Source: a bacterium
GTDB lineage: Bacteria; Bacteroidota; Ignavibacteria; UBA10030
Direction of reading: 5' to 3'
DNA length: 64,000 nucleotides
Assembly: GCA_043803945.1 (NCBI GenBank)
Contig: JAZDJN010000091.1
Span: 77,128 to 141,127, forward strand
This document shows, one piece after another, positions 1-64,000 of this stretch (positions within the stretch are counted from its first letter, which is position 1; each line of letters opens with the position of its first letter). The translations under genes and the position numbers were made by a program. The notes below the pieces were generated by a model, which worked only from the letters and a program-made list of their open reading frames with translations, had not been told where the DNA came from and searched no databases.

Positions 1-903
1 CTTCCCTGCAACATTCGCCATGGCAAAATGCCTGCTGCCGATGAGTTTACCATCCCGTACCCGAAAGACGACACCGAAAGCATCGTCATCTTTCAGAGCG
101 ACGCCGAGGATATCACGATCCACCTTATTGGGATCGAGAACTTTTTGCCGCTGAGAATACACCGAGAGGGCGCGCAGCCGATCACGCGTCATGGCAGCGT
201 CCTCAAACCGGAGATTCCCGGCATGCTCTTCCATTTCTTGATGGAGCACAACGACGACAGATTCTGTCTTCCCTCTGAGGATCTGTGCTACCTTCTCAAT
301 CATCGCATGGTACTTCTCCCGGGTAACGTACCCCTCACACGGTCCGTCACATTTTTTTATGTGATAATCCAGGCAGATTTTAAACTTCCCGGCGGTAATG
401 GACTCCGCTGACAAATCGTAATTGCAGCTCCGGATCATAAAAATATCACGTACCGTTTTGAGTGCAGAACGCATGGAACGGACATCGGTATAGGGGCCGA
501 AGTATCGCGAGCCATCATTCACGATGCGGCGGGTGACAAAGACTCGTGGAAATGGTTCATTGGTGATGATAATATAGGGAAAACTTTTATCATCCTTGAG
601 GATCACATTGTAGCGCGGCTTCAGCTTCTTAATGAGGTTCGCTTCAAGAATGAGCGCCTCAATTTCTGAATCGGTGACAATGATTTCCAGGTCGCGGATC
701 TTCCCAACAAGGGCATCCGTCTTGGGATCAGTCAGGCGGGATTTATGGAAGTATTGCCGAACGCGGGAGCGAAGATTTTGCGCCTTTCCGACATAGATCA
801 CCTTCCCTTCGCTGTTCTTGAACTGATAGACTCCGGGTGTGAGGGGAAGAGCATCGAGTTTTTCCCGCAGTCCCCATTGACTATTGTCGAATTGAATATC
901 CAT
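1..903 (-). CDS. uvrC: Excinuclease ABC subunit C, 5' part (runs off the window start)
   Basis: Not in the ORF track. Hand translation from ATG at 903 gives MDIQFDNSQWGLREKLDALPLTPGVYQFKNSEGKVIYVGKAQNLRSRVRQYF, followed by the EALILEANLIKKLKPRYNV..KDDKSFPYI GIY-YIG motifs typical of UvrC. Confidence 0.93.
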   Translation of the reverse strand, partial: MDIQFDNSQWGLREKLDALPLTPGVYQFKNSEGKVIYVGKAQNLRSRVRQYFHKSRLTDPKTDALVGKIRDLEIIVTDSEIEALILEANLIKKLKPRYNVILKDDKSFPYIIITNEPFPRVFVTRRIVNDGSRYFGPYTDVRSMRSALKTVRDIFMIRSCNYDLSAESITAGKFKICLDYHIKKCDGPCEGYVTREKYHAMIEKVAQILRGKTESVVVVLHQEMEEHAGNLRFEDAAMTRDRLRALSVYSQRQKVLDPNKVDRDILGVALKDDDAFGVVFRVRDGKLIGSRHFAMANVAGK

Positions 904-924
904 GACAATAATTGGTGTACTCTG

Positions 925-1824
925 TTAATCAGGAGAATAACCGAGCCGCTTGAGTTGGGCTTCGTTCTCGCGCCATTTTTCTTTTACCTTGACATGGAGT
1001 TCAAGAAAAACAGGTTTCTGGATAAAGCTTTCGATTGCGCCCCGTGCCTGTTCGCCAAGCGTTTTTAGCGCTTCCGCCCGCTTCCCGATCAGGATTCCCT
1101 TTTGAGAATCGCGTTCGACTATAATGTCCGCTCGTATAAGGGTTTTCCCGACGGCCCTTTCCTTGAACTCAAGAATTTCAACGGCTGTGGAATAGGGAAT
1201 TTCTTCCCAGAACATTTCAAATATTTTCTCCCGAATCAGCTCAGCAACGAAAAATCGTTCCGGCTGTTCGCTGATCTCATCCAGAGGATAATATGGAGGA
1301 TGTTCCGGCAGCTTCCGCTCAATTGTTTTCAACAAGTCGTCGAGATTCTCAAGCTTCAAGGCAGAGATGGGGATGATTTCGGTAAACTGGTTGCGTTGAG
1401 AAAATGCATCGATCATCGGCAGGGCCGCCTTCTTATCATCAATGTCGATTTTATTGATAACCAGGAGACATTCTTTTATGCCTCGAGAGCGTTGAAGAAT
1501 TTGTTCCACGGGTTCAGGCAGTTCCAATCCATGGGAGAGATCGGTCATCACGAGAATGAGATCTGCATCATTGATCGCCAGCTCCGCACTTAGCATCATT
1601 TTTTTTTGAAGCAGGTAGCGTGGATTCAGCAGACCGGGCGTATCGAGAAAGATGATCTGGCATGTTTTAGTACTCAGGATGCCAAGAACGCGCTGCCTCG
1701 TGGTCTGAGGTTTGGGAGTAACAATGGAGAGCTTCTGCTGGAGCAGGGCATTTAATAAGGTGGATTTACCGACATTCGGCTCACCGATGATTGCGACGTA
1801 GCCAGATTTGAATTGTGGTTCCAT
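925..1824 (-). CDS. era: GTPase Era
   Basis: GEPNVGKST, TPKPQTTR, DTPG, NKID, ISAL and KH-domain ILIGK motifs. ATG at 1824 preferred over the TTG start at 1836. Confidence 0.97.
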   Translation of the reverse strand: MEPQFKSGYVAIIGEPNVGKSTLLNALLQQKLSIVTPKPQTTRQRVLGILSTKTCQIIFLDTPGLLNPRYLLQKKMMLSAELAINDADLILVMTDLSHGLELPEPVEQILQRSRGIKECLLVINKIDIDDKKAALPMIDAFSQRNQFTEIIPISALKLENLDDLLKTIERKLPEHPPYYPLDEISEQPERFFVAELIREKIFEMFWEEIPYSTAVEILEFKERAVGKTLIRADIIVERDSQKGILIGKRAEALKTLGEQARGAIESFIQKPVFLELHVKVKEKWRENEAQLKRLGYSPD

Positions 1825-1847
1825 AGCTCCTGACAAGTAAGAAAAAA

Positions 1848-1966
1848 AACCACTAAGGACACGAAGGAAGAACTGTAAAAATGAAAATATTTCAAATCAA
1901 TTTAATTCCATTATATGCTTTGTGTCCTTCTCAACCAGAGGCTGATGCACCTCTGGTGCAGTGGTT
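1848..1966. repeat. Palindromic intergenic element with a nested 30-bp hairpin insertion
   Basis: Left arm AACCACTAAGGACACGAAG. Right arm CTTTGTGTCCTT[1930-1959]AGTGGTT. The insert holds the stem ACCAGAGG/CCTCTGGT. Confidence 0.7.
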
Positions 1967-1992
1967 GGATTTTCCTTCCAAGCTACGAGAAA

Positions 1993-5446
<3,454 letters not shown>

Positions 5447-5482
5447 GAGTCTCTTCTTTTAAAAAGTGAAAAACGTGCGAAG

Positions 5483-5511
5483 AATATACCCAATTTTCGT
5501 ACTCCAATCAA
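5483..5511 (-). promoter_or_regulatory. Putative sigma70-type promoter of secA
   Basis: Minus strand TTGATT-N17-TATATT, about 37 bp upstream of the start codon. Confidence 0.5.
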
Positions 5512-5608
5512 GAAACGGAGAACTGATGAATTGATTGCATTTGTAGGATTTTCCATCCACATTTTGGCACAATTACGCATCCTCCACCTTCTTTACTGAT
5601 GAGATCAT

Positions 5609-7117
5609 ATGAATCCCGGAAGAATAACTTCTTGTTCTCAAAGACAAATCAAGCAATCGCTTACTCTATTGTTGCTGAGCCTGCTCCTCACCAGCTGCTC
5701 TTCCTTCTCTCCATTCGGGGGTAACCGTGATCCTCTCAGTCAACTGCGGAGCGATATTGATCAGGTACTGAGAGATTCCATTTTTATTCCTTCTCAGGTG
5801 AGCATCAAAATCTCTTCAATCCAGTCAGGTGAACTTCTTTTTGAACGCAACAGTAAACTCCTCATCCGGCCGGCCTCGAATATGAAGCTTCTCACCAGTG
5901 CTACAGCCCTGGCAATACTTGGTACGTCCTATTCATTCTCGACGGTGATTTCGAGCGACTCAATTCTCTCTGATGGAACAGTTCTCGGGAATGTCTACCT
6001 GAAGGGATTCGGGAATCCCGATCTCCTCAGTGCCGACATTGAGCAATTCGCGGCGCAGATCAAAGATAACGGCATAAAGCGCATTATGGGGGGCGTTGTG
6101 GCTGACGTCTCCTTTTTCGATGATTTGTTTTGGGGACAGGGCTGGCAATGGGATGATGAACCATATGATTATGCGGCGTTTATCTCTCCACTGACGGTCA
6201 ATGATAACTGTATTCGAGTCATAATTACTCCCGGATCGAACGCAGGAGAACCGACGATCATCACCACCGATCCCAACACGGAATACATCACACTTCAAAA
6301 CCAGACAAGGACTGTATCTGACACTGCAAGAAAGAGGATACAAATTCAAAGGCTTTTCGCGGAACACTCCAACACGATTGTTGTCACCGGTGAAATCGTT
6401 GTCGGAGCAAAACCCGTTCGAGAAATTACGACAGTATGGAAACCGGAACTGTACACCGCTCAACTCTTCCATGAAGCACTCATCCGCAACGGTATGTCAA
6501 TCCAGCGCACTCCATCAATAGGAATCGCTCCTGTGGGTAAAACTCTTGTACAGCACAACCGCAGCATCGATTCCTTGGTCATCAATCTTAATAAAATCAG
6601 TGACAACCTTTCTGCGGAAATGACTTTAAAAACACTCGGGGCTGTGCGCCGAGGAACGCCAGGTACGGCTCGAAACGGGATTTATGTTGTGAATGAGTTC
6701 TTAAACACACTCGGCATCGATACAACAGCATATACCATTGCTGATGGCTCGGGCCTCTCCTATTACACACTTCTGACGACAGAGATGATTCTCAAACTGC
6801 TTCAGGGAATGGCGAAGAATAAAGAGCTCTTCCCTTTGTACTATAAATCGCTGCCAATCGCCGGCGTTGATGGTACGCTGAGAACTCGTATGAAAGGGAG
6901 TGCCGCGGAGAAGAATCTCCGGGCAAAGACAGGATCGATTAGCGGCGTCAGTTCGCTCTCTGGATACGTAATATCGAAGGATGGAGAATTAATCGCCTTC
7001 TCCATGTCGATGCAGAATTTTATCTACCCGATGTCCCTCTATCGCAAGGCACAGGATCAGATTGGAGTTCTGCTTGCAAACTTTAGCAGAGAGCGTGTGA
7101 GCCTGTCTACGCGTTAA
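5609..7117 (+). CDS. dacB: D-Ala-D-Ala carboxypeptidase/endopeptidase PBP4 (peptidase S13), probable lipoprotein
   Basis: PASNMK (SxxK), SDN, DGSGLS, AGVDGTL and KTG motifs. Lipobox-like LLTSC. Confidence 0.95.
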   Translation: MNPGRITSCSQRQIKQSLTLLLLSLLLTSCSSFSPFGGNRDPLSQLRSDIDQVLRDSIFIPSQVSIKISSIQSGELLFERNSKLLIRPASNMKLLTSATALAILGTSYSFSTVISSDSILSDGTVLGNVYLKGFGNPDLLSADIEQFAAQIKDNGIKRIMGGVVADVSFFDDLFWGQGWQWDDEPYDYAAFISPLTVNDNCIRVIITPGSNAGEPTIITTDPNTEYITLQNQTRTVSDTARKRIQIQRLFAEHSNTIVVTGEIVVGAKPVREITTVWKPELYTAQLFHEALIRNGMSIQRTPSIGIAPVGKTLVQHNRSIDSLVINLNKISDNLSAEMTLKTLGAVRRGTPGTARNGIYVVNEFLNTLGIDTTAYTIADGSGLSYYTLLTTEMILKLLQGMAKNKELFPLYYKSLPIAGVDGTLRTRMKGSAAEKNLRAKTGSISGVSSLSGYVISKDGELIAFSMSMQNFIYPMSLYRKAQDQIGVLLANFSRERVSLSTR

Positions 7118-7181
7118 TTGGACTTTGTCTGCTGAGAATCCATTTGAGTTTGCCACGACTTTTGTCTAAGTTCATTACGAG

Positions 7182-8159
7182 ATGAACAGAGTAACACTAT
7201 ATCGCACAAGGGCCCTGGTGCTCACGTTTTTTTTCTTCGCTTTTGTCGCTGCGCAATCGATAAAACCACCATCAACGCAGCCTGCTCGAGTTCCGAAGAC
7301 ACAACCATTGCAGTTTGATGAACAACAGGCATTCCGGTATCTCACCAAACAGACTTCCTTTGGACCAAGACATCCGGGTTCGAAGGGGCATGCTCAGTGC
7401 CAGGAATACCTGGAAAAGGAATTACAGCGACTGAGTGATGCCGTGCAACTGCAAACCTTTACCTATCTGGCAGCCGACGGCAAAGCCTACCAGCTTACAA
7501 ATATTATCTCTTCGTTCAATCTCAATGCCACAAAGCGCATCCTCCTCACCGCACACTGGGATACCAGGGCAGTTGCCGATAAAGACACTGAGGAGAAAAA
7601 CAGGACCAGGCCTATCCTCGGTGCCAACGATGGTGCCAGTGGTGTGGCTGTGCTGCTGGAAATTGCACGACAAATGAAATTGCTTGCACCCCCCATCGGG
7701 GTTGATCTCATTCTCTTTGATGGCGAGGATGTTGGAACCTCTGGGAAACCAGAAACTTTTTGCACCGGATCCAGATATTTTGCCAAGAATAAGGCCCAGG
7801 GATTCCGGCCCCGATTCGCCATCAATCTCGATATGATCGGCGATGCGGTGCTGGAGATAAAGCGGGAACAATATTCGGATCAGTATGCCCGAGATGTCGT
7901 CGATCTGGTTTTCAAATCAGCAGCAGAGGTCGGCAGCGTTCAATTCAAGAATGTTCCGGGTTTTCAAGTGTACGACGACCATGTACCACTCAATGAAGCT
8001 GGCATTCGTTCTATTGATCTCATCGATTTTGACTATCCCAACAGTGAAAAAAACTACTGGCATACCTTGGAGGATACCCCCATTCATTGCAGTCCGAAGA
8101 GCCTGGGTGCCGTAGGAAAAGCTCTGATCCATCTTCTCTACTCGCAAGGAGCGCAATAG
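7182..8159 (+). CDS. M28 family zinc peptidase / glutaminyl-cyclase-like protein, secreted
   Basis: AHWDTR, GANDGASG, FDGED, DMIGD, DDH and YWHT motifs. N-terminal signal peptide. Confidence 0.88.
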   Translation: MNRVTLYRTRALVLTFFFFAFVAAQSIKPPSTQPARVPKTQPLQFDEQQAFRYLTKQTSFGPRHPGSKGHAQCQEYLEKELQRLSDAVQLQTFTYLAADGKAYQLTNIISSFNLNATKRILLTAHWDTRAVADKDTEEKNRTRPILGANDGASGVAVLLEIARQMKLLAPPIGVDLILFDGEDVGTSGKPETFCTGSRYFAKNKAQGFRPRFAINLDMIGDAVLEIKREQYSDQYARDVVDLVFKSAAEVGSVQFKNVPGFQVYDDHVPLNEAGIRSIDLIDFDYPNSEKNYWHTLEDTPIHCSPKSLGAVGKALIHLLYSQGAQ

Positions 8160-8163
8160 CACC

Positions 8164-8841
8164 ATGGCACATCAACACCCACTATCCTTCGGGCGATACG
8201 AGACTTATAGAATTCTCATCCCGGGATTCTACTTTACAACACTGCTTTCACTGCTGTTCTGGTCGGCTTTTCCTTATGTCTATCCGGTGCCATTGTTTTC
8301 CGAATTGATCTTTATCATCCTGTTTTCCACCATCCTCATCATTGCCGGCCTATCGCTTTACGCAAAGGAAACGACGAAACGTCGGAAGGCGTTTTTAGAG
8401 AATCAGCCCAGCCAATACTTGCAGGGCAAAGTCCGCACGATGGCCGATGTGCCTGTGCTCGAGGATGATGAAGCCCGAAGATTGTACTTTTACATCCTCA
8501 ATAATCACATCCCGGCAACCTTTCACGAAAAGATATTCTTTTTTGGTACGGTGTATCACATCATGATTCAGATTCGCCGGACATCGTTTGGATTTGCCCT
8601 TCTCGGAACAGCAATGATGGCGATCTTTCTCTCCGCTGGGATGACAATGGGATCCCTTCATGGACTCGTCATCTTCACTGCGGCAGTGTGGCTCGTCTAC
8701 CTTTTGAATGTTCGCTATAATAAAGCCGATAGAAAAATGCAGGAAAATTATCAGGATCAAATCTATTGGCTTCAAATGCATAACGATCTCATCGAAGAGA
8801 TTATTCGAAAACGTTCAACTTCCCCAACACAAAGCGTATGA
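8164..8841 (+). CDS. Hypothetical membrane protein (~4 TM helices)
   Basis: Two pairs of hydrophobic segments. Operonic spacing, with an ATGA overlap with prmA. Confidence 0.7.
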   Translation: MAHQHPLSFGRYETYRILIPGFYFTTLLSLLFWSAFPYVYPVPLFSELIFIILFSTILIIAGLSLYAKETTKRRKAFLENQPSQYLQGKVRTMADVPVLEDDEARRLYFYILNNHIPATFHEKIFFFGTVYHIMIQIRRTSFGFALLGTAMMAIFLSAGMTMGSLHGLVIFTAAVWLVYLLNVRYNKADRKMQENYQDQIYWLQMHNDLIEEIIRKRSTSPTQSV

Positions 8842-9719
8842 AACACGAATCCTGGATTCAAATCGGCCTTTCGATCCCCTCATCACACCATGACCTCATC
8901 ACCGGTCAACTCTCCAGCTTAGGATTTGGCGGATTCCTACAGGAAGAGATCTCTCTCTTCTGTTACATCGAGCAGAAACGATGGACAAAGACTGTCGAGA
9001 AGTCATTAAAAAGGCTCCTCGATCAATTCTCAGCGGAATTCCCAGAGGCTTCAACAAAGATTTCAAAGAAAACGATCGTCATGAAGAATTGGAATGCCGA
9101 ATGGGAAAAATCTATTGGGATCATTGAAGCCACGCATCGTATAATCATCAAACCGTCCTGGAAGAAACTTCGCAAGAAAGATAAGGGCAAGATCATTATT
9201 GAGATCGACCCTAAAATGGCATTCGGAACAGGTCATCACGAAACAACGCGTCTTTCTCTCACGCTTCTCGAGGAATATATCGAGAAGGGAATGAAGGTTC
9301 TCGATTTTGGTACCGGCACAGGAATCCTGGCAATTGCCGCGGCAAAACTGGGTGCATCGTTTGTCGTCGCTATTGATAATGATCCATGGGCCATTGACAA
9401 TGCGAAAGAAAATGTCCGCAAGAATAAAGTCAGCAACTCGATTACGTTAAAAACAGGCGACATCAGCAAGGCAGGGAGAACACACTTCGATCTGGTTATC
9501 GCCAATATTGATTTGCCCACGATTACCAAGATCTTTCCACAGCTACTTTCAACGTTGAAGGTTGGATGTGATCTCATCCTTTCGGGAATCCTTGAAACCG
9601 ACTTGCCTCAGTTTGTTGACTTCCTCTCTAATCAGGGAGCAGTGCCGCTTGAAATTCTTAATGAAAATGAATGGATTGCCATCGCATTAACCAAGGCGGA
9701 TGCGAATCTCAGCGATTGA
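8838..9719 (+). CDS. prmA: Ribosomal protein L11 methyltransferase
   Basis: NWNAEWEK, IDPKMAFGTGHHETT, LDFGTGTGILAI, ANI and LILSGIL motifs. Confidence 0.95.
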   Translation: MKHESWIQIGLSIPSSHHDLITGQLSSLGFGGFLQEEISLFCYIEQKRWTKTVEKSLKRLLDQFSAEFPEASTKISKKTIVMKNWNAEWEKSIGIIEATHRIIIKPSWKKLRKKDKGKIIIEIDPKMAFGTGHHETTRLSLTLLEEYIEKGMKVLDFGTGTGILAIAAAKLGASFVVAIDNDPWAIDNAKENVRKNKVSNSITLKTGDISKAGRTHFDLVIANIDLPTITKIFPQLLSTLKVGCDLILSGILETDLPQFVDFLSNQGAVPLEILNENEWIAIALTKADANLSD

Positions 9720-9840
9720 CATTGACACCAATACGATTCTCATGCTCATCGCTGAGATAGACCGGCATGGGAAGGTGTACACTATCCGGGATGAACAGAC
9801 TATGCCACGCCTGGGAAAAGGTGTCGATGCCGGAGGAGAT
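9700..9840 (+). pseudogene. ppx: Truncated Ppx/GppA phosphatase, N-terminal fragment
   Basis: MRISAIDIDTNTILMLIAE...PRLGKGVD matches the Ppx/GppA N-terminus (DIGTNT..RLG.GVD), with G replaced by D in the motif. Similarity ends after ~46 aa at the convergent desulfurase 3' end. Confidence 0.75.
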
Positions 9841-9844
9841 GATC

Positions 9845-11011
9845 TCAGGCAGTTTTTAATGAGAGTTGTCGCTGAATTACTCTTTGAAGTGCATTCAATG
9901 CATATTCGACTTCTTCAACGGTTGTCATACGGCTCAGAGAGAACCTTATAGTGGCACGTGCTGTTAACGTATCATAACCCATCGCATGCAGAACATGAGA
10001 AGGAAGCAGGCTTCCTGAGGTACAGGCAGAGCCGCTTGTCACCGCCACGCCTTCCAAGTCCATACCCATGATTATCGCTTCGCCATCCAGAGTATAGATC
10101 GTAGATGGGAAGGAGACACTCAGTATATGCGGGAGCCTCATTTGCGGGTGTCCGTTGATGAGAACTCCGGGATACTCGGCACGAAGTCGATTCTCCATCA
10201 GCAATCGAAGGTGTTCGACATGGCGGACATCCTGTTCCTGCGTCTTCACTGATCGTTCCAATGCCCGGGCAAATCCCACTGCTGCGCAGAGGTTTTCCGT
10301 TCCTGCCCGGCGATTGGATTCCTGTGAGCCTCCCTCAAGAAATGAATTGATCCTGGTGCCTGTTTTAATGACGATCGCTCCGATCCCCTTCGGGCCAAAA
10401 AACTTATGTGCACTGACTGCGGCAAGGTCAATACAAAGCTCATGGAGATTGAGCGGGACTTTTCCAACTGTTTGAACAGTATCGGAATGGACAGGAATGC
10501 CGTACTCTTTCGCAACAGCGACGACATCGTTCACCGGCTGAATCATTCCGATTTCATTGTTACTGTGCATGACTGAAATAAGACCTGTAGTGTTCTTAAT
10601 CAGCTTCCGAATATCATCCGGATTCACCATACCGAATGAGTCGACATGAAGAACGTCAATCTCACACCCTTCAGCAGAGAGTGACTCCACAGTATGGAGC
10701 ACAGCATGGTGCTCAATGGACGAAACGATAAGATGGGTTTTTCCATTCTTCCGGTTCGCGGCAACAATCCCCTTCAGCGCGTGGTTATCCGCCTCAGTGC
10801 CGCCGCTCGTGAAGAAGAGTTCCTGTGTCTCGATACCGAGCAAGCGGGCAATGGCCTCGCGCTGTTCTTCCAGCAATACTCTCGCTTCCCGGCCATAGGC
10901 ATGAATGGACGATGGATTGCCGAAGTATTGAAGAAGGTACGGTTGCATTGCTTCTGCGACCGATGGATCCAGAGGTGTTGTTGCGCTATAATCGAAATAG
11001 ACTCTTTCCAT
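9845..11011 (-). CDS. iscS: Cysteine desulfurase (IscS/NifS type)
   Basis: YFDYSATTP, FTSGGTEA, NNEIG, SAHKFFGPKG, RAGTEN and GSAC motifs. Confidence 0.92.
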   Translation of the reverse strand: MERVYFDYSATTPLDPSVAEAMQPYLLQYFGNPSSIHAYGREARVLLEEQREAIARLLGIETQELFFTSGGTEADNHALKGIVAANRKNGKTHLIVSSIEHHAVLHTVESLSAEGCEIDVLHVDSFGMVNPDDIRKLIKNTTGLISVMHSNNEIGMIQPVNDVVAVAKEYGIPVHSDTVQTVGKVPLNLHELCIDLAAVSAHKFFGPKGIGAIVIKTGTRINSFLEGGSQESNRRAGTENLCAAVGFARALERSVKTQEQDVRHVEHLRLLMENRLRAEYPGVLINGHPQMRLPHILSVSFPSTIYTLDGEAIIMGMDLEGVAVTSGSACTSGSLLPSHVLHAMGYDTLTARATIRFSLSRMTTVEEVEYALNALQRVIQRQLSLKTA

Positions 11012-11045
11012 AGATCGATTCTGCTCTTATTGTGTTAATAAGGTA

Positions 11046-11078
11046 ACAAAAAAGCCGGTCAAATAGTGTGGCCGGCTT
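11046..11078 (-). terminator. Rho-independent terminator after the ECF operon
   Basis: Minus strand AAGCCGGCCA-loop-TGACCGGCTT followed by TTTT. Confidence 0.75.
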
Positions 11079-11105
11079 ACCTGTCTAGAACGAGGGGAGT
11101 AAACC

Positions 11106-11594
11106 TTATTGCATTTGTCTCATTGGTCTTGGTGCGTCCCGCATAATATTCATCAGTTCACGAGTGAATTTTAATTCAAAGACGAGATATTCGAATATCT
11201 GTTTTGCACTGAGAATTTCGTGGAGTTTGTCGATGTATTTTTTCTTGGTATCCTGGGCCAATTGTTCCAGATCCTGTAATTCCTGAAGTGCCTTTTCATA
11301 ATCCGCATTTGATACTTTTGCAGCACGCCATGTTATTGCCTGCTTGACGATCCCCTCCTGCTTTTGCTGAATCTCCCGAATGGCGTCACGATGTTCATTA
11401 TAACGGACGATAAACTTCAATGAGGTCTCTTCATCAAGCTTCAACACTTCCAGCATTCTCATTTTTTTAAATTGTTCAGCGCGTTCCATCGCTTGTCGAG
11501 GCATCATCTGCGGCCGATTTTGTGCAACAGCCCAATGCCCTGCGAAGAAGATCAACAAGCTCCACGGTAGCAGAACTCTCAGCAGTGATTTCAT
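11106..11594 (-). CDS. Periplasmic helical protein, Spy/CpxP-like
   Basis: Signal peptide, LKLDEE and ILSAKQ (LTxxQ-like) motifs. Third gene of the ECF operon, with an ATGA overlap. Confidence 0.65.
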   Translation of the reverse strand: MKSLLRVLLPWSLLIFFAGHWAVAQNRPQMMPRQAMERAEQFKKMRMLEVLKLDEETSLKFIVRYNEHRDAIREIQQKQEGIVKQAITWRAAKVSNADYEKALQELQDLEQLAQDTKKKYIDKLHEILSAKQIFEYLVFELKFTRELMNIMRDAPRPMRQMQ

Positions 11595-12229
11595 GGGATA
11601 ATCCTTTCTCCTAATCGTTCCAGAAGAGTGTTCAATTCCGATTCCGATATGCTCTCAAGTTGGATAGAGGTTCCATTATTCAGAGTATTCGATAATAATC
11701 CGGACATTGCAGGCACTTGTTCCTCCAAGAGATCGATCGATAAAGCCTTGCTGCCAATTTCCGATAACGCTTCGTGAGTCGATGTCGTTGCGTCCAGTGG
11801 TTGAAAACTGAACTGATCCAGTGCAGCTTCCGTAAGATCACTCATAGTCATATCCTGCATGGCCGCTGCAAGGCCATTATCCACAGTCTCAAAAGTACCC
11901 TTGGGATAGTCCAAATTGATGAGCAAAATAACCAGAGCGGCGGCAGCAACAACCGGAGCCATGCGTTGAAGGATGGAAGAATACAATGAGATTCTGAACA
12001 ATGTCGGCTTCTCGATCCGTTCTCGCACACGAGGTACGATTGTGGAAAAATAGCCGCTCGGAACGATAGGATGTTTCCCCGCCTCAAGCTGTGTGAACAG
12101 TGACCGCAGCGCATCAGATTCCTGCCGGCACTTCGCACAGCTCAGCAAATGGTTCTCGACCGCCTTTGAGGTTTCTCCATCCAACGTACCGTTGAGAAAA
12201 TCAGGGAGTATTTCTTCAATGTGTTTCAT
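11591..12229 (-). CDS. Zinc-binding (ZAS/zf-HC2) membrane anti-sigma factor
   Basis: HLLSCAKC (HxxxCxxC) followed by one TM segment. Overlaps the sigma gene. Confidence 0.88.
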   Translation of the reverse strand: MKHIEEILPDFLNGTLDGETSKAVENHLLSCAKCRQESDALRSLFTQLEAGKHPIVPSGYFSTIVPRVRERIEKPTLFRISLYSSILQRMAPVVAAAALVILLINLDYPKGTFETVDNGLAAAMQDMTMSDLTEAALDQFSFQPLDATTSTHEALSEIGSKALSIDLLEEQVPAMSGLLSNTLNNGTSIQLESISESELNTLLERLGERIIP

Positions 12230-12773
12230 TGGCCTTCTTTACAAAATCTTGAATTTTACGAATCGCATGAAAATAGTTTGCTTTCAATCCACCAACGGAG
12301 GTCTTCAATATCTTGGCAATTTCTTCATACGGCAACTCATCATAGTAGCGAAGAAGAAAGACAGCCTTTTGTTGTTTTGGTAATGTCGCTATAGCTTTCG
12401 TAATCAGTTCGCGCTGCTCTTCACGCTCAAGAATCCAATCCGGAGGATCGCTTTCGACATCCTCTGTATCGAAGAGTTCATCAATACGAAAAAAATCTCT
12501 TACTTTTTGTCTGCGAATCGAGTTCAGCGCAATATTGATGGTAATCCGATACAGCCAGGTATAAATTGAGGATTCACCCCGGAATCCACCAAACGATTCA
12601 TACGCTTTGACGAATACTTCCTGTGTGATATCGTCGGCTTGATCATGATCGTTGACATATTTCCGTGCAAGCCAATAGACCTTTTCCTGGTATTTCAACA
12701 CAATCCGGTTAAATGCTGACTCGTTCCCTTGTTGAAATTCCTCAATAAGTTGCGCGTCCGAATATTCTGCCAT
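12216..12773 (-). CDS. ECF RNA polymerase sigma factor (RpoE-like)
   Basis: ADDITQEVFVKAY, TWLYRITIN and region 4 LPYEEIAKIL motifs. Confidence 0.95.
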   Translation of the reverse strand: MAEYSDAQLIEEFQQGNESAFNRIVLKYQEKVYWLARKYVNDHDQADDITQEVFVKAYESFGGFRGESSIYTWLYRITINIALNSIRRQKVRDFFRIDELFDTEDVESDPPDWILEREEQRELITKAIATLPKQQKAVFLLRYYDELPYEEIAKILKTSVGGLKANYFHAIRKIQDFVKKANETH

Positions 12774-12796
12774 GGAGTCTTATGGTTACACAGAAG

Positions 12797-12824
12797 TTTG
12801 ACAGAGCACTGAAATAAAAGTTTA
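12797..12824 (-). promoter_or_regulatory. Putative autoregulatory ECF (sigmaE-like) promoter
   Basis: Minus strand TAAACTT-N15-GTCAAA, 24 bp upstream of the sigma ATG. Resembles the GGAACTT...GTCAAA consensus. Confidence 0.55.
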
Positions 12825-12874
12825 AGAGCCAAACCGATATTCTCCCCTTCGAAAACGTTGAGAATCGGCACTTA

Positions 12875-14152
12875 TTACTCATTTCTTTTGATAATAACGA
12901 GGGTGAGGTCATCCGAAGGAGGCTCATGGCTTACAAAACGTTCAACATCTTCCACAATCCCGCTTTTTACACGCTCAGATCCTTCACTCGCCAGGGTCTT
13001 GAGTTGTTCCATCAAACGCTCTTCCGAGTATTGATCTTTCGCCGGATTCATTGCTTCAGTTACACCGTCAGAATAGAGCACCAGAATGTCTGATGGCTCT
13101 AATTGCACTTGAAGATTTTGGTATTCGGCAAAGTCGAACATTCCCAATGGGATACCTCCACCGGCCAGCGTTTCAACCGCATGGGTTTTATACCGATAGA
13201 GATACGGATAATTATGTCCTGCATTCAGATAATTAAACATTCCCGTTTCGACATCCAAAATACCGGCAATCAATGTAATAAATCGTTCTGCTTCAGTATG
13301 CTCATAGACGAAGGTGTTCAAGCCTTTTCCAAGATTATCGAGCTCTTCGATTTGTCCCAGATAAGCATGAATGTACGCATGGACAGTAGAAACTAGTAAC
13401 GCCGCGGGGATTCCCTTTCCGGAAACATCAGCAACAAGAAATAAGCTTTTCGTCTCAGAGAGTTTGATGACATCGTAGTAATCACCACCGACCATCTTTG
13501 ACGGTTTGGTGATAGCAGCAATATCGTAGTTCGGGATTAGGGGGATTTCTTTCGGGAGAAGGCGCCGCTGAATCGATCCGGCAATTTCAATCTCACGCTC
13601 CATCTTCTTCTTCTCAACTTCTGATTCGTGCAGGCGTGCATTTTCAATCGCCAGGGCTACGTGGACCGAAAACGCTTCAAGAAAATGTTCATCCTCCCGT
13701 GTAAAGGTGCCACGGACTTTATTCAGGATTTGAAAGACCCCAATAATTTTTTCATTCCGGTCCCTCATCGGCATACACAGCATCGTCTTTGTCTGGAATC
13801 CTGACCGCAAATCGAAACCGGAATAAAAGCGTTTATCCTTCCATGCATCTTTGAGATTTACCTTCACCCCTGTCTTTCCGACGTGGCCGGCAATCCCCGT
13901 ACCAAGCGGAAGACGAATTTCTATTAACTCCCTCCCCTTGACTACTTTAGACCAGAGTTCATCCCGTTCTTCATCTACAAGATAAATAGTACCTCTCGTT
14001 GCCTTCAGATTACTGGTGGCAAGGTCAAGAATTAACGAGAGAAGTTTTTCAAGATTAAGAGTCGAATTCAGAATTCGGGAAGCATCAATGAGAGCTTCCA
14101 GCCGTTTAAGCTGCGATCTGTTCGAACGGTGTTTGGGGGATGCTGTACCCAA
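12875..14152 (-). CDS. GAF-domain PP2C/SpoIIE phosphatase (RsbU-like)
   Basis: N-terminal GAF domain. IQRRLLP, VGGDYYD, ADVSGKG, NAGH, YSDGVTEA and DDLT motifs. TTG start. Confidence 0.92.
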   Translation of the reverse strand: MGTASPKHRSNRSQLKRLEALIDASRILNSTLNLEKLLSLILDLATSNLKATRGTIYLVDEERDELWSKVVKGRELIEIRLPLGTGIAGHVGKTGVKVNLKDAWKDKRFYSGFDLRSGFQTKTMLCMPMRDRNEKIIGVFQILNKVRGTFTREDEHFLEAFSVHVALAIENARLHESEVEKKKMEREIEIAGSIQRRLLPKEIPLIPNYDIAAITKPSKMVGGDYYDVIKLSETKSLFLVADVSGKGIPAALLVSTVHAYIHAYLGQIEELDNLGKGLNTFVYEHTEAERFITLIAGILDVETGMFNYLNAGHNYPYLYRYKTHAVETLAGGGIPLGMFDFAEYQNLQVQLEPSDILVLYSDGVTEAMNPAKDQYSEERLMEQLKTLASEGSERVKSGIVEDVERFVSHEPPSDDLTLVIIKRNE

Positions 14153-14198
14153 GAGCTTGTCCTTCTACAAGTTGGGGGGAAATTCACTACGATGAAGG

Positions 14199-14227
14199 AG
14201 TATACGCTGAAGTGAAGAGATTATCAA
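14199..14227 (-). promoter_or_regulatory. Putative sigma70-type promoter of the phosphatase gene
   Basis: Minus strand TTGATA-N17-TATACT. Confidence 0.55.
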
Positions 14228-14284
14228 CTTCATTTTCGGTATTTCTCAGTAAGTGTTCAGCAAGATGGGTAATCCATTATTCTT

Positions 14285-14393
14285 ACCACTGATGGCGCAC
14301 CGATGATCACCGAGGATGATAACTGGAGTACGTCGTATATCTTAAAAATAATAAAATAATATTATCTGTGTAAATCCGTGTGCCATCGGTGGT
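14285..14393. repeat. Palindromic intergenic element, family B copy 1
   Basis: 30-bp imperfect inverted arms ACCACTGATGGCGCACCGATGATCACCGAG / ATCTGTGTAAATCCGTGTGCCATCGGTGGT around an AT-rich spacer. Homologous to 60301-60425. Confidence 0.75.
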
Positions 14394-14423
14394 GAAATTG
14401 CTGAGCAAATACGGTTTTCAAAT

Positions 14424-14449
14424 GAAAAGGCAGCCAGAGGCTGCCTTTC
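14424..14449 (-). terminator. Rho-independent terminator after the cohesin gene
   Basis: AAAGGCAGCC-TCT-GGCTGCCTTT followed by TCATTT on the minus strand. Confidence 0.8.
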
Positions 14450-14476
14450 TTCTATGCTAAAAAACCGGTACCGAAA

Positions 14477-16360
14477 TCATCTGACGAGGGTCATCTTCTT
14501 TGAAGCATGATTTTCCCCTCCACTGATGCGATAGAAATAGACGCCGCTCGGCATACTCCGCCCATCGTCATTGGTTGCATCCCAAACGATGCTATGAATC
14601 CCGGCATTCATGTGTTTTCCCACAAAAAGCGAACGCACCTTAATCCCGATCATATTGTAAATCTCAAACGTAACCGGAGCTTCCTTTGGCAATGAGAAAT
14701 AGATTGTGGTTGTCGGATTGAAAGGATTCGGGAAATTCTGTCCAAGAGAAAATTCTGTTGGTATCAATTCTTCCTTCTCTGCAACTTCCGTTAAGGTCAT
14801 ATTCCATTCGGTCGAGTCTTTTGCGCCTTTCACATCGGTGAATACACAGGTGACCTTTCGCGGCATGTTATGGGCACCGGTAAAGGTGTCAGTATAGGTG
14901 CTGTCAAGTCCACTCTTTTTCGTGACACCATCAACTTTCCATGTATAGTTAACGGTATCCTTATCGAGGTCCTGAACACTGACCGTAAATTTTATTGGGA
15001 CATTTACGGAGATCGTACCGGCATTCTGAGGAGTCCGAAGCAGCAGTGTAGGCTTCCGGTTTACATCAGTAACCGTGATGGAAACGACTGTGCTATCGCT
15101 CAATCCACCGGAGTCGGTGACCTTAAAAGAAACAGAATAGCTGCCGGCTTGTGTAAATGATGGTGTCCATGAAAAGGCTCCGTTTGACTGATTCAATGCA
15201 GCACCAGAGGGCAGATTGGAAGAGGTGTAGACAAGAAGGTCTGCATCCGCATCTGATGCAGTAACGTTGAAGGATAAAGCCTGACCTTCAGCAACACTCT
15301 TGGCTGTTATCGGAGTAATGACCGGTTTCTGGTTGACATTTGTCACGGTGATCGTAACAACAATTGAGTCGCTCAGCCCTCCTGTATCCGTTGCTTTAAA
15401 AATGATCGGATAGGCACCTGCCTGTGTGAACGAAGGAGTCCACGCAAATGCACCTGTGGTTTGATTAAGTGATGATCCCTGAGGAGAGTTTGGTGAACTG
15501 TAAGTGAGTGCGTCGCCGTCGGGATCAGTCGCACTCAATGTAAAAACCAGTAACTGTCCCTCCGAAGTGGATTGAGGGGAAACGGTATTCATTGCCGGTT
15601 TCTGGTTGACATTGCTGACCGTTATTGAAAAGGCAAGACTGTCACTGAGTCCAAGGGCATCGGTGGCTCTTATCATCACCGAGTATGAACCCGATTGAGA
15701 AAGCGTAGGAATCCAGGTAAATACTCCTGTTGTTGCATTAATCGAAGCTCCCATCGGAGGATTAGAAAGACTGAAGGTAATTGCATCAGCATCCGGATCG
15801 GTTGCGGTGACGGTGAATGAAAGCTGTTTCCCTTCATCGATTGTTTTCGCCGGTATGGGATTGAGTACTGGTTTGCGATCGACGATAATAGAGCCGCTCT
15901 TGATCGAGTAGGTCAATCCTCCTCGTAAATTGAATGAGGTAAAGGTAAGATTGGTTTTTCCCTTTGCGCGCAACTCCGCTTTTACATAAATGAGCCTTCC
16001 ACTTCCTGTAAGATCTGTTGTACCGGCAGCTGCGACTGAAAGAGTATCCGGAATTTTATCCCAGTTCGTGATGATTAATCCACCAGCTGCATCAATAACT
16101 TCGGCAAATGTCCCAGGATATTCGGTTCCGATAAGTTTCGCGATCGTTGAATCATACGCTATCCGGAAGTCAAATGATTTCACCGCTTTGCCAGTCAAAT
16201 CACCGATATATATCGGGATCTTCATGATCGTCCCAGGCGCCCCAATAGTGTCGGGGAGAGTGACCGGAATTGCCTGTCCATAGGTGAATGCCGTGATAAC
16301 TGTTGTCAGGAGTATTGTCGTAATCAGCCGTTTCATAATTTTTCCTATTAAATTTTCCAT
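14477..16360 (-). CDS. Secreted scaffold-like protein: cohesin + 3 cadherin/He_PIG-like Ig repeats + Ig + T9SS type A CTD
   Basis: Signal peptide. Cohesin-like VTLPDTIGAPGTIMKIPIYIGDLTGKAVKSFDFRIAYDS. Three ~91-aa NQKP..ATDPD.D..FSWTP..QAG repeats. CTD QNFPNPFNP..SGVYFYRI..KKMTLVR. Confidence 0.8.
   Translation of the reverse strand: MENLIGKIMKRLITTILLTTVITAFTYGQAIPVTLPDTIGAPGTIMKIPIYIGDLTGKAVKSFDFRIAYDSTIAKLIGTEYPGTFAEVIDAAGGLIITNWDKIPDTLSVAAAGTTDLTGSGRLIYVKAELRAKGKTNLTFTSFNLRGGLTYSIKSGSIIVDRKPVLNPIPAKTIDEGKQLSFTVTATDPDADAITFSLSNPPMGASINATTGVFTWIPTLSQSGSYSVMIRATDALGLSDSLAFSITVSNVNQKPAMNTVSPQSTSEGQLLVFTLSATDPDGDALTYSSPNSPQGSSLNQTTGAFAWTPSFTQAGAYPIIFKATDTGGLSDSIVVTITVTNVNQKPVITPITAKSVAEGQALSFNVTASDADADLLVYTSSNLPSGAALNQSNGAFSWTPSFTQAGSYSVSFKVTDSGGLSDSTVVSITVTDVNRKPTLLLRTPQNAGTISVNVPIKFTVSVQDLDKDTVNYTWKVDGVTKKSGLDSTYTDTFTGAHNMPRKVTCVFTDVKGAKDSTEWNMTLTEVAEKEELIPTEFSLGQNFPNPFNPTTTIYFSLPKEAPVTFEIYNMIGIKVRSLFVGKHMNAGIHSIVWDATNDDGRSMPSGVYFYRISGGENHASKKMTLVR
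15050..15880 (-). repeat. Three tandem ~273-bp Ig-domain coding repeats
   Basis: CCGGTTTCTGGTTGACATT recurs at ~15322 and ~15595, 273 bp apart. The protein repeats are visible in the translation. Confidence 0.75.
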
Positions 16361-16407
16361 GATAACCCCCTTGTTCCTATTTGCTTTCGTAATTGCTCAG
16401 TTAGTTT

Positions 16408-16512
16408 GCCACAAAGCCACTATGACACAAAGTCTTTTTAACGACATCGGAATAGTATCGAGAAAAAAAATAAATATCTTACTTTTACTTTGTGACTTTG
16501 TGCCTTGGTAGT
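16408..16512. repeat. Palindromic element with ~9-bp periodic CACAAAG arms
   Basis: GCCACAAAGCCACTATGACACAAAGT ... ACTTTGTGACTTTGTGCCTTGGTAG. Confidence 0.65.
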
Positions 16513-16646
16513 TTAGTGTTTGCCTACTTTCTAATATATAAAATTCTTCTTTCGATTTCTACTCACAACACCTGATTAAGTATATCGATATCTACCGCAT
16601 CCTATTGTATCCTTTGTCACACACATTCCATACGGTTATTCCTGGA

Positions 16647-19600
16647 TCACCGGATAAGTAGCATTCTTTTCGATGCACGATAACCAGATGTTTCAAGGCA
16701 ATAAAGATAGATACCTGAGGAGGCTGCTTCTCCCGTCTCCGTTCTTCCATCCCATTGAACTCGTTGTTCACCGGCCTCGAGTTCACTGTTTTTCAATGTC
16801 TTAATCAACCTGCCGGAAATATCAAAAATCTGCAATTTTACGTGCCCTGAGACCGGCAATTGAAATTGAATCATCGTAGAGGGATTGAATGGATTAGGGT
16901 AATTCTGCATTAGCGCAAAATGGTGGTGAATCGCCACCGCTTCATACTGAATCTTTTCGATCACACGCTCATTCAGCATAGCTTCGAATTCCAATTCTAA
17001 GGATACGGTTGGATTCAACCGTTCTAGCGTAAATTGAGCGATACTACCCTTTTCGAGCGGTGATGCACCCGCCATTACGATTGTAATCGTTTCTCCCTTT
17101 ATTTCATGGCACAACTGCCAATCTTTAGGAAGAGTTCCGGCTATTGTTCGAATCCCTACTATTGTACTATCCCAGTTCCCCTTCATTTGAACAGAATAAA
17201 TTTTTTCACCATCTGTTTGGAGTATGAGCGGTATCTCTATCAAGCTCGTCTGATTGATCCTCCGTTGAACTCCCCACCCGAGAGAACCCGTTCGTTCACC
17301 CTGCTTCATTAGTCGGGGGTGTTCAGGTGCTGGCTGAACCGGAAAAACCGAAATCACTCCGGCAACGTACTGAAGAATTAACGAAGCATCGTAAGCGGTA
17401 ATTGTCCCATCCTTTGAAACATCAGCCAGAAAGAGTGTCAGTGGACCGGACAGCAGTTGAATACCGGCTACATGTAAGAGGATAAGCGAGGCATCGTATG
17501 CGGTGATCACATCATCTCCGCTCACATCCCCGGGACGACGGTTCTGGATAATCGTCACAGATGCCGTTGTGCTATCAGATGCACTGCCATCGCTGATTCG
17601 AACCGTAATTGTATAACGACCACCTGCCTGCGATAGGAGCGGGATCCAACGAATCCGCCCCTCATTGGTCAATGAACACCCCGGCGGAGCATTCAGCAGA
17701 TTGAAGATGAGCGGATCGCCATCAGCATCGAATGCCAGGTAGGTGAACAGCAGGGAGTCTTGTCCCGCACGCAAGGTCGTATCACGCAAGATCCTCGCAA
17801 ATCTCGGTGTGCGATTAACATTTTGTACGCTGATCGCCGAGGAATTCGTAATCGTAAACTGACCATCAGAAGCGGTGACAATAATCGAATAGGAACCGGC
17901 CTGTAAAAATGTTGGTACCCATCGAAGGATTCCATTCTTTTCGTCGATGGAGACACCTGTGGGTGGATTCAGGAGTGCGTAGAGAATCTCCTCGCCATAA
18001 TCACGAGGATCAGTACTGAACTTGTAGATGAGAGTATCATTTTCTCTGATTACCGTGTCTCTCAGTGCCTGCAGAAAGAGAGGCGGCCGTGTTGGATAAC
18101 CAATAGTAAACCGCGTTCCCTCTGGAATGAGATTAGCCAATGATCCTGTCGATCGAACTATGAGCAACGTATCGCCTGTACTTGAAACCTCCAGTGCATT
18201 CCTTCCATAGCTTAATCCGGATCCCTGCAATTGCCAGGGAGTCGCTAACAGATTACTCTCCTGCCGTCGTATAAGACGCAGATCAACGATGCGGCTAAAT
18301 GCCTGATCAGATTTTATTGTCTGAACTTCGATGTCACATTGCTGAGATTGGGACAGTGTCGGCAATGTCGATTGCAACGACCAGTAGCGTAGTCCATAAC
18401 TCCCTATTCGGATACCATTGCCCGCATCAAATGGCAATCCAACTGTCCCTTCTGCAGAACCAACAACCGCCTGAACCTCAATTGTTGGATTGGCTGTTGC
18501 CGGATACGCAGCAGTAAACGTCATAATGAATGGTTGATACCCTGTAACACTGCCAACAGGAAATTCATATTTTCCATTTGCCCACTGGAGTGGATTCCCC
18601 GCACCCACGCTGATGCTCTGACGAACTCTGCCGAGAATATGGGAAACATTTGCACCAACGATCCCGGTGCGATCGAATCCCTGCTGCGAAGCCTGTTGGG
18701 AAAGTGTAATGCTGGTAGTATCGGCCCGGAGTATTCCGTTGATGAAGTAGAGGAGTGAACCGGGATCCAGTTTCAGATCGCCGCCGCTCAGGCGAAATCC
18801 CAGTCGATTGTTTAATCGAAGATGAATCGCCGATGATCCACCCGGTAACACCAAACCCTGTGAGGGAACTTGAATAAGTTGTTCCTGGTTGCCCTGCAGG
18901 TCGATCGTGGTAGCAGAACCGGTTGGGTTGATGAAACTTCCTGCCTCGATCGTTAACGTTCCCTGAATGTGTAACGGTTGAGGAGCGAATGACCCCGGCA
19001 CTCCAAGTGCTATGCCGCCTCCCGTACAATTCAAACGCAAATCGCGTACGGTGCATTCCCGATGGAGCGTTACCCTTGTCGCGTTTCCCAGTGTATCGTT
19101 TACTACCTCGAGACTGAGGATTGTTTTACCAGGACCTGATTGAAGCTCTTTGTCCGACGATGTCAGCGAGGTACCAGAGCAATACCGAAGATAATAGCGT
19201 GAGACAGTCGGAGCATCCTGTGCTCCAAACGATGATTCGAATCTTCCCCGTCCAATGCTGAGCCGGGAGTTCTCGGCAAGCGTAAGATTATTACTGCCTT
19301 CATCCAATTCTCCATCCATCAGGTACAGAGTTCCCACGATAACAACATCTTTATCGAGTGTCACATTGTCCCGATCCGCCGATTGATTCGGATTGGAAAT
19401 AACCAGATCTTTAAGGATGGAGAACGAAGCCGGCAATTCCCGTTCTGTGATGAGGTTGCCGTTGGCAGAATCAACGAGATAGAGAAGATTTATTCTGCCT
19501 TCAAAAAGTGGAGCGGTTGAGATCTTAGCATCGGTTCGCCGTCTGATGACCGTCGCATTATCGGCAAGCAGAAGCGTACCGGCGGGAACTGCCAGTATTC

Positions 19601-22600
19601 CTCGCGAGAGATCCAGAGAACGTGTAATGTTAATTTTTTGATTCAGGGCTTCCGACTTCACTCCGGCGGGATTATCTATACGGAGCTGTGAAATTCGAAA
19701 ATCCGGTCCGGGATCGATGTACTGTTGCGCGTGGCCGGCCAGAAGGAATATTCCTGTCGTCGAAGAGATGCTCCCGCCATTCCGATTAAATGCCCGTAAA
19801 CCGACTCCACTCCCCACACCATCCAGGGAGAGGTTGTTCGCTCCAAGTGAGAATTCTCCTCCGCTCTGTGTGAAAATATCAGTCACATGAAGTGTATGGA
19901 TATCTGCGGTAAGCGATTCCAACGTAAAAATGCTTTGCGGATTAATAGGATCGAGAAGCAATTCTTCGATGCTATAATCGTTGGCTACTTCAATCCCGGT
20001 ACGAAATCCAGTAAGGATAAGCCTGCCCCCTCCCACTCCTGGAGTATTATTGGAAACGATGGCGATCTTATTTCCTGCCAAAGCTCCCTTGTCAAGCAGA
20101 GCGATGGCCGAACCGGACATTGTCAGATTAAAAGCATTCAACGAGAGAGATGGAATTCCAATGGAATCCTTTGATCCGATGGTCAATCTGCCAATGATCC
20201 GGGCATCTGAACTCAATCGTGTCGGTGCCAGGATCGTAAGATTCAGCAGCGCAGTTTCCACTACATTACTGAGTTGAATGGAGGTTTGAGGTTGTGCTAT
20301 TACCAGTGAACCACCTGCAGAAAGAAAACCCTGTGTATTTGATCCTTGCGCAAATCCTCCTGCACCAGCGATAACCAGATCGTAGCTGGTGAAGTTCAAC
20401 AAACCAGAAGAAAATTCTACACCGCCCATTGCATAAACAGCACTGGCCAGGGTTAGCAGTGCACCGCCAATATTGAGCGATCCGAAAATCGTTTGTTCGC
20501 TTGCCAGCACCACCCCGCTCGCATCCCGTGAACCCATGCGGAGTACTGTGATACTGGAGGGTACTGTTCTGAAAGATCCCATGAAGCCCTGAATGTACTT
20601 GATGGAACAAATATTTTGCGAAGCGATGATAATGTTGCCCAGAAGCGCAGCATCCCGGGTGAACTCGCTGCCAAGTATATTGACCTGCGCTCCACTCACG
20701 AGGAAATAATCGCCAACATCGGCCGTAAACAACATTCCACGAATTTGATGAGTAACGTCGGAAGCGCGCAACTCAACCACGTTGCCATTGAGGCCGTTGG
20801 AGGCAAACCGGACTGCAGCCAGCGGACCGATCGAGAGTGCTCCTTGAAATACCAATCCGCTTGCCGGAAGATCCAGATAGGCAAGCGAACCCGTTGCGAG
20901 GTTTCCATCATTGTCCCGAGTATCGCTGTTGACATTCAACGTAAGCGTTCTTACAAGGCCTGGTTCGGAAAGGAATTCGCTGCCGATGGCCGCAGCCGCA
21001 CTCAGTGAACCCAGATACTCAATATCGAATGACTGTCGACCAGTATTGAACAATCCGCCCGACAGGACGATACCATTCGAGAGAGCAAGATTTCGTGTTA
21101 TACGCGCCTGGGATCCCGCTGGTTCGATGATACTGGAAGGGACATTCAAAGAACCGGTGAACAAATTCAGCACCCCGCTAAAACGAGTATGACCCAACAC
21201 GGTGACACTGTTCGTCGTTCCAACATCAATCGTCAAATTCGAACAGAGGCCATTACTTGAACTCTCCAGCACGGCATTGGCAATTGGTTGAAATCCCGGA
21301 AGCAGTGAAGCTCCTCCGAAGATTATTCCCCCGGCCGATTCTGAGGAATATTGACCGTTAATAATAGCTTTCACGCCATTGGCGTTGAGGACGATTGAGC
21401 TACCCTTGAGATGAAGTTGTGAACCGGTGCTTAGTGAAAACTGGCCGGCAACCTGAAGCGAGTGTTGTATCGTCACTGCTGAAGCGGTATTGGCTATTGC
21501 GAGATTAGTAAGCTGGAGATTTGTACCACCGTCCATAGTTTGCGGAACGGATCCCTGCAGCAACACCACGGAAGCGAGCGCCATCTGAATTGTTCCATCC
21601 AACCGGAGAAAGTTACCATCGATTCGGAGTGTACTTCCCGATGATGTTCCCAAAAGCGTCATCCCACCGGATTGTGTGTAATGAAGGGTCTTCAGTGTTA
21701 CTCCATCAGGAACTCTGAGGAGACCATTCATTATATATATTGAATCAGACACTGCGCACGGAACCTCCAATACAAGCTCTCCAGCTTGCATTGATAATCG
21801 CCCTATGTTGCAGTTCTCGGTATTACAAATTGTTACTCCGCCGTCTGAATTGAGAAAGAGGTTTGAGATTGTTCCACCATCGAGTGTCATACTCCCATCA
21901 CGATGTGCAAATATAAGTTTTCCTGATGTAGCCTGGATCGTGCTTCCTTTTGTCCGATGATTGAATATGGCAGGGCTCGTCTGATTGCCCGAACCGTCAT
22001 TCAAGAATGGAGCATCCCGAACTGGCAATACCGTAAGATCCCAGGCTCCCAGGTTGATAATCTTGCCGGGAGCATTTGTTATCGGGAGCGAAACTGTTGT
22101 CGAACCATTCAAGGAGATTACTCCACCGGCTTCTCCGGAATTCAATAATTTGCCCCGAAGAGTACCAGACACCGATATTGAACCGCTGGAAGTATTAACA
22201 ATGTGCACCGTGAACGATCTGAAACCAGAATTGGACCCTCTCGTTACTGGAGCAGATATTCCTTTCGAGAAAACCAGTGAACCTGCAAAGATGTTTTCCA
22301 TCAGTACAGAGTAATACGCATCGCCAGACGGCGCCGTGATGGATGCTGCGCTTAACTGGACGGTAGAACTAAAATTGATCGACCCGGAAGAGGTATTCCG
22401 AACAAGCGATACCCCTTGACCGCTGCCGAATGACAATTCACTGAGAGGTTTGCCAACCGCATCGGGCGAAGCAAGCCAGACCACAGGCCCGGCAAAGCGG
22501 AGTGAACCTATTCCTGTGTTCTCTATTGTAGAGATCGATGCATCACCGGCCGTTGCCAATGCTCCGGCAATGAGAAGGAGAGTATCTTTAAAACTTACCT

Positions 22601-23591
22601 CATTGGAGCTTGCATTCTGAACGTCTGCAACGGAGGCAATTGATGAGAAGGTTCCTGCAGCAATCTTCTTTTCAAAGACAACATTTCCCGAACGGACAGT
22701 GATTGCTTTCACTCCGGCCATAGGCGCTGAAGCAGTCACTGGCACAGCATTACCCGCGAAGCTCATCGCCGCAGGGAATGTAATTGTTGTCTCAGGGATT
22801 TTATCGATCACCAGGGTTCCTTTGCCATAGTCACCATAGCGCGATTCAGGCCCAGCGGTGATACTCGCAGAACCTTTATAGAGGAGGCTGAGATCAATCC
22901 CCTTTTGAGGTGCTTCAGATCCAAATCGGGCGGTTCCATTGATTTCGATTGTACTTCCACTTCGTAAACGAACCAGGGAGCTTGTGTTCAATTGAATGAT
23001 ACCGCCGCGCAAGATGATTCCTGAAGTGACGGAGCCATTCGAATGCTGCGCTGCAAGATTCAGATATTCTTCCCCTGACATTGAGGTAATTGTTAGAGTT
23101 GCAGCGGGGATATCGACAATCAGTTGTGGAATATAGGCATCGGCAGTATGATCGAGGAGAGCACCGTTTGTTGCTGTGACTGAATTCGGTTCAGCAAGTA
23201 TTTTTATTTCTTTGTTTGTTCCCAGAGAACGCAACTCGATAGTTAATCCGGTGGAAAGGTTCGGGTATTTCTGTGAGGAAATTTCGATGTCAGCATTGTC
23301 GGCTGGATTGACAGGAGAAGCATCGGTATCGACGCCATCACCGGCATAGATTCCTGCAAAGACGACAATCTTCCCATTCTGAACAACAGTTGAGAGTGCG
23401 GCTTGAAGCGTTGCTTTCGGCCCTGTGCCAGTCGGAGTATTTGTGGGATTTGTTCCGGAATTGAGATCAGAACCGTTATTCGCGTCAACGTAGACAATGG
23501 CAGTTTGAGCGGCAGCGATATTGAGCCAACAGAGTATTGCGAAAGTCAGCAAGGGGATCGCTAGTGTTCTATACTCCGGTCTGCGGCTCAT
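16647..23591 (-). CDS. Giant secreted surface protein B: beta-helix-like body + 2 Ig + dockerin + cohesin-like + T9SS CTD
   Basis: Signal peptide. VYVDANNGSD..GPKATLQAAL..VFAGIY N-terminal motif. Dockerin duplicated repeats GDVSGDDVITAYDASLIL / ADVSKDGTITAYDASLILQ (17358-17531). CTD QNYPNPFNP..SGIYLY..KRMLLIR. Confidence 0.85.
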   Translation of the reverse strand: MSRRPEYRTLAIPLLTFAILCWLNIAAAQTAIVYVDANNGSDLNSGTNPTNTPTGTGPKATLQAALSTVVQNGKIVVFAGIYAGDGVDTDASPVNPADNADIEISSQKYPNLSTGLTIELRSLGTNKEIKILAEPNSVTATNGALLDHTADAYIPQLIVDIPAATLTITSMSGEEYLNLAAQHSNGSVTSGIILRGGIIQLNTSSLVRLRSGSTIEINGTARFGSEAPQKGIDLSLLYKGSASITAGPESRYGDYGKGTLVIDKIPETTITFPAAMSFAGNAVPVTASAPMAGVKAITVRSGNVVFEKKIAAGTFSSIASVADVQNASSNEVSFKDTLLLIAGALATAGDASISTIENTGIGSLRFAGPVVWLASPDAVGKPLSELSFGSGQGVSLVRNTSSGSINFSSTVQLSAASITAPSGDAYYSVLMENIFAGSLVFSKGISAPVTRGSNSGFRSFTVHIVNTSSGSISVSGTLRGKLLNSGEAGGVISLNGSTTVSLPITNAPGKIINLGAWDLTVLPVRDAPFLNDGSGNQTSPAIFNHRTKGSTIQATSGKLIFAHRDGSMTLDGGTISNLFLNSDGGVTICNTENCNIGRLSMQAGELVLEVPCAVSDSIYIMNGLLRVPDGVTLKTLHYTQSGGMTLLGTSSGSTLRIDGNFLRLDGTIQMALASVVLLQGSVPQTMDGGTNLQLTNLAIANTASAVTIQHSLQVAGQFSLSTGSQLHLKGSSIVLNANGVKAIINGQYSSESAGGIIFGGASLLPGFQPIANAVLESSSNGLCSNLTIDVGTTNSVTVLGHTRFSGVLNLFTGSLNVPSSIIEPAGSQARITRNLALSNGIVLSGGLFNTGRQSFDIEYLGSLSAAAAIGSEFLSEPGLVRTLTLNVNSDTRDNDGNLATGSLAYLDLPASGLVFQGALSIGPLAAVRFASNGLNGNVVELRASDVTHQIRGMLFTADVGDYFLVSGAQVNILGSEFTRDAALLGNIIIASQNICSIKYIQGFMGSFRTVPSSITVLRMGSRDASGVVLASEQTIFGSLNIGGALLTLASAVYAMGGVEFSSGLLNFTSYDLVIAGAGGFAQGSNTQGFLSAGGSLVIAQPQTSIQLSNVVETALLNLTILAPTRLSSDARIIGRLTIGSKDSIGIPSLSLNAFNLTMSGSAIALLDKGALAGNKIAIVSNNTPGVGGGRLILTGFRTGIEVANDYSIEELLLDPINPQSIFTLESLTADIHTLHVTDIFTQSGGEFSLGANNLSLDGVGSGVGLRAFNRNGGSISSTTGIFLLAGHAQQYIDPGPDFRISQLRIDNPAGVKSEALNQKINITRSLDLSRGILAVPAGTLLLADNATVIRRRTDAKISTAPLFEGRINLLYLVDSANGNLITERELPASFSILKDLVISNPNQSADRDNVTLDKDVVIVGTLYLMDGELDEGSNNLTLAENSRLSIGRGRFESSFGAQDAPTVSRYYLRYCSGTSLTSSDKELQSGPGKTILSLEVVNDTLGNATRVTLHRECTVRDLRLNCTGGGIALGVPGSFAPQPLHIQGTLTIEAGSFINPTGSATTIDLQGNQEQLIQVPSQGLVLPGGSSAIHLRLNNRLGFRLSGGDLKLDPGSLLYFINGILRADTTSITLSQQASQQGFDRTGIVGANVSHILGRVRQSISVGAGNPLQWANGKYEFPVGSVTGYQPFIMTFTAAYPATANPTIEVQAVVGSAEGTVGLPFDAGNGIRIGSYGLRYWSLQSTLPTLSQSQQCDIEVQTIKSDQAFSRIVDLRLIRRQESNLLATPWQLQGSGLSYGRNALEVSSTGDTLLIVRSTGSLANLIPEGTRFTIGYPTRPPLFLQALRDTVIRENDTLIYKFSTDPRDYGEEILYALLNPPTGVSIDEKNGILRWVPTFLQAGSYSIIVTASDGQFTITNSSAISVQNVNRTPRFARILRDTTLRAGQDSLLFTYLAFDADGDPLIFNLLNAPPGCSLTNEGRIRWIPLLSQAGGRYTITVRISDGSASDSTTASVTIIQNRRPGDVSGDDVITAYDASLILLHVAGIQLLSGPLTLFLADVSKDGTITAYDASLILQYVAGVISVFPVQPAPEHPRLMKQGERTGSLGWGVQRRINQTSLIEIPLILQTDGEKIYSVQMKGNWDSTIVGIRTIAGTLPKDWQLCHEIKGETITIVMAGASPLEKGSIAQFTLERLNPTVSLELEFEAMLNERVIEKIQYEAVAIHHHFALMQNYPNPFNPSTMIQFQLPVSGHVKLQIFDISGRLIKTLKNSELEAGEQRVQWDGRTETGEAASSGIYLYCLETSGYRASKRMLLIR

Positions 23592-23676
23592 TGCAATCTC
23601 ATCGATCGAAAACGTTTAATCATTTTTTGTATTATTCAGCTTTTTTAGTAATCCTAGTACTTTCACTTATCTTTCT

Positions 23677-23738
23677 CCCCCTTTACCAAAGGGGGCCGGC
23701 CCGCTCCGCCGACGCGGGAGCGAGGCTGGAGGGGGATT
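23677..23738. repeat. REP-like hairpin with a nested GC-rich hairpin
   Basis: CCCCCTTT-ACC-AAAGGGGG, then CGCTCC..GGAGCG, then AGGGGGATT. Confidence 0.6.
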
Positions 23739-23793
23739 CTACAGCAAGCTGCAGATAAATCTCATTGAGAACTCCATTGACAAATCTCCCTTC

Positions 23794-23913
23794 GAGGTTG
23801 TCCAAAATGTAGGACGAGTTGCCAACTCGTCCACGTTGAGATAGTGAAAACATTTCATATTGCGCAATCTTGATCTATGACATACACCCATTAAGTACTT
23901 TTTGGACAACCTC
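23794..23913 (+). mobile_element. 120-bp MITE-like element, copy 1
   Basis: Perfect 14-bp TIR GAGGTTGTCCAAAA/TTTTGGACAACCTC. Internal GTAG-GACGAGTT-GCC-AACTCGTCC hairpin. Homologous to 63451-63570. Confidence 0.8.
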
Positions 23914-24065
23914 AATATGGTCCGCGTAGACGAACAACAATGCATGAACCATTCCGTTCTCCATTTATCCAGTATATAAACGAATGGAAAATACAATACC
24001 CTTATAGTGTGCTAATTATATTAGCATTCACGTTTCTGTTATAATTACAGCTTTAAAATATCGGT

Positions 24066-24107
24066 TAAAACAACAAAGGCAGACACCCAGCCGGGGTCTG
24101 CCTTTGT
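24066..24107 (-). terminator. Rho-independent terminator after the dual-cohesin gene
   Basis: Stem ACAAAGGCAGAC/GTCTGCCTTTGT followed by TGTTTT on the minus strand. Confidence 0.8.
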
Positions 24108-24133
24108 GAACAACATAAACATTCCAACACCGA

Positions 24134-25837
24134 TTACTTCATCAATGTCATCTTCATCGATGCTTGGAAGCCACCGGCATTAAAGCGGGCGATGTAGATA
24201 CCGGTTGTAACGCTTGCACCGGCTTCGTTCTTTCCATCCCACTTCATGGTATATCGTCCTGCATTCATTGCCGTTCCGGCAATGAGCGTTCGGACTTTCA
24301 CACCGAGAACGTTGTAGATCTCGAGTGTAACGGGAGCTTCTTTTGGCAACTCAAAGTTGAGATTGGTTGTCGGGTTGAACGGATTTGGGTAGTTCTGATT
24401 CAATGCAAATTCCGTTGGTATTACTTCAACATCGGAGACCGGTGTCACTGTGGTACTCCATGAAACGGAATCTTTCAGACCGCCTGCATCCGAGAACACA
24501 ACTCTAAAGACAAATGCAGTACCGTGTGTCTGTGTTGGAATATACGAAAATGCATTTGTCGTGGACGACTGCACGACGCCATTCACAGTCCATACATACG
24601 TAACCGCATCACCATCAGGGTCACTTACAGTAACCGAGAAGGAGAACGGAACGTTTCTGGAAATAGCCGTAGGAGCCGTTGCCGGAACCTGCGCCGATTT
24701 CACTGGTTTGCGATTAACGTTTGTCACTGTGATCTTTGCTTTTGCAGTGTCAGTCAATTGACCGTCACTTACAACAACATTGATATTATATGGTGTCGCG
24801 CTGCCTTGTTCATAGGTCGGCGTCCATGTGAACACACCGGCTGTTGTCACCGCTGCACCTGTTGGGCCACCAACGAGTGAAAATGTCAATGGTGTTCCTT
24901 CAGGATCAGTGGCAGTATAGGTAAATGAAACAGCTTCATTCTCATTTACTGTCTTATCAGCAAGCTTATTCACAAAGACCGGTTTGTTGTTGATTGCAAC
25001 CGTCACCGTACCATCGATACCAGCACCGGTTGGCGTACCTTCATTGAATTTCACCGAGGTGAACTTCACATCCGAGGTACCGCCGGCCACGATTTCTGCG
25101 ACGAGATCTATCAATGTACCGGTTCCTGTTAAAGCATCGGCACCTGCGCCGGCAATTTTCACCGTGCCAGAAGTGGCAGTATTTGCCTGCACGGAAAAGT
25201 TTGCAGACATCGTTCCGGTTTTCGAAACACCGGTGATCTTAATCTTTGCAGGATCGTAGGTGAGCGCCAGCTCGTAGGAAACGATAGCTTTACCAGTGAC
25301 ATCCTCTGTCTTGATGGGAATATTGAATTTCCCGCCGACAACGGATGTAACGACTGTCGTCTGAACATTGATGGCAAATGTTGGTGCAGAGACAGAGCCG
25401 TCTGTGGTGGCTGCTGACGGAGTACCATCATTGAATACCATCGTTGTAAATGTTAATGGCGACGTGCCTTTGGCAATCAGTGTTCCCTTCAAATTGATTA
25501 ATGTACCGCCAGTACTAGCAAGAGGATCGATCTGTGCAGCAGCGATCTTTACGACTCCACCGCTAATATTCTTCTGGATCGTCATCCCAGCGGACACTGT
25601 ACCAATTTTATCCACGTCAGTAATTGTGACTATCGTAGGATCGTAAGATATCGACAAGTCATAGGAGATCACCCCTTTACCTGTGAGATCTCCGACCGTC
25701 ACAGGAATCGTCACAGCTCCTAACGTTCCCGTTATGTTGGGCATGCTAACAGTAACTTGAGCCACGCTGATCCCGCTAAAGATCAACACGACCATCGCCA
25801 CCGCTAGATACCTGGTGAAGAATCTTAAGTTAAGCAT
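24134..25837 (-). CDS. Secreted mini-scaffoldin-like protein: 2 cohesins + Ig + Ig + T9SS CTD
   Basis: Two homologous cohesin-like repeats (IPVTVGDLTGKGVISYDLSISYDPT...FNDGTP / IPIKTEDVTGKAIVSYELALTYDPA...FNEGTP). CTD QNYPNPFNP..MKMTLMK. Confidence 0.85.
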   Translation of the reverse strand: MLNLRFFTRYLAVAMVVLIFSGISVAQVTVSMPNITGTLGAVTIPVTVGDLTGKGVISYDLSISYDPTIVTITDVDKIGTVSAGMTIQKNISGGVVKIAAAQIDPLASTGGTLINLKGTLIAKGTSPLTFTTMVFNDGTPSAATTDGSVSAPTFAINVQTTVVTSVVGGKFNIPIKTEDVTGKAIVSYELALTYDPAKIKITGVSKTGTMSANFSVQANTATSGTVKIAGAGADALTGTGTLIDLVAEIVAGGTSDVKFTSVKFNEGTPTGAGIDGTVTVAINNKPVFVNKLADKTVNENEAVSFTYTATDPEGTPLTFSLVGGPTGAAVTTAGVFTWTPTYEQGSATPYNINVVVSDGQLTDTAKAKITVTNVNRKPVKSAQVPATAPTAISRNVPFSFSVTVSDPDGDAVTYVWTVNGVVQSSTTNAFSYIPTQTHGTAFVFRVVFSDAGGLKDSVSWSTTVTPVSDVEVIPTEFALNQNYPNPFNPTTNLNFELPKEAPVTLEIYNVLGVKVRTLIAGTAMNAGRYTMKWDGKNEAGASVTTGIYIARFNAGGFQASMKMTLMK

Positions 25838-25884
25838 CGTGTCTCCTCTGTGTGTTTATGGTCTAATTAGATAAGAGTTATTAC

Positions 25885-25908
25885 CCCGAACCGCCGAAGC
25901 GGTTCGGG
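25885..25908 (-). promoter_or_regulatory. Intergenic stem-loop with a cUUCGg tetraloop
   Basis: Minus strand CCCGAACCGC-TTCG-GCGGTTCGGG, a perfect 10-bp stem with no U-tract after it. Confidence 0.7.
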
Positions 25909-25927
25909 ATGATTTTCTAACTGCACC

Positions 25928-28900
25928 TTACTTGATTAACATCATCTTGTTCGATGCAACAAATGACCCGGCTTGAACACGATAGAGGTAGAGGCCAGAT
26001 GCGACTGATTGACCAGCATCATTGCGACCATCCCACACTATGGAGTAGTAACCGGCTTTTTGTTCCTGGGCGACCACTGACCGAATCTTCTGACCCTGCA
26101 TATTATAGATCACCAGGTTCACGGCTGCATCCTGTGCAATCCGATACTTAATGGTGGTTGTCGGGTTGAAGGGATTCGGATAGTTCTGATCGAGACCGAA
26201 CTCGGACGGAACGAGACTGATCTCGGTTGCATCCATGGTCTGACCAATGCCATCATTCAAGAAGCCTTCACCGCTCACTGTGAGACGGTTCTCTTTGTTC
26301 TTCAGCTTGAAGCTCACAACTGCTGCTTCGCCAGTCACAGGGGTTAGACCTGCTGCTGCAACGGTCAATGTACCATCTTCGACCTTGTACAGAAGTGTCC
26401 AGTCCTGAGGAAGTTTAGATGCAACTTCATTGACTGTGGCGATTGCCGCGTTGAACTTCATTGTGAATTGCATCGATGTGATGTTTCGTGCATCATCGGA
26501 AACCTTTACGCCCATGGTAACTGCATCCGCTTTCGCAACCGGGTTCTTCCATTCGATGGAACCGACTGAAGCTTCGGATTTACCAAGTGCAGCTGGGGCA
26601 AATACTACGGGATAGCCAGCAACCTTCTGGAGAATCAAGGATGCGTCGTATGCGTTCACAGTGGTGTTACCAGAGACATCACCAGCCCAGAGAGCTTCCG
26701 GATCGGTAATGGTGATAAGGCCGACTGCGTGTTGCAATGCAAGCGATGCATCTTCTGCGAGTACTGCATTGTCGCCAGAAATGTCACCTTTAATGCGTGC
26801 ACGGTTGACGGTAACATTGAAGGTTTGTTCCACTGCTGGAGCAACACCATCTGTTACGCTAACCTTCACGGCATACGTCTTTGTGGCATCGAGATACTCT
26901 GGCTGCCATGTCAACGCTGTGCCTGTCAAAGCCGGCAGGTTGGTTGCTGTGGCAGGAGCAGGAGTAACGCTATCAAATGCATAGGTTAATGCATCGGTAT
27001 CGAGATCGGAAGCTGCGAGAGTAACATTCAGCCTCTCTGTCCACTTAATGGTCTGTGCAGTGACTGCGGTAAACACTGGTGCACGGTTCACGTTATTCAC
27101 GGTAACCACGACTGTGTCATAAGCGGTCAATGGACCATAGGTATCAGTTGCACTAACAACAAAGTTCGTAGTGACTGATGGTGTAGCTTTCGTTGCAAAA
27201 GTATATGGGATAGCCCATGTGATCTTTCCAGCGGCCAGAGCAGAGGCACCTTCCGGAGCAAGCACTTTGGCCATTGTCACAGCATCGCCACCGAGATCAT
27301 AATCAACAGCAACCCAGGTCAACTCAACCGTTTCGCCTTCATTCTTTGGCACATCGGCAGGCATCGTTGTGAAAGTCGGTGCCTTGTTGATTTGGCTATA
27401 GGTAAAGAGTGAACCTTGAGTTGTGATACCACCAGTTGCATCGATAGCTTTCACAACCGGCCATGTCAGGTTAACAGTAGAGTTATCATACAGCCGTGTA
27501 CCAGTATTATAATTTTTCTGTTCAAGCCACTGGTTATTGTAATTACCAGAGTCTCGGCGGATCAATCGGACATTCTGGATTGCATCTGCGACATATTCTG
27601 CATATCCCTCAGCCTGTGCTTCGATATCAAACACATACGAAGGAGCCAGAGGAATATCAGATTTCACGGACCAGAAGAATCCCGGATAGTTTGTAAGATT
27701 CAAATCAGAACCATCTTGTTTCTTCGAGAGAATCTTGAATCCATTTTCACCACCTGGTCGTGAATTCACATGACTCACCGTAATGGTAGCCGCACTCTGA
27801 GGAGTGTTCTTAAAGAATACGCTCAACGGTCGATAGTAACCAACCGATGCGGGCATCGTTCCAACTGGGAACGTTACAACACTGCGGTCAATCGAAGTAC
27901 CAGTGCTATTATTGACATATTTACGAACGTTTCCAACAAAGTGACTGAAATCACCAGTTGCAACCGAACGACTGAAACCTTGAGTCGGTTTGTTAGTGAG
28001 GGGATGGTTACCCTGGATCAACGTCCATACAAAGTCAACAGTAGTGACAATTACACCTTTTGTAAAGATAACGTTACTGCCAGTACCCATAGTGACGTTA
28101 CCGCCTCCAAGAGTGACCTTCTTATCGACATCTGCTGTTGCGGCACTGTTGACCTGAACATCGACAGGCGGTGTCTCGCCTGCACCTACGTCAATATAGT
28201 CACCGTCAGCATTCCCATCCACACCGCTTGGTAACGTTAATCCTGCTGCGGGAACCGTTATCGTCTGAAAGGTAGTTCCTTGGAAGACGACTTTAGGAAC
28301 GCTCGTTCCAGCCGTAGTCCATGCAACTGTGATGAAATTACCAGCGGTTACTGCTAAATTGCCAGTAATGGTCAGATTGCGTGTCAGACCTCCGACAGTA
28401 TTCAACTGTATTCCACCACCGGTAGCGTTAATGGTAACATTCGTTACTGTAGCGCTTGCATGTGGCGTAAGGACGGTATTTGTAGTTTTCACCGTAAGAC
28501 CAAGCAAAGTCGCGGCAGTTTGAAGCTGCTCAGCAGTACTTGTAACGGCAGCACCACCGCTATACACCAAGTAGTACGATGTCACAGTTGGTGAGTCAGG
28601 GCCGGAACCTTCAAAATTACCAGTTCCGATTTCTAACGTACCACCCGCAGCAATCGTAATTGCTTTGGTTGTCTCATCGAGCAAACCAGCCTGTAGATAT
28701 AACGTACCGCTTACTGTTACATCTTTGCCCATATCAACCTGATCGTTGACACCACCACCGACAGTTCGGTTGACAGTAAAGTTAAATACCGCAGCCGAAA
28801 GTTCGTTACCGGTAGCAATGGCAGCAGCCTCAGCACCACTATATTCAACATTGGTATTGGTACCGAAGACTACTGTATTGGTCACTGTTGAGGTGGTAAG

Positions 28901-31900
28901 AGTACGAATAACCGTTCCACCATCGCCAATTTTCAACTTGCTGGCATCAATCAATAACGCACCGGCTCCACTCAGTTTCAGCGTACCAGAGACGATCAAC
29001 AGGTTATCTGTCACTTCGCTGTTTTGTACGCCACCAACTGTGGTTGCAATAGTAAGGTTCGGGATCGTCAGATCAACACCTGGTTTAAAGAATTGAGCTG
29101 CGCCACCAGAGAAAATCACCTCACCAGTAGCAGATGCAGTAATTGTACCGACGGTTCTCACGAATGCATCAGTACCAGCACCATTGGCCAATGAGAGATC
29201 ATTTGCACCAAGGGCTAATGTACCTTTTGTCATCGTGAAGACACCCGCAGCAACATTACCAACCGTAATAGTTCGATCGGAGGGTGTGCTTGATCGATTT
29301 ACGGTGACAGTTCCGTCTGTATTGAGTGTCAGATTAGGAAGCGTCGGATTGCCGTTGCCGTCGAAAGTCACTGTGGCTCCTGTGACAATGAGTGCGCCGG
29401 CTGCACCGAGGGTGTACGAACCTGCTGTGAATGTATAGTTTGTTCCAGAGAGAGTAATATTCGTCGCTCCGAGTGTCACGGCTGCATTAGTATGTTTCAG
29501 AACACCGGACACTGTGAAGCTTGCATTGATCGTGATACCATTACCACCTGTTCCGGCAAACTCGAGATTTGCGACGGAGAATGCTGCACCAGGGGTAAAA
29601 TCAATTGCAGCCGCTGTTTCGTTAAAGATCAGATATCCTGCACCTGTAAATGTTCCGGCACCGGTTCTGAGATAATCCGGCGAGGCACCACTGCCATTTT
29701 GCTGATAGTTAAATCCGCCGTTCTCGATATTCCCGGCAACCTGTGATGTCGAGCCAGCAATAATCACGTTGCTGCCGAGGATTAACTTACCGGCAGTCAG
29801 CGTCACATTACCAGCAACCGTTGTAAGAGCGCCACCGCGTGTGAAAGTCAGTGTACCGTTGGATACTGTGAGGTTACCGCCATCAACTGATGTTGATGAA
29901 CCCTTAATCGTTACCGATGCATTTGGTCCTAATGTCGCATTACCGACAACCAGGTTTCCAGTAAGGGTTGAACTTGTGCCATTCATCGTGAAGGTTGCCG
30001 TGGCACCTGTTTTTGTACTAACACCCTGTAAGGTGAGATTACCACTTACGACCTTCAGGTCTGTTGAGGTGAAAGAGTACCCATTATCAGCCGGTTCAAA
30101 GGAGAAACTATTGAGCTGAGATTGTGTGTTCGAAGAGGTTGAGGTTGTACCGACTAATGTACATCCATTTCCTGTTTCTATTAGGATACCCGCTGCAGTG
30201 ATTTGTCCAATAACTGTGTGCGAACGATTGTCGCCTGTCAAGGTAATCGGATTTGCAGCGTTACCGCCGCTGATTAATCCACCCCGACCGACATAGAGAG
30301 AACCAGTGATATTCAGGTTCTGTGCCGGGAGGTTGAATTCAGTAATATTCGTTGCATTATCTGTAAGCTTCAGATTCCCCTTGATTGTAACCGTTGCGCT
30401 GTGCGAAAGAATCAGCTTATTGGCTGCTGATGTCGTCGTAATCGTAAGATTACGAACGTTGGCCGCTGTAAATTCAGCTCCGCCTAACGCACTGGCAACC
30501 GTCGCAGTGACGTCGCCAGTAATGGCGCCGTAGTACTCAAGATCGTAATCAACCGGGGAATTTGTATTGAATCCACCTGCTGTCACAATAACACCATTTG
30601 TACTTCCAGCACCTGTAGCGAGATTTCGGATGACACTGGCTGTTGTTCCAGTTGGGCCGAAGCTACCACCGGCATTGTTGACTTCCAAATCACCGGTAAC
30701 CATGCGGAGGATACCATTGAATTTCACATTGTTTGCAGCATTCATCTGTACTTTATTCGCAGTACCGACATCAATAGTGATATAAGAGTATGTTCCTGTA
30801 CCAGCGATTGTGGTGCCCGTGACAGCTGCGCCGCCAACCACTGTTGTGGAACCACCAAAGATCACTCCACCACCACCAATGGCAGTATAGGAACCATTGT
30901 TGATGATGGCAGCACCTACTGCATTGAGGATAATATTCAATGTGCTCATATCGAGGTTTGTGCTTCCTGAAATCGTTACTGTTCCAGAGGCACGAATCGA
31001 TTGACCAACGGTAATGGTTCCAGCCGTATTGGTAAAGGTAAGATTACCAAGTTGAAGCAATGGACCGCCATTGACCTGCTGGGTTGTAGTACCGGTGAAT
31101 GTTACGAAAGAAGCTGCACCGGCGGTAAAGGTACCGGCAGTTCTATTGAAATCATTCTTAACATTCAGAATTGAAGCAACATTGTTTGCAAGAGTAATTA
31201 TTCCACCAGACATCGTGAATCCACCGGTGGTCAAGGTAAAGTTACCGACTGCCAGGGTACCACCAGAAAGCGTCGTGACACCCGCGCCAGAAACAGTCGT
31301 GTTAACACTGATGTTTGCTGTACCAGCGCTGACGGATAAGCTGCTCAGGGTTGTCGCATTTGTTCCAAAGGTTAACGTTCCTGATCCACTCATGGTCACA
31401 TTGGATAATGTACCGCCATCAAATGAAGCGGCGCCAGAAGCCGATACGACAATACCGGCTGGGCTTGTTGCGGTAACGGTTCCACCATTGGTCGCATGAG
31501 CAACAGAACCCGAAAGGGTTAGCACATTACCACCAAGGGCAACTGTACCGGCGTTGGTAAACGCACCGGCAACAGAAAGCGCTGCGGTTACGTTCGTTGT
31601 TGCACCACCAACGTTTGTCAACGTACCACGGATTGTGCCACCGGCAATATTCAATGTGCCACCGGAAGCACCGTTGTTCACATTGAGAATAACATAAGTA
31701 ATACCGGCTCCACCAGAGGCTGCCGAAAGATTTCCAAGCGTGAGGACACCGGCTGCTCCGTTATTGGCTGTAGCAGTTGCGTGCCAGGCAGCAGTTGCTT
31801 GTGAGTTTGCCAATGATACTGAAGAAGCAAACACAATAGAACCGGTCGATTGGTTATCGACGATATAGGTATTTGCACCTGCTGCAAACACATTGGCACC

Positions 31901-32842
31901 TGTAAAGGTACCGGCAGTCCAAGTCACTGCGCCATTCATTTGTACTGTACCAGTACTTGTATTCTCGATGCTGCCGAGGTTACCATCGGCTGTACCATCG
32001 GTGATACTCAATCCGAGGGTGTTATCGAATTTCAATGTACCAGTACCACTGTTGGTAATGTCATTCGCTCCAACGCTAACTGCGGCACTGAAGGTTGCAT
32101 TACCGCTGGTGACAACGATACCGCCAGTTGCCGTGATGGCGTAAGGTAGTGTCACTGTTGTTCCTGCAGTCTTTGCTACTGTAATGACTCCCGTTCCATA
32201 GGATGCATAGTTTGCCTCGGGGCCACCGGTGACATCGCTGCCGCCGTTATAGGTAAGGCTGAGGTTTGTGCCCTTCTGCGGAGCCTGGTTTGTAAAGGCC
32301 GATGAACCATTCATCACAATACCAATACCGGTTGCTAAACGGAAGAAGGAGGCAGTTCCGATACTCATACTGGAATTGCGCGTGCCGCTTCCCAGGGTCA
32401 GCGTGTTGCTAAGGGTAAAATATTCTGTATTGTTGGTTGTGATGATATTCAGAGTGCCACCAGAAATATCATAGGTAAATGTACCAGCACTCATTAAAAC
32501 ATTGTTGTTGGAGTTCAACGATCGTAGTTCGATCGTGAGTGATCCGCTGGCGGTGAGAGCGGCATACGTTGCCGTCGTGATTGCAACGTTACCACCTGCG
32601 TTATCACCACCATTGTAGGTACCAGCAAAGATAACAACATTGCCATTATTTGCGACGAGGGAGAGTCCCTTGTTAATGGTCGCAACAGGTCCAGATCCTG
32701 CTGGATTGTTGGTTGCATTGGCACCAGTGTAGGTGTCAGATCCGTTCGTCACGTCGACATACACAGTCGCGAGTTGACTGAACGCGGTCATCGTTGCCAC
32801 CAACATCAGTGCAACAACCAATAAGAATGTTTTTGTATTCAT
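25928..32842 (-). CDS. Giant secreted surface protein A: G/T/A/N-rich beta-helix-like body + 2 Ig + dockerin + cohesin-like + T9SS CTD
   Basis: Signal peptide and strong RBS GGAGG. VYVDVTNGSD..GPVATINKGL..IFAGTY. Dockerin GDISGDNAVLAEDASLALQ / GDVSGNTTVNAYDASLILQ (26615-26788). CTD QNYPNPFNP..SGLYLYRV..NKMMLIK. Colinear paralog of 16647-23591. Confidence 0.87.
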   Translation of the reverse strand: MNTKTFLLVVALMLVATMTAFSQLATVYVDVTNGSDTYTGANATNNPAGSGPVATINKGLSLVANNGNVVIFAGTYNGGDNAGGNVAITTATYAALTASGSLTIELRSLNSNNNVLMSAGTFTYDISGGTLNIITTNNTEYFTLSNTLTLGSGTRNSSMSIGTASFFRLATGIGIVMNGSSAFTNQAPQKGTNLSLTYNGGSDVTGGPEANYASYGTGVITVAKTAGTTVTLPYAITATGGIVVTSGNATFSAAVSVGANDITNSGTGTLKFDNTLGLSITDGTADGNLGSIENTSTGTVQMNGAVTWTAGTFTGANVFAAGANTYIVDNQSTGSIVFASSVSLANSQATAAWHATATANNGAAGVLTLGNLSAASGGAGITYVILNVNNGASGGTLNIAGGTIRGTLTNVGGATTNVTAALSVAGAFTNAGTVALGGNVLTLSGSVAHATNGGTVTATSPAGIVVSASGAASFDGGTLSNVTMSGSGTLTFGTNATTLSSLSVSAGTANISVNTTVSGAGVTTLSGGTLAVGNFTLTTGGFTMSGGIITLANNVASILNVKNDFNRTAGTFTAGAASFVTFTGTTTQQVNGGPLLQLGNLTFTNTAGTITVGQSIRASGTVTISGSTNLDMSTLNIILNAVGAAIINNGSYTAIGGGGVIFGGSTTVVGGAAVTGTTIAGTGTYSYITIDVGTANKVQMNAANNVKFNGILRMVTGDLEVNNAGGSFGPTGTTASVIRNLATGAGSTNGVIVTAGGFNTNSPVDYDLEYYGAITGDVTATVASALGGAEFTAANVRNLTITTTSAANKLILSHSATVTIKGNLKLTDNATNITEFNLPAQNLNITGSLYVGRGGLISGGNAANPITLTGDNRSHTVIGQITAAGILIETGNGCTLVGTTSTSSNTQSQLNSFSFEPADNGYSFTSTDLKVVSGNLTLQGVSTKTGATATFTMNGTSSTLTGNLVVGNATLGPNASVTIKGSSTSVDGGNLTVSNGTLTFTRGGALTTVAGNVTLTAGKLILGSNVIIAGSTSQVAGNIENGGFNYQQNGSGASPDYLRTGAGTFTGAGYLIFNETAAAIDFTPGAAFSVANLEFAGTGGNGITINASFTVSGVLKHTNAAVTLGATNITLSGTNYTFTAGSYTLGAAGALIVTGATVTFDGNGNPTLPNLTLNTDGTVTVNRSSTPSDRTITVGNVAAGVFTMTKGTLALGANDLSLANGAGTDAFVRTVGTITASATGEVIFSGGAAQFFKPGVDLTIPNLTIATTVGGVQNSEVTDNLLIVSGTLKLSGAGALLIDASKLKIGDGGTVIRTLTTSTVTNTVVFGTNTNVEYSGAEAAAIATGNELSAAVFNFTVNRTVGGGVNDQVDMGKDVTVSGTLYLQAGLLDETTKAITIAAGGTLEIGTGNFEGSGPDSPTVTSYYLVYSGGAAVTSTAEQLQTAATLLGLTVKTTNTVLTPHASATVTNVTINATGGGIQLNTVGGLTRNLTITGNLAVTAGNFITVAWTTAGTSVPKVVFQGTTFQTITVPAAGLTLPSGVDGNADGDYIDVGAGETPPVDVQVNSAATADVDKKVTLGGGNVTMGTGSNVIFTKGVIVTTVDFVWTLIQGNHPLTNKPTQGFSRSVATGDFSHFVGNVRKYVNNSTGTSIDRSVVTFPVGTMPASVGYYRPLSVFFKNTPQSAATITVSHVNSRPGGENGFKILSKKQDGSDLNLTNYPGFFWSVKSDIPLAPSYVFDIEAQAEGYAEYVADAIQNVRLIRRDSGNYNNQWLEQKNYNTGTRLYDNSTVNLTWPVVKAIDATGGITTQGSLFTYSQINKAPTFTTMPADVPKNEGETVELTWVAVDYDLGGDAVTMAKVLAPEGASALAAGKITWAIPYTFATKATPSVTTNFVVSATDTYGPLTAYDTVVVTVNNVNRAPVFTAVTAQTIKWTERLNVTLAASDLDTDALTYAFDSVTPAPATATNLPALTGTALTWQPEYLDATKTYAVKVSVTDGVAPAVEQTFNVTVNRARIKGDISGDNAVLAEDASLALQHAVGLITITDPEALWAGDVSGNTTVNAYDASLILQKVAGYPVVFAPAALGKSEASVGSIEWKNPVAKADAVTMGVKVSDDARNITSMQFTMKFNAAIATVNEVASKLPQDWTLLYKVEDGTLTVAAAGLTPVTGEAAVVSFKLKNKENRLTVSGEGFLNDGIGQTMDATEISLVPSEFGLDQNYPNPFNPTTTIKYRIAQDAAVNLVIYNMQGQKIRSVVAQEQKAGYYSIVWDGRNDAGQSVASGLYLYRVQAGSFVASNKMMLIK

Positions 32843-33226
32843 TTAATCCTCCATTATAGAGTATTGTTAATTAGTACTTCAAAAAAAACTTAAATCATTT
32901 CCCACTATTCTCTCGCGCCGGGGAGTCGCGAAAGTGAATCCTGAATTGTTGTGATCCAGGATCCGAACCCGAAGGGAAAACTTCGGGATGAAAAAAAATC
33001 AACTAGAATTGATAGCAGTTCTCTTCATCGATAGACTCCTATGCAGTGAGAGATACATGTTGATTGGCGCATTCAGAATGGGGAACAGAAATCTGAAATT
33101 TTTCTTTTGAAGCATCATTCCGCAGTACATAGCAACAGTAATTTCGATGCATCTCTAAATTTTTTGTTGTAAGCGTTTTGGTCACCAACCCTTTACCGCC
33201 CGCAGTCTGGGTGCCAAAATGTGAAG

Positions 33227-33257
33227 CAAATATATGAACATTCCAAGTTGCTGTCAA
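33227..33257 (-). promoter_or_regulatory. Proximal promoter of surface protein A
   Basis: TTGACA-N17-TATATT. TATATTTG also fits the Bacteroidota TAnnTTTG element. Confidence 0.65.
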
Positions 33258-33435
33258 GCATTTTTTTAGGCAAACCATTGATTTTCCTATAGCTATGAAT
33301 CCCTTGCCTAAAGCGAAACACTACTCCTCTTGAGTATCTTGTTGGGGAACATTAAGGAACGGGAGTTGGGGAACTGAAATCTCCCGCTTTCTTACCCACA
33401 GCTTTTTTACTCTTTTCGCTGTGGTCACTGGGATA

Positions 33436-33464
33436 AGTATAATCAATTCAGGTTCGTTTGTCAA
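33436..33464 (-). promoter_or_regulatory. Distal promoter of surface protein A
   Basis: TTGACA-N17-TATACT, near the sigma70 consensus. Confidence 0.65.
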
Positions 33465-33535
33465 GAGCCTGAGGGTTAAATTATTCAAATAAATCGCACT
33501 GTGTGAGCGGGGTCAAATGAGCGAAAATCAAGATA

Positions 33536-33611
33536 ATATGAGGGTATGAGCGTAAGAGAGTATGAGAATGAGAGGTTGAGAGTGTGAGAGGGGGAGACTT
33601 GGAGAGAGGGA
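33536..33611 (+). repeat. Degenerate ~8-bp purine-rich tandem repeat
   Basis: tatgaggg tatgagcg taagagag tatgagaa ... tgtgagag ... ttggagag. Confidence 0.55.
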
Positions 33612-33663
33612 GAATAAGAATTATGAAACTTTCAACCTGAAACTTACACCCTTCCCTCCTTTC

Positions 33664-36600
33664 CTACCTCATCTTCACAAGCTTCTCGATCCAGTCGAAT
33701 CTCTCCTCACCAAACCTGCCAGTAATCTTATAGAGATAGACTCCGTTAGCAATCTCATTTCCATCCCTATCTCTTCCATCCCAGCGCATTCGATTCAGAC
33801 CAAAACGGAGTTCCATTTGCTGCACCTTTATCTCCTGGATCAGGCGACCCGCGATGGTAAATATTTTTACTGCTATCTCTTCAGGAATCTTTGAGCCAAC
33901 GATATTAAATGTAAAATCTGTCGCCAGGTGAAATGGATTGGGGTAATTGAAAATGTCCACCACTTGATTCGTTTCATCCACCCGAAACGAGATCCTTGCT
34001 GCATTGGTGTCGGCAAAGTTGCCAGCTACATCAACCACTTGTACCGACAAAAGATGTTCTCCACTCGTGAGCTGCGGACGAACGATAAGCGTTGCCTGTG
34101 AACCTCCATTCCCCTGCTGAACGACATTTTCTGAAGTTGGAGCAGAATGAATTTTCCTGTCATCAAGCCTTAATTCAATCATATTGGGATCTACTATTCG
34201 CATTGGGACATTATCAATGAAATCAATGCGGATTTCAGGACGGGCCGAAACATAATCACCCTCGAGAATATGCTGGCCATCGAATGTAATTTCGATTGAA
34301 GGACGCACCGTATCCGAACTCACAATAATTGACAGCGCATAAAGATTATTTGACCGATAGAGTTCAGATAATCTGTTCTCCGGATCAATAGAGATCATGA
34401 GAGTGTGACTCCCTTTTCTACCAGCGGTGTTGAATATCGATTTGAATGCAGAAGCAGAATTCGGAGGTATAGAAGGAACGACAATGGTATCAAGCGGTAT
34501 GATCCACTTCCCCTGGAGATGAGCGGTAGCAACAACAGACACACTATCGACCTTCTGCCCTCCGACATTATAGACAGAACCATTCAGGATAACATCTTCA
34601 CCCTCGATTACGGTATCCTGTGAAACGGAGACAACCTGGTAGTTCACTGCTAATTCAGCGGGCGGCTCGAGTGAAACACTCCATTGTTTTAGCAACGGTG
34701 ATATTCCGGAAGCATTCGCGAAAAGGTCTGCCTTTATATTGATGGTCGGATAGATGGACGCTGGAATGGATGCCAGCGATATCGAGGTCTCTGGTGAACG
34801 GGAGATCAATGGTTCGACTTCACCATTCTTTTTTCTACCGATGACACTGACCGCAATTTGCGACCCATCTTCCAGATACTTATCTATTATAAGATTCAAC
34901 CACTTTCCCGCCGGACCGATATCAGGAGAGATGAGTGATCCCGAGTTCTCCTTCCGTGAGAAGAGCGTATCAATGACAGCACGGCCCGTATATGCCTTTC
35001 TCCATTGCTCAAACGCCGAGCCAGCCCGCGCACCCTTCCAGCCAATAAATGCCCAGGAATCCCTCAGCTTCAGGCTATCGATAAAATGGCTTCCAAATGA
35101 CCTAATAGCCGCGCGAGCTCCAGAAGTTAGCTGCAAAGCACCATCATCAACTACGAGCATCACCACAAGTTTTCCCGAATTTATTATTGCCAGTGCCATC
35201 TGCAAAGAATCTGAATGCGATGAAAGATAATTGGTGTCATACATCCGAATAAACTCAGGAGTGAATGTGACAGAATCCAGGACAGCAAGCGTAATGCCGC
35301 GGGAAAAAGTATTGGGAAGAATGTTCGATCCATCAAGTTCGAGAGCCCCAAAAGAACCATCTCCGAATCCCGACGATGTCACTCGAACACGAATGACACG
35401 CCCCGCAATCTGCATCTCATTCCGACCTGTCAATTCTGTATGAAGAAATTCACTCTGCACAAAACTCAATGAATCGTTTTGCCTCCATTGTACACCCTCC
35501 TGTTTTGTGAGAAAGAATTTCCCCTGGGAGACTGAAGCCTCCATTCCAGGCAAACCGACACGCCAGAAGTAGTATCGTTCGGCCGGCAAAGCAGGAAGAT
35601 CAAATGAGGTAACAACGTTCCCCATTTTACTCTCCAGCCGCAGCGGATTCCCAAATCCTTCACTGGAATCGATGTCCAGAGCAATGATATCGCTCCCATC
35701 CGGCGGTTTCAGGGCGGGATTCAGCACAATAAATTTCTTCACAAACTGAGAATAGTTGGGTAAAGGACTCACCACCTTCAGTGTCCTCGAGAGAACATTC
35801 AATTGAAGAGAAGCCGTATTATCCGATTCACTGATTTCATCCAGACGGTTTTCTGAGTCTCCCATAATAGTAAAGCAATGGAGCCCCGGTTTACCCTTGA
35901 CAGGATAGGCAAGAGAAATGGTGTCTGAATATCTCGGGAGCTTACAGGTTATTGTAGTCTCAATTTTTATTCCCTGGTATTGATGCAGCCACTTCACGCT
36001 CAAGGAATCGGCAGTTACCAATCCAGTATTGAACAGCGGAACACTGAGCAACACTTTCTCATCTTCATCTGTCGGGGTGGCAGGGATTGCATTGATGGCA
36101 TCGCCCCGCAGAATAATATTTGGTTTTTGAGGAAGGGCCAATTGAACTATCGGATCGCCAAGGAGTGTGTTCGTCAACATCATTACTCTATTATGGAGGC
36201 TCGACACCCCGCCCGATTCATTACTCCGTTTAATCTTTGCCAGCAAATGTGCTTTTCCGATTTCTCGTACTCCGTTCCGCAGCAACTCACGATAAAAATA
36301 TTTTGGGAGCGTCAGGGCTGAGAGTGAAGAGCCAAGCGCGGAATTGCCGATATACGCGATCGCAGAGCCTGATTCACCCAGCGTAAAGAGCTCGCCAAAT
36401 GATCTGATGTCCGGCTCAGCAAATTTCGCGGTTGAACAGCCAAAATCGGAGATCAAGGCAGATCGTCCGCGGCTATTCTGTAATTGAGCAGGATCGCCAA
36501 TCCCATTATCCCACGTTTGCGTTCCGCTATGGCCGATGTAGTTGATAACAACTCCTCCCCGATTGAGCGCTTCACGAATCTGGGAAGAAGTATATGGGCC

Positions 36601-39057
36601 AAAATTCGTTTGAGGATTGTCCGTTTTATAAAAGTGCATTGCCGTTCCACCGATGGGTGGAGGCGTAATCATCTCTTTAATAATCTCCTCCTGAACCATC
36701 TTGAACGACTCAACCTGCCCCGGAGTATTTGGATCTCCACCGGAAAAGAGAAGAAAGCTCTTATTCCAATCGTCAAAATCTTCCGTATCATATCGTTTGA
36801 TTTTCTCGATGACCCGTTTCAGTTCTATTATGGAGTTGACCGGTAGGCGTCCGACACAAAGCTGGGGAATCGGCAATGAGTCGTCCAACACCGCGAACCA
36901 GGGATCACTGACAGGGTGGCCATACGATGGGACAGTCGGGATAGGAGCAACCGATGGATTTACAGGTGGAATTGCATTCTTATAATCATACGTAGCATCT
37001 CCGACGAGGAGCAGGTACTCTGGAATCGGCCCCAACCAACGTGTGGTCGATTTGATATATTCCCGGATCGATTCCGGAGTCGGGTAACCAAATCCAAATT
37101 CATTATAGATGTCATCAACATCAACCAATGCGATCTTGCGTTTGTACTGAGACTCGATGGTCGAAGCATACGACTTACATTCCGCGATGTATCGCTTATG
37201 TGTAATCAAGAGATACTCTGCTGATCGTTGTGAATCACGAAGATTCGGGAAGTGAATACTGCTCTGGGTCAAGGGGATTTTAATCTTTGCAGGTGAGCAT
37301 AGCAAATATTTATCTCCGTTCGATACGCTATCGCGAAATGTAATTGTATATGGAGGCCCGGATGAGTGTTCAAGCACTGAAATTCGTTTCGGAGATGGGC
37401 TCAACTTATAAAGAGCGGCGGCGGGTGTTGTAAGTCCTGAAACTCGCACAACCCGAAGGCCATCATTCGGGAGATTTGTGAATGAAAAAAAAAGCGTATC
37501 TCCCACCGCACTCAACGAACGCGGATACTCAACATCGATCCAATCCACAATCATATAATTAATTGAAGAAGCAGTTGGCAGCGAGTAGACCCTAATGGCG
37601 TTCAGTCCATTCGTTAGGAGTTCAGAGTTAAAGCTCGCCTCGATGATCTCCTGAGAAAACCTGGTGACATCCTTAGCGGCGAGCGTGTCTGAAGAATTCA
37701 CCCGCACACGAATGCGATGTGCCGGTTGGCTCTCATCTGCAGCCCAACTTGCCAGGCGAACGAAGAACCTTGCCGCGGGATAATTTCTGAAGAGATTATT
37801 CACCTGAAATGTCGCCTGAAAAGTTGATTTTGCAGAGAGCCAGCTCCACCCCCAAACATCCCCGGCCAGCCAACGAGGATCCTGGTGCAGCAGCAAATTA
37901 TCTCCAACAAATTGCAGAAACGAATTTTTCTCAAGGTGTTGCACCTCAGTATACCAGCTCAGTGTATCAGCAGCTCCACGGATACCCTCATTGGTACTAT
38001 ATCTGAGGCCCTCTTCCCCGCCCCATGTTAAGCAGTAGTACGATGTGTCGGTATAGCGGTTGAGAAAATTTGGGTACTCACCCGATGCTGTGGCAATCTT
38101 CCTGTACTCTTCCAGTTCATAATTCCGAAAGCCCGGGAATTCCAAATAATCGCCTGGCTCAAATTTTCCATCTTCCTCACCGGAGCAATAGAGGGGTAAT
38201 TCCTTTCCTTTATTAAAGAGATGAAATGTTTTCGGATCAATCGAACCAATCTCGGAGATTTCTCTTTGCAAATTTTCGTAACGGAGTCGATAGAGTCCAT
38301 CCTCTGCAATCTTGAGGAGAATGTAGTTCTTCGTGTAGTCGATCCAGTTGCCGGTGGAGTCATTCCACGGCAGAGGCGATTTGGCAATACGCGGAAGATC
38401 CGCGGGATTAGCGACAAGTTCGTTTACGAGTAGATCGTTTGCTGAAGGCTGATTGTTGTGAGAGGAAGGAACTTCGAGTTTCTGGAATTCGAATCTCGCC
38501 TCAATCCGATCGGTGAATTGCAGGAGTGATCCGTTCCAGCGATAAGGGGAGAGGCGGATGCGAGCCAAACGATATCCCCGGTACCAGGCATACCCATACA
38601 CTTCGAGCAAGGGTATGTTCTCCTGCTGTTCACACTGTCGCAGAAGTACTGTCACCGGAGCTAGCAATGAGGAATCATGAGTCTGATGGTAACCGATTGG
38701 TATTGAAATCGAATCGGGAACAAGCAATGAGCTCTGAACTTGTCCAATTTGAGATTTGAGAGTGACACCGGGTGGTATTGCGAGGAAGAATTCCTGTGAT
38801 GGAAACGCCACCCGTTCAGATGCAATACGAGGTAATGCCGTTCCGATTGCAGCGATGCCCCCTGCGAAATGCTGATGATACGGAATGAGCTCAACATTCA
38901 ATACTAATCCTGATGGAAAATTCTTTGTCGTAATTGTACCCCATAAGAAACCCTTTTTGGCGGAGATGGAATCAGACACCTGAGAAAAAGCCGTCAATGT
39001 CAGAAATTGAAAATACACAGTGAGCAGTCGACCGAGCCGCCACAAATGATTATTCAT
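33664..39057 (-). CDS. Peptidase C25 (gingipain/PorU-like) with CARDB, ILEI-like and FlgD-Ig/CTD domains
   Basis: LKIAEDGLYRL, EYLLITH, DIYNEFG, YLLLVGDA, VGRLPV, NYIGHS (His ~36530), FGCST (Cys ~36437) and LLGDP motifs. ILEI-like RGITLAVLD..RDSWAFIGWKG. C-terminal NYPNPF..WDGRDRDGNEIANGVYLYKI. Confidence 0.88.
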   Translation of the reverse strand: MNNHLWRLGRLLTVYFQFLTLTAFSQVSDSISAKKGFLWGTITTKNFPSGLVLNVELIPYHQHFAGGIAAIGTALPRIASERVAFPSQEFFLAIPPGVTLKSQIGQVQSSLLVPDSISIPIGYHQTHDSSLLAPVTVLLRQCEQQENIPLLEVYGYAWYRGYRLARIRLSPYRWNGSLLQFTDRIEARFEFQKLEVPSSHNNQPSANDLLVNELVANPADLPRIAKSPLPWNDSTGNWIDYTKNYILLKIAEDGLYRLRYENLQREISEIGSIDPKTFHLFNKGKELPLYCSGEEDGKFEPGDYLEFPGFRNYELEEYRKIATASGEYPNFLNRYTDTSYYCLTWGGEEGLRYSTNEGIRGAADTLSWYTEVQHLEKNSFLQFVGDNLLLHQDPRWLAGDVWGWSWLSAKSTFQATFQVNNLFRNYPAARFFVRLASWAADESQPAHRIRVRVNSSDTLAAKDVTRFSQEIIEASFNSELLTNGLNAIRVYSLPTASSINYMIVDWIDVEYPRSLSAVGDTLFFSFTNLPNDGLRVVRVSGLTTPAAALYKLSPSPKRISVLEHSSGPPYTITFRDSVSNGDKYLLCSPAKIKIPLTQSSIHFPNLRDSQRSAEYLLITHKRYIAECKSYASTIESQYKRKIALVDVDDIYNEFGFGYPTPESIREYIKSTTRWLGPIPEYLLLVGDATYDYKNAIPPVNPSVAPIPTVPSYGHPVSDPWFAVLDDSLPIPQLCVGRLPVNSIIELKRVIEKIKRYDTEDFDDWNKSFLLFSGGDPNTPGQVESFKMVQEEIIKEMITPPPIGGTAMHFYKTDNPQTNFGPYTSSQIREALNRGGVVINYIGHSGTQTWDNGIGDPAQLQNSRGRSALISDFGCSTAKFAEPDIRSFGELFTLGESGSAIAYIGNSALGSSLSALTLPKYFYRELLRNGVREIGKAHLLAKIKRSNESGGVSSLHNRVMMLTNTLLGDPIVQLALPQKPNIILRGDAINAIPATPTDEDEKVLLSVPLFNTGLVTADSLSVKWLHQYQGIKIETTITCKLPRYSDTISLAYPVKGKPGLHCFTIMGDSENRLDEISESDNTASLQLNVLSRTLKVVSPLPNYSQFVKKFIVLNPALKPPDGSDIIALDIDSSEGFGNPLRLESKMGNVVTSFDLPALPAERYYFWRVGLPGMEASVSQGKFFLTKQEGVQWRQNDSLSFVQSEFLHTELTGRNEMQIAGRVIRVRVTSSGFGDGSFGALELDGSNILPNTFSRGITLAVLDSVTFTPEFIRMYDTNYLSSHSDSLQMALAIINSGKLVVMLVVDDGALQLTSGARAAIRSFGSHFIDSLKLRDSWAFIGWKGARAGSAFEQWRKAYTGRAVIDTLFSRKENSGSLISPDIGPAGKWLNLIIDKYLEDGSQIAVSVIGRKKNGEVEPLISRSPETSISLASIPASIYPTINIKADLFANASGISPLLKQWSVSLEPPAELAVNYQVVSVSQDTVIEGEDVILNGSVYNVGGQKVDSVSVVATAHLQGKWIIPLDTIVVPSIPPNSASAFKSIFNTAGRKGSHTLMISIDPENRLSELYRSNNLYALSIIVSSDTVRPSIEITFDGQHILEGDYVSARPEIRIDFIDNVPMRIVDPNMIELRLDDRKIHSAPTSENVVQQGNGGSQATLIVRPQLTSGEHLLSVQVVDVAGNFADTNAARISFRVDETNQVVDIFNYPNPFHLATDFTFNIVGSKIPEEIAVKIFTIAGRLIQEIKVQQMELRFGLNRMRWDGRDRDGNEIANGVYLYKITGRFGEERFDWIEKLVKMR

Positions 39058-40169
39058 TTACTCAATCCTCTCCCTGTAGTGATTATCGATTGATAGTATT
39101 CTATCGTCTCATCGATACACCGGTCATACCCAAAACATTCTTCATTCTTTTTTTTCGCTGCGCTCCCAAGTCTATGAGCTTCCTCTGGATGCTCAAGAAG
39201 GAATTGGATTGCAGAGGCCAGTGCGGGCGGGTCTTGTGGCGGCACGAGTATCCCAGTTCTGAAATGTGTAATGAACTCCGATATGCCGCCCACATTAGTG
39301 GCAATGTGCGCCTTACCAAGGCTGCCAGCTTCAAGAAGAGTAAGGGGTAATCCCTCCTGGAACGAGGCAAGGATAAAAAAATCGGCAAGCGAACCAACCG
39401 GCTGGAAGCTTATCGATGAAGGAAGAAAGCGTATAATGTCGCTAAGCTTCTGCTCAACAATTCTCTGTGCGAGCAATTGCTTCCTCTCACCATCCCCGAC
39501 GAACAGCACTACGGCATGCTCCCGGCGAAGTATGTCAGCGTTCATACGAATTGCCTCGATAATGGACCGATGATCCTTTTCGGGAGAGAGTCGGGCAACA
39601 CAGGCTATCACCTTGTTTCTTGCCGATAATCCAAGCTCCATTCTTTTTTCCACCAGTTCATAAGTCGTCATTGGTTTCAGGGCGGGTACACCGGGGAGAA
39701 TGGTTCTTACAGCACTCACCTTCTTATGAAAGCTGCCAACCAGTTCCTGATTGATTCTCGCGGAGATGGCGATGGTATTATCTCCAAATATTGAACAGTG
39801 ATGGAGGTTGTTGAACAGGCTGTGACACGTTGAGAGATGAATGGTGCCTGTGATTCTTGCGATGATTCTGCCAAGCAGATCGGAGAATCGTTTATGGGTA
39901 TGAATGATAGTGATCCTATGCGATTGCACAACGTGGATGAGCGGGAAGAGAGAGTAAGAAAGCAAAGCGATCTTCTTCATTCTCTCTGTTGGCATATGTG
40001 TATGAAGAGGAATGAATGGGATAGGGCACTCAAGCGACTCCCGCAGCGGCCCATCGATTGCTGCCACGACCACTTCTATTCCGCGTGAATATAATCCATT
40101 GGCCAAGAGTGTCACATGACGGGGCACTCCGCCAATCTCCAGATCATCCGTGAGGAGAAGAAGTTTCAT
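39054..40169 (-). CDS. Glycosyltransferase family 4
   Basis: GGVPRH, ARLSPEKDH, EGLPLTLLEA and TNVGGISE motifs. The start at 40169 gives an ATGA overlap with the upstream gene. Confidence 0.92.
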   Translation of the reverse strand: MKLLLLTDDLEIGGVPRHVTLLANGLYSRGIEVVVAAIDGPLRESLECPIPFIPLHTHMPTERMKKIALLSYSLFPLIHVVQSHRITIIHTHKRFSDLLGRIIARITGTIHLSTCHSLFNNLHHCSIFGDNTIAISARINQELVGSFHKKVSAVRTILPGVPALKPMTTYELVEKRMELGLSARNKVIACVARLSPEKDHRSIIEAIRMNADILRREHAVVLFVGDGERKQLLAQRIVEQKLSDIIRFLPSSISFQPVGSLADFFILASFQEGLPLTLLEAGSLGKAHIATNVGGISEFITHFRTGILVPPQDPPALASAIQFLLEHPEEAHRLGSAAKKKNEECFGYDRCIDETIEYYQSIITTGRGLSK

Positions 40170-41422
40170 TGGCAATGAGTGATGCATTGCTTTTCATCTT
40201 GTCCTTTGAGCATTCTCTCACAGAGTTGTTGAAAACGTACAGTATGGCATTCCCAGGAGAAATGTTCTTTTATAAACTCTCTGGCTTCCCGGCCCATCTC
40301 ACGTATCTCATCTTTCTTATCCATCAGAGCTTCAAACTGTGAAAGCCACCGATAGGGAGTCAATTCGGGAAGCGGAATGATTCCTTTTCCCATAGAGTAA
40401 ATGTTTGAAAGAATACCTACTTCTGATGAACCGATAACCGGCACACCGGCCGCAAGCGCCTCGAGTGCGGCCAAACTCATGGTCTCATACTCGGATGCCA
40501 GTGCCAGAGCATCGTACTTCCCGAGCGACTTCATCAAAACCGGATGTGGCTGCCATCCCAGAAATGTTACATGGGCTTGAAGATTCAACGACATCGAGAG
40601 GAATTTGAGCCATCGCAATTGCCAGCCATCACCTGCAACGCTAAGATGAATCCTCTTTCTCACTGAGGATTTCATGCTGGCAAGTGCATAGAGCAAGTGC
40701 TCGATATTCTTTCCGGGGGAATCGAGCCGTGCAATCGTCAGAATCTGGAGCACGGATGGATCAATGTTAGGGTCTTTAGATTCAGAGGGAATATGAACTC
40801 CTAATGGTATCTCCACGATAGTTTTATCGCAAAAGAGACTTGATATTTCGCGAGTGTGAGGCTTTGAGAGAGTAACGATACAATCCGCTTGATCGAGGAT
40901 GGAGATGATTGCCCGGCAGGCTTTTCTCGCGGCAGATTTTCGGAAGGCTCCCGGCCCATCGTGATTTATGATGACAAAGGGAATTAAGTGTTCCCGTGCA
41001 ATTCTCCCAACGATGTTTCCCACAGGGTAAGCAAAATGTTCGAGGATCAAATCATACTGGTTCGCTCTGAGAAGCGACTCGATTGTCGATTCGAGCTGTC
41101 GGCCGACGAGTATGGGCAATATTTCCCAGGTGAGAGAATAGGGCAGATTAAATATCCTCTTATGAAAAACCAGCCCTCCCCCGCCTGTGCACATCCCGGT
41201 TTTTACTGCCCGGTTAGCCTGGATCCATTTTTGTTCTCTTCTAGATCCCAAAAGATTTTTCAATCTCGGCAGCATATTGATAACCGAAAGCACATCAACC
41301 AAGGCGAACTGTTCTAGCGCATGTACATGATCAATGAACCAGCCCGAGAATGACCAATCTCCCTCAATCGGATAGCGGTCCATGACAACCAAGATTCGTG
41401 GTAAAGTCTTATGCATACTCAT
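40166..41422 (-). CDS. Glycosyltransferase family 4
   Basis: ARLDSPGKN and ETMSLAALEALAAGVPVI motifs. Probable start at 41422 (TGATG overlap); the ORF track gives 41440. Confidence 0.88.
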   Translation of the reverse strand: MSMHKTLPRILVVMDRYPIEGDWSFSGWFIDHVHALEQFALVDVLSVINMLPRLKNLLGSRREQKWIQANRAVKTGMCTGGGGLVFHKRIFNLPYSLTWEILPILVGRQLESTIESLLRANQYDLILEHFAYPVGNIVGRIAREHLIPFVIINHDGPGAFRKSAARKACRAIISILDQADCIVTLSKPHTREISSLFCDKTIVEIPLGVHIPSESKDPNIDPSVLQILTIARLDSPGKNIEHLLYALASMKSSVRKRIHLSVAGDGWQLRWLKFLSMSLNLQAHVTFLGWQPHPVLMKSLGKYDALALASEYETMSLAALEALAAGVPVIGSSEVGILSNIYSMGKGIIPLPELTPYRWLSQFEALMDKKDEIREMGREAREFIKEHFSWECHTVRFQQLCERMLKGQDEKQCITHCQ

Positions 41423-42399
41423 CACTCCATCTTCTGCCATTTACCATATCTCATGCAAATCCAGTCTACTATTGCATCGAGAAAAGCCCGCAGCGCTGCA
41501 CCTTTTCCTCCCCCCTCTTTCTGAAGCACCACGCGATAGAGCTTCCAAGGAATGGCAGCCAACTGAAGTGAAAGGAAGAGCATTCTTTCCCACCACTGGA
41601 ATATCAGAGTTCCGAAGAGAAGATGGTTGCGGGTCCCGTAATAGACCTTTATCATATCTCCCGAATGTGAACTTGCCGATCCATAGTGGTGTATTGTGCA
41701 GCGAGGAATTATAGCAAATCGAAATCCCCTTAGAGCAAGTCGGACACAGAATTCGGTATCGTCATAATAGAGGAAGAAGCGTTCATCAAACTCGCCGTAC
41801 ACCTCAACGAGACTTCGCCTGAAGAGAAAGCATCCGCCGGAAATCATCACAAGCTTGCTGCAGTCTACCCGATGCTTTTCGATATCGGTTGCTGTAACCG
41901 GGTGCAGAATTTTTGTCCATCGGCGAGGGGGTTGAAGATAAATCGCTCCGGAGAATTCTTCTCTCCCACTACGGCTGTTGATATAGCGGCCCGTTACCCC
42001 TGCTGCATTCTCCGGAGCCGAAAGCATATGACGAACAAATTCTCCTAAGCAATCAGGTGCAACGACAACATCGTTATCGAGTTTCCAAAAAAATTCAACA
42101 TCTGCATGAGCAGCGCGCAGCCCCTGGTTATATGCTGCAGGGGCTCCAAGATTTTCAATATTCTTAATGAGTGCGTTGTACCGAAATCCGCGAAGACTCA
42201 TCTCCTTGAAGAACTTTTCGATTGCCTCTACAGAACCATCAGTCGAGCCATTGTCAATCACGAGAACTTGTAAACACTCTTTTGGATAATGAAGACCGCT
42301 CAAGGATTGAAGACAAGCAAGAATATGCTGCCTTCCATTCCAATTGGGAATCAGGGCGCAGACCATCGGGAAACGGTGCAAGGACTTCTCCAAAGTCAT
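41422..42399 (-). CDS. Glycosyltransferase family 2
   Basis: IPNWNG, DNGSTDGS, LDND, FDERFFLYYDDTE and TRNH motifs. Confidence 0.93.
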   Translation of the reverse strand: MTLEKSLHRFPMVCALIPNWNGRQHILACLQSLSGLHYPKECLQVLVIDNGSTDGSVEAIEKFFKEMSLRGFRYNALIKNIENLGAPAAYNQGLRAAHADVEFFWKLDNDVVVAPDCLGEFVRHMLSAPENAAGVTGRYINSRSGREEFSGAIYLQPPRRWTKILHPVTATDIEKHRVDCSKLVMISGGCFLFRRSLVEVYGEFDERFFLYYDDTEFCVRLALRGFRFAIIPRCTIHHYGSASSHSGDMIKVYYGTRNHLLFGTLIFQWWERMLFLSLQLAAIPWKLYRVVLQKEGGGKGAALRAFLDAIVDWICMRYGKWQKME

Positions 42400-43853
42400 A
42401 GATCACCTCTCTGGAAAAACTCTTTTCGAAAGGCAAGCAGGGAGCAGAAAAGAAAGGCGATGATCCCGAAAACGTCCTGCATTACGGTGGGACGATATCC
42501 CACAGTGTGGAGAAACCCAATTCTGATGCACCAAGTAGAAAAAACGAGACATATTCCTTTGAACATGGAATGGACAACAGATAAGAGTACAATGGAAAGC
42601 GGAGCCTCCCTCCGCATGAGCCAAAGATAAAGTACAAACTCAAGGAGAAACGTCATGGAAAAAATCGCTGATGCCGCGAGAGCTCCGTAACGAGGGATCA
42701 TCAGCAGATTCATCCCGCCATTAAAGGTGAACAAGACGATGGAAACGATGAGAATTTTCCGTTGTGCATTGAGCGCAATGAAGTAGCTGCCAATAATCAC
42801 ACTTATGCTTCGAAAGATCATTCCAATAAGAAGAATGCTCAGATAGAAAGTGAGATTCTCATACTCTTTAAAAAAGACGGAGTGAAGGAGGGATGATCCT
42901 CCCGTCAGAAACACCCCAATCCCCGTCAAGAGTATCGAAAGTGTCGTTTTCACAAATGAGGAAAGATGGCCGTATAACTGTTCCTTCGGAAGAGTTGATT
43001 TTGAAAATACCACCAGCGCAACTGCTCCGGCAGGAGTAATGAGCGCAAACAACGCTTCGCAGATTCGGCAGGCCACTCTGTACTCTCCCAATTCTCCAAG
43101 TGTACGATAGGAACCCAGTAAGAGTGAATCGATGTTCGCCAGAAAAATCATGCATGCCATCGCGAGCACTAGCGGCAAGCTTGACCGGAGAAGAGCGGTT
43201 CCATTGTCTATGAGCATGGTCAATGGAATAAATTCGATACAGGATGGCATTGACCGGTATGCCATAATTGCCACGACGGCTGCACTCACTACTGTGGCCA
43301 CACCAACAATATTCAAATCATGCGGTGATGAGAGAAAAAGAACGACCACCATCATATTACAAACCGCACCGGCAACCATGGCCACGGTCGCTTCACGAAA
43401 CCTGCTCGATCCTTTGAGTGCCTGCAGAAGGGAGATATTTTGGAACAAGAGCGCGACACAACAGAAGTAAAGCAGATGGCGCAACTCAACAGATGTATTC
43501 CAGTGCATGATGCCAACCACGATGAGTAAACTCACAAACGCCCACATGCCAACACGGAGAATGAGAAATGCCCCGATCACACCGGATGATCGGCTGCGGT
43601 TTCCGGAGATGGATGAGAGAAGAGGAACATCGAGCTGAAATCCTGCGAGGAGATGGGCAAATGCCATAATCGACCAGGCAAAGGAGACGATGCCAAATGC
43701 TTCTTTCCCTAACCGGTTTGCCATCACAAGCATCGCCACAAATGAAAATACCCGCACAGTTCCTTCTCCTATCGACATCAACAGCACTGGAGATATTCTC
43801 CTGCTAGAGAGCATCAAGCGATGCTGAACCTGACTATTCTCAACCATTATCAT
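42396..43853 (-). CDS. Wzx-type polysaccharide flippase
   Basis: About 12-14 TM segments. NRLGKEAFG, NIDSLLLG..ELGEY and LMIPRYGALAAS motifs. Confidence 0.87.
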   Translation of the reverse strand: MIMVENSQVQHRLMLSSRRISPVLLMSIGEGTVRVFSFVAMLVMANRLGKEAFGIVSFAWSIMAFAHLLAGFQLDVPLLSSISGNRSRSSGVIGAFLILRVGMWAFVSLLIVVGIMHWNTSVELRHLLYFCCVALLFQNISLLQALKGSSRFREATVAMVAGAVCNMMVVVLFLSSPHDLNIVGVATVVSAAVVAIMAYRSMPSCIEFIPLTMLIDNGTALLRSSLPLVLAMACMIFLANIDSLLLGSYRTLGELGEYRVACRICEALFALITPAGAVALVVFSKSTLPKEQLYGHLSSFVKTTLSILLTGIGVFLTGGSSLLHSVFFKEYENLTFYLSILLIGMIFRSISVIIGSYFIALNAQRKILIVSIVLFTFNGGMNLLMIPRYGALAASAIFSMTFLLEFVLYLWLMRREAPLSIVLLSVVHSMFKGICLVFSTWCIRIGFLHTVGYRPTVMQDVFGIIAFLFCSLLAFRKEFFQRGDL

Positions 43854-43866
43854 AAAACCAAATGCA

Positions 43867-45192
43867 TTACTGATTTAGCAAAGAGAATTGGACATGGCTG
43901 GAAGAATGGAGTACACCCAACTCCAAGCCATCCCGAATTGAAGCGACGGTTCCCTGGCAATTCCATCGCGCATTCCTTCCAGCCAAATAAATTTGATGAG
44001 AAGCCAGCTTGGTACCCACCTCCTCGACCCAGACAGATCCTGGGTACCGCCAGGCATAGGCCATTGGAATCCAATGTGGATCTGCAATCTCACATTCCCC
44101 GATAAATTCCCAATCCTGTAATTCATGAATGATGGTATTGCACTCGTCATCAATTTGGCGACTGGTCAATTCAATGACAGAGGGAAAACTTTTTTCAACA
44201 TAGAGACTTACATGTGTTCCTTTTCCACGGTGCTGCTTCGGTAAGAACCGCTCATCGACATTACTGTAGAAACCCACGCGATGAATTCCCGTTTTGCTCT
44301 CCGGTACATAGAGCCAATGTTCAAGAGGACACCGTTCTCCTTTGCGCGCACCAACATTCAGCAGTAAGAGAGATGTATGTGGATCGGGAGGAGATTCAGT
44401 ACTGAGTCCCGTTGCTTTCACCATGAAGTGCAGCGGCAGAGAGGAGATTATTTTTGAATATGGTTGTATTGTACCTTCGGCAAGCTCAATTTCTTTCGCA
44501 GTCAGAATAATTCGGACAACCGGGCAAGAAGTTTTTAGATAACACTGAGCGGCTAAGCGGCGGAACAGATCGTCGAATCCATAGTCGGGATAAGCGAACA
44601 TCGAATGATATCCGATCTTTCTGCCCGCACTTTTCCTATCTGGAAGTATCTCTCCTCTCTCAACAGGAGTCTTATAGAAATCCTGCGGTGCGATGGATTC
44701 CCAGAGACCTGCTGTGCACAATCTGTGGTACGGGGCAAAAAACAACTCACCGAGCGTCTCTCCGAATGTAAGAGTGAGCCACTCTTTCAGTGTCGAGGCC
44801 GGTTCATTCCACGGCAAGCGGATTTCTCCGTCGATACGGTCTTTGATATTTCTTCCAAGCATGTGAAGATGATGTTGAATGGGATAGGGTATTACACATT
44901 GTTGGCGGGTCAGGTAAACTCCGGCTCGACGATCATAAGCAGTAAGCGGGACAAATGCCCTGAGATACCGTAGAATTTTTGTGTCTGATATTGAAAGCCA
45001 ATGTCCCCCTGCAATCTCAAACCGATATTCCTGTTCAGACGAAGATCTTCTTTCAGTACGAGGTTGGCCCGGTGAGAGATAATACGTTGTGCACAATCCG
45101 CCGGCGATATTGTTTTTCTCGATGATAGTAAATCCTGAGACACTGCCAGCCGCTAATCCGGCAGGCCCGGCACCAAGAATAATGATCGGCAT
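43867..45192 (-). CDS. FAD-dependent oxidoreductase, UDP-galactopyranose-mutase/protoporphyrinogen-oxidase-like
   Basis: IILGAGPAGL, EK..AGGLC, GGHW, HWLYVPE, HRVGFYSN, AY and GRNARW motifs. Located in a glycan operon. Confidence 0.72.
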   Translation of the reverse strand: MPIIILGAGPAGLAAGSVSGFTIIEKNNIAGGLCTTYYLSPGQPRTERRSSSEQEYRFEIAGGHWLSISDTKILRYLRAFVPLTAYDRRAGVYLTRQQCVIPYPIQHHLHMLGRNIKDRIDGEIRLPWNEPASTLKEWLTLTFGETLGELFFAPYHRLCTAGLWESIAPQDFYKTPVERGEILPDRKSAGRKIGYHSMFAYPDYGFDDLFRRLAAQCYLKTSCPVVRIILTAKEIELAEGTIQPYSKIISSLPLHFMVKATGLSTESPPDPHTSLLLLNVGARKGERCPLEHWLYVPESKTGIHRVGFYSNVDERFLPKQHRGKGTHVSLYVEKSFPSVIELTSRQIDDECNTIIHELQDWEFIGECEIADPHWIPMAYAWRYPGSVWVEEVGTKLASHQIYLAGRNARWNCQGTVASIRDGLELGVLHSSSHVQFSLLNQ

Positions 45193-45232
45193 AACAATCC
45201 TCTCTATTGTTATTGCAGAAAATCAACAGCAA

Positions 45233-46057
45233 TTATCTGAACATGCTTTTGAGCAGACTGATCAGAAACCAGGGATTGCCAATCAGATATCGTTTCCACA
45301 ATCGCCGTGGCTCCTGGGAGAGCCGGATTAGCCACTCACATCCGGCTCTCCCCATCCATCCAGGGCACCGCCACTTAATGCCGGAAAGATATTCAAAGCA
45401 GGAACCGCCATTGAGAAAAATCCTCGCGCCCGCTTTTGTATAATTGTTCAGGATCCATTGTTCCTGCAGTGGCATGCCCATTCCAACGACAATGACATCT
45501 GGATGCACTGCTTGAATTGAAGAGAGAAGAGCCTTTCCATCATCCGAAAAATATCCATGATGATACCCCGCAATGGTGAGTTTTGGATACCACGATGAAA
45601 TTCTCCTGACTGCTGTTTCAATAACTGTCGGACTTGACCCTAACAGAAAGACTGAACATCCCGCCTCCTGGCAGATTGAAAAGACATCATGAATCCAATC
45701 GGCCATGACTATTCGTTCCGGTATGTTCTTTCCAACGATCCACCCGCCGAATCGGACACCCTGGCCGTCGCAATAGGTCAGCAATGAGTTATTAAGATAG
45801 TCAGCAAACCATGTTAGTTGATGTGCAAGGTGAACAGCGTGGATATTTATATAGCTTATCCAGCCTCGCTGGCGTTGATGCAGAAGCTGGGAGAATTTAG
45901 TGGTGAGCATCCGGCGTGATAATGGATGAAGATGAACACCCAATATGTCAACCGATGTCTGCTCCTTGCAGACAGGTAACCAAGGTGAATGACGGAGCGG
46001 ATGACTACGAAGTTCGTCGGTGATGACTCCTTCATACCGCAGATCGGATATTCTCAT
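45233..46057 (-). CDS. WecB/TagA/CpsF family glycosyltransferase
   Basis: YCDGQGV, FLLGS, GYHHGYF, VGMGMPLQE, EWLIRL and EPRRLWKRY motifs. ATG at 46057 has a GGAGG RBS; the ORF extends to 46114. Confidence 0.93.
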   Translation of the reverse strand: MRISDLRYEGVITDELRSHPLRHSPWLPVCKEQTSVDILGVHLHPLSRRMLTTKFSQLLHQRQRGWISYINIHAVHLAHQLTWFADYLNNSLLTYCDGQGVRFGGWIVGKNIPERIVMADWIHDVFSICQEAGCSVFLLGSSPTVIETAVRRISSWYPKLTIAGYHHGYFSDDGKALLSSIQAVHPDVIVVGMGMPLQEQWILNNYTKAGARIFLNGGSCFEYLSGIKWRCPGWMGRAGCEWLIRLSQEPRRLWKRYLIGNPWFLISLLKSMFR

Positions 46058-46243
46058 AATCCCTCCCCAGGAAATATGGTGAATAACAAACGTACGGATG
46101 AATCCGCTTTTCATGTATCACTATCAGTGGACTAAATAGCAGGGAGCGCTACACAGTTTGCTGAGCAACGCTCATTCGGTGCTGCAGATACAATTAGTTA
46201 TATTTTACTAGGTTTGTCAAGACGAAAATTCAACTTTCTGTTG

Positions 46244-46291
46244 ACAAAAAGCGTGATAACTCATTCAAAGAAAAAATAGCTATCACGCTTT
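46244..46291 (-). terminator. Probable terminator after the C25/HEAT gene
   Basis: Minus strand AAAGCGTGATAGC...GTTATCACGCTTT followed by TTG. Confidence 0.6.
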
Positions 46292-46322
46292 CCATAACCA
46301 AACACACTTCATCGGAACGTGA

Positions 46323-48554
46323 CTAAGGTGTAATTACATTATTTGCACCAGTCAGTAAACGATTTCGTGTTTTGATGGCTTCATTTTTTATCTGTTCCTT
46401 CAATGCAGGCTGCTTCAGTATCTCATCGCATGCTGTGAGGATGAGTCCTCGATCGACTGCAAAGGTAAACCACCCTAACGCTTCAAGCGCTGTCACTCGT
46501 ACGACCGGTTCATTTTGAGTTTCCCTGGCTACTGCAATCAAGGTCGGTACTGCTTCTTTAAAATTATAACGCCGGAACGTTCGCAGCGTGCTGATTTTCT
46601 TTTTCAACCTGACAGTATCACTGAGGATCATCGGTAGGAGTTCTTTGTGAAGCCATTCAATCCTCGACTTGAATGATCGCTCAAAATCTGATTTCAGTTT
46701 TTCTTTCGACGCACTGGCAGGCAATGCATCAACGACGGGATAGGTGGTTGCGAGCGCCTCTTTCGGACTGATTAATTCCATGGCGTCTTTCCCGTTGAAG
46801 GAGACACGTTCGGAAGGATCGGTGAGAATCGTTTTCGCAATCACCGGTAAATAGTCTTTTCGCCCGATCTCCCCCATCCACATGACCGATAAGCGGCGAA
46901 TGTACTCGTATGGATCATTGACAGATTCGAAGAGTAATTGTTCAAATGCTTCCCCGCGTAATTCTGCCATACGCTTCAACACCTGCATGCGAACAATAAA
47001 TGAGGGATCGGATTTGAATAGCGAGAGCAGTTGTTGTTCGTACTGTTTGCCATTCAAGCGAGAGAGCATGCGAACAGCCAGTTCGCGCAGAATGGGAGCT
47101 GAACTCTTTAGATACCGTTTCCAGAGTTCAGCATTGTTCGCCTGGAGCACAATCGCTTTTGAGGGATTCTCAATTGAGATAGACTCATAATGAAACGTCG
47201 GATCACCGATGATATGACTCTCCAGGAAATTACGTGTTCGGTGCCACTCTCCGACGCGAACACCATAACTCAGCAATCCCAGCAGTTCATTTGCCCAGAG
47301 ATCCTGCAGCACGTTCACCGTATTTGCCACGCCTGCGACGGTCTTTCCTTTTCCGAAGACATAGGCGCCGGTCACGTAAGGAGAAACGGTGTAGTTCCCG
47401 TTGAAGCACTCATCGAACATGATAAATCTTGCCTGCGGTGCAATCTCGTCAATATCGGAGATATAGATATCGAGCTTCGATGATGCAATCGAATCTACCT
47501 TGATAACAGAGTCGACAAACGCTCCCTCAAACCAATCGGCGGTGATCCCATACGCTTTGATGTAATAATTTTTTGTCTCCTCCAAGGAACGTTTTTGCCG
47601 TTGTGCCGTTCGAAGCTTGCTGCGTAAAAACATTTTCACCGATTGCAGATGGTTGTCGGCAGTAACCGAAGGCGGTTCACCGATCAGGTACTGGGTGTCA
47701 TCGGCTCCATGGGCGTGGAAGAGCGCCATGTCGAGTTTCGGATCCTGCAGTTCAGTTAACACAATCTCTTTCATCTGCGCACTCATAGCATGATTGAGAT
47801 TTTTAATTTCTCCACCCCGAAGGAAGAACTGAGGGAATTCTTCGCGCAGCGTGTGCAGGTCCGCTTCCCACGCACTTAATGCTTCGGAGTGATAACCGTG
47901 ACCGGTAAAGGTAAAGGCTTTATCGAGCTTATTCTTCTCTTTCTTCTGTTCAGCGACACGCAGCAGATACTTCTCAATGAGTGTGTACTTGCTCTCATCT
48001 TCAACGGGCGGTTTGATGCGTCCACTATAAATATCTCGGTCGATGCGCTGAGGTGATTCTGGAGAAAGCGAATAATGATATAAGAGCGGATTGATTGAAT
48101 CCTTCTTTATGAAGGTAAATTCCAAATCAAAGTCATCGTAATACCGGTCTGAGGGAACCGACGAACGAAGCCATGGCTGCTCCTGGTCGAGCTTGAATGC
48201 GGAGGTCATATGCTGTGCATCCCGGATCATAGGCATCGGAATATCACCGACAAAGACCACCCCTTCCAGCGGAGAAGGTTGCTTCGCCAGCTTCAGGATT
48301 ACCTCTTTTATCTGCTCTGGAGACTGCCAGTCAGCAACAATTAAGTAGGAAGGTAACCCATCCTGTTCAACACTCGTCCGATAGGCATCGACGGACTTCT
48401 GGATCTTCTCATAGGTTTTCTTATCTACAAATATCGCAAACGATGTTGAACCTTTCGTGGTCGGTTTAATGATCTGGATTTCAGATGCAACCAGAACGAA
48501 CGAACAGAACAGACCAAGTAGTATGATAGAGATGAAACGATGCAAACCCTTCAT
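46323..48554 (-). CDS. Exported protein with an N-terminal C25/caspase-fold-like domain and C-terminal HEAT repeats
   Basis: Signal peptide. LEGVVFVGDIP, SDRYYDD, YSGRI, FHAHG, FDECFNG and IIGDP motifs. HEAT-like DPSFIVR, DPYEYIRR, DPSERV and EPVVRVTALEALG. Confidence 0.75.
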   Translation of the reverse strand: MKGLHRFISIILLGLFCSFVLVASEIQIIKPTTKGSTSFAIFVDKKTYEKIQKSVDAYRTSVEQDGLPSYLIVADWQSPEQIKEVILKLAKQPSPLEGVVFVGDIPMPMIRDAQHMTSAFKLDQEQPWLRSSVPSDRYYDDFDLEFTFIKKDSINPLLYHYSLSPESPQRIDRDIYSGRIKPPVEDESKYTLIEKYLLRVAEQKKEKNKLDKAFTFTGHGYHSEALSAWEADLHTLREEFPQFFLRGGEIKNLNHAMSAQMKEIVLTELQDPKLDMALFHAHGADDTQYLIGEPPSVTADNHLQSVKMFLRSKLRTAQRQKRSLEETKNYYIKAYGITADWFEGAFVDSVIKVDSIASSKLDIYISDIDEIAPQARFIMFDECFNGNYTVSPYVTGAYVFGKGKTVAGVANTVNVLQDLWANELLGLLSYGVRVGEWHRTRNFLESHIIGDPTFHYESISIENPSKAIVLQANNAELWKRYLKSSAPILRELAVRMLSRLNGKQYEQQLLSLFKSDPSFIVRMQVLKRMAELRGEAFEQLLFESVNDPYEYIRRLSVMWMGEIGRKDYLPVIAKTILTDPSERVSFNGKDAMELISPKEALATTYPVVDALPASASKEKLKSDFERSFKSRIEWLHKELLPMILSDTVRLKKKISTLRTFRRYNFKEAVPTLIAVARETQNEPVVRVTALEALGWFTFAVDRGLILTACDEILKQPALKEQIKNEAIKTRNRLLTGANNVITP

Positions 48555-48608
48555 GGCACCATCCTCATGATGTATATTTCATCCAAGGTTAGACAAAAAG
48601 AAAAGCCA

Positions 48609-48705
48609 TGGGCGTCACGACCCCCCCTGCCCCTGTTGATCAAATACGTCGGGCAGCCTGCTTGCGAGCCGAAGGCACTTCGGCAGGCAGGGGACATGAC
48701 ACCCA
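48609..48705. repeat. Long intergenic palindrome with a nested 34-bp hairpin
   Basis: TGGGCGTCACGACCCCCCCTGCCC ... GGGCAG[CCTGCTTGCGAGCCGAAGGCACTTCGGCAGGCAG]GGGACATGACACCCA. Confidence 0.65.
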
Positions 48706-48745
48706 CACTTTACTTTTTGTACGGCCTCGAGTATTCATTGAATCG

Positions 48746-50971
48746 TTACTTAATCAAACTCATTTTCTTTACTGCGGTCAATGTTCCGGTTTTCAGTTGG
48801 TAGAGATAGATACCACTTGATAATCCTGTCGAAGAAAATGGAATCACATGCCGGCCGGCATCGAGCCGCTCATTCACCAGATCAGCAACTTTCCTGCCCA
48901 AGAGGTCAAACACCACGAGCGAGATCTCGGACGGAGCAGATATCGAAAATGCGATCGAGGTTGTGGGATTGAAAGGATTGGGATAGTTTTGCTCTAACGC
49001 GAACTCCAGCGGAATCCCTTCTGCCTGATTAGTGGTGTTCGTAACGTTGGCAGTCGTGAATACCCAACCCGATGCCGTATACGCCCATGGATTTCCGCTT
49101 TTGTCGAATTCGATTCCATTCAATGTCTGCTCGGGAGGAATATCCGTCAGGTTCGTCCACGACGTTCCACCGTTTGTGGTCTTCATTACTATCCCCTTGT
49201 AGCCAACGACATACCCGACATTGGCATCCTTAAAGTTGATGTCATAAAAGAGTGTATCCGTGCCGGTGAAGCTGTGGGGAATGTATGTCCACGTCTTTCC
49301 GAGGTCGGCGCTGAAGTAAATCATTTTATTGCCAAGCGCCCATGCATGCGTTGCATCGATGATTCTGATCGCATAGATAGTACCTGTTTGAGAAACACTT
49401 GCCGGATGGCCGTTGATCGTAGGTGTCTGCCACGTTGCGCCGCCGTCTGTGGTATAGCGGAGCGTGCGCGAATCTGCACCGTAGATTCCCTGGTTCGCAT
49501 CAAGGAAGCGAATCGACTTTGACTGTTTTAAGGTGACAGAGTCTTTCTTCGTCCAGGTTGCACCGCCATCGGTAGTCTTTGCGATTTGGTCTGCGGCATA
49601 AACCGTCACCGATCGCGCCAGATAGCCCACTGAGGCATTGATGAAATGAAGAGCCCGTGTCGCCGATTGGAACGACTCCTCTGCCGGTGTAATGACCGTC
49701 CAGCTCTGACCGCCATTCGTCGTCTTAAGTGCCTGCCCGTAGTCCTGTCCCAAATATCCGGTGTTGGCATCAAGAAATTGCATGGCGAGAATCTGATCAG
49801 CTGCAGTCCCGACAGTTACCTGCGGCAACAATGACCAGCTCTTTCCACCATCGGCAGTTTTTCGCAACGTACCGTTGGCACTTCCCATAAATCCAATTTG
49901 CTGTGTGACAAAATTAATGCCCCTCACGGCATCGGAGAAATTCTGTCTGAGAATCTGCCAGGTTGCCCCGAAGTCTGTTGAACGCGCCACCATGCCGCTA
50001 CGCCCCATCACCCAGAGCCGATCGCCAACACCGGTGATCGCATAGAGGATATGGCCAAAGGCCCGTGGCAGCGGTGTCCAGGTTATGCCAGCATCAGAAG
50101 TGCGAAGCATAATCGCTCCTCGCTGTCCGCCTACAATGATGCCGTTGCTCTTATCTTTAAAGTAGACATCGTTCGCCGATTCATAGGTGATCGATGCAGT
50201 CGCCTGATTCATAAAATTATAATTCTTCCCGCCATCGCCGGATCGATAGAGCATGGTTGGCTGCTTCTGATACCAGGAGCCCCAGCCAGCCGAAACGACC
50301 GTAGTATCATCGAGCACATAAACGCAGTTCAAGGTATTCGATGTATAGGTATAGCCCCCATACAAAGGTTTGGTTGTCGCTGACCAGGTCGTGCCGCCAT
50401 CAGTGGTGTATTGTAGGAGTGTGAAGTCGTTGCCGACAGCCGCACCTTTTGTTCCACCAAAGAAGTGAATATCATAGAGCGGTTTTGTGAGAGTCTTCTG
50501 GCTTGTCCATGTCGCACCACCATCCGTCGTCACGAAGATATCCGAAGCAGAACTCTTTCCGCATACTGCCCATCCTTTCTGAGCGTTCTGGAAAAAAACG
50601 CTGTACGTAATGCGGGTCGTATCTGTGGTAGGCAGCGTGATTTGTGTCCAGGTTGAGCCGCCATTGGTCGTTTTAAACACAGAGCGTTTCTCCGCAGCAA
50701 GCCATCCGGTGTTAGCATCGAGGAAAAAAATCTTTCGTAACCGTACGCTCACTCCAACATTGGATTCGACCCATGTGAGCCCGCCGTCAGTCGATTTATA
50801 AATAGCACCGGCATCTCCCACCATCCAACCAGTGTTGGCATCGGCAAAGAAAATATCCCAGCCGCTCTGGCTGAAATCAGGCTTCACGGCAACTTTCCAG
50901 CCCTCTGTTTGTGCCTGTACCAGGAGGGCCGTCCAGAGGATGAACAACAGAATCGTTAGAAATTTTTTCAT
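48746..50971 (-). CDS. YCF48/BNR-repeat beta-propeller protein with T9SS CTD
   Basis: About 14 (K/T)T.DGG.TW Asp-box repeats. CTD QNYPNPFNP..SSGIYLYQL..KKMSLIK. Start MKKFLTILL at 50971. Confidence 0.88.
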   Translation of the reverse strand: MKKFLTILLFILWTALLVQAQTEGWKVAVKPDFSQSGWDIFFADANTGWMVGDAGAIYKSTDGGLTWVESNVGVSVRLRKIFFLDANTGWLAAEKRSVFKTTNGGSTWTQITLPTTDTTRITYSVFFQNAQKGWAVCGKSSASDIFVTTDGGATWTSQKTLTKPLYDIHFFGGTKGAAVGNDFTLLQYTTDGGTTWSATTKPLYGGYTYTSNTLNCVYVLDDTTVVSAGWGSWYQKQPTMLYRSGDGGKNYNFMNQATASITYESANDVYFKDKSNGIIVGGQRGAIMLRTSDAGITWTPLPRAFGHILYAITGVGDRLWVMGRSGMVARSTDFGATWQILRQNFSDAVRGINFVTQQIGFMGSANGTLRKTADGGKSWSLLPQVTVGTAADQILAMQFLDANTGYLGQDYGQALKTTNGGQSWTVITPAEESFQSATRALHFINASVGYLARSVTVYAADQIAKTTDGGATWTKKDSVTLKQSKSIRFLDANQGIYGADSRTLRYTTDGGATWQTPTINGHPASVSQTGTIYAIRIIDATHAWALGNKMIYFSADLGKTWTYIPHSFTGTDTLFYDINFKDANVGYVVGYKGIVMKTTNGGTSWTNLTDIPPEQTLNGIEFDKSGNPWAYTASGWVFTTANVTNTTNQAEGIPLEFALEQNYPNPFNPTTSIAFSISAPSEISLVVFDLLGRKVADLVNERLDAGRHVIPFSSTGLSSGIYLYQLKTGTLTAVKKMSLIK

Positions 50972-51010
50972 GGTGATTCTCCTTTCATGAAATATGAGTG
51001 ACGTGGACAA

Positions 51011-52552
51011 TTACATTGTACTAATCTTGAGGCCAAGACTGATTGAAAATGATGATCGTGCCAAGTTAGTAAAGAATGTTGATTCAGAGATGGCAAGTTT
51101 GCCATAGGACAGTTGAAGGATCGCTGAACCGTAGGTGGTTGTAGTATATTCTACAACGTAGAGTGCATGATGTCCCGCACCAGCCGCTGAAGAGAGATCA
51201 AACTCTCTCTTCCGGATCGAAGTGAAAAAGAAAGAAAGATTTTTCCCTTCCAACATGACAGGTACTATGCTCTGAAAGGCATAGTGATAGTGCAGCGTCG
51301 TTTGAAGCCGTTCACTCATCCGGTAACTCGAGCCGAATCCAATCCAATGCCTAGTTTGTGAATAGGAAATATGTATCGCACTCAGGTAATCATCCAGCGT
51401 TCGTTTTTCACTGCAGAATCCATATTCAATCCCGGCACGGAGCACGTGCGGGATGACTTGTGCTTCTAATCCGACAGTAGCATCCACTTGACGCTCAGTA
51501 CCTTCGCTGAGCAAGACATTATACTCAGGGTGTCGCGACCAGTCTCGTGAAGTGGAGTAATCAAGCCTGAAGGCAACTCGTAACTCGCCCAACGGATGGT
51601 CTCCCTGAAAGTGTCCCTGAAGGTTTTCTCGCTGCCAGTATCCTTCATTCCTTGGACTCGAGCCTCCATCGATGATCGAGAAGGATTCAACACCTCCCCC
51701 GCCGTATGCGACGAGATGGGAAGCCTCATTCAATGCCACATCACCATGGAGGAATCCCTGGTACGCATGGTACTGCGAGTTTCTTAACTCTGTTTTTTTG
51801 GTGAGCCGCAGGTAGCGGTCAAGGCCACGAAACTTAAAGAGAATTGTTTCTTCTAGTAATCCACTCTCATCCTCCTCGAAGCGAATCTCTTCCTGCTGAT
51901 CGAGATAGCGGAACGAAAGACCGGCGTGAAGATCGCTCCTGAGCTCCGCCATTACACCGAGCCTTAAGGAGAGATCACGATTGGTCGACGTCGGCTTCGG
52001 GGTGACTTCTTTCAACCCATTATCAATGCCGTAGGTCATCTCAGCTCCGACGGTCAGGCCTTCAGCAAGGAGCCGGCTATACTGGGCATTGGCTACGATC
52101 CCACGATAGACTGTCCGGCCTGTGCTGCTGTCAGCCAATATAAACGGATTGCCGAGGCCGTAGGATTTGGTATCCATCCATTGCCAGTCGCCGCGAAACT
52201 CCTGCCGAAAACCAAACTGTCCTTTGAACATCTGATCGCGGCCTATCCCTTTCGCCCCTTCGACATAATATTCATAAAGCACCGGTGCCCCGGGTTCAAA
52301 GGGAGCATGAGCAGAACCTGATTTGGCCTCCCTCCTTCCCTGGAGAAAGAGGTAGGAGTTTTGAACATCATAGTAAAGTGCAGCCGGATTTCCTCCCACA
52401 TCGTACTGATTGAGTTGGAGCTCTGATGGCTGAATCGTTAGCTTCAAGGGTGAGAATGGAACCGAGACAAATTGGCTCACCATGCGCTCGCTGGTCAAGA
52501 TTCCCAGAACCACTATCAAGAATATTATTCTATAGAAAGATCGCACTGCCAT
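51011..52552 (-). CDS. Outer-membrane beta-barrel protein, DUF6850-like
   Basis: Signal peptide, GNPA motif, NPFILADSSTG and amphipathic strands. Sits directly after a DUF4876-like gene. Confidence 0.65.
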   Translation of the reverse strand: MAVRSFYRIIFLIVVLGILTSERMVSQFVSVPFSPLKLTIQPSELQLNQYDVGGNPAALYYDVQNSYLFLQGRREAKSGSAHAPFEPGAPVLYEYYVEGAKGIGRDQMFKGQFGFRQEFRGDWQWMDTKSYGLGNPFILADSSTGRTVYRGIVANAQYSRLLAEGLTVGAEMTYGIDNGLKEVTPKPTSTNRDLSLRLGVMAELRSDLHAGLSFRYLDQQEEIRFEEDESGLLEETILFKFRGLDRYLRLTKKTELRNSQYHAYQGFLHGDVALNEASHLVAYGGGGVESFSIIDGGSSPRNEGYWQRENLQGHFQGDHPLGELRVAFRLDYSTSRDWSRHPEYNVLLSEGTERQVDATVGLEAQVIPHVLRAGIEYGFCSEKRTLDDYLSAIHISYSQTRHWIGFGSSYRMSERLQTTLHYHYAFQSIVPVMLEGKNLSFFFTSIRKREFDLSSAAGAGHHALYVVEYTTTTYGSAILQLSYGKLAISESTFFTNLARSSFSISLGLKISTM

Positions 52553-53715
52553 CAGCGAATGCCTTTGCCTGCTGAACCCGTAGTGTAATGATATCCGGGC
52601 GTTGGATGAGGAATCTTCACAAAATCGAGCGAGCTGTTATTGTTATCTTCAAGCGTCCATCGGCTACCGCTCGTGCGCATTTTTCGCTCCTGCGAAAGGC
52701 CGGTATAAAACTGAATACCGCCCGCAGCACCGGCATCAATCGTAGGATCAAGTTTTTTCTGATCCAGGCGTGTCGGGTCTTTCAAATATTCAACGCCGTC
52801 GATCACGTCCGATTTGGGTATTAAGAGATGCTCATCAACATACTGGAGCGAATCCACATTCGCGACGCGTGCCAGCACAAAGGCATCCAACTCTCCACCC
52901 ATCAGCCAATCAAATCCTGCCGGCTGGTAAATTAAAATCATATCAGGAACGAGCGGATTTTCGATATCCGGTCCTGTCCAGAGATAAAACTCGAATGCGG
53001 ATTTACTGAGGTCAACACTCAAGGGCGCATTCACCCGGTGGTCAATCCCATCCGTGGCAATCACCATGAACTGACCCGGTTTGATCGGGTAGTCTTTTCC
53101 TCTGCCCGGAAATTTCCAGACCTCTTTCGATCGGATGAAGGGATCACTGAGAAATCCTTTATAGACTTCTGCGATCAAGATCCCATCGAGGTAGACAATC
53201 TCCTCGCTGATGTTACAAATCTCAACATACTTGTCATGCCAGTACAGACCTGCGCCAGGGGCACCGCAAGTGTAGAGCTCGCTGATCACAATATCACTGA
53301 TGGGCTGAAGATCGACTTTAACGGTGATGAGCGATGATGGTTGATCCGCGCGGATCACCAGTGAGCTCAACCCGCCGGAGAGTCGACGAGGTATTGCAGC
53401 GCCCGTGACCTTTTCTACCTCCGAGCGATCAAGCTGCCGCACAATGGCGATATTATAAAGATCCGAAGTCAATCCCTCCAGGTGTGCCACGCCCAACGAG
53501 TCCGTAAAGAATTTATATTCGATGCCGTACGAGGTCGATTTCAGCCAGACCTCTGCCTGACGAACATTCGTGGAGCCATAGAGCGATTTCATAAAATTCG
53601 AATTGTCTTCTACTTTGAGCTGCAGTTGGGCTGTCTGCTCCAGAGCCGGTGGCAATGTCTCGCAACCAGAGGCAGCGAGCAGAAGGGTAACGACTACTAT
53701 CCACCCATACCTCAT
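52552..53715 (-). CDS. DUF4876-like lipoprotein (lamin-tail-like domain)
   Basis: Lipobox ASGC. IVISELYTCG, DKYVEICN, YLDGI, FPGRGKDYPIKPG, VDLSKSAFE, VIDGVE, IDAG and LEDNNNSSLDF motifs. Confidence 0.8.
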   Translation of the reverse strand: MRYGWIVVVTLLLAASGCETLPPALEQTAQLQLKVEDNSNFMKSLYGSTNVRQAEVWLKSTSYGIEYKFFTDSLGVAHLEGLTSDLYNIAIVRQLDRSEVEKVTGAAIPRRLSGGLSSLVIRADQPSSLITVKVDLQPISDIVISELYTCGAPGAGLYWHDKYVEICNISEEIVYLDGILIAEVYKGFLSDPFIRSKEVWKFPGRGKDYPIKPGQFMVIATDGIDHRVNAPLSVDLSKSAFEFYLWTGPDIENPLVPDMILIYQPAGFDWLMGGELDAFVLARVANVDSLQYVDEHLLIPKSDVIDGVEYLKDPTRLDQKKLDPTIDAGAAGGIQFYTGLSQERKMRTSGSRWTLEDNNNSSLDFVKIPHPTPGYHYTTGSAGKGIR

Positions 53716-56549
53716 CGCGTTACGCTCTCCTTCCAGAGTGCATCCAGAACGGCACTCATCTCAAGTCCAAAGTAAATCGGCGGATTGCGCCGCTCGTAGC
53801 TGAACGTCAGCGGATCTGTCCGCAGTGAACGATAGAGCGGATGATGATTAAAGAAATTATTCACGAAGAATGAAACTTCTGTCCCCGACCAGAGCTCTTT
53901 ACTGACGCGCAAGTTCACCAACCACTTATTTGGTCGATCTTCATCGAAGTACTCATACTCCTGTGGATGCTTCTGTAATCCGCTGTATCGCTCGGTACCA
54001 CGTTCGGCTTCGGGGATCATCATGAGTTGTCCCGCCTTTGTAAAATAGCCGACAGCCAGCGTATCGCTGCGGCCGCGATAGCCATCCCGTTCCAACATCT
54101 GCTGCTCGATATGGATCGTGAGCCACATCCGCAATTCCTTCAGATGAATATCAAAACGGTATTTTAGCAGAAGATCTTCCGTCACCCGGGTCTCGCTCTT
54201 GTGAATAGGAAAGAGATATGTTCCCAGGCGTGTATCCAATCGCTGTCCGCCGAAGACAAGCCCGTTAGCCTGCCCGGATTTGTAATAGGTATACGCAAGA
54301 TCAAACTCAAGGACTGTATTAATTGAGGGGATGCGCCTTGTCTTCAATGTAAGTTCAACACCGCGAGCGTCTGACCAGATGGAATTATTGGAAACGATGA
54401 TCTTCTCCATCAAGGTATCTTTCACATTGACGACGCTCTGATCAGGCCATCGCGGCCACGATTTTTTCAGGAGCGTAATCGGCACAATCATAGTGCCAAA
54501 GCCGCCGTCGGTCTTGTTGATGAATCCGGTCAGGGAAATTCCCATATCCCCTAATTGCTGGTCGATGCTTGCTTCGTACTTCGTTTGGCGGTACCCATGC
54601 AGATTTTCGTTGCCGCGGTTAAAGATGTAGGTCGATAGAAGCGAAAAATTTTTCGACGGATCTTGCGGATTGATAGCCACCGTATCAACAACATCGTAGT
54701 AGCGGAGATTAGGATAGATCATCGACAAAGGCGGCGCTTTAGATGTTATCCCGTAGCCCACCCGCAGTTGAGTCTCCTCGAAAATGTTCATACTGAAATT
54801 CACCCGGGGATCAAGAAAACTTCCCTGCCGCGATTTCACGATCCAGTCGCGCTTCAAGAAGCCATCCAAGCTCAGGCCGTACGGATCGAACATTTCATAG
54901 CGAACACCAATCTGGAGTGTGAAGGGTTTCCAGAATGTCCCCGCAATCCTGTCCTCCAGAAAGAGGCTTGCGATGGAAAGCCCGGGGAGTTCGTTATAGC
55001 TGCGCGGACGGTCGCCGACATTAGGAGCATTCCACGGCGGATAAAACGAATCATAGATCCTTCCGGGCCCGCGGTTCACATCGTACTGCCATTTAATTCC
55101 GGCCGCAACGGTGTGAATAAAATTTCCCATCTCAAGATGATCTTCCCAATCGAGATTCGCATACAAATTCCAGACATCTCCTTTGACCCAGTACTGCGAG
55201 AGATAGGACCCCAGTGCAAATCGCCCCGCAGTTACACCAGGCGTTAACCGGTCGGAGAGGACAACATTATCGCGAGAGACCATATCCTGCTTGAATGAAT
55301 TCTGGCGCGTATAGGCAACGGAGAGCACTGCATTCAACGCAGACTGTGCGTCGAGCCGATAGCTGGAGTTCAGCGTGTATTTGACGTTGATATCCCGGTT
55401 GTAATACGCCGTACGTGCTGCATAAGCGGGGTCTTCTTTCATCTCATCAAATGCGCGAGTGAAATAAAGAATGTTTTTAACAGAGAGTTGATTTTCTGCG
55501 AGAAAGCGGGTGATCGAGGAAAGCTGGAATGCGATTCTGGTATAGCCATCGCCGGGGCGTCTGATGTCCCGCTCAGAAGAGGCAACGTTGATATTATACC
55601 CGAGCCCCGTTTCCCAGAGGTTCACCCCGCCGCTCAGGTTGCCTTCATAGGTGTTGGGATTATATTTGAACTTCAGGCGGTTTACCATCTGGCCTGTTTT
55701 TGTGGTGACACGGATAATGCCCGAGGTCAAATCGCCATGACGAGCCGAGGGGATGCCGCGGATGATTTCGATGTTGTCGATATTTTCAGTCGGGATACTT
55801 CTCAGATCAATGCCGCGGCTCGTCGTTGCCGTTGGAGCGGCATCGATCTGCATATTGGCATTGTTTGAAGTCGGCACGTTGTCGATCATTATCTGAGTAC
55901 CGAACGATCCGATGGATTGCGCGGTCACATCGCGATCGCTTCCGCGGAGATTCGCCTGCTGCACGCTAACAAGGCCGGGATTCGAACTCTTGACTCCTGG
56001 AATTAATTGCATCACATCGCCCAGGCTTGATGCCTGCAAGTGCTCGATATTATCGGAGCGGATAAGCGTTTTGGTCTCCGCCTCTTTCGGCATTAGCTCC
56101 GATTCTGCAAAGACCGTCATACCTCCAATAGTATACGAGGTTGTCTCGAGGACAATATTGAATCGGAGCGCGGATCCTGCACGGACCGTTACTTTTTGTG
56201 CAACTGATTTATATCCCATATACGAAACTCGAAGCGTATACTCTGCTAGTTTGATTGAGCGCAGGGTAAAGTTACCGTTCAGGTCACTGCTCGTGCCAAG
56301 GCGATTTTCAAGGAGATAGACATTGGCACCGATCAAAAGTTCACCCTGATCGCTTTTGACTGTTCCGGTGATTGTGCCCAATGAACTTTCGGTCTGACTG
56401 AGAAGAGGCGTGATGACAATGAACAACAGAACAACCAGCAGGTTGCATCGGATGCAGCGAGAATTGTGTGGATGGGACCGCTTCAAGCGAGAACCTTGAT
56501 AGAATAACCTATTACACAGATCATAATACCTGAAAGAAGATAAGAACAA
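53712..56549 (-). CDS. TonB-dependent receptor with an N-terminal carboxypeptidase-regulatory-like domain (start uncertain)
   Basis: LIGANV..GTSSDLNGNF and plug motifs IEHLQASSL, GIDLRSIPTENIDNIEIIRGIPSARHGDLTSG. C-terminal FFVNNFFN..YFGLE. Confidence 0.92.
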   Translation of the reverse strand: MFLSSFRYYDLCNRLFYQGSRLKRSHPHNSRCIRCNLLVVLLFIVITPLLSQTESSLGTITGTVKSDQGELLIGANVYLLENRLGTSSDLNGNFTLRSIKLAEYTLRVSYMGYKSVAQKVTVRAGSALRFNIVLETTSYTIGGMTVFAESELMPKEAETKTLIRSDNIEHLQASSLGDVMQLIPGVKSSNPGLVSVQQANLRGSDRDVTAQSIGSFGTQIMIDNVPTSNNANMQIDAAPTATTSRGIDLRSIPTENIDNIEIIRGIPSARHGDLTSGIIRVTTKTGQMVNRLKFKYNPNTYEGNLSGGVNLWETGLGYNINVASSERDIRRPGDGYTRIAFQLSSITRFLAENQLSVKNILYFTRAFDEMKEDPAYAARTAYYNRDINVKYTLNSSYRLDAQSALNAVLSVAYTRQNSFKQDMVSRDNVVLSDRLTPGVTAGRFALGSYLSQYWVKGDVWNLYANLDWEDHLEMGNFIHTVAAGIKWQYDVNRGPGRIYDSFYPPWNAPNVGDRPRSYNELPGLSIASLFLEDRIAGTFWKPFTLQIGVRYEMFDPYGLSLDGFLKRDWIVKSRQGSFLDPRVNFSMNIFEETQLRVGYGITSKAPPLSMIYPNLRYYDVVDTVAINPQDPSKNFSLLSTYIFNRGNENLHGYRQTKYEASIDQQLGDMGISLTGFINKTDGGFGTMIVPITLLKKSWPRWPDQSVVNVKDTLMEKIIVSNNSIWSDARGVELTLKTRRIPSINTVLEFDLAYTYYKSGQANGLVFGGQRLDTRLGTYLFPIHKSETRVTEDLLLKYRFDIHLKELRMWLTIHIEQQMLERDGYRGRSDTLAVGYFTKAGQLMMIPEAERGTERYSGLQKHPQEYEYFDEDRPNKWLVNLRVSKELWSGTEVSFFVNNFFNHHPLYRSLRTDPLTFSYERRNPPIYFGLEMSAVLDALWKESVTR

Positions 56550-56749
56550 TGTAGGAAAAATCCATAAAGGTTTGACGAATTAATTTTTATCCGACGATGA
56601 CTCGTAAACTATTGAGTGAAAGATTAAGATGCCGGGAGGAGAATGCATAATAGACAGTATGAAGAGCACTCGGTAGGAAAGTATTGACTATTCCAAGAAT
56701 TAGAATTTTCAGGAAATTTGATCCGTGATCTGAAATAAAAAAAATACTC

Positions 56750-57700
56750 CTACTCCGCTTTGAGATGGAGCTTGCGAGTGAAATAGTCCATCGTTCGCCA
56801 CAGGCCTTCCGATCGATCGACTTTGGGTGACCAGTCGAGCAGCTCTCGCGCTTTGGTGATATCGGGCTGTCGCACTTTCGGATCATCGACAGGAAGATCA
56901 CAAAAAATTATTTTGCTCCGGCTGCCCGAGAGGGCGATAATCTCCTGTGCCAATTGCAGCATGGTGATCTCCTGCGGATTACCGATATTGACCGGCAAGT
57001 GATAATCGGACATCATCAATCGATAGATGCCGTCGATGAGGTCCGATACGTAGCAAACGCTGCGCGTCTGTCCTCCATCGCCGAAGACAGTCACATCTTC
57101 ATCTTTCAATGCCTGCGAGAGGAATGCCGGGATAGCGCGGCCATCGTTCAATCGCATGCGCTCACCGTAGGTGTTAAAGATTCGGACGATGCGCGTCTGC
57201 AAACCATGGAAGTTATTGTAGGCCATGGTAATCGCTTCGGCAAAGCGTTTGGCTTCATCATACACGCCGCGGGGCCCGACTGGGTTGACGTTGCCCCAAT
57301 ACGATTCCGGCTGGGGATGGATCAGGGGATCCCCATAGACCTCCGACGTTGAAGCAAGCAGAAACCGTGCACCCTTCGCCTTTGCAAGGCCAAGCGCCTT
57401 ATGCGTACCAAGCGAGCCTACTTTCAGCGTCTGGATCGGAAGCTTCAGATAATCGATTGGGCTGGCCGGCGAGGCAAAGTGAAAAATGTAATCGACCTTC
57501 CCATCGAGAAATATATAGTTCGTCACATCATGCTGGAAGAATCTGAATTGCTGGTTTCCCATCAGGTGGGCAATATTGGCGATATCGCCGGTGATCAGGT
57601 TATCGATACAGACCACCGAGTGTCCTTCACTCAACAGGCGATTGCACAGATGTGATCCGAGAAAGCCTGCTCCCCCTGTGACGACTGATGTTGGAACCAT
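56750..57700 (-). CDS. uxs: UDP-glucuronate decarboxylase (UDP-xylose synthase)
   Basis: [46 protein letters not shown] and [10 protein letters not shown] motifs. Confidence 0.92.
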
Positions 57701-57753
57701 GGTTAAGTTTCTTTCTGAAATAGGGATATCCGCTCGCGCAGTATGATGTTTCG

Positions 57754-58311
57754 CTACATTATGGTTTTAAGCTCGGTGATGAGGTGCAGTTCACTCAACC
57801 GTCGAGTGAGATAAGCGCCATCCAAAGTTGTGCGATTCTCAATGAGCAGCCAGAGAACATCATCGCGATAGCGATCGATATTGTACATCTTGGCTAGAGA
57901 AAGATACTCGACTATCAACTCTTCCAGCGAGATGAAGAAGATCTGCTCAGTACGGAACGGGACAGGGACTCGTCGGTCAAAAATCCGATCTGCATTTTTC
58001 GATTTTTTATGCACGATAAGGTCGCATCGTATGATGAGACGGTTATCGTACATCGTGATCCGATCCTCGACAACATCTTCACTCTCGATTCCGGCATCTT
58101 TAATAAAGAAGTCGGGGGAAAAAAGCTCGATGAGATCCCCCATCGTCTTTTTGCCGATTTGGACATGGACGGCAATGCTTTTAACCGGGCGCGGTTTGGT
58201 ATAAAGGTTAAAGGCTAAGGAACGGCTGACAGCGTAGGATAATCCGACACCTGTTAGCCGTTTGATGATATCGAGTAAGAGTGATGTCGTTTCGGGATCA
58301 GTAATCTTCAT
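57754..58311 (-). CDS. Hypothetical protein resembling a degenerate minimal nucleotidyltransferase
   Basis: [27 protein letters not shown] parallels the Y...GS.A...Y..PR.T.DID pattern. ISLEELI and LDGAYL in the C-terminus. Confidence 0.55.
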
Positions 58312-58381
58312 TGGTCAATCGATCTCGTGAGTTCTTCAAAGAGTATTTATTGATCCTGTCAGTGTAAGACTGGAATAGAGG

Positions 58382-58927
58382 TTAAAATAATTCATCATCT
58401 AAAAAGTCTTTCAGCCGTTTCCCCTGAAGATCCTTCGGAGAAATTGTGGGCCCGGTCAACGGCCACCTGATTCCAAGATCGGAATCGCTCCAGAGAAGTG
58501 TTTTTTCATTCTCTTTTGAATAGAACGCCGTACACTTATACGCGAGAAAGACTTTTTCGGACAATGCAAGAAATCCGTGCGCAAAACCTTCCGGCACGAA
58601 AAGTTGTCGATGATGTTCAGAGGAAAGATATTCTCCTGTCCATTGTCCAAAGGTTGGAGAAGTTTTTCTGAGATCCACGACAACATCAAACGCTTCTCCC
58701 TTGATTACGGAAATCAATTTTCCCTGTGGTGAAGGATTTTGAAAATGTAATCCCCGCAGCACTCCCTTCGTTGAACAAGAGAGGTTATCCTGCACAAAAT
58801 GCTTTGGGAGTCCCAACTGGTGATACTTCTCCTCTTGCCAAGTTTCTAAGAAATAGCCCCGTTGATCATGGAAGACCTCCGGTTCGATGATGAGGACGCC
58901 AGAAAGTTTGCCTGGGAATACATTCAT
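58382..58927 (-). CDS. rmlC: dTDP-4-dehydrorhamnose 3,5-epimerase
   Basis: DQRGYFLE, FVQDNLS, GVLRGLHFQ, VDLRKTSPTFGQW, VPEGFAHGF and YKC motifs. Confidence 0.97.
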   Translation of the reverse strand: MNVFPGKLSGVLIIEPEVFHDQRGYFLETWQEEKYHQLGLPKHFVQDNLSCSTKGVLRGLHFQNPSPQGKLISVIKGEAFDVVVDLRKTSPTFGQWTGEYLSSEHHRQLFVPEGFAHGFLALSEKVFLAYKCTAFYSKENEKTLLWSDSDLGIRWPLTGPTISPKDLQGKRLKDFLDDELF

Positions 58928-58931
58928 AGAG

Positions 58932-60233
58932 TTAAGACCGTCCTATCCCATAATAAGTGAATCCTTTTCCTTTCATCTCTTTCGGATCGTAAATATTCCT
59001 TCCATCAAAGATGATCGGTGTTTTCATCATCGACTTCATCTTTTGGAAGTCCGGTCGGCGGAATTCATTCCATTCGGTGATGATCATAAGGGCATGCGAA
59101 CCCTCTAAGGCATCATAGTAATCGTTGAAGTAGCGAATCTTGCTGCCGAAGATCGCCTTCACATTTGCCTGGGCTACTGGATCGTGGACTTGAACCTTAA
59201 CGCCCAATGCCAAAAGTTCTTTTATAATAACGAGTGCCGGCGCTTCACGAATGTCATCGGTCATTGGTTTAAATGAGAGGCCCCAGATGGAGATTGTCTT
59301 TCCTTTCAATCTGGCTCCGAACTTAACCTGGAGCTTGCGGACGAGGACACTCTTCTGATGTTCATTCACCTCATCGACAGCCCGAAGAATTTTCATTTGG
59401 TGGCCATGCTCTTCTGCAGTCTTCACGAGCGCCTTGACATCCTTTGGAAAACAAGAGCCGCCATAACCGACGCCGGGAAAAATGAATTGCTTCCCGATGC
59501 GGGGATCCGACCCAATGCCGCGACGAACGGATTCAATATCAGCGCCCACCGTCTCGCAGAGATTTGCCAGTTCATTCATAAAGGAGATCTTTGTTGCCAG
59601 GATCGAGTTGGCAGCGTACTTCGTGACCTCAGCGCTCCGTTCTTCCATAACGAGTATGGGATTGCCAGAGCGTACAAAGGGCTCGTAAAGATCTCTCAGC
59701 GTTTCGATGACGTTCTTGCTCCGTGAACCAATGACGATCCGGTCAGGTTTCAACGAATCCTGGAGTGCAGTTCCTTCTTTCAAAAACTCCGGATTCGAGG
59801 CGACTTCGATTTTATGCTTCTTGGTACCTCGCACCATCTCCTTGATCCTATCCACTGTCCCCACGGGCACGGTACTTTTGCTAACCAGTATTTTATCGCC
59901 ATTCACATACTTTGTAATCTCTTTGGCAACCGAAAGCACATGTGTTAAATCCGCCGATCCATCTTCACTTGGCGGGGTGGGCAGGCAGAGAAAGATCACG
60001 CGGCTTTGTCTCACTGCATCCTTCAATGAGGTCGTGAATTCGATTCTTCCTTCCTGGTGATTTCTGCGGACTACTTCTTCCAGACCCGGTTCATAGATAG
60101 GAATAATTCCTTTTTTCAAATTGCGAATTTTTTTCTCATCAATGTCCATGCAGAGAACCTGATTGCCGGTATCCGCAAAACACGCTCCTTGAACTAATCC
60201 AACATAACCCGTTCCAATGATTGAAACATTCAT
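58932..60233 (-). CDS. ugd: UDP-glucose 6-dehydrogenase
   Basis: GTGYVG, PIYEPGL, KSTVPVGT, SNPEFLKEG, GYGGSCFPKD and FKPMTDDIRE motifs. Confidence 0.96.
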   Translation of the reverse strand: MNVSIIGTGYVGLVQGACFADTGNQVLCMDIDEKKIRNLKKGIIPIYEPGLEEVVRRNHQEGRIEFTTSLKDAVRQSRVIFLCLPTPPSEDGSADLTHVLSVAKEITKYVNGDKILVSKSTVPVGTVDRIKEMVRGTKKHKIEVASNPEFLKEGTALQDSLKPDRIVIGSRSKNVIETLRDLYEPFVRSGNPILVMEERSAEVTKYAANSILATKISFMNELANLCETVGADIESVRRGIGSDPRIGKQFIFPGVGYGGSCFPKDVKALVKTAEEHGHQMKILRAVDEVNEHQKSVLVRKLQVKFGARLKGKTISIWGLSFKPMTDDIREAPALVIIKELLALGVKVQVHDPVAQANVKAIFGSKIRYFNDYYDALEGSHALMIITEWNEFRRPDFQKMKSMMKTPIIFDGRNIYDPKEMKGKGFTYYGIGRS

Positions 60234-60300
60234 CTTCGTATTGCTCCTTTAGTATTCTTTATTAGAAAAAGTGTAATGACCAGAAATTTATTCAATGCTA

Positions 60301-60425
60301 ACCACCGATGGCACACTGATAATCACCGAGAAAAGCAAGCAGTATGAGACTTTAGTGAATGAAATAGTAAAAACCTTTTCTGTGTTCACCCCGTTCAACG
60401 GGGTAAATCGGTGTGTCATCCGTGG
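60301..60425. repeat. Palindromic element, family B copy 2, with a nested 19-bp hairpin
   Basis: Arms homologous to 14285-14393. The right arm is interrupted by TCACCCCGTTCAACGGGGT (60386-60404). Confidence 0.75.
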
Positions 60426-60471
60426 AGAATTTTCAAAGTAATTGCGAAAAAGGATTTACAAATTCCTGGAA

Positions 60472-62118
60472 TCACCAGATGCCATACCGAATATTCAAAC
60501 GATATTCCATTTGACTGCCGAGCAGAGGATCAAGGCCTGCTTCATCCTTAACCTCCCGGCTCTTTGCAGAAAGCGTGATGAAGCCATCACGTAAAAACTG
60601 ATACCTACCATAAAGGCAAAACGACTCTTCATCGCGAAGCGGTCCGAATAAAAATTGCGGCGCGGTTAAATCGTTCTGATAGTGATAGGCGATATCTTTC
60701 TCGCCCCCTTTGCGAAACCGCTCATAGGAACTGCCGAACTGCCAAACCCGCGATGGCCTGTAACTCAATTCAAGAAATACATTATCGGCATTCTGTCCGA
60801 TCCAATGACCCAGATCGTAGCCGTTGCTTGAGACATTGGTGGCACTGAATTTATGATGATAGACCCAGGGATTTAATCGTGTATACTCGCACGTGATTTC
60901 CAGATTGTCCTTCAGGACATCGTAGGCCTGAAAACCGATAGTGTATGCTACTTCGTTGTTCGCTTTGCTTGAACCAAGGAGGTTGTCGGTGCTCAAGTCG
61001 TCGAGCAAGAGTGTTGCATAACAGTTTACATCGGGTATCAGATTTACATCGGCATTAAAGAACCACTGGATGTTGTCTTTATCATTATTATAGTGTTCGG
61101 CAGATTTGAAAAACATAATCGGAATCATGTAGATCAGCAGTGGACCGCGATCACTGTAAACGACAGATTCACCCAGCGAGAGATCAAGCCCATCCATGAC
61201 AGAGATCTCAAGCTGGTGTGCAGCGATAAATTTCAAGCGGTCCACGGGACGATAGTACTCTGCCATGGATGAGGATCCTGAAATGTACGATCGGCCTGAG
61301 TCAATCATAGCGGAATTCAGATCTGCATGAAGGTAGATAAAATCCATCCAATCTGTGATCGGAAATCTCAATTTGAATTGCGGATAGGAAGGTGTTTTCG
61401 TTGAAAAAATGATATTGCCATTACGACCCGAGCCCCAAACATTCTGCATCTTTTCAAGCGAGAGTTGAAACTGTCCCAAAGCGAGCGTTACCTGAGCCTC
61501 GATGGTATTGTACTCGAGGACCTCCGTTTCCCGTTTTGTCGATACGATACCAGGATCGGGTGTATTCGATTTTGTGGGATTGAGTGCACCCCCCACCTCA
61601 CGGTTATCAACAAAGTTCAAATAGTAGCCGATATCATCGGTGGCGTACCCGTACAACTTGAATCCCTGCGAGCGAAGCCGGACCTGTTTTGATCCAATGT
61701 TGCGCTGCTCCAACTGGCCATTGAAATCGAGGTTGAGAATTCCATTTTGCAAATACATGAACATCAGGTGGCCCCGGGTTTCAGAGGGTTCTGAAGATCC
61801 CAGTACAATATCCAACTCGTAATTAAACTCTCCTTTTAAATACTCATACGTATTCCGCTCTACTTCCGTCATTTCTAGGATGTGTCCTTCAAGCAATACG
61901 AAATGCCGGGCAATCTCTAAGCGGGAGAGCGGCTTTGCGGCATCGCGATATTGCCTTAAGAATCCCCGGGCTTCCATTCGTTTTAAAAATGGATAGACCT
62001 CATGGGAAACTGGCAGATAGATGCTCTGAGCCACCATGAGCGATGCGGAAAGAACGAAGAGAATTGCAAGACAATGTAACCGTCGCAGAAGAATTATCTG
62101 GAAGGAACCGATTGCCAT
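60472..62118 (-). CDS. Capsule assembly Wzi-like outer-membrane protein
   Basis: VYPFLKRM..KPLSRLEI N-terminus. WGSG..IIFS, AAHQLEI, GESVVY, EYTRLNPWVY and LGHWIGQNAD motifs. C-terminal aromatic residue. Confidence 0.72.
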   Translation of the reverse strand: MAIGSFQIILLRRLHCLAILFVLSASLMVAQSIYLPVSHEVYPFLKRMEARGFLRQYRDAAKPLSRLEIARHFVLLEGHILEMTEVERNTYEYLKGEFNYELDIVLGSSEPSETRGHLMFMYLQNGILNLDFNGQLEQRNIGSKQVRLRSQGFKLYGYATDDIGYYLNFVDNREVGGALNPTKSNTPDPGIVSTKRETEVLEYNTIEAQVTLALGQFQLSLEKMQNVWGSGRNGNIIFSTKTPSYPQFKLRFPITDWMDFIYLHADLNSAMIDSGRSYISGSSSMAEYYRPVDRLKFIAAHQLEISVMDGLDLSLGESVVYSDRGPLLIYMIPIMFFKSAEHYNNDKDNIQWFFNADVNLIPDVNCYATLLLDDLSTDNLLGSSKANNEVAYTIGFQAYDVLKDNLEITCEYTRLNPWVYHHKFSATNVSSNGYDLGHWIGQNADNVFLELSYRPSRVWQFGSSYERFRKGGEKDIAYHYQNDLTAPQFLFGPLRDEESFCLYGRYQFLRDGFITLSAKSREVKDEAGLDPLLGSQMEYRLNIRYGIW

Positions 62119-62293
62119 GCTAACGATCAGAACGGATTGGTATGGTTGATTTCATAGGAGAAAATAACAAGCTTTTTCTCCTTAAGCAAACAGACGCACT
62201 GTGTGTTGAGAAGTTCGCTATTCAGACAGGGTAGAAGTCCATCTTTTATCTGTGAGTGATCTCCGTAAAAAGACGGACTTCTTCAAATCACGG

Positions 62294-63412
62294 TCATCTC
62301 GCACGCTTCTGAAGAGACAGATCCCGCAGAATTTTCTTCAGTATGACTTCGTATTGATCTGCATACCGCATCATCCCAAGATCAGTGGGGTGGGAACCGT
62401 CAACCGTTGCTTCGCCATCGTTTCCCAGCAATCCCCTGCCCTCCAGATAATAGAGCCCCTTCACTCCCTGCTTTTTCAGGCTCGTATAGGCTGCCTTCAA
62501 TGCCGCCTGTCGATCGTGGTGAGTCTTCTGGCGCTGTGGGAGTAGAGGAGCATTTGGCATTATTCTATCTTCAACGAGAAGAATTGGAGTCGTGGGGTGC
62601 TGCTCTCTCAGCAGCCTTACGAATGGCTCTGTCCGCGCTGCTACCTCTTCCGGTTTCAGATTAGGCAGGCAATCGATCACATAGACCAGCGGATCAAGTT
62701 CATTCATCAACTTCCCTACTTCGATCTCCATTTTTCCATTCCCGCTAAAACCAAGATTGATGATCGGCCTTTTTAATCTTCTCTCGAGAATCGCCGTCAT
62801 TGCCATGCCAGCACGGGATGCACAAGCTCCTTGCATGATGGAAGTACCGTAAAAGACAATCGGCTTTTCGGTTCTTGAAGCGATCGGATCAAAAAGTGAA
62901 GCAATGGGCACTCCGATCTCAAGGGAGTCGATCCCATTGTAGAGCGGAAGATAGAGGATATACGCTCGCTTTCCCGGAAGTAACTCTTTCACCAACAGTT
63001 CCCGCACAATTTCTGATGAGGGCCTGCTCGTTGCCACCCATTGCCATTCCCCCGATTTCAGTTGGCCATACAGATCCACACCGCTGACCCCGGTTGCAGG
63101 CATATGCGCCATCGCAATTCTCTTGCTATAGAGCTTATAGCGAACATGAATTTCTTCTGCATCAGTTCTAAAGCGGCAACTCATACCTGCGCTGCTTCTG
63201 CTGAGATCCCAAATCTCTTTTCGCACTAGCGACTCAGCCTTGGCCGGAAGCCGATCGAAGTGGCGATTTACGTCACTCCATCCTTTTCCCTCGACGCCCC
63301 ACTGGCTCACTGTATACCAAGCGAGGCTGGAGTCAATTCGTGGTGTAACTGTTTGCTGAGCCAATCCATGCAGGGAGAGTGCGAACAACAAAACAACAGA
63401 TGCATATCTCAT
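62294..63412 (-). CDS. Secreted SGNH/GDSL hydrolase with a GxDLY N-terminal domain
   Basis: SGVDLY, GTSIMQG, NLGFSGNG, DCLPN and DGSHP motifs. Signal peptide. Confidence 0.9.
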   Translation of the reverse strand: MRYASVVLLFALSLHGLAQQTVTPRIDSSLAWYTVSQWGVEGKGWSDVNRHFDRLPAKAESLVRKEIWDLSRSSAGMSCRFRTDAEEIHVRYKLYSKRIAMAHMPATGVSGVDLYGQLKSGEWQWVATSRPSSEIVRELLVKELLPGKRAYILYLPLYNGIDSLEIGVPIASLFDPIASRTEKPIVFYGTSIMQGACASRAGMAMTAILERRLKRPIINLGFSGNGKMEIEVGKLMNELDPLVYVIDCLPNLKPEEVAARTEPFVRLLREQHPTTPILLVEDRIMPNAPLLPQRQKTHHDRQAALKAAYTSLKKQGVKGLYYLEGRGLLGNDGEATVDGSHPTDLGMMRYADQYEVILKKILRDLSLQKRAR

Positions 63413-63450
63413 AAGTGATCCTTTGGATAATGAAAACCAAATCCCCTGTA

Positions 63451-63570
63451 GAGGGTGTCTGAAAAGTTATGAATAGCTCAACTTCGATTTTCAAAATTGT
63501 GCAATGCAATAAATTATCACATCTCCAACGTGGACGAGTGGTCAACTCGTCCTACATTTCAGACACCCTC
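63451..63570 (-). mobile_element. 120-bp MITE-like element, copy 2 (inverted relative to copy 1)
   Basis: 14-bp TIR GAGGGTGTCTGAAA/TTTCAGACACCCTC. Its reverse complement aligns without gaps to 23794-23913. Confidence 0.8.
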
Positions 63571-63598
63571 AATTTATTCCTCGCCCACTACAATACTT

Positions 63599-63640
63599 AA
63601 ATATCAAATTTCAAACAATTTCCAAATTTCAATTTCCAAG
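63599..63640 (+). repeat. Degenerate heptamer tandem repeat (AAATTTC-like)
   Basis: aaatatc aaatttc aaac aatttcc aaatttc aatttcc. Confidence 0.55.
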
Positions 63641-63678
63641 CTTGCTCCCAAATTAAATTCCTCTATCAATTTCTTATC

Positions 63679-63728
63679 TGGGAGGGAGCTCCCGCCAAAC
63701 AGACGGTGGGCAAGCCAGCTCCCGACCA
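63679..63728. repeat. REP-like palindrome with a nested insertion
   Basis: TGGGAGGGAGCT[CCCGCCAAACAGACGGTGGGCAAG]CCAGCTCCCGACCA. Confidence 0.55.
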
Positions 63729-63860
63729 TAGGCGACTAATTTCTTGGCGGCCTTGGCACCGATTTATCAGGGGTGGTTCCTCCTTCATCATTTTCACCGC
63801 GTTTTGCCGCCACTCACCCTGACGCAGGTAGAGCACAGGTCCCTCTCTCGCTTCCGAGAG

Positions 63861-64000
63861 CTTATCATTACCCATATCTTTGAAAAATGAGATAGGCTTG
63901 AGCAATATCATCGAGACGTCTCAAGCCGCGCCATAATACTTTCACACCCGGATATCCATCACCCTTGCGTCCTAAGAACCCACCTAATCGTGCAAGCATC
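63861..64000 (-). mobile_element. IS4-family (IS50/Tn5-like) element, right end with the transposase C-terminus (stop at 63868)
   Basis: Hand translation from 63999 gives MLARLGGFLGRKGDGYPGVKVLWRGLRRLDDIAQAYLIFQRYG*, the Tn5-type dimerisation motif LGG...K.DG.PG...WRG. The element probably ends ...TGGGTAATGATAAG. Confidence 0.85.

Follow-up and report, generated by a model that had tools for sequence, protein, structure and literature searches.

Tandem dockerin and cohesin genes for T9SS-targeted proteins in an Ignavibacteria-like bacterium: a putative non-enzymatic surface assembly

Introduction

Cohesins and dockerins on T9SS-CTD proteins have already been proposed in Cloacimonadota, so the variant described here is not the first. 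According to the available text of that 2021 report on Ca. Stygibacter (PMC8542988), a cohesin scaffoldin of 3755 aa, with tandem cohesins, CBMs and a CTD of T9SS type, is proposed to gather proteins that contain dockerins; most of the latter are enzymes (GH18, GH57, S8 and C25), and one is a glycine-rich, non-enzymatic protein. An earlier note on the present DNA had implied a first Gram-negative cohesin-dockerin scaffold, which is overstated in the light of that text; its domain inventory, the absence of enzymes and, at the level of a model, the beta-helical body stand. The locus considered here, part of a 64-kb window (the whole stretch of DNA that was analysed), shares with Ca. Stygibacter the FCB group and T9SS-CTD cohesin proteins. 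Unlike that system, as far as the available text describes it, the locus combines small stalked proteins of one or two cohesins with a dockerin-cohesin-CTD cassette and no enzymes. Both the Ca. Stygibacter complex and the present locus are inferred from sequence alone.

With clostridial cellulosome scaffoldins (type I/II, SLH-anchored), the locus has in common the cohesin, the two-loop dockerin and small surface-fixed multi-cohesin proteins, and with adaptor scaffoldins the presence of a dockerin together with a cohesin-like domain in one protein. In contrast to clostridial cellulosomes, the envelope is of Gram-negative type, a T9SS CTD takes the place of SLH or sortase attachment, and the cargo is a giant beta-solenoid. 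Dockerins in the window are found only on two giant proteins and on no enzyme; with regard to what defines a cellulosome scaffoldin, the small proteins carry only one or two cohesins, and the window yielded no CBM. The locus also resembles pairs that act outside cellulose degradation, such as those of the C. perfringens GH84 NagJ cohesin and of the cohesin of PDB 2xdh, presumably from Archaeoglobus fulgidus. In Chlorochromatium, the adjacent genes Cag_2037 and Cag_2038 encode large Ig-rich proteins with complementary modules, as stated in the accessible part of the preprint (bioRxiv 10.64898/2026.03.19.712371). These non-cellulosomal pairs differ in using Gram-positive Sec, archaeal or T1SS routes and in linking enzymes or toxin-like proteins, and the literature covered, available in part, describes a dockerin-cohesin-CTD cassette for none of the three.

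In Bacteroidota, T9SS CTD cargo is fixed to anionic LPS by PorU. The present locus resembles such surface coats in the type A CTD on 4/4 proteins and in an adjoining PorU-like C25 protein, which differs in scoring below both NCBIfam PorU cut-offs; no T9SS cargo cross-linked by cohesin-dockerin pairs is reported in the literature searched. As for the giants themselves, the weak top fold neighbours include Ag43, SepA, Fap2, EtpA and RsaA, surface proteins that are likewise non-enzymatic and built as long, repetitive beta-solenoids. The giants differ from these beta-helical autotransporter/TPS adhesins and RsaA in secretion and anchoring, and the fold matches are non-significant (E 0.1 to 8).

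Results and Discussion

Gene inventory and export signals

Four consecutive minus-strand ORFs of the Ignavibacteria-like host, spanning 14477-32842, encode predicted secreted proteins, and a PorU-like gene lies directly upstream of them:

14477..16360, minus strand: small partner B (P0001), ORF of 627 aa
16647..23591, minus strand: giant protein B (P0002), ORF of 2314 aa, paralogue of giant A
24134..25837, minus strand: small partner A (P0003), ORF of 567 aa
25885..25908, no strand: GC-rich hairpin (stem of 10 bp, of which 8 are GC) within the 90 bp that separate the genes for giant A and small partner A
25928..32842, minus strand: giant protein A (P0004), ORF of 2304 aa
33664..39057, minus strand: PorU-like C25 peptidase (P0005), 1797 aa, Peptidase_C25 195 bits

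The two giants share ~30% identity over their full length, and the two small partners 45% identity over the C-terminal 300 residues. Sec signal peptides were read by eye at the N-termini of all four proteins. Each protein ends in a T9SS type A CTD that scores above the curated TIGR04183 cut-off of 23 bits:

14492-14734, minus strand: CTD of small partner B, 31.0 bits
16650-16901, minus strand: CTD of giant B, 35.8 bits
24149-24391, minus strand: CTD of small partner A, 29.8 bits
25931..26206, minus strand: CTD of giant A, 36.4 bits

The four consecutive secreted proteins with type A CTDs described in the earlier note are thereby borne out, coordinates included. A polysaccharide biosynthesis cluster adjoins the giant gene.

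Cohesin and dockerin domains

The domains that would form the two halves of the interaction are located as follows:

15929-16264, minus strand: cohesin of small partner B, Pfam, 30.5 bits
25406-25753, minus strand: cohesin 1 of small partner A, Pfam, 36.2 bits
25031-25369, minus strand: cohesin 2 of small partner A, Pfam, 36.2 bits
26207..26581, minus strand: cohesin-like domain of giant A (residues 2088-2212), Pfam, 24.0 bits
16926-17306, minus strand: cohesin-like domain of giant B, cassette HMM match, no Pfam match
26609..26803, minus strand: dockerin of giant A (residues 2014-2078), two EF-hand-like loops
17352-17546, minus strand: dockerin of giant B, Dockerin_1 31.4 bits and cassette HMM match

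All three cohesins of the small proteins pass the Pfam gathering cut-off for Cohesin (PF00963, 24.1 bits), whereas the post-dockerin domain of giant A lies just under it and that of giant B has no match. Small partner B consists of a signal peptide, one cohesin, three He_PIG/Big_9 Ig domains (He_PIG being matched in three stretches), a PKD-like domain and the CTD; in small partner A, the signal peptide is followed by cohesins 1 and 2, an Ig (Big_9) and PKD-like stalk, and the CTD. At least 1287 relatives of small partner A were found, and relatives already carry the NCBI name "cohesin domain-containing protein". In the giants, the domain after the dockerin is modelled as a beta-sandwich, and the giant-family profile matches PDB cohesins (2xdh_A, E 3e-5; NagJ cohesin 2o4e_A, E 0.002). 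Because profile-profile alignment (hhalign) ties the post-dockerin domain to the small-protein cohesins with 97.4% probability (E 9e-12), the count of five cohesin-like domains stands, comprising three that are Pfam-significant and two that are divergent.

For the dockerins, giant B scores above the Pfam Dockerin_1 (PF00404) cut-off of 22.9 bits, whereas giant A, at 17.6 bits, remains below it and reaches 95 bits with a purpose-built family HMM. In each Ca-type loop, Asp occupies positions 1 and 12 (D2020, D2031, D2055 and D2066) in 19/19 aligned giants, and the giant-family profile matches solved dockerins (4uyq_B, E 5e-9). The C-terminal model of giant A shows three dockerin helices (pLDDT 83-91) and then about 10-20 residues of flexible linker, modelled at low confidence (pLDDT 45), which lead into the beta-sandwich. 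The conserved loop residues suggest that the putative dockerins may be Ca-dependent.

The earlier attribution of a two-repeat dockerin to each ~2300-aa protein, and of one or two cohesins plus Ig spacers to each small protein, agrees with these results. The three profile searches that the earlier note had called for gave a graded outcome: above the respective cut-offs, TIGR04183 recognises all four proteins, Cohesin the small-protein domains and neither giant, and Dockerin_1 giant B and not giant A.

Body of the giant proteins

Giant A is organised as a signal peptide, a beta-solenoid body, a conserved beta domain, two Ig/cadherin-like domains, the dockerin, the cohesin-like domain and the T9SS CTD. 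Its two largest parts are:

27983..32650, minus strand: beta-solenoid body (~residues 65-1620), AlphaFold2 model
27398..27955, minus strand: conserved beta-rich domain (~residues 1630-1815), with invariant W1724, R1759, R1763 and W1772

The assignment of the body as a beta-solenoid is supported by a confident AlphaFold2 model, in which mean pLDDT reaches 85.3 (N half) and 82.6 (C half); in the model, the N half is 46% strand, with 125 short strands. The corresponding rod would be roughly 30 nm long. A Foldseek search of the body against PDB folds returned no match at E<=1e-3, and the weak neighbours (E 0.1 to 8) are all beta-helix proteins, including the five surface proteins named above and PL6 alginate lyases. 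Together, the model and these weak neighbours suggest a beta-helix fold class, in line with the giant beta-helical subunits proposed earlier.

The body has no credible Pfam family and no catalytic family at E<=1, and the right-handed parallel beta-helix family PF13229 is likewise not matched at this threshold. The sole Pfam match, FlgD_tudor within residues 1151-1820 (28.1 bits, cut-off 26.9), was judged spurious. The PDB sequence search with the giant-family profile gave no match before profile position 1737 and none for the body. The conserved beta-rich domain has no Pfam or PDB sequence match, and in the Atlas it matches unnamed clusters only. Among 19 giant homologues, the invariant body residues, read by eye, are mostly Gly, and no conserved acidic cluster was seen. 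The earlier statement that no catalytic motif is recognisable is supported by the Pfam, PDB profile and Foldseek searches of the bodies.

A fixed C-terminal cassette in related proteins

Both giants end in a fixed cassette, in which a dockerin is followed by a cohesin-like domain and then by the CTD, an arrangement not remarked in the earlier note. The whole cassette is present in 109 of the 150 best representative clusters, and in 102 of these 109 its end lies 80-110 residues from the C-terminus, with body sizes ranging from 290 to 3267 aa. A scan of 60 cassette proteins showed bodies of binding or structural type, made up of propellers, Ig arrays, lectin-like domains and additional cohesins, and gave no match to a domain of a glycoside hydrolase, lyase, esterase or peptidase. 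About 10 of the 60 representatives, 290-382 aa long, contain little beyond a signal peptide and the cassette.

Gene neighbourhoods

In 3 of 7 sampled dockerin-bearing loci, the dockerin gene is followed immediately by the gene of a small cohesin protein, and in the remaining four (L001, L003, L030 and L069) no cohesin gene occurs within 10 kb of it; these loci are not a random sample, because they were picked by similarity to the query C-terminus. In L002, a Melioribacter MAG, the giant is followed by a two-cohesin protein (37% identity to small partner A) and then by a protein like small partner B (36% identity). Dockerin proteins unrelated to the giants show this adjacency too: a cohesin-CTD protein comes directly after a Beta_helix-dockerin-CTD protein in L012 and after a GDSL-dockerin-CTD protein in L064. 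The purpose-built HMM detects no cohesin in either of these dockerin proteins, and the partner is therefore not intramolecular. L030 contains rows of dockerin-only T9SS proteins with no cohesin nearby. Four further giant homologues may be linked to a listed cohesin protein, as both records give the same length for the longest contig, an indirect indication.

Proposed assembly and alternatives

We regard the locus as a two-gene module, duplicated in tandem, that serves a non-enzymatic surface assembly in which giants and small cohesin proteins would be tethered or cross-linked, and assign this reading a probability of about 0.5. By sequence and models, the module contains a ~2300-aa beta-solenoid cassette protein and a small CTD protein bearing one or two cohesins on an Ig stalk. 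The cohesin and dockerin halves occur here free of enzymes, and this suggests a surface coat that assembles itself, not a degradative machine. All four proteins would cross the inner membrane via Sec and the outer membrane via T9SS, where a PorU-type sortase would cut off the CTD and then either free the protein or join its newly formed C-terminus to a glycolipid of the surface. In the stalked small proteins, a cohesin would receive the Ca-loop dockerin of a giant; the small proteins would thereby play an anchoring-scaffoldin role, with the giant's own cohesin serving as an extra socket for another dockerin. Tethered and cross-linked in this manner, the rods could build up a coat, a fibre layer or an adhesin mesh, comparable to the surface layer, sheath or adhesin network put forward in the earlier note. 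Several points weigh against this explanation: a cohesin gene is adjacent in only the three sampled loci mentioned above, the giant A dockerin and both post-dockerin domains lie under Pfam cut-offs, the PorU-like neighbour is not conserved in other loci, dockerin and cohesin of one giant may contact each other, and, if the CTD site anchors every protein covalently, there is no evident need for a further tether of non-covalent kind.

The cassette might instead be a self-association unit, acting within one chain, as a reciprocal dimer or as a head-to-tail chain, so that the cargo oligomerises and the small cohesin proteins are incidental or modulators. The flexible linker between the two domains, the near-minimal cassette proteins and the many bodies that carry the cassette without an adjacent small cohesin gene (L001, L003) are in keeping with this possibility; it is nonetheless unlikely, since in L012 and L064 a cohesin gene adjoins the gene of a dockerin protein in which no cohesin is present, and the set of giant, two-cohesin and one-cohesin genes is common to the window and L002. 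Self-association and the two-gene module are not mutually exclusive. It is improbable that the dockerin and cohesin-like domains are partnerless structural or Ca-binding spacers, assisting folding or CTD presentation to T9SS in proteins that act as independent adhesins. Several domains do lie under Pfam cut-offs, and the dockerin-only rows of L030 would fit such spacers, yet 19 giants retain the two Ca loops as well as the cohesin-like domain, cassette order and spacing hardly vary among clusters, and cohesin genes repeatedly come directly after dockerin genes. Most improbable is an overlooked polysaccharide-active beta-helix lyase or hydrolase in the body, which would turn the locus into a cellulosome-like enzyme display. 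The PL6 alginate lyases among the weak top fold matches (5gkd_A, E 0.1), the many PF13229 (Beta_helix) matches on related dockerin-CTD proteins, as in L012, and the neighbouring polysaccharide cluster speak in its favour; against it stand the lack of Foldseek matches at E<=1e-3, of a credible Pfam family and of PDB sequence matches for the body, the other weak neighbours, which are adhesins and an S-layer protein, and the Gly-dominated invariant residues without a visible acidic cluster.

The two-gene module can be extended, tentatively and on balance doubtfully, to a general plug-and-socket cassette of T9SS bacteria in the FCB group and neighbours. By cross-linking or polymerising on the outer membrane, many unrelated non-enzymatic cargo proteins (rods, propellers, lectin-like domains and Ig arrays) would form a modular coat that depends on Ca, with small stalked cohesin proteins as primers or anchors; in this genome, a dedicated PorU paralogue and the adjoining glycan cluster would provide covalent anchorage. 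If true, such a coat would be the functional counterpart of an S-layer or glycocalyx.

The PorU-like neighbour

The earlier note is silent on the PorU-like gene. Such a neighbour is absent from L002, the single orthologous locus covered, and from the other 77 loci. The encoded protein contains ILEI/FAM3-like and CARDB domains and has a CTD of its own. It scores 364 bits against NF052324 "PorU2" (cut-off 450) and 309 bits against NF033707 PorU (cut-off 420), and matches PorU 6za2_A with E 1e-15. In this alignment, the His of a GH(S/G)G motif and a Cys coincide with residues that we take to be the C25 catalytic pair of PorU. The protein is a candidate sortase for the four cargo proteins.

Domain composition of the four-gene locus

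The earlier note had placed four consecutive ORFs here, and their coordinates prove exact, with all four on the minus strand:

25928-32842, minus strand, giant A (P0004), ORF of 2304 aa
24134-25837, minus strand, small partner A (P0003), ORF of 567 aa
16647-23591, minus strand, giant B (P0002), ORF of 2314 aa
14477-16360, minus strand, small partner B (P0001), ORF of 627 aa

The T9SS type A C-terminal sorting domain (CTD) claimed for each protein is present in all four, since every one scores above the TIGR04183 cut-off of 23 bits (P0004, 36.4; P0003, 29.8; P0002, 35.8; P0001, 31.0). A Sec signal peptide, read by eye, is apparent at each N-terminus. The giants share about 30% identity over their full length and, judging from their sequences, are paralogues; the small proteins share 45% identity over the C-terminal 300 residues. 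The locus is therefore a two-gene module that has been duplicated in tandem. By eye, a Gln directly follows the likely signal-peptidase site in P0001-P0004 (YG-QA, AA-QT, VA-QV and FS-QL). Its position at all four predicted mature N-termini fits the Bacteroidetes "Q-rule", which concerns an N-terminal pyroglutamate.

Dockerin_1 of Pfam (cut-off 22.9 bits) recognises giant B at 31.4 bits and scores 17.6 bits, below the cut-off, on giant A. When 19 full-length giants are aligned, each of the two EF-hand-like loops has an invariant Asp at position 1 and another at position 12 (D2020, D2031, D2055 and D2066 in P0004), and the profile of this alignment matches the solved dockerins 4uyq_B (E 5e-9) and 1ohz_B (E 2e-4). 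No further dockerin was detected in the 64-kb window by our own HMM scan. The small proteins contain three cohesins above the Pfam Cohesin cut-off of 24.1 bits (30.5, 36.2 and 36.2 bits). Furthermore, each giant has an extra domain of about 125 residues between dockerin and CTD, to which Pfam Cohesin gives 24.0 bits in P0004 and no match in P0002. Profile-profile comparison of this domain with 205 small-protein cohesin domains yields 97.4% probability (E 9e-12), and the giant profile matches the PDB cohesin 2xdh_A (E 3e-5) and the NagJ cohesins (E 0.002). By Pfam, profile-profile and PDB profile matches, the count of five cohesin-like domains and two dockerins stands; with TIGR04183 included, the parts of the system (dockerins, cohesins and CTDs) had been named correctly.

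Structure of the giant body

Pfam at E<=1 assigns the giant body (residues ~65-1620) to no credible family, and a profile search against PDB sequences gives it no match. The sole Pfam match, FlgD_tudor (28.1 bits, above its 26.9-bit cut-off), was judged spurious. AlphaFold2 models built from the 19-sequence alignment are confident, with mean pLDDT values of 85.3 for the N-terminal and 82.6 for the C-terminal half. The N-terminal half comprises 46% strand, in 125 short, evenly spaced strands, and 3% helix; as modelled, the body is a beta-solenoid, and its whole length would be about 30 nm if every rung holds three strands and rises 4.8 Å.

A Foldseek search of the N-half model against the PDB returned nothing at E<=1e-3. 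The top matches are weak (E 0.1-8) and consist of beta-helix proteins throughout: PL6 alginate lyases, autotransporter or TPS adhesins (Ag43, SepA, Fap2, EtpA) and the S-layer protein RsaA. A cryptic enzyme in the giant body, for which the lyases in this list leave some room, is improbable. The earlier statement that no catalytic motif is recognisable agrees with a giant body devoid of a credible Pfam family, PDB sequence or significant fold match.

After the solenoid come a beta-rich domain (~1630-1815), two Ig/cadherin-like domains, the dockerin, a linker, the cohesin-like beta-sandwich and the CTD. In the giant alignment, the ~1630-1815 domain is conserved and has invariant W and R residues; searches of Pfam and of PDB sequences gave it no match. 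The dockerin is modelled as three helices (pLDDT 83-91), and the linker that joins it to the cohesin-like domain is disordered in the model (pLDDT 45). Foldseek matches of the C-terminal half were Ig-array look-alikes (Robo, titin, contactin), with nothing informative on the dockerin, the cohesin or the ~1630-1815 domain. Two ESM Atlas searches gave, as leads only, clusters that are unnamed or named "beta strand repeat-containing", with scores <=0.90.

A widespread dockerin-cohesin-CTD cassette

The most interesting aspect, which goes beyond the earlier note, is a widespread and fixed dockerin-cohesin-CTD cassette, carried mostly on non-enzymatic cargo. A profile of the dockerin and cohesin-like pair was built from the two window giants together with the sequences of L001, L002 and L003 (loci of a genome scan), five in all. 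Against 1.84 billion representative proteins it matched 26,876 with E<=1e-3, of which 3090 reach E<=1e-10 and 168 reach E<=1e-30; many of the weaker ones will be due to the dockerin alone. Among the best 150 matches, 109 contain the whole cassette and 41 the dockerin part only, frequently with 5-12 matches in one protein. Between the end of the cassette and the C-terminus lie 80-110 residues (median 92) in 102 of the 109, a remainder with the size of a CTD.

The 109 whole-cassette proteins range from 290 to 3267 aa. A Pfam scan at E<=1e-6 covered the 60 of them that are shorter than 1500 aa; the other 49 are longer. None of these 60 contains a catalytic glycoside hydrolase, lyase, esterase or peptidase family. 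Their bodies are SBBP, FG-GAP or PQQ propellers, Ig, PKD or cadherin-like arrays, or MAM, CHRD, Fib_succ_major and Beta_helix domains; additional cohesins occur at the N-terminus of several, a CotH kinase domain is found in one, and about 10 have little beyond a signal peptide and the cassette. Minimal proteins of the latter type, of 290-337 aa, are P0258, P0263, P0281, P0328 and P0356; in P0320 and P0358, the cassette is accompanied by two further cohesins at the N-terminus. The window cassette was also used in a word-based search (64 matches), which retrieved many Beta_helix (PF13229)-dockerin-cohesin-CTD proteins of ~1500-1900 aa; enzymes were rare in it (two S8 peptidases and one FGE-sulfatase domain).

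Relatives and gene neighborhoods

The giant family comprises 53 matches, about 25 of them full length and many with PF00404, all from metagenomes; the few named relatives belong to Ignavibacteria or Melioribacteraceae and are annotated "hypothetical". The small cohesin-Ig-CTD family numbers at least 1287 matches, in Ignavibacteria, Melioribacter, Marinimicrobia, Rhodothermales and Acidobacteriota bins, some named "cohesin domain-containing protein" by NCBI.

The genome scan was keyed on the CTD motif QNYPNPFN alone, and most of its 77 loci are for this reason generic T9SS cargo. A true giant homologue occurs in L002 only, and the synteny statistics are consequently thin. According to our own HMMs, 7 of the 77 contain a dockerin and 3 a small-type cohesin; because the loci were chosen by similarity to the giant's C-terminus, these fractions do not estimate frequencies in the population. 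The dockerin loci are as follows:

L002, Melioribacter MAG: homologue of the giants, followed by a two-cohesin protein (37% identity to P0003) and next by a P0001-like protein (36% identity)
L012, Ignavibacteriae MAG: 1960-aa Beta_helix-dockerin-CTD protein, then cohesin-Ig-CTD protein
L064: GDSL-lipase-Big_1-dockerin-CTD protein, then cohesin-CTD protein
L001: SBBP plus cassette
L003: cassette
L030, 7277-24481, plus strand, Gemmatimonadota MAG: five consecutive genes for FG-GAP, Laminin_G_3 or PKD plus dockerin plus CTD
L069: dockerin-only ORF

In all three cohesin loci, the cohesin-CTD gene lies directly downstream of the dockerin-CTD gene on the same strand, and the dockerin proteins of L012 and L064 have no cohesin in their own chain by HMM. 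No cohesin lies within 10 kb of the dockerin in the other four of the seven (L001, L003, L030 and L069); the putative partner of the L030 dockerin "battery" must be encoded elsewhere. Giant homologues P0007, P0015, P0016 and P0035 equal cohesin proteins P0116, P0102, P0096 and P0172, respectively, in the size of the longest contig, which supports linkage of giant and cohesin genes indirectly.

Proposed assembly and alternatives

The sequences show the domain content, the paralogy, the conservation of the cassette and the repeated placing of a cohesin gene after a dockerin gene. T9SS type A cargo is known to be exported, to lose its CTD to a PorU-type sortase and then to be attached to a surface glycolipid or released. 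On this basis, the four proteins would be exported as such cargo, a PorU-type sortase would remove their CTDs, and they would then be fixed to a surface glycolipid or set free. By cohesin-dockerin biology, the giants' dockerins would bind, in a Ca-dependent manner, the cohesins displayed by the small proteins on Ig stalks, and the giants' own cohesins would act as sockets for more dockerins. The outcome would be ~30-nm rods, tethered and cross-linked into a coat or adhesin mesh. We give such a rod coat or mesh, held by cohesin-dockerin pairs, about even odds (probability roughly 0.5).

The main rival is that the cassette associates with itself and the small proteins have no role. In its favour are the cassettes of L001 and L003, which have no cohesin within 10 kb; against it is the gene order of the three cohesin loci, where a cohesin protein follows. 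We consider it rather unlikely as the full account. Self-association and tethering by the small proteins are not exclusive and can both hold. It is improbable that the dockerin and cohesin-like domains are structural and non-binding, a reading favoured by the sub-threshold Pfam scores of giant A and opposed by the invariant loop Asp residues. A complex prediction for P0003 cohesins 1-2 (residues 25-285) with the P0004 dockerin (2012-2080), run without controls, scored 0.13 against a mark of 0.32 and weighs neither for nor against the predicted binding. Collectively, the interpretation of an enzyme-free, T9SS-exported "surfaceosome" is partly supported.

Significance and relation to known systems

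The textbook role of cohesin-dockerin pairs is to glue Gram-positive cellulosomes together; to our knowledge, the many non-cellulosomal copies mostly have no assigned role. The locus and the cassette suggest a second large use of this glue, namely the building or cross-linking of surface coats in those T9SS-bearing bacteria that abound in sediments, soils and bioreactors and are seldom brought into culture. Should the binding be real, it would give a purpose to a common class of giant T9SS proteins now called "hypothetical", open a way into the surface architecture and adhesion of Ignavibacteria and related bacteria, and supply natural parts for Gram-negative surface display, namely the CTD anchor with orthogonal cohesin-dockerin pairs.

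The window set would work like the anchoring and adaptor scaffoldin system of cellulosomes. It is not itself a cellulosome, because dockerin-bearing enzymes and CBMs are absent. The closest published idea found is the "cellulosome-like" complex of Cloacimonadota, for which the available text of PMC8542988 describes a cohesin scaffoldin of 3755 aa that bears a CTD, together with dockerin enzymes and a single glycine-rich protein with a dockerin. The scaffold concept put forward earlier is not wholly new, a T9SS-CTD cohesin scaffoldin having already been proposed there. For Chlorochromatium, neighbouring genes whose giant, Ig-rich products carry a cohesin and a dockerin have been modelled (bioRxiv 10.64898/2026.03.19.712371, available text). 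The Melioribacter roseus genome paper, in its available text, says only that the cellulases of this organism are without dockerins (PMC3534657), and a term search of the available text of a 2025 cellulosome review (PMC12484212) found neither Bacteroidetes nor Bacteroidota. A full-text literature search, with most subscription journals outside its coverage, found neither the dockerin-cohesin-CTD cassette nor these giants described.

Surroundings of the locus

The four genes are flanked by the following:

33664-39057, minus strand, PorU-like gene (P0005), 1797 aa, upstream of giant A across an 821-bp gap
39054-46114, minus strand, polysaccharide cluster (Wzx-type), directly upstream of P0005
48746-56549, minus strand, T9SS type A cargo (754 aa, BNR/Ycf48-like repeats) with a DUF6850, DUF4876 and TonB-dependent receptor trio, past the polysaccharide cluster, further upstream
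11106-14152, minus strand, GAF-SpoIIE (PP2C) phosphatase, ECF sigma, zf-HC2 anti-sigma and small ORF, directly downstream of the four genes

P0005 contains Peptidase_C25 (195 bits), an ILEI/FAM3-like domain (residues 1253-1343), CARDB and its own T9SS CTD. By NCBIfam, it scores higher as "PorU2" (364 bits, cut-off 450) than as PorU (309 bits, cut-off 420), below both cut-offs, and it matches PorU 6za2_A (E 1e-15), a His and a Cys coinciding in the alignment. None of the other 77 loci, L002 included, has a PorU-like gene; the linkage is therefore seen in the window only and was dropped as a conserved feature. The polysaccharide cluster encodes two GT4 and one GT2 glycosyltransferases, a Wzx-type flippase, a WecG/TagA glycosyltransferase and a 441-aa protein with no Pfam family; a speculative role for it is to synthesise the glycan that carries attached T9SS cargo. 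In 48746-56549, neither a dockerin nor a cohesin was detected. The genes at 11106-14152 may form a putative regulatory unit.

The sole repeat in a direct-repeat search is the CTD-coding motif common to the four genes, and an Rfam search of 14000-40000 found no RNA family. Scans showed no enrichment of promoter-like sites (38 vs 28.1±4.5 in shuffles) or terminator-like sites (19 vs 16.3±4.9). Two promoter-like sites matching 11/12 lie upstream of giant A, and one hairpin follows giant A and another small partner A. The hairpin at 25885-25908 is strong and GC-rich, with a 10-bp stem of which 8 pairs are GC. It lies in the 90 bp that separate giant A from small partner A and might set the product ratio of the giant to its cohesin partner.

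Follow-up and report, generated by a model that had tools for sequence, protein, structure and literature searches.

A PorU-like C25 peptidase with a lectin-type domain at the end of a ligase-less glycan operon in Ignavibacteria

The fixation of type IX secretion system (T9SS) cargo to the cell surface is chemically understood in very few organisms. Here, we describe a 64,000-nucleotide stretch of DNA (the window) from an uncultured Ignavibacteria-type bacterium, in which a glycan-synthesis operon ends in a gene for a C25 protein that, judged by its sequence, is not the housekeeping sortase of its genome and is instead a second, longer PorU paralogue. Taking together the gene content of the operon, the paralogy with PorU, an intact catalytic dyad, a fused lectin fold and a linkage to glycan genes that recurs in related genomes, we propose that this protein may be a second T9SS sortase dedicated to a linker oligosaccharide made by the operon, analogous to the A-LS linker of Porphyromonas gingivalis. 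We regard this reading as evenly balanced between right and wrong, and weigh it below against three others.

Organisation of the glycan operon

The operon consists of seven genes, all on the minus strand, co-oriented and closely spaced, which run from position 46114 to position 33664 of the window. The preliminary description, made from the sequence alone, had listed a TagA/WecB glycosyltransferase, an FAD oxidoreductase, a flippase, a GT2, two GT4 enzymes and a C25 peptidase, and Pfam and NCBIfam searches bear out this order together with its coordinates. The first gene (45233..46114) encodes a WecG/TagA/CpsF-family glycosyltransferase (PF03808, 176 bits; TIGR00696, 112 bits) that likely adds the second sugar onto an undecaprenyl-PP-linked primer. 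The second encodes a 441-aa flavoprotein with a Rossmann fold (43867..45192), which has no Pfam match and scores 74 bits, under the cut-off, against a PRK07208-like NCBIfam family. Calling it an FAD oxidoreductase was correct in kind, and the label can be sharpened because the only relatives of solved structure (E 8e-9) are UDP-galactopyranose mutases of the eukaryote type; the protein is probably the source of a furanose sugar donor. The genes that follow encode a Wzx-type oligosaccharide flippase (42396..43853; Polysacc_synt, 67 bits; about 14 hydrophobic segments), a GT2-family glycosyltransferase (41422..42399; PF00535, 81 bits) whose gene shares a 4-bp overlap with that of the flippase, and two GT4-family glycosyltransferases (40166..41440, PF00534, 79 bits; 39054..40187, PF00534, 100 bits). 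The second GT4 gene adjoins the C25 gene (33664..39057), and homologues 34-42% identical to its product are encoded directly upstream of the C25 paralogue at loci L043, L044 and L049.

The intergenic gaps are, in gene order, 40, 13, -4, -19, -22 and -4 bp, so that the stop/start overlaps noticed earlier do run from the flippase onward, and the overlap of the last GT4 stop with the C25 start, an ATGA at 39054-39057, can be read directly in the sequence. The operon had also been described as lacking Wzy and WaaL, and indeed neither family is matched within it by Pfam and Wzx is its sole polytopic protein by hydrophobic-segment count. Nor did Pfam and NCBIfam find in the operon an initiating phosphoglycosyl transferase or any enzyme of amino- or aminoacyl-sugar synthesis. 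Other contigs of the genome carry Bac_transf genes, two Wzy_C genes and a gene for PorZ, so that the steps missing from the operon would be covered elsewhere. No Rfam family is matched over the whole window, and a promoter and terminator scan returned chance-level counts (24 versus 22.4 expected and 13 versus 14.2), with Bacteroidota-type promoters lying outside the models of that scan. A HEAT-repeat gene upstream of the operon (46323-48554) was considered as a further part of the module and set aside, as we did not see it upstream in L043, the closest locus examined, or in the other loci inspected.

A second PorU paralogue with a lectin-type domain

The C25 protein (1797 aa; domain coordinates below are on the minus strand) consists, from N- to C-terminus, of a signal peptide, a PorU-type N-terminal region, the C25 domain, Ig-like domains, an ILEI/GG lectin-type domain, a CARDB domain and a T9SS type A C-terminal sorting domain (CTD). 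The Peptidase_C25 catalytic domain (residues 615-972; 36142..37215; PF01364, 195 bits) contains His843 (codon 36529-36531) and Cys874 (codon 36436-36438); we checked both codons, and an alignment of 18 paralogues shows both residues in every one, in keeping with the earlier statement that the dyad is intact. The CARDB-type Ig-like domain (residues 1475-1573; 34339..34635; PF07705, 33 bits) is likewise present in 18/18 paralogues, and 12/18 have a Propeptide_C25-like N-terminal region. The CTD (residues 1705-1780; 33718..33945) is matched by TIGR04183 (26 bits, cut-off 23) and FlgD_ig (27.9 bits) and aligns with the CTD of PorU (6za2). Pfam finds no haemagglutinin or adhesin domains in the protein.

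Whether the genome holds a separate porU-porV locus had been named as a point to check, and it does: another contig encodes a canonical PorU (1001 bits) and, after it, PorV (308 bits), so the window C25 gene is an extra paralogue. The canonical PorU of this genome has no ILEI or CARDB domain. The best-scoring family for the window protein is NF052324, for which it reaches 364 bits over model positions 23-879 without reaching the cut-off of 450, and it similarly stays under the cut-off of 420 for PorU itself (NF033707, 309 bits). These PorU2 and PorU matches span residues 236-1080, and all the Ignavibacteria paralogues sampled score under the PorU2 cut-off of 450, at about 280-406 bits. The names that come with these models, "putative T9SS sortase PorU2" for NF052324 and "PorV2" for NF052325, are provisional NCBIfam names only, and in the limited literature searched we found no relevant publication on PorU2, PorU-like proteins, PorU in Ignavibacteria or the combination of Peptidase_C25 with ILEI.

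Searched against the PDB with E limited to 0.01, the protein matched PorU 6za2, CTD included, as its only C25 structure, and no gingipain structure was matched; the window protein thus appears to be kin to PorU rather than to the gingipains. A tree of 40 rows, built by FastTree alone from a quickly made alignment and with gingipains not included, places the canonical PorU proteins of both classes in one clade (support 100) with the window protein outside it. The deep branches that concern the window protein and Bacteroidia PorU2 have a support of 64 and a length of 0.013 in this tree, which has no gingipain or other outgroup. Of the phylogenetic comparison with PorU and gingipains proposed earlier, the separation from canonical PorU stands on the tree, and the gingipain side comes from the structure search. 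The window has no gene of the PorV family. A PorV2-like gene on another contig (188 bits, under the cut-off) was examined as a dedicated partner and rejected because it occurs in 37/41 genomes irrespective of the paralogue.

A feature that sets the protein apart from the canonical PorU of its genome is the ILEI/GG lectin-type domain (residues 1253-1343; 35029..35301; PF15711, 56.5 bits, cut-off 27), which is found in 18/18 paralogues. A structure model of the domain (pLDDT 92.6) is matched by Foldseek to the stem of POMGnT1 (5ggj; TM 0.82, E 4e-10, 28-30% identity), and a phmmer alignment places R1253, D1304 and R1332 opposite R129, D179 and R207 of POMGnT1, which are its GlcNAc-binding residues. 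The chain-to-residue offset of 86 behind this POMGnT1 numbering is inferred, and it puts R, D and R at the correct places. The idea that the ILEI domain might recognise a sugar is supported by this predicted fold and by the three aligned positions being kept. Of 68 paralogues, only 23 have all three residues of this putative sugar-binding triad. Among loci in which the triad is lost, GT9 is present in 3/6 and WecG in 2/6, and among those that retain D and R, GT9 is present in 2/17 and WecG in 15/17, small numbers that are confounded by phylogeny and on which we place no weight.

The same set of domains could belong to an enzyme that only hydrolyses, an explanation that we consider unlikely. 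Here, a surface or secreted C25 peptidase would take off CTDs or trim surface proteins without any transfer to a glycan, and the lectin domain would dock the enzyme on the polysaccharide coat, which would account for its co-location with coat genes. The intact Cys/His dyad and the Propeptide_C25-like regions are compatible with such an enzyme, as are the absence of an amine-sugar pathway from the operon and the combination of its own T9SS sorting domain with several Ig-like domains, as in surface enzymes. However, the similarity reaches beyond the catalytic core, taking in the entire N-terminal region of PorU type as well as the CTD, no gingipain structure was matched at E up to 0.01, and docking by itself gives no reason for the close coupling of the gene to the end of the operon in most loci. 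Were the protein merely a docked protease, the finding would shrink to the annotation of a widespread surface peptidase.

Conservation of the glycan linkage and of the cargo neighbourhood

The paralogue is common in Ignavibacteria, with full-length copies (27-45% identity) in 23/40 related genomes. Metagenome-assembled genomes labelled Ignavibacterium album and Melioribacter are among the carriers. In relatives, 17 of 19 loci have a glycosyltransferase, confirmed by Pfam, as one of the two ORFs nearest upstream. A further 56 loci include upstream sequence, and in 53 of them the closest gene on that side belongs to glycan synthesis, with the same orientation as the paralogue in 48. The ORF immediately upstream shares the orientation of the paralogue in 49 of these 56 loci, at a median gap of 28 bp, and 43 have a WecG homologue no more than 2.6 kb upstream. 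Among the 38 loci that have at least 8 kb of upstream sequence, 27 include a Wzx gene and 14 a classical GLF mutase. Across whole genomes, a WecG homologue (E up to 1e-35) is present in 17/23 with the paralogue versus 3/17 without it, counts of co-distribution that come from related and so non-independent genomes; some of the six paralogue genomes without a match at E 1e-35 are fragmented assemblies, and in genome G016 a divergent WecG adjoins the paralogue. The linkage persists while the content of the operons varies between loci (GT2, GT4, GT9, GT-C, methyltransferases, mutase).

This variability is also what one would see if the gene encoded an envelope or T9SS component of general function and lay at the conserved margin of a hypervariable LPS/O-antigen locus, with no specific link to the glycan, in the way that O-antigen loci of enterobacteria are bordered by housekeeping genes. 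The block does have conserved housekeeping genes on both sides, with TPR, DUF4292 and M23 genes upstream and genes for a 447-aa outer-membrane protein, a HAD protein and a BamB-like protein downstream. The 447-aa protein had been a candidate partner, as it follows the paralogue in 28/51 loci, yet it is unlinked in this genome, is present in relatives without the paralogue and is not found in several that have it, a pattern that we attribute to synteny and that sits well with the paralogue being such a flank gene itself. Against this, the paralogue tracks its WecG partner in the genome counts given above, is co-oriented and closely spaced regardless of which gene lies upstream, and has the lectin domain fused to the enzyme in every one of the 18 paralogues. 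Moreover, the linkage survives relocation, as the window and its own family have the block in a different genomic setting with the transferases retained. We hold flank synteny to be quite improbable.

Downstream of the operon, the window carries a T9SS cargo array on the minus strand (14477..32842; Cohesin, Dockerin_1, Por_Secre_tail), composed of two pairs of giant dockerin-type (2304 and 2314 aa) and cohesin-type (567 and 627 aa) proteins, the two giants being paralogues with 30% identity. Pfam upholds the earlier statement that the neighbours combine cohesin or dockerin domains with T9SS sorting domains, the dockerin match of the adjacent 2304-aa protein being under the cut-off (17.6 versus 22.9 bits). 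Operon and array are separated by a non-coding spacer of 821 bp (32843..33663) with no ORF of more than 79 aa and no Rfam match, which is probably a transcription-unit boundary. In 12 other loci, a gene for a small T9SS-CTD protein is translationally coupled downstream of the paralogue; the spacer holds no remnant of it, the homologue in this genome is on another contig, and we set it aside as a component of the window locus.

The preliminary description had gone further, proposing that the C25 enzyme attaches the neighbouring cohesin/dockerin proteins to the operon glycan. A module that exists for this purpose is, in our estimate, very unlikely. The arrangement that suggested it is real, as the four cargo genes come next on the same strand, and L068, the closest relative found (45% identity), also has a gene for a 2303-aa dockerin-type protein and a cohesin-type gene downstream. 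However, giant dockerin-type cargo directly downstream turned up only in the closest relatives (L068 and perhaps L065), and of the 51 loci for which downstream sequence exists, only 13 have a CTD-type gene within the three genes that follow the paralogue. Members of the window's own family mostly have a gene for a Wzi-like outer-membrane protein downstream, and in the window itself the 821-bp gap intervenes. The genome encodes dozens of CTD proteins (43 matches, of which about 40 involve the CTD alone). The comparative sequence data do not support the cargo array as a part of the module, its adjacency being unconserved. Of the two linkages that had been expected, that of the C25 gene to flippase operons is conserved and that to cohesin cargo is not.

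A proposed dedicated linker sortase and its known counterparts

In the reading that we prefer, that of a second sortase with its own linker, we infer the chemical steps, the set of cargo and the lipid anchor as follows. The C25 paralogue would itself be exported by the T9SS. An unlinked phosphoglycosyl transferase would prime undecaprenyl phosphate, and the WecG/TagA-type enzyme, the GT2 and the two GT4 enzymes would lengthen this primer into a short unit of about five sugars, among them perhaps a furanose supplied through the mutase-like flavoprotein. Wzx would flip this single, non-polymerised unit, and Wzy/WaaL-type enzymes from elsewhere may join it to surface lipopolysaccharide, by the route put forward for the A-LS linker. 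On the outside of the cell, the paralogue would grip the glycan via its ILEI domain, in a role parallel to that of PorZ, which holds the glycan for PorU. It would then cut the CTD from a subset of T9SS cargo and transfer the new C-terminus to the glycan.

Several observations weigh against the dedicated linker sortase. The known PorU reaction requires an amine acceptor (PMC10202324), whereas the operon encodes no amino- or aminoacyl-sugar enzyme. A second sortase is not obviously needed, since the genome has a full canonical set of PorU, PorV and PorZ. As far as the sequence goes, the absence of an adjoining PorV-type partner, the scores under both the PorU and the PorU2 cut-offs, the support of only 64 around any grouping with Bacteroidia PorU2, the six paralogue genomes with no WecG match and the incomplete triad of most paralogues also speak against it. 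A bolder version is possible but doubtful, namely that the operon is a portable, self-sufficient cassette for C-terminal glyco-anchoring, in which a strain-specific linker is made, the fused lectin replaces PorZ in cis and a subset of cargo is ligated. If the cassette existed, swaps of glycosyltransferases would give Ignavibacteria a means of varying their protein coat chemically, and the sugar-binding residues of the ILEI domain, which vary, would follow the changing content of the operon.

A PorU-type enzyme that shares one operon with a small glycan gene set, in hundreds of genomes and at roughly 600 or more loci, nominates the genes for its acceptor glycan directly, and the arrangement suggests that a lectin domain may take over glycan presentation. 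It offers a concrete and testable system for sortase-glycan specificity outside Bacteroidia and a first functional lead for the PorU2 paralogues, which have been named only provisionally by NCBI.

The closest precedent is the A-LS linker of P. gingivalis. According to Veith et al. 2026 (PMC13086638), cargo is tied to LPS via this single-copy pentasaccharide, which is built on undecaprenyl-PP by an initiator and three transferases (WbaP, GtfC, GtfF and VimF) and then flipped; the pathway has no polymerase or ligase of its own, and the linker is the sortase acceptor. By analogy, the A-LS pathway lends support to the earlier idea that the window operon makes a short, flipped glycan without a ligase. 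At the level of genes, the likeness lies in the four transferases and the flippase of the window operon and in its lack of Wzy and WaaL. The differences are that the window operon has no Wbp- or Vim-type genes for an amine-bearing linking sugar and no initiator, and that its sortase-like gene is physically inside the operon. To our knowledge, the linker genes of P. gingivalis are not clustered with porU.

Exosortase/PEP-CTERM systems are embedded in exopolysaccharide loci and so offer a parallel for a protein-sorting, transpeptidase-like gene placed in a polysaccharide operon, although the enzyme families (a membrane exosortase versus a secreted C25 peptidase) and the sorting signals are unrelated. 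For the lectin domain, the counterparts are the stem of POMGnT1 and the FAM3/ILEI "GG" domain (PF15711; 5ggj, 5lc3, 2yoq), which have a fold in common with the ILEI domain here (TM 0.82). POMGnT1 likewise joins a lectin module to an enzyme that acts on glycoconjugates, but the fusion partner here is a peptidase/sortase and not a glycosyltransferase.

With PorU itself, the window protein shares the C25 domain with its Cys/His pair, the PorU-type N-terminal region and a retained T9SS CTD, and, in the proposed job, the cutting of cargo CTDs and the joining of cargo to a surface glycan, as set out for PorU in PMC10202324. It differs from the PorU of its own genome in about 450-600 additional residues with ILEI, CARDB and Ig-like domains, and from PorU generally in lying outside the canonical clade, in having no adjoining porV and in being encoded within a glycan operon. 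PorU2 (NF052324) is similar in length (about 1650-1830 aa versus 1797) and in having additional domains between its C25 domain and its sorting domain. Outside Ignavibacteria, 5 of the 15 PorU2 proteins scanned have a weak ILEI match at the equivalent place, and only one of the 15 (L169) exceeds the Pfam cut-off, whereas the match is strong in the Ignavibacteria form (18/18). In other Bacteroidota families, PorV2 is directly upstream of PorU2 in 6/12 loci; in the Ignavibacteria form, glycosyltransferases occupy that place.

A second PorU-type protein with a lectin-type domain

The last gene of the operon (33664-39057, minus strand) encodes a 1797-aa C25 protein, assigned by Pfam and NCBIfam. 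It begins with a signal-peptide-like N-terminus. Residues 236-1080 hold a PorU-type N-terminal region and the C25 domain, the latter spanning 615-972; then come ILEI at 1253-1343 (56.5 bits, where 27 is the cut-off), CARDB (Pfam) at 1475-1573 and a T9SS type A sorting domain at 1705-1780. The His/Cys dyad is intact, as the preliminary description had held: His843 and Cys874 are invariant in 18/18 aligned paralogues, all of which share the C25, ILEI, CARDB and sorting domains (18/18), with a Propeptide_C25 match in 12/18. The only C25 enzyme matched among solved structures (E <=0.01) is PorU of P. gingivalis (6za2), a match that takes in the C-terminal domain as well as the catalytic region. 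The best family match is to the provisional NCBIfam family PorU2 (364 bits, below its cut-off of 450), and the PorU model scores 309 bits, below its cut-off of 420. We built a FastTree phylogeny from 40 rows and 728 columns, keeping every row and using no outgroup. It unites canonical PorU of both classes in a single clade (support 100) and groups the window protein with the Ignavibacteria paralogues (support 84); the Bacteroidia PorU2 rows cluster weakly (support 64), and the tree gives these groups no settled order at depth. At the level of sequence the protein thus lies outside PorU proper and is most similar to PorU2, yet below the PorU2 cut-off.

The C25 protein is a second PorU-type copy in the source genome. 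A separate porU-porV locus, a point raised in the preliminary description, does exist on another contig, where canonical PorU (1001 bits; C25 and sorting domain only) is followed directly by PorV (308 bits, over cut-off) and then by a T9SS-dependent inactive M6-like protease. This genome has about 18 PorV/PorQ-family genes over the family cut-off, spread over many contigs, so that the T9SS shuttle family is greatly expanded in it; none of them lies inside the 64-kb window.

A canonical-type PorU match occurs in 40/40 related genomes and the long paralogue in 23/40 (E <=1e-87, 27-49% identity), including 14/24 genomes of the same family and 9/16 of the same order. A scan of one genome per species gave at least 583 relatives of the paralogue, and the best 80 of these come nearly all from MAGs labelled Ignavibacteria, Ignavibacteriales, Melioribacteraceae or unclassified Bacteroidota. 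Two loci with an Ignavibacteria-type gene (L130, L101) carry the MAG labels Promethearchaeota and Gammaproteobacteria, which probably reflect misbinning in the public records. Across 151 genomes sampled from the phylum, the PorU2 model matches 52 at E <=1e-70 and 18 above cut-off; those 18 matches (ORFs of 1640-1890 aa) are all in other families. A gene for the provisional family PorV2 (447-556 bits) lies directly 5' of over-cut-off PorU2 in 6/12 loci examined, canonical PorU is also present in 4/5 such genomes checked, and glycan genes adjoin some non-Ignavibacteria PorU2 loci (L165, L167, L168, L169). The PorU2-like gene is duplicated or triplicated in tandem in some genomes (G031 C23:10381-20762; G075 C1:3290078-3304844; L111, L125 and L133). 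Apart from the provisional NCBI names, we found no earlier sign of a second PorU-type family, and a literature search of limited coverage returned no paper.

Residues 985-1470 were modelled with AlphaFold from a 68-sequence alignment (mean pLDDT 92.6); the prediction is a string of beta-sandwich domains plus a single alpha/beta domain. In Foldseek the alpha/beta domain aligns with the POMGnT1 stem (5ggj; E 4e-10, TM 0.82, 29% identity) and with FAM3A, FAM3B and FAM3C. POMGnT1 binds beta-linked GlcNAc through Arg129, Asp179 and Arg207 (PMC9802357), and in a phmmer alignment, with an inferred chain-to-residue offset, these residues correspond to R1253, D1304 and R1332, a putative sugar site. The full R-D-R set is found in 23/68 paralogues and the D and R pair in 41/68; a deep sub-clade has lost the set. 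In over-cut-off PorU2, ILEI is weakly detectable (5/15 proteins at E <=1e-3; 1/15 above the Pfam cut-off), and the well-preserved lectin domain of the Ignavibacteria form is new.

The glycan operon and its linkage to the paralogue

Upstream of the C25 gene, on the same strand, lie a WecG/TagA/CpsF transferase (45233-46114), a 441-aa Rossmann flavoprotein (43867-45192), a Wzx-type flippase (42396-43853), a GT2 (41422-42399) and two GT4 enzymes (40166-41440 and 39054-40187), all but the flavoprotein assigned by Pfam and NCBIfam. Successive gaps down to the C25 gene are 40, 13, -4, -19, -22 and -4 bp, and reading the sequence confirmed the ATGA stop/start overlap at 39054-39057. The flavoprotein returned no Pfam match; the solved structures related to it are all eukaryote-type UDP-galactopyranose mutases (E 8e-9), and in many relatives the corresponding operon includes a classical GLF mutase, so we read it as a likely sugar ring mutase. 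Of its earlier label, FAD oxidoreductase, the flavoprotein part therefore stands and the generic oxidoreductase gives way.

Pfam and NCBIfam detect no Wzy, WaaL or initiating transferase in the operon, and Wzx is its sole polytopic protein, in agreement with the earlier statement that Wzy and WaaL are missing. Bac_transf initiators, two Wzy_C proteins and PorZ (over cut-off) are encoded elsewhere in the genome. Many glycan operons of relatives include unannotated 490-576 aa proteins with 9-14 hydrophobic segments (for example L043:10143-11789, L048:8613-10343, L069:7048-8529, L120:7571-9079 and L133:2497-4050), candidate polymerases, ligases or periplasmic transferases, and weak PMT_2/GT-C matches lie immediately 5' of the paralogue at L069, L090 and L118. 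The window operon has no unannotated polytopic protein of this type.

The linkage of paralogue and glycan operon is conserved by gene order. In 17/19 loci from related genomes a Pfam-confirmed glycosyltransferase lies within the first two upstream ORFs, and in the remaining 2/19 the contig ends almost immediately upstream. Among the best 80 of at least 583 loci, labelled by BLAST against a Pfam-labelled set, 56 have at least 1.5 kb upstream; there, once unlabelled ORFs shorter than 135 aa are set aside, a glycan gene comes first upstream in 53/56 (co-oriented in 48), and the immediate upstream ORF is co-oriented in 49/56 with a median gap of 28 bp. Where at least 8 kb is available (38 loci of the same 80), Wzx occurs in 27/38, a WecG-type gene in 29/38, GLF in 14/38, GT9 in 7/38 and a polytopic protein, unannotated or GT-C-like, in 7/38. 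Content differs by locus (GT2, GT4, GT9, GT-C, methyltransferases, a fucosyltransferase), and from these tallies we conclude that content varies while linkage persists. A homologue of the window WecG (E <=1e-35) is found in 17/23 paralogue-bearing genomes versus 3/17 without the paralogue, counts taken from related, non-independent genomes of which several are fragmented assemblies. The variable content would suit a rival reading, in which the paralogue is only a syntenic flank of a variable LPS locus; we consider it quite improbable. We are largely confident of a functional coupling between enzyme and operon. The systematic position of the Ignavibacteria form as last gene of a Wzx/glycosyltransferase operon is new.

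Cargo and other neighbouring genes

The preliminary description had proposed that the enzyme anchors the adjacent cohesin/dockerin proteins. Such cargo adjoins the gene in the window, in its closest relative found (L068) and perhaps in L065 among the best 80 of at least 583 loci, and a CTD-type gene of any kind is among the next three genes in just 13/51 of those loci with at least 2.5 kb downstream. The adjacency is thus not conserved, and a module specific to this cargo is highly doubtful.

In the same set, a small T9SS-CTD protein of 218-262 aa lies directly downstream in 12 loci (L071, L082, L088, L089, L090, L100, L110, L118, L120, L121, L122, L127), its start overlapping or abutting the paralogue stop. 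It has a signal peptide and a ~100-residue domain with the pattern LPVEL...W.TA.E..N.GF...R...YYRLKQ.D.DG, and a recognisable sorting domain in 9/12 copies, those of L120-L122 ending differently; it could be a dedicated substrate or cofactor. The source-genome homologue is unlinked (G000 C104:65978-66583). A 447-aa outer-membrane-type protein with a C-terminal Phe and no Pfam family (L085:15194-16537; G000 C65:19377-20741) lies 3' of the paralogue in 28/51 loci; we rejected it as a partner, its distribution not following the paralogue. Within the source genome's own family, a Wzi-like outer-membrane protein usually comes next downstream; in the source genome itself, the gene for it sits upstream instead (60472-62118).

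The cargo array itself (14477-32842, minus strand) comprises two tandem pairs, in each of which a giant dockerin-type protein (2304 or 2314 aa; paralogues, 30% identical) precedes a cohesin-bearing protein (567 or 627 aa); it looks like a T9SS-exported cohesin-dockerin surface assembly in an Ignavibacteria-type genome. Ahead of the giant cargo gene, an 821-bp non-coding spacer (32843-33663) has, on its minus strand, two 11/12 matches to a sigma-70-like promoter (33464-33436 and 33257-33229), the scan total being at chance level. Directly 3' of the array (11591-14152, minus strand), an ECF sigma factor, a zf-HC2 anti-sigma factor and a GAF-SpoIIE phosphatase are possible regulators of surface-protein genes. 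A tight separate minus-strand cluster (48746-56549; TonB-dependent receptor, DUF4876, DUF6850 and BNR/Ycf48-like T9SS cargo) lies between the operon and a group comprising the Wzi-like gene and nucleotide-sugar genes (epimerase, 56750-57700; RmlC-like, 58382-58927; UDP-glucose dehydrogenase, 58932-60233).

A proposed linker pathway and its P. gingivalis parallel

We propose that the operon would make a short linker glycan, which the paralogue may hold through its ILEI domain and to which it would attach a subset of T9SS cargo. On this mechanism as a whole our judgement is evenly balanced. Weighing against it are the lack of a route to an amine-bearing sugar in the operon, the complete set of canonical attachment genes that the genome already has, and the absence of a PorV-type partner linked to the paralogue. 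A rival reading, a docked hydrolase that performs no transfer, we consider unlikely.

The proposal offers a concrete parallel, also new, to the A-LS linker of P. gingivalis. In the current model of that pathway, an initiator and three transferases build a single pentasaccharide linker on undecaprenyl-PP; after flipping, the general Wzy/WaaL machinery attaches it to O-polysaccharide (PMC13086638), and PorU takes it as acceptor (PMC13086638, PMC10202324). Like that pathway, the window operon pairs four transferases with a flippase; it has no polymerase, ligase or initiator of its own, and Bac_transf and Wzy_C genes lie elsewhere. This matching parts list, together with the missing functions encoded elsewhere, is what suggests a maker of a short linker glycan.
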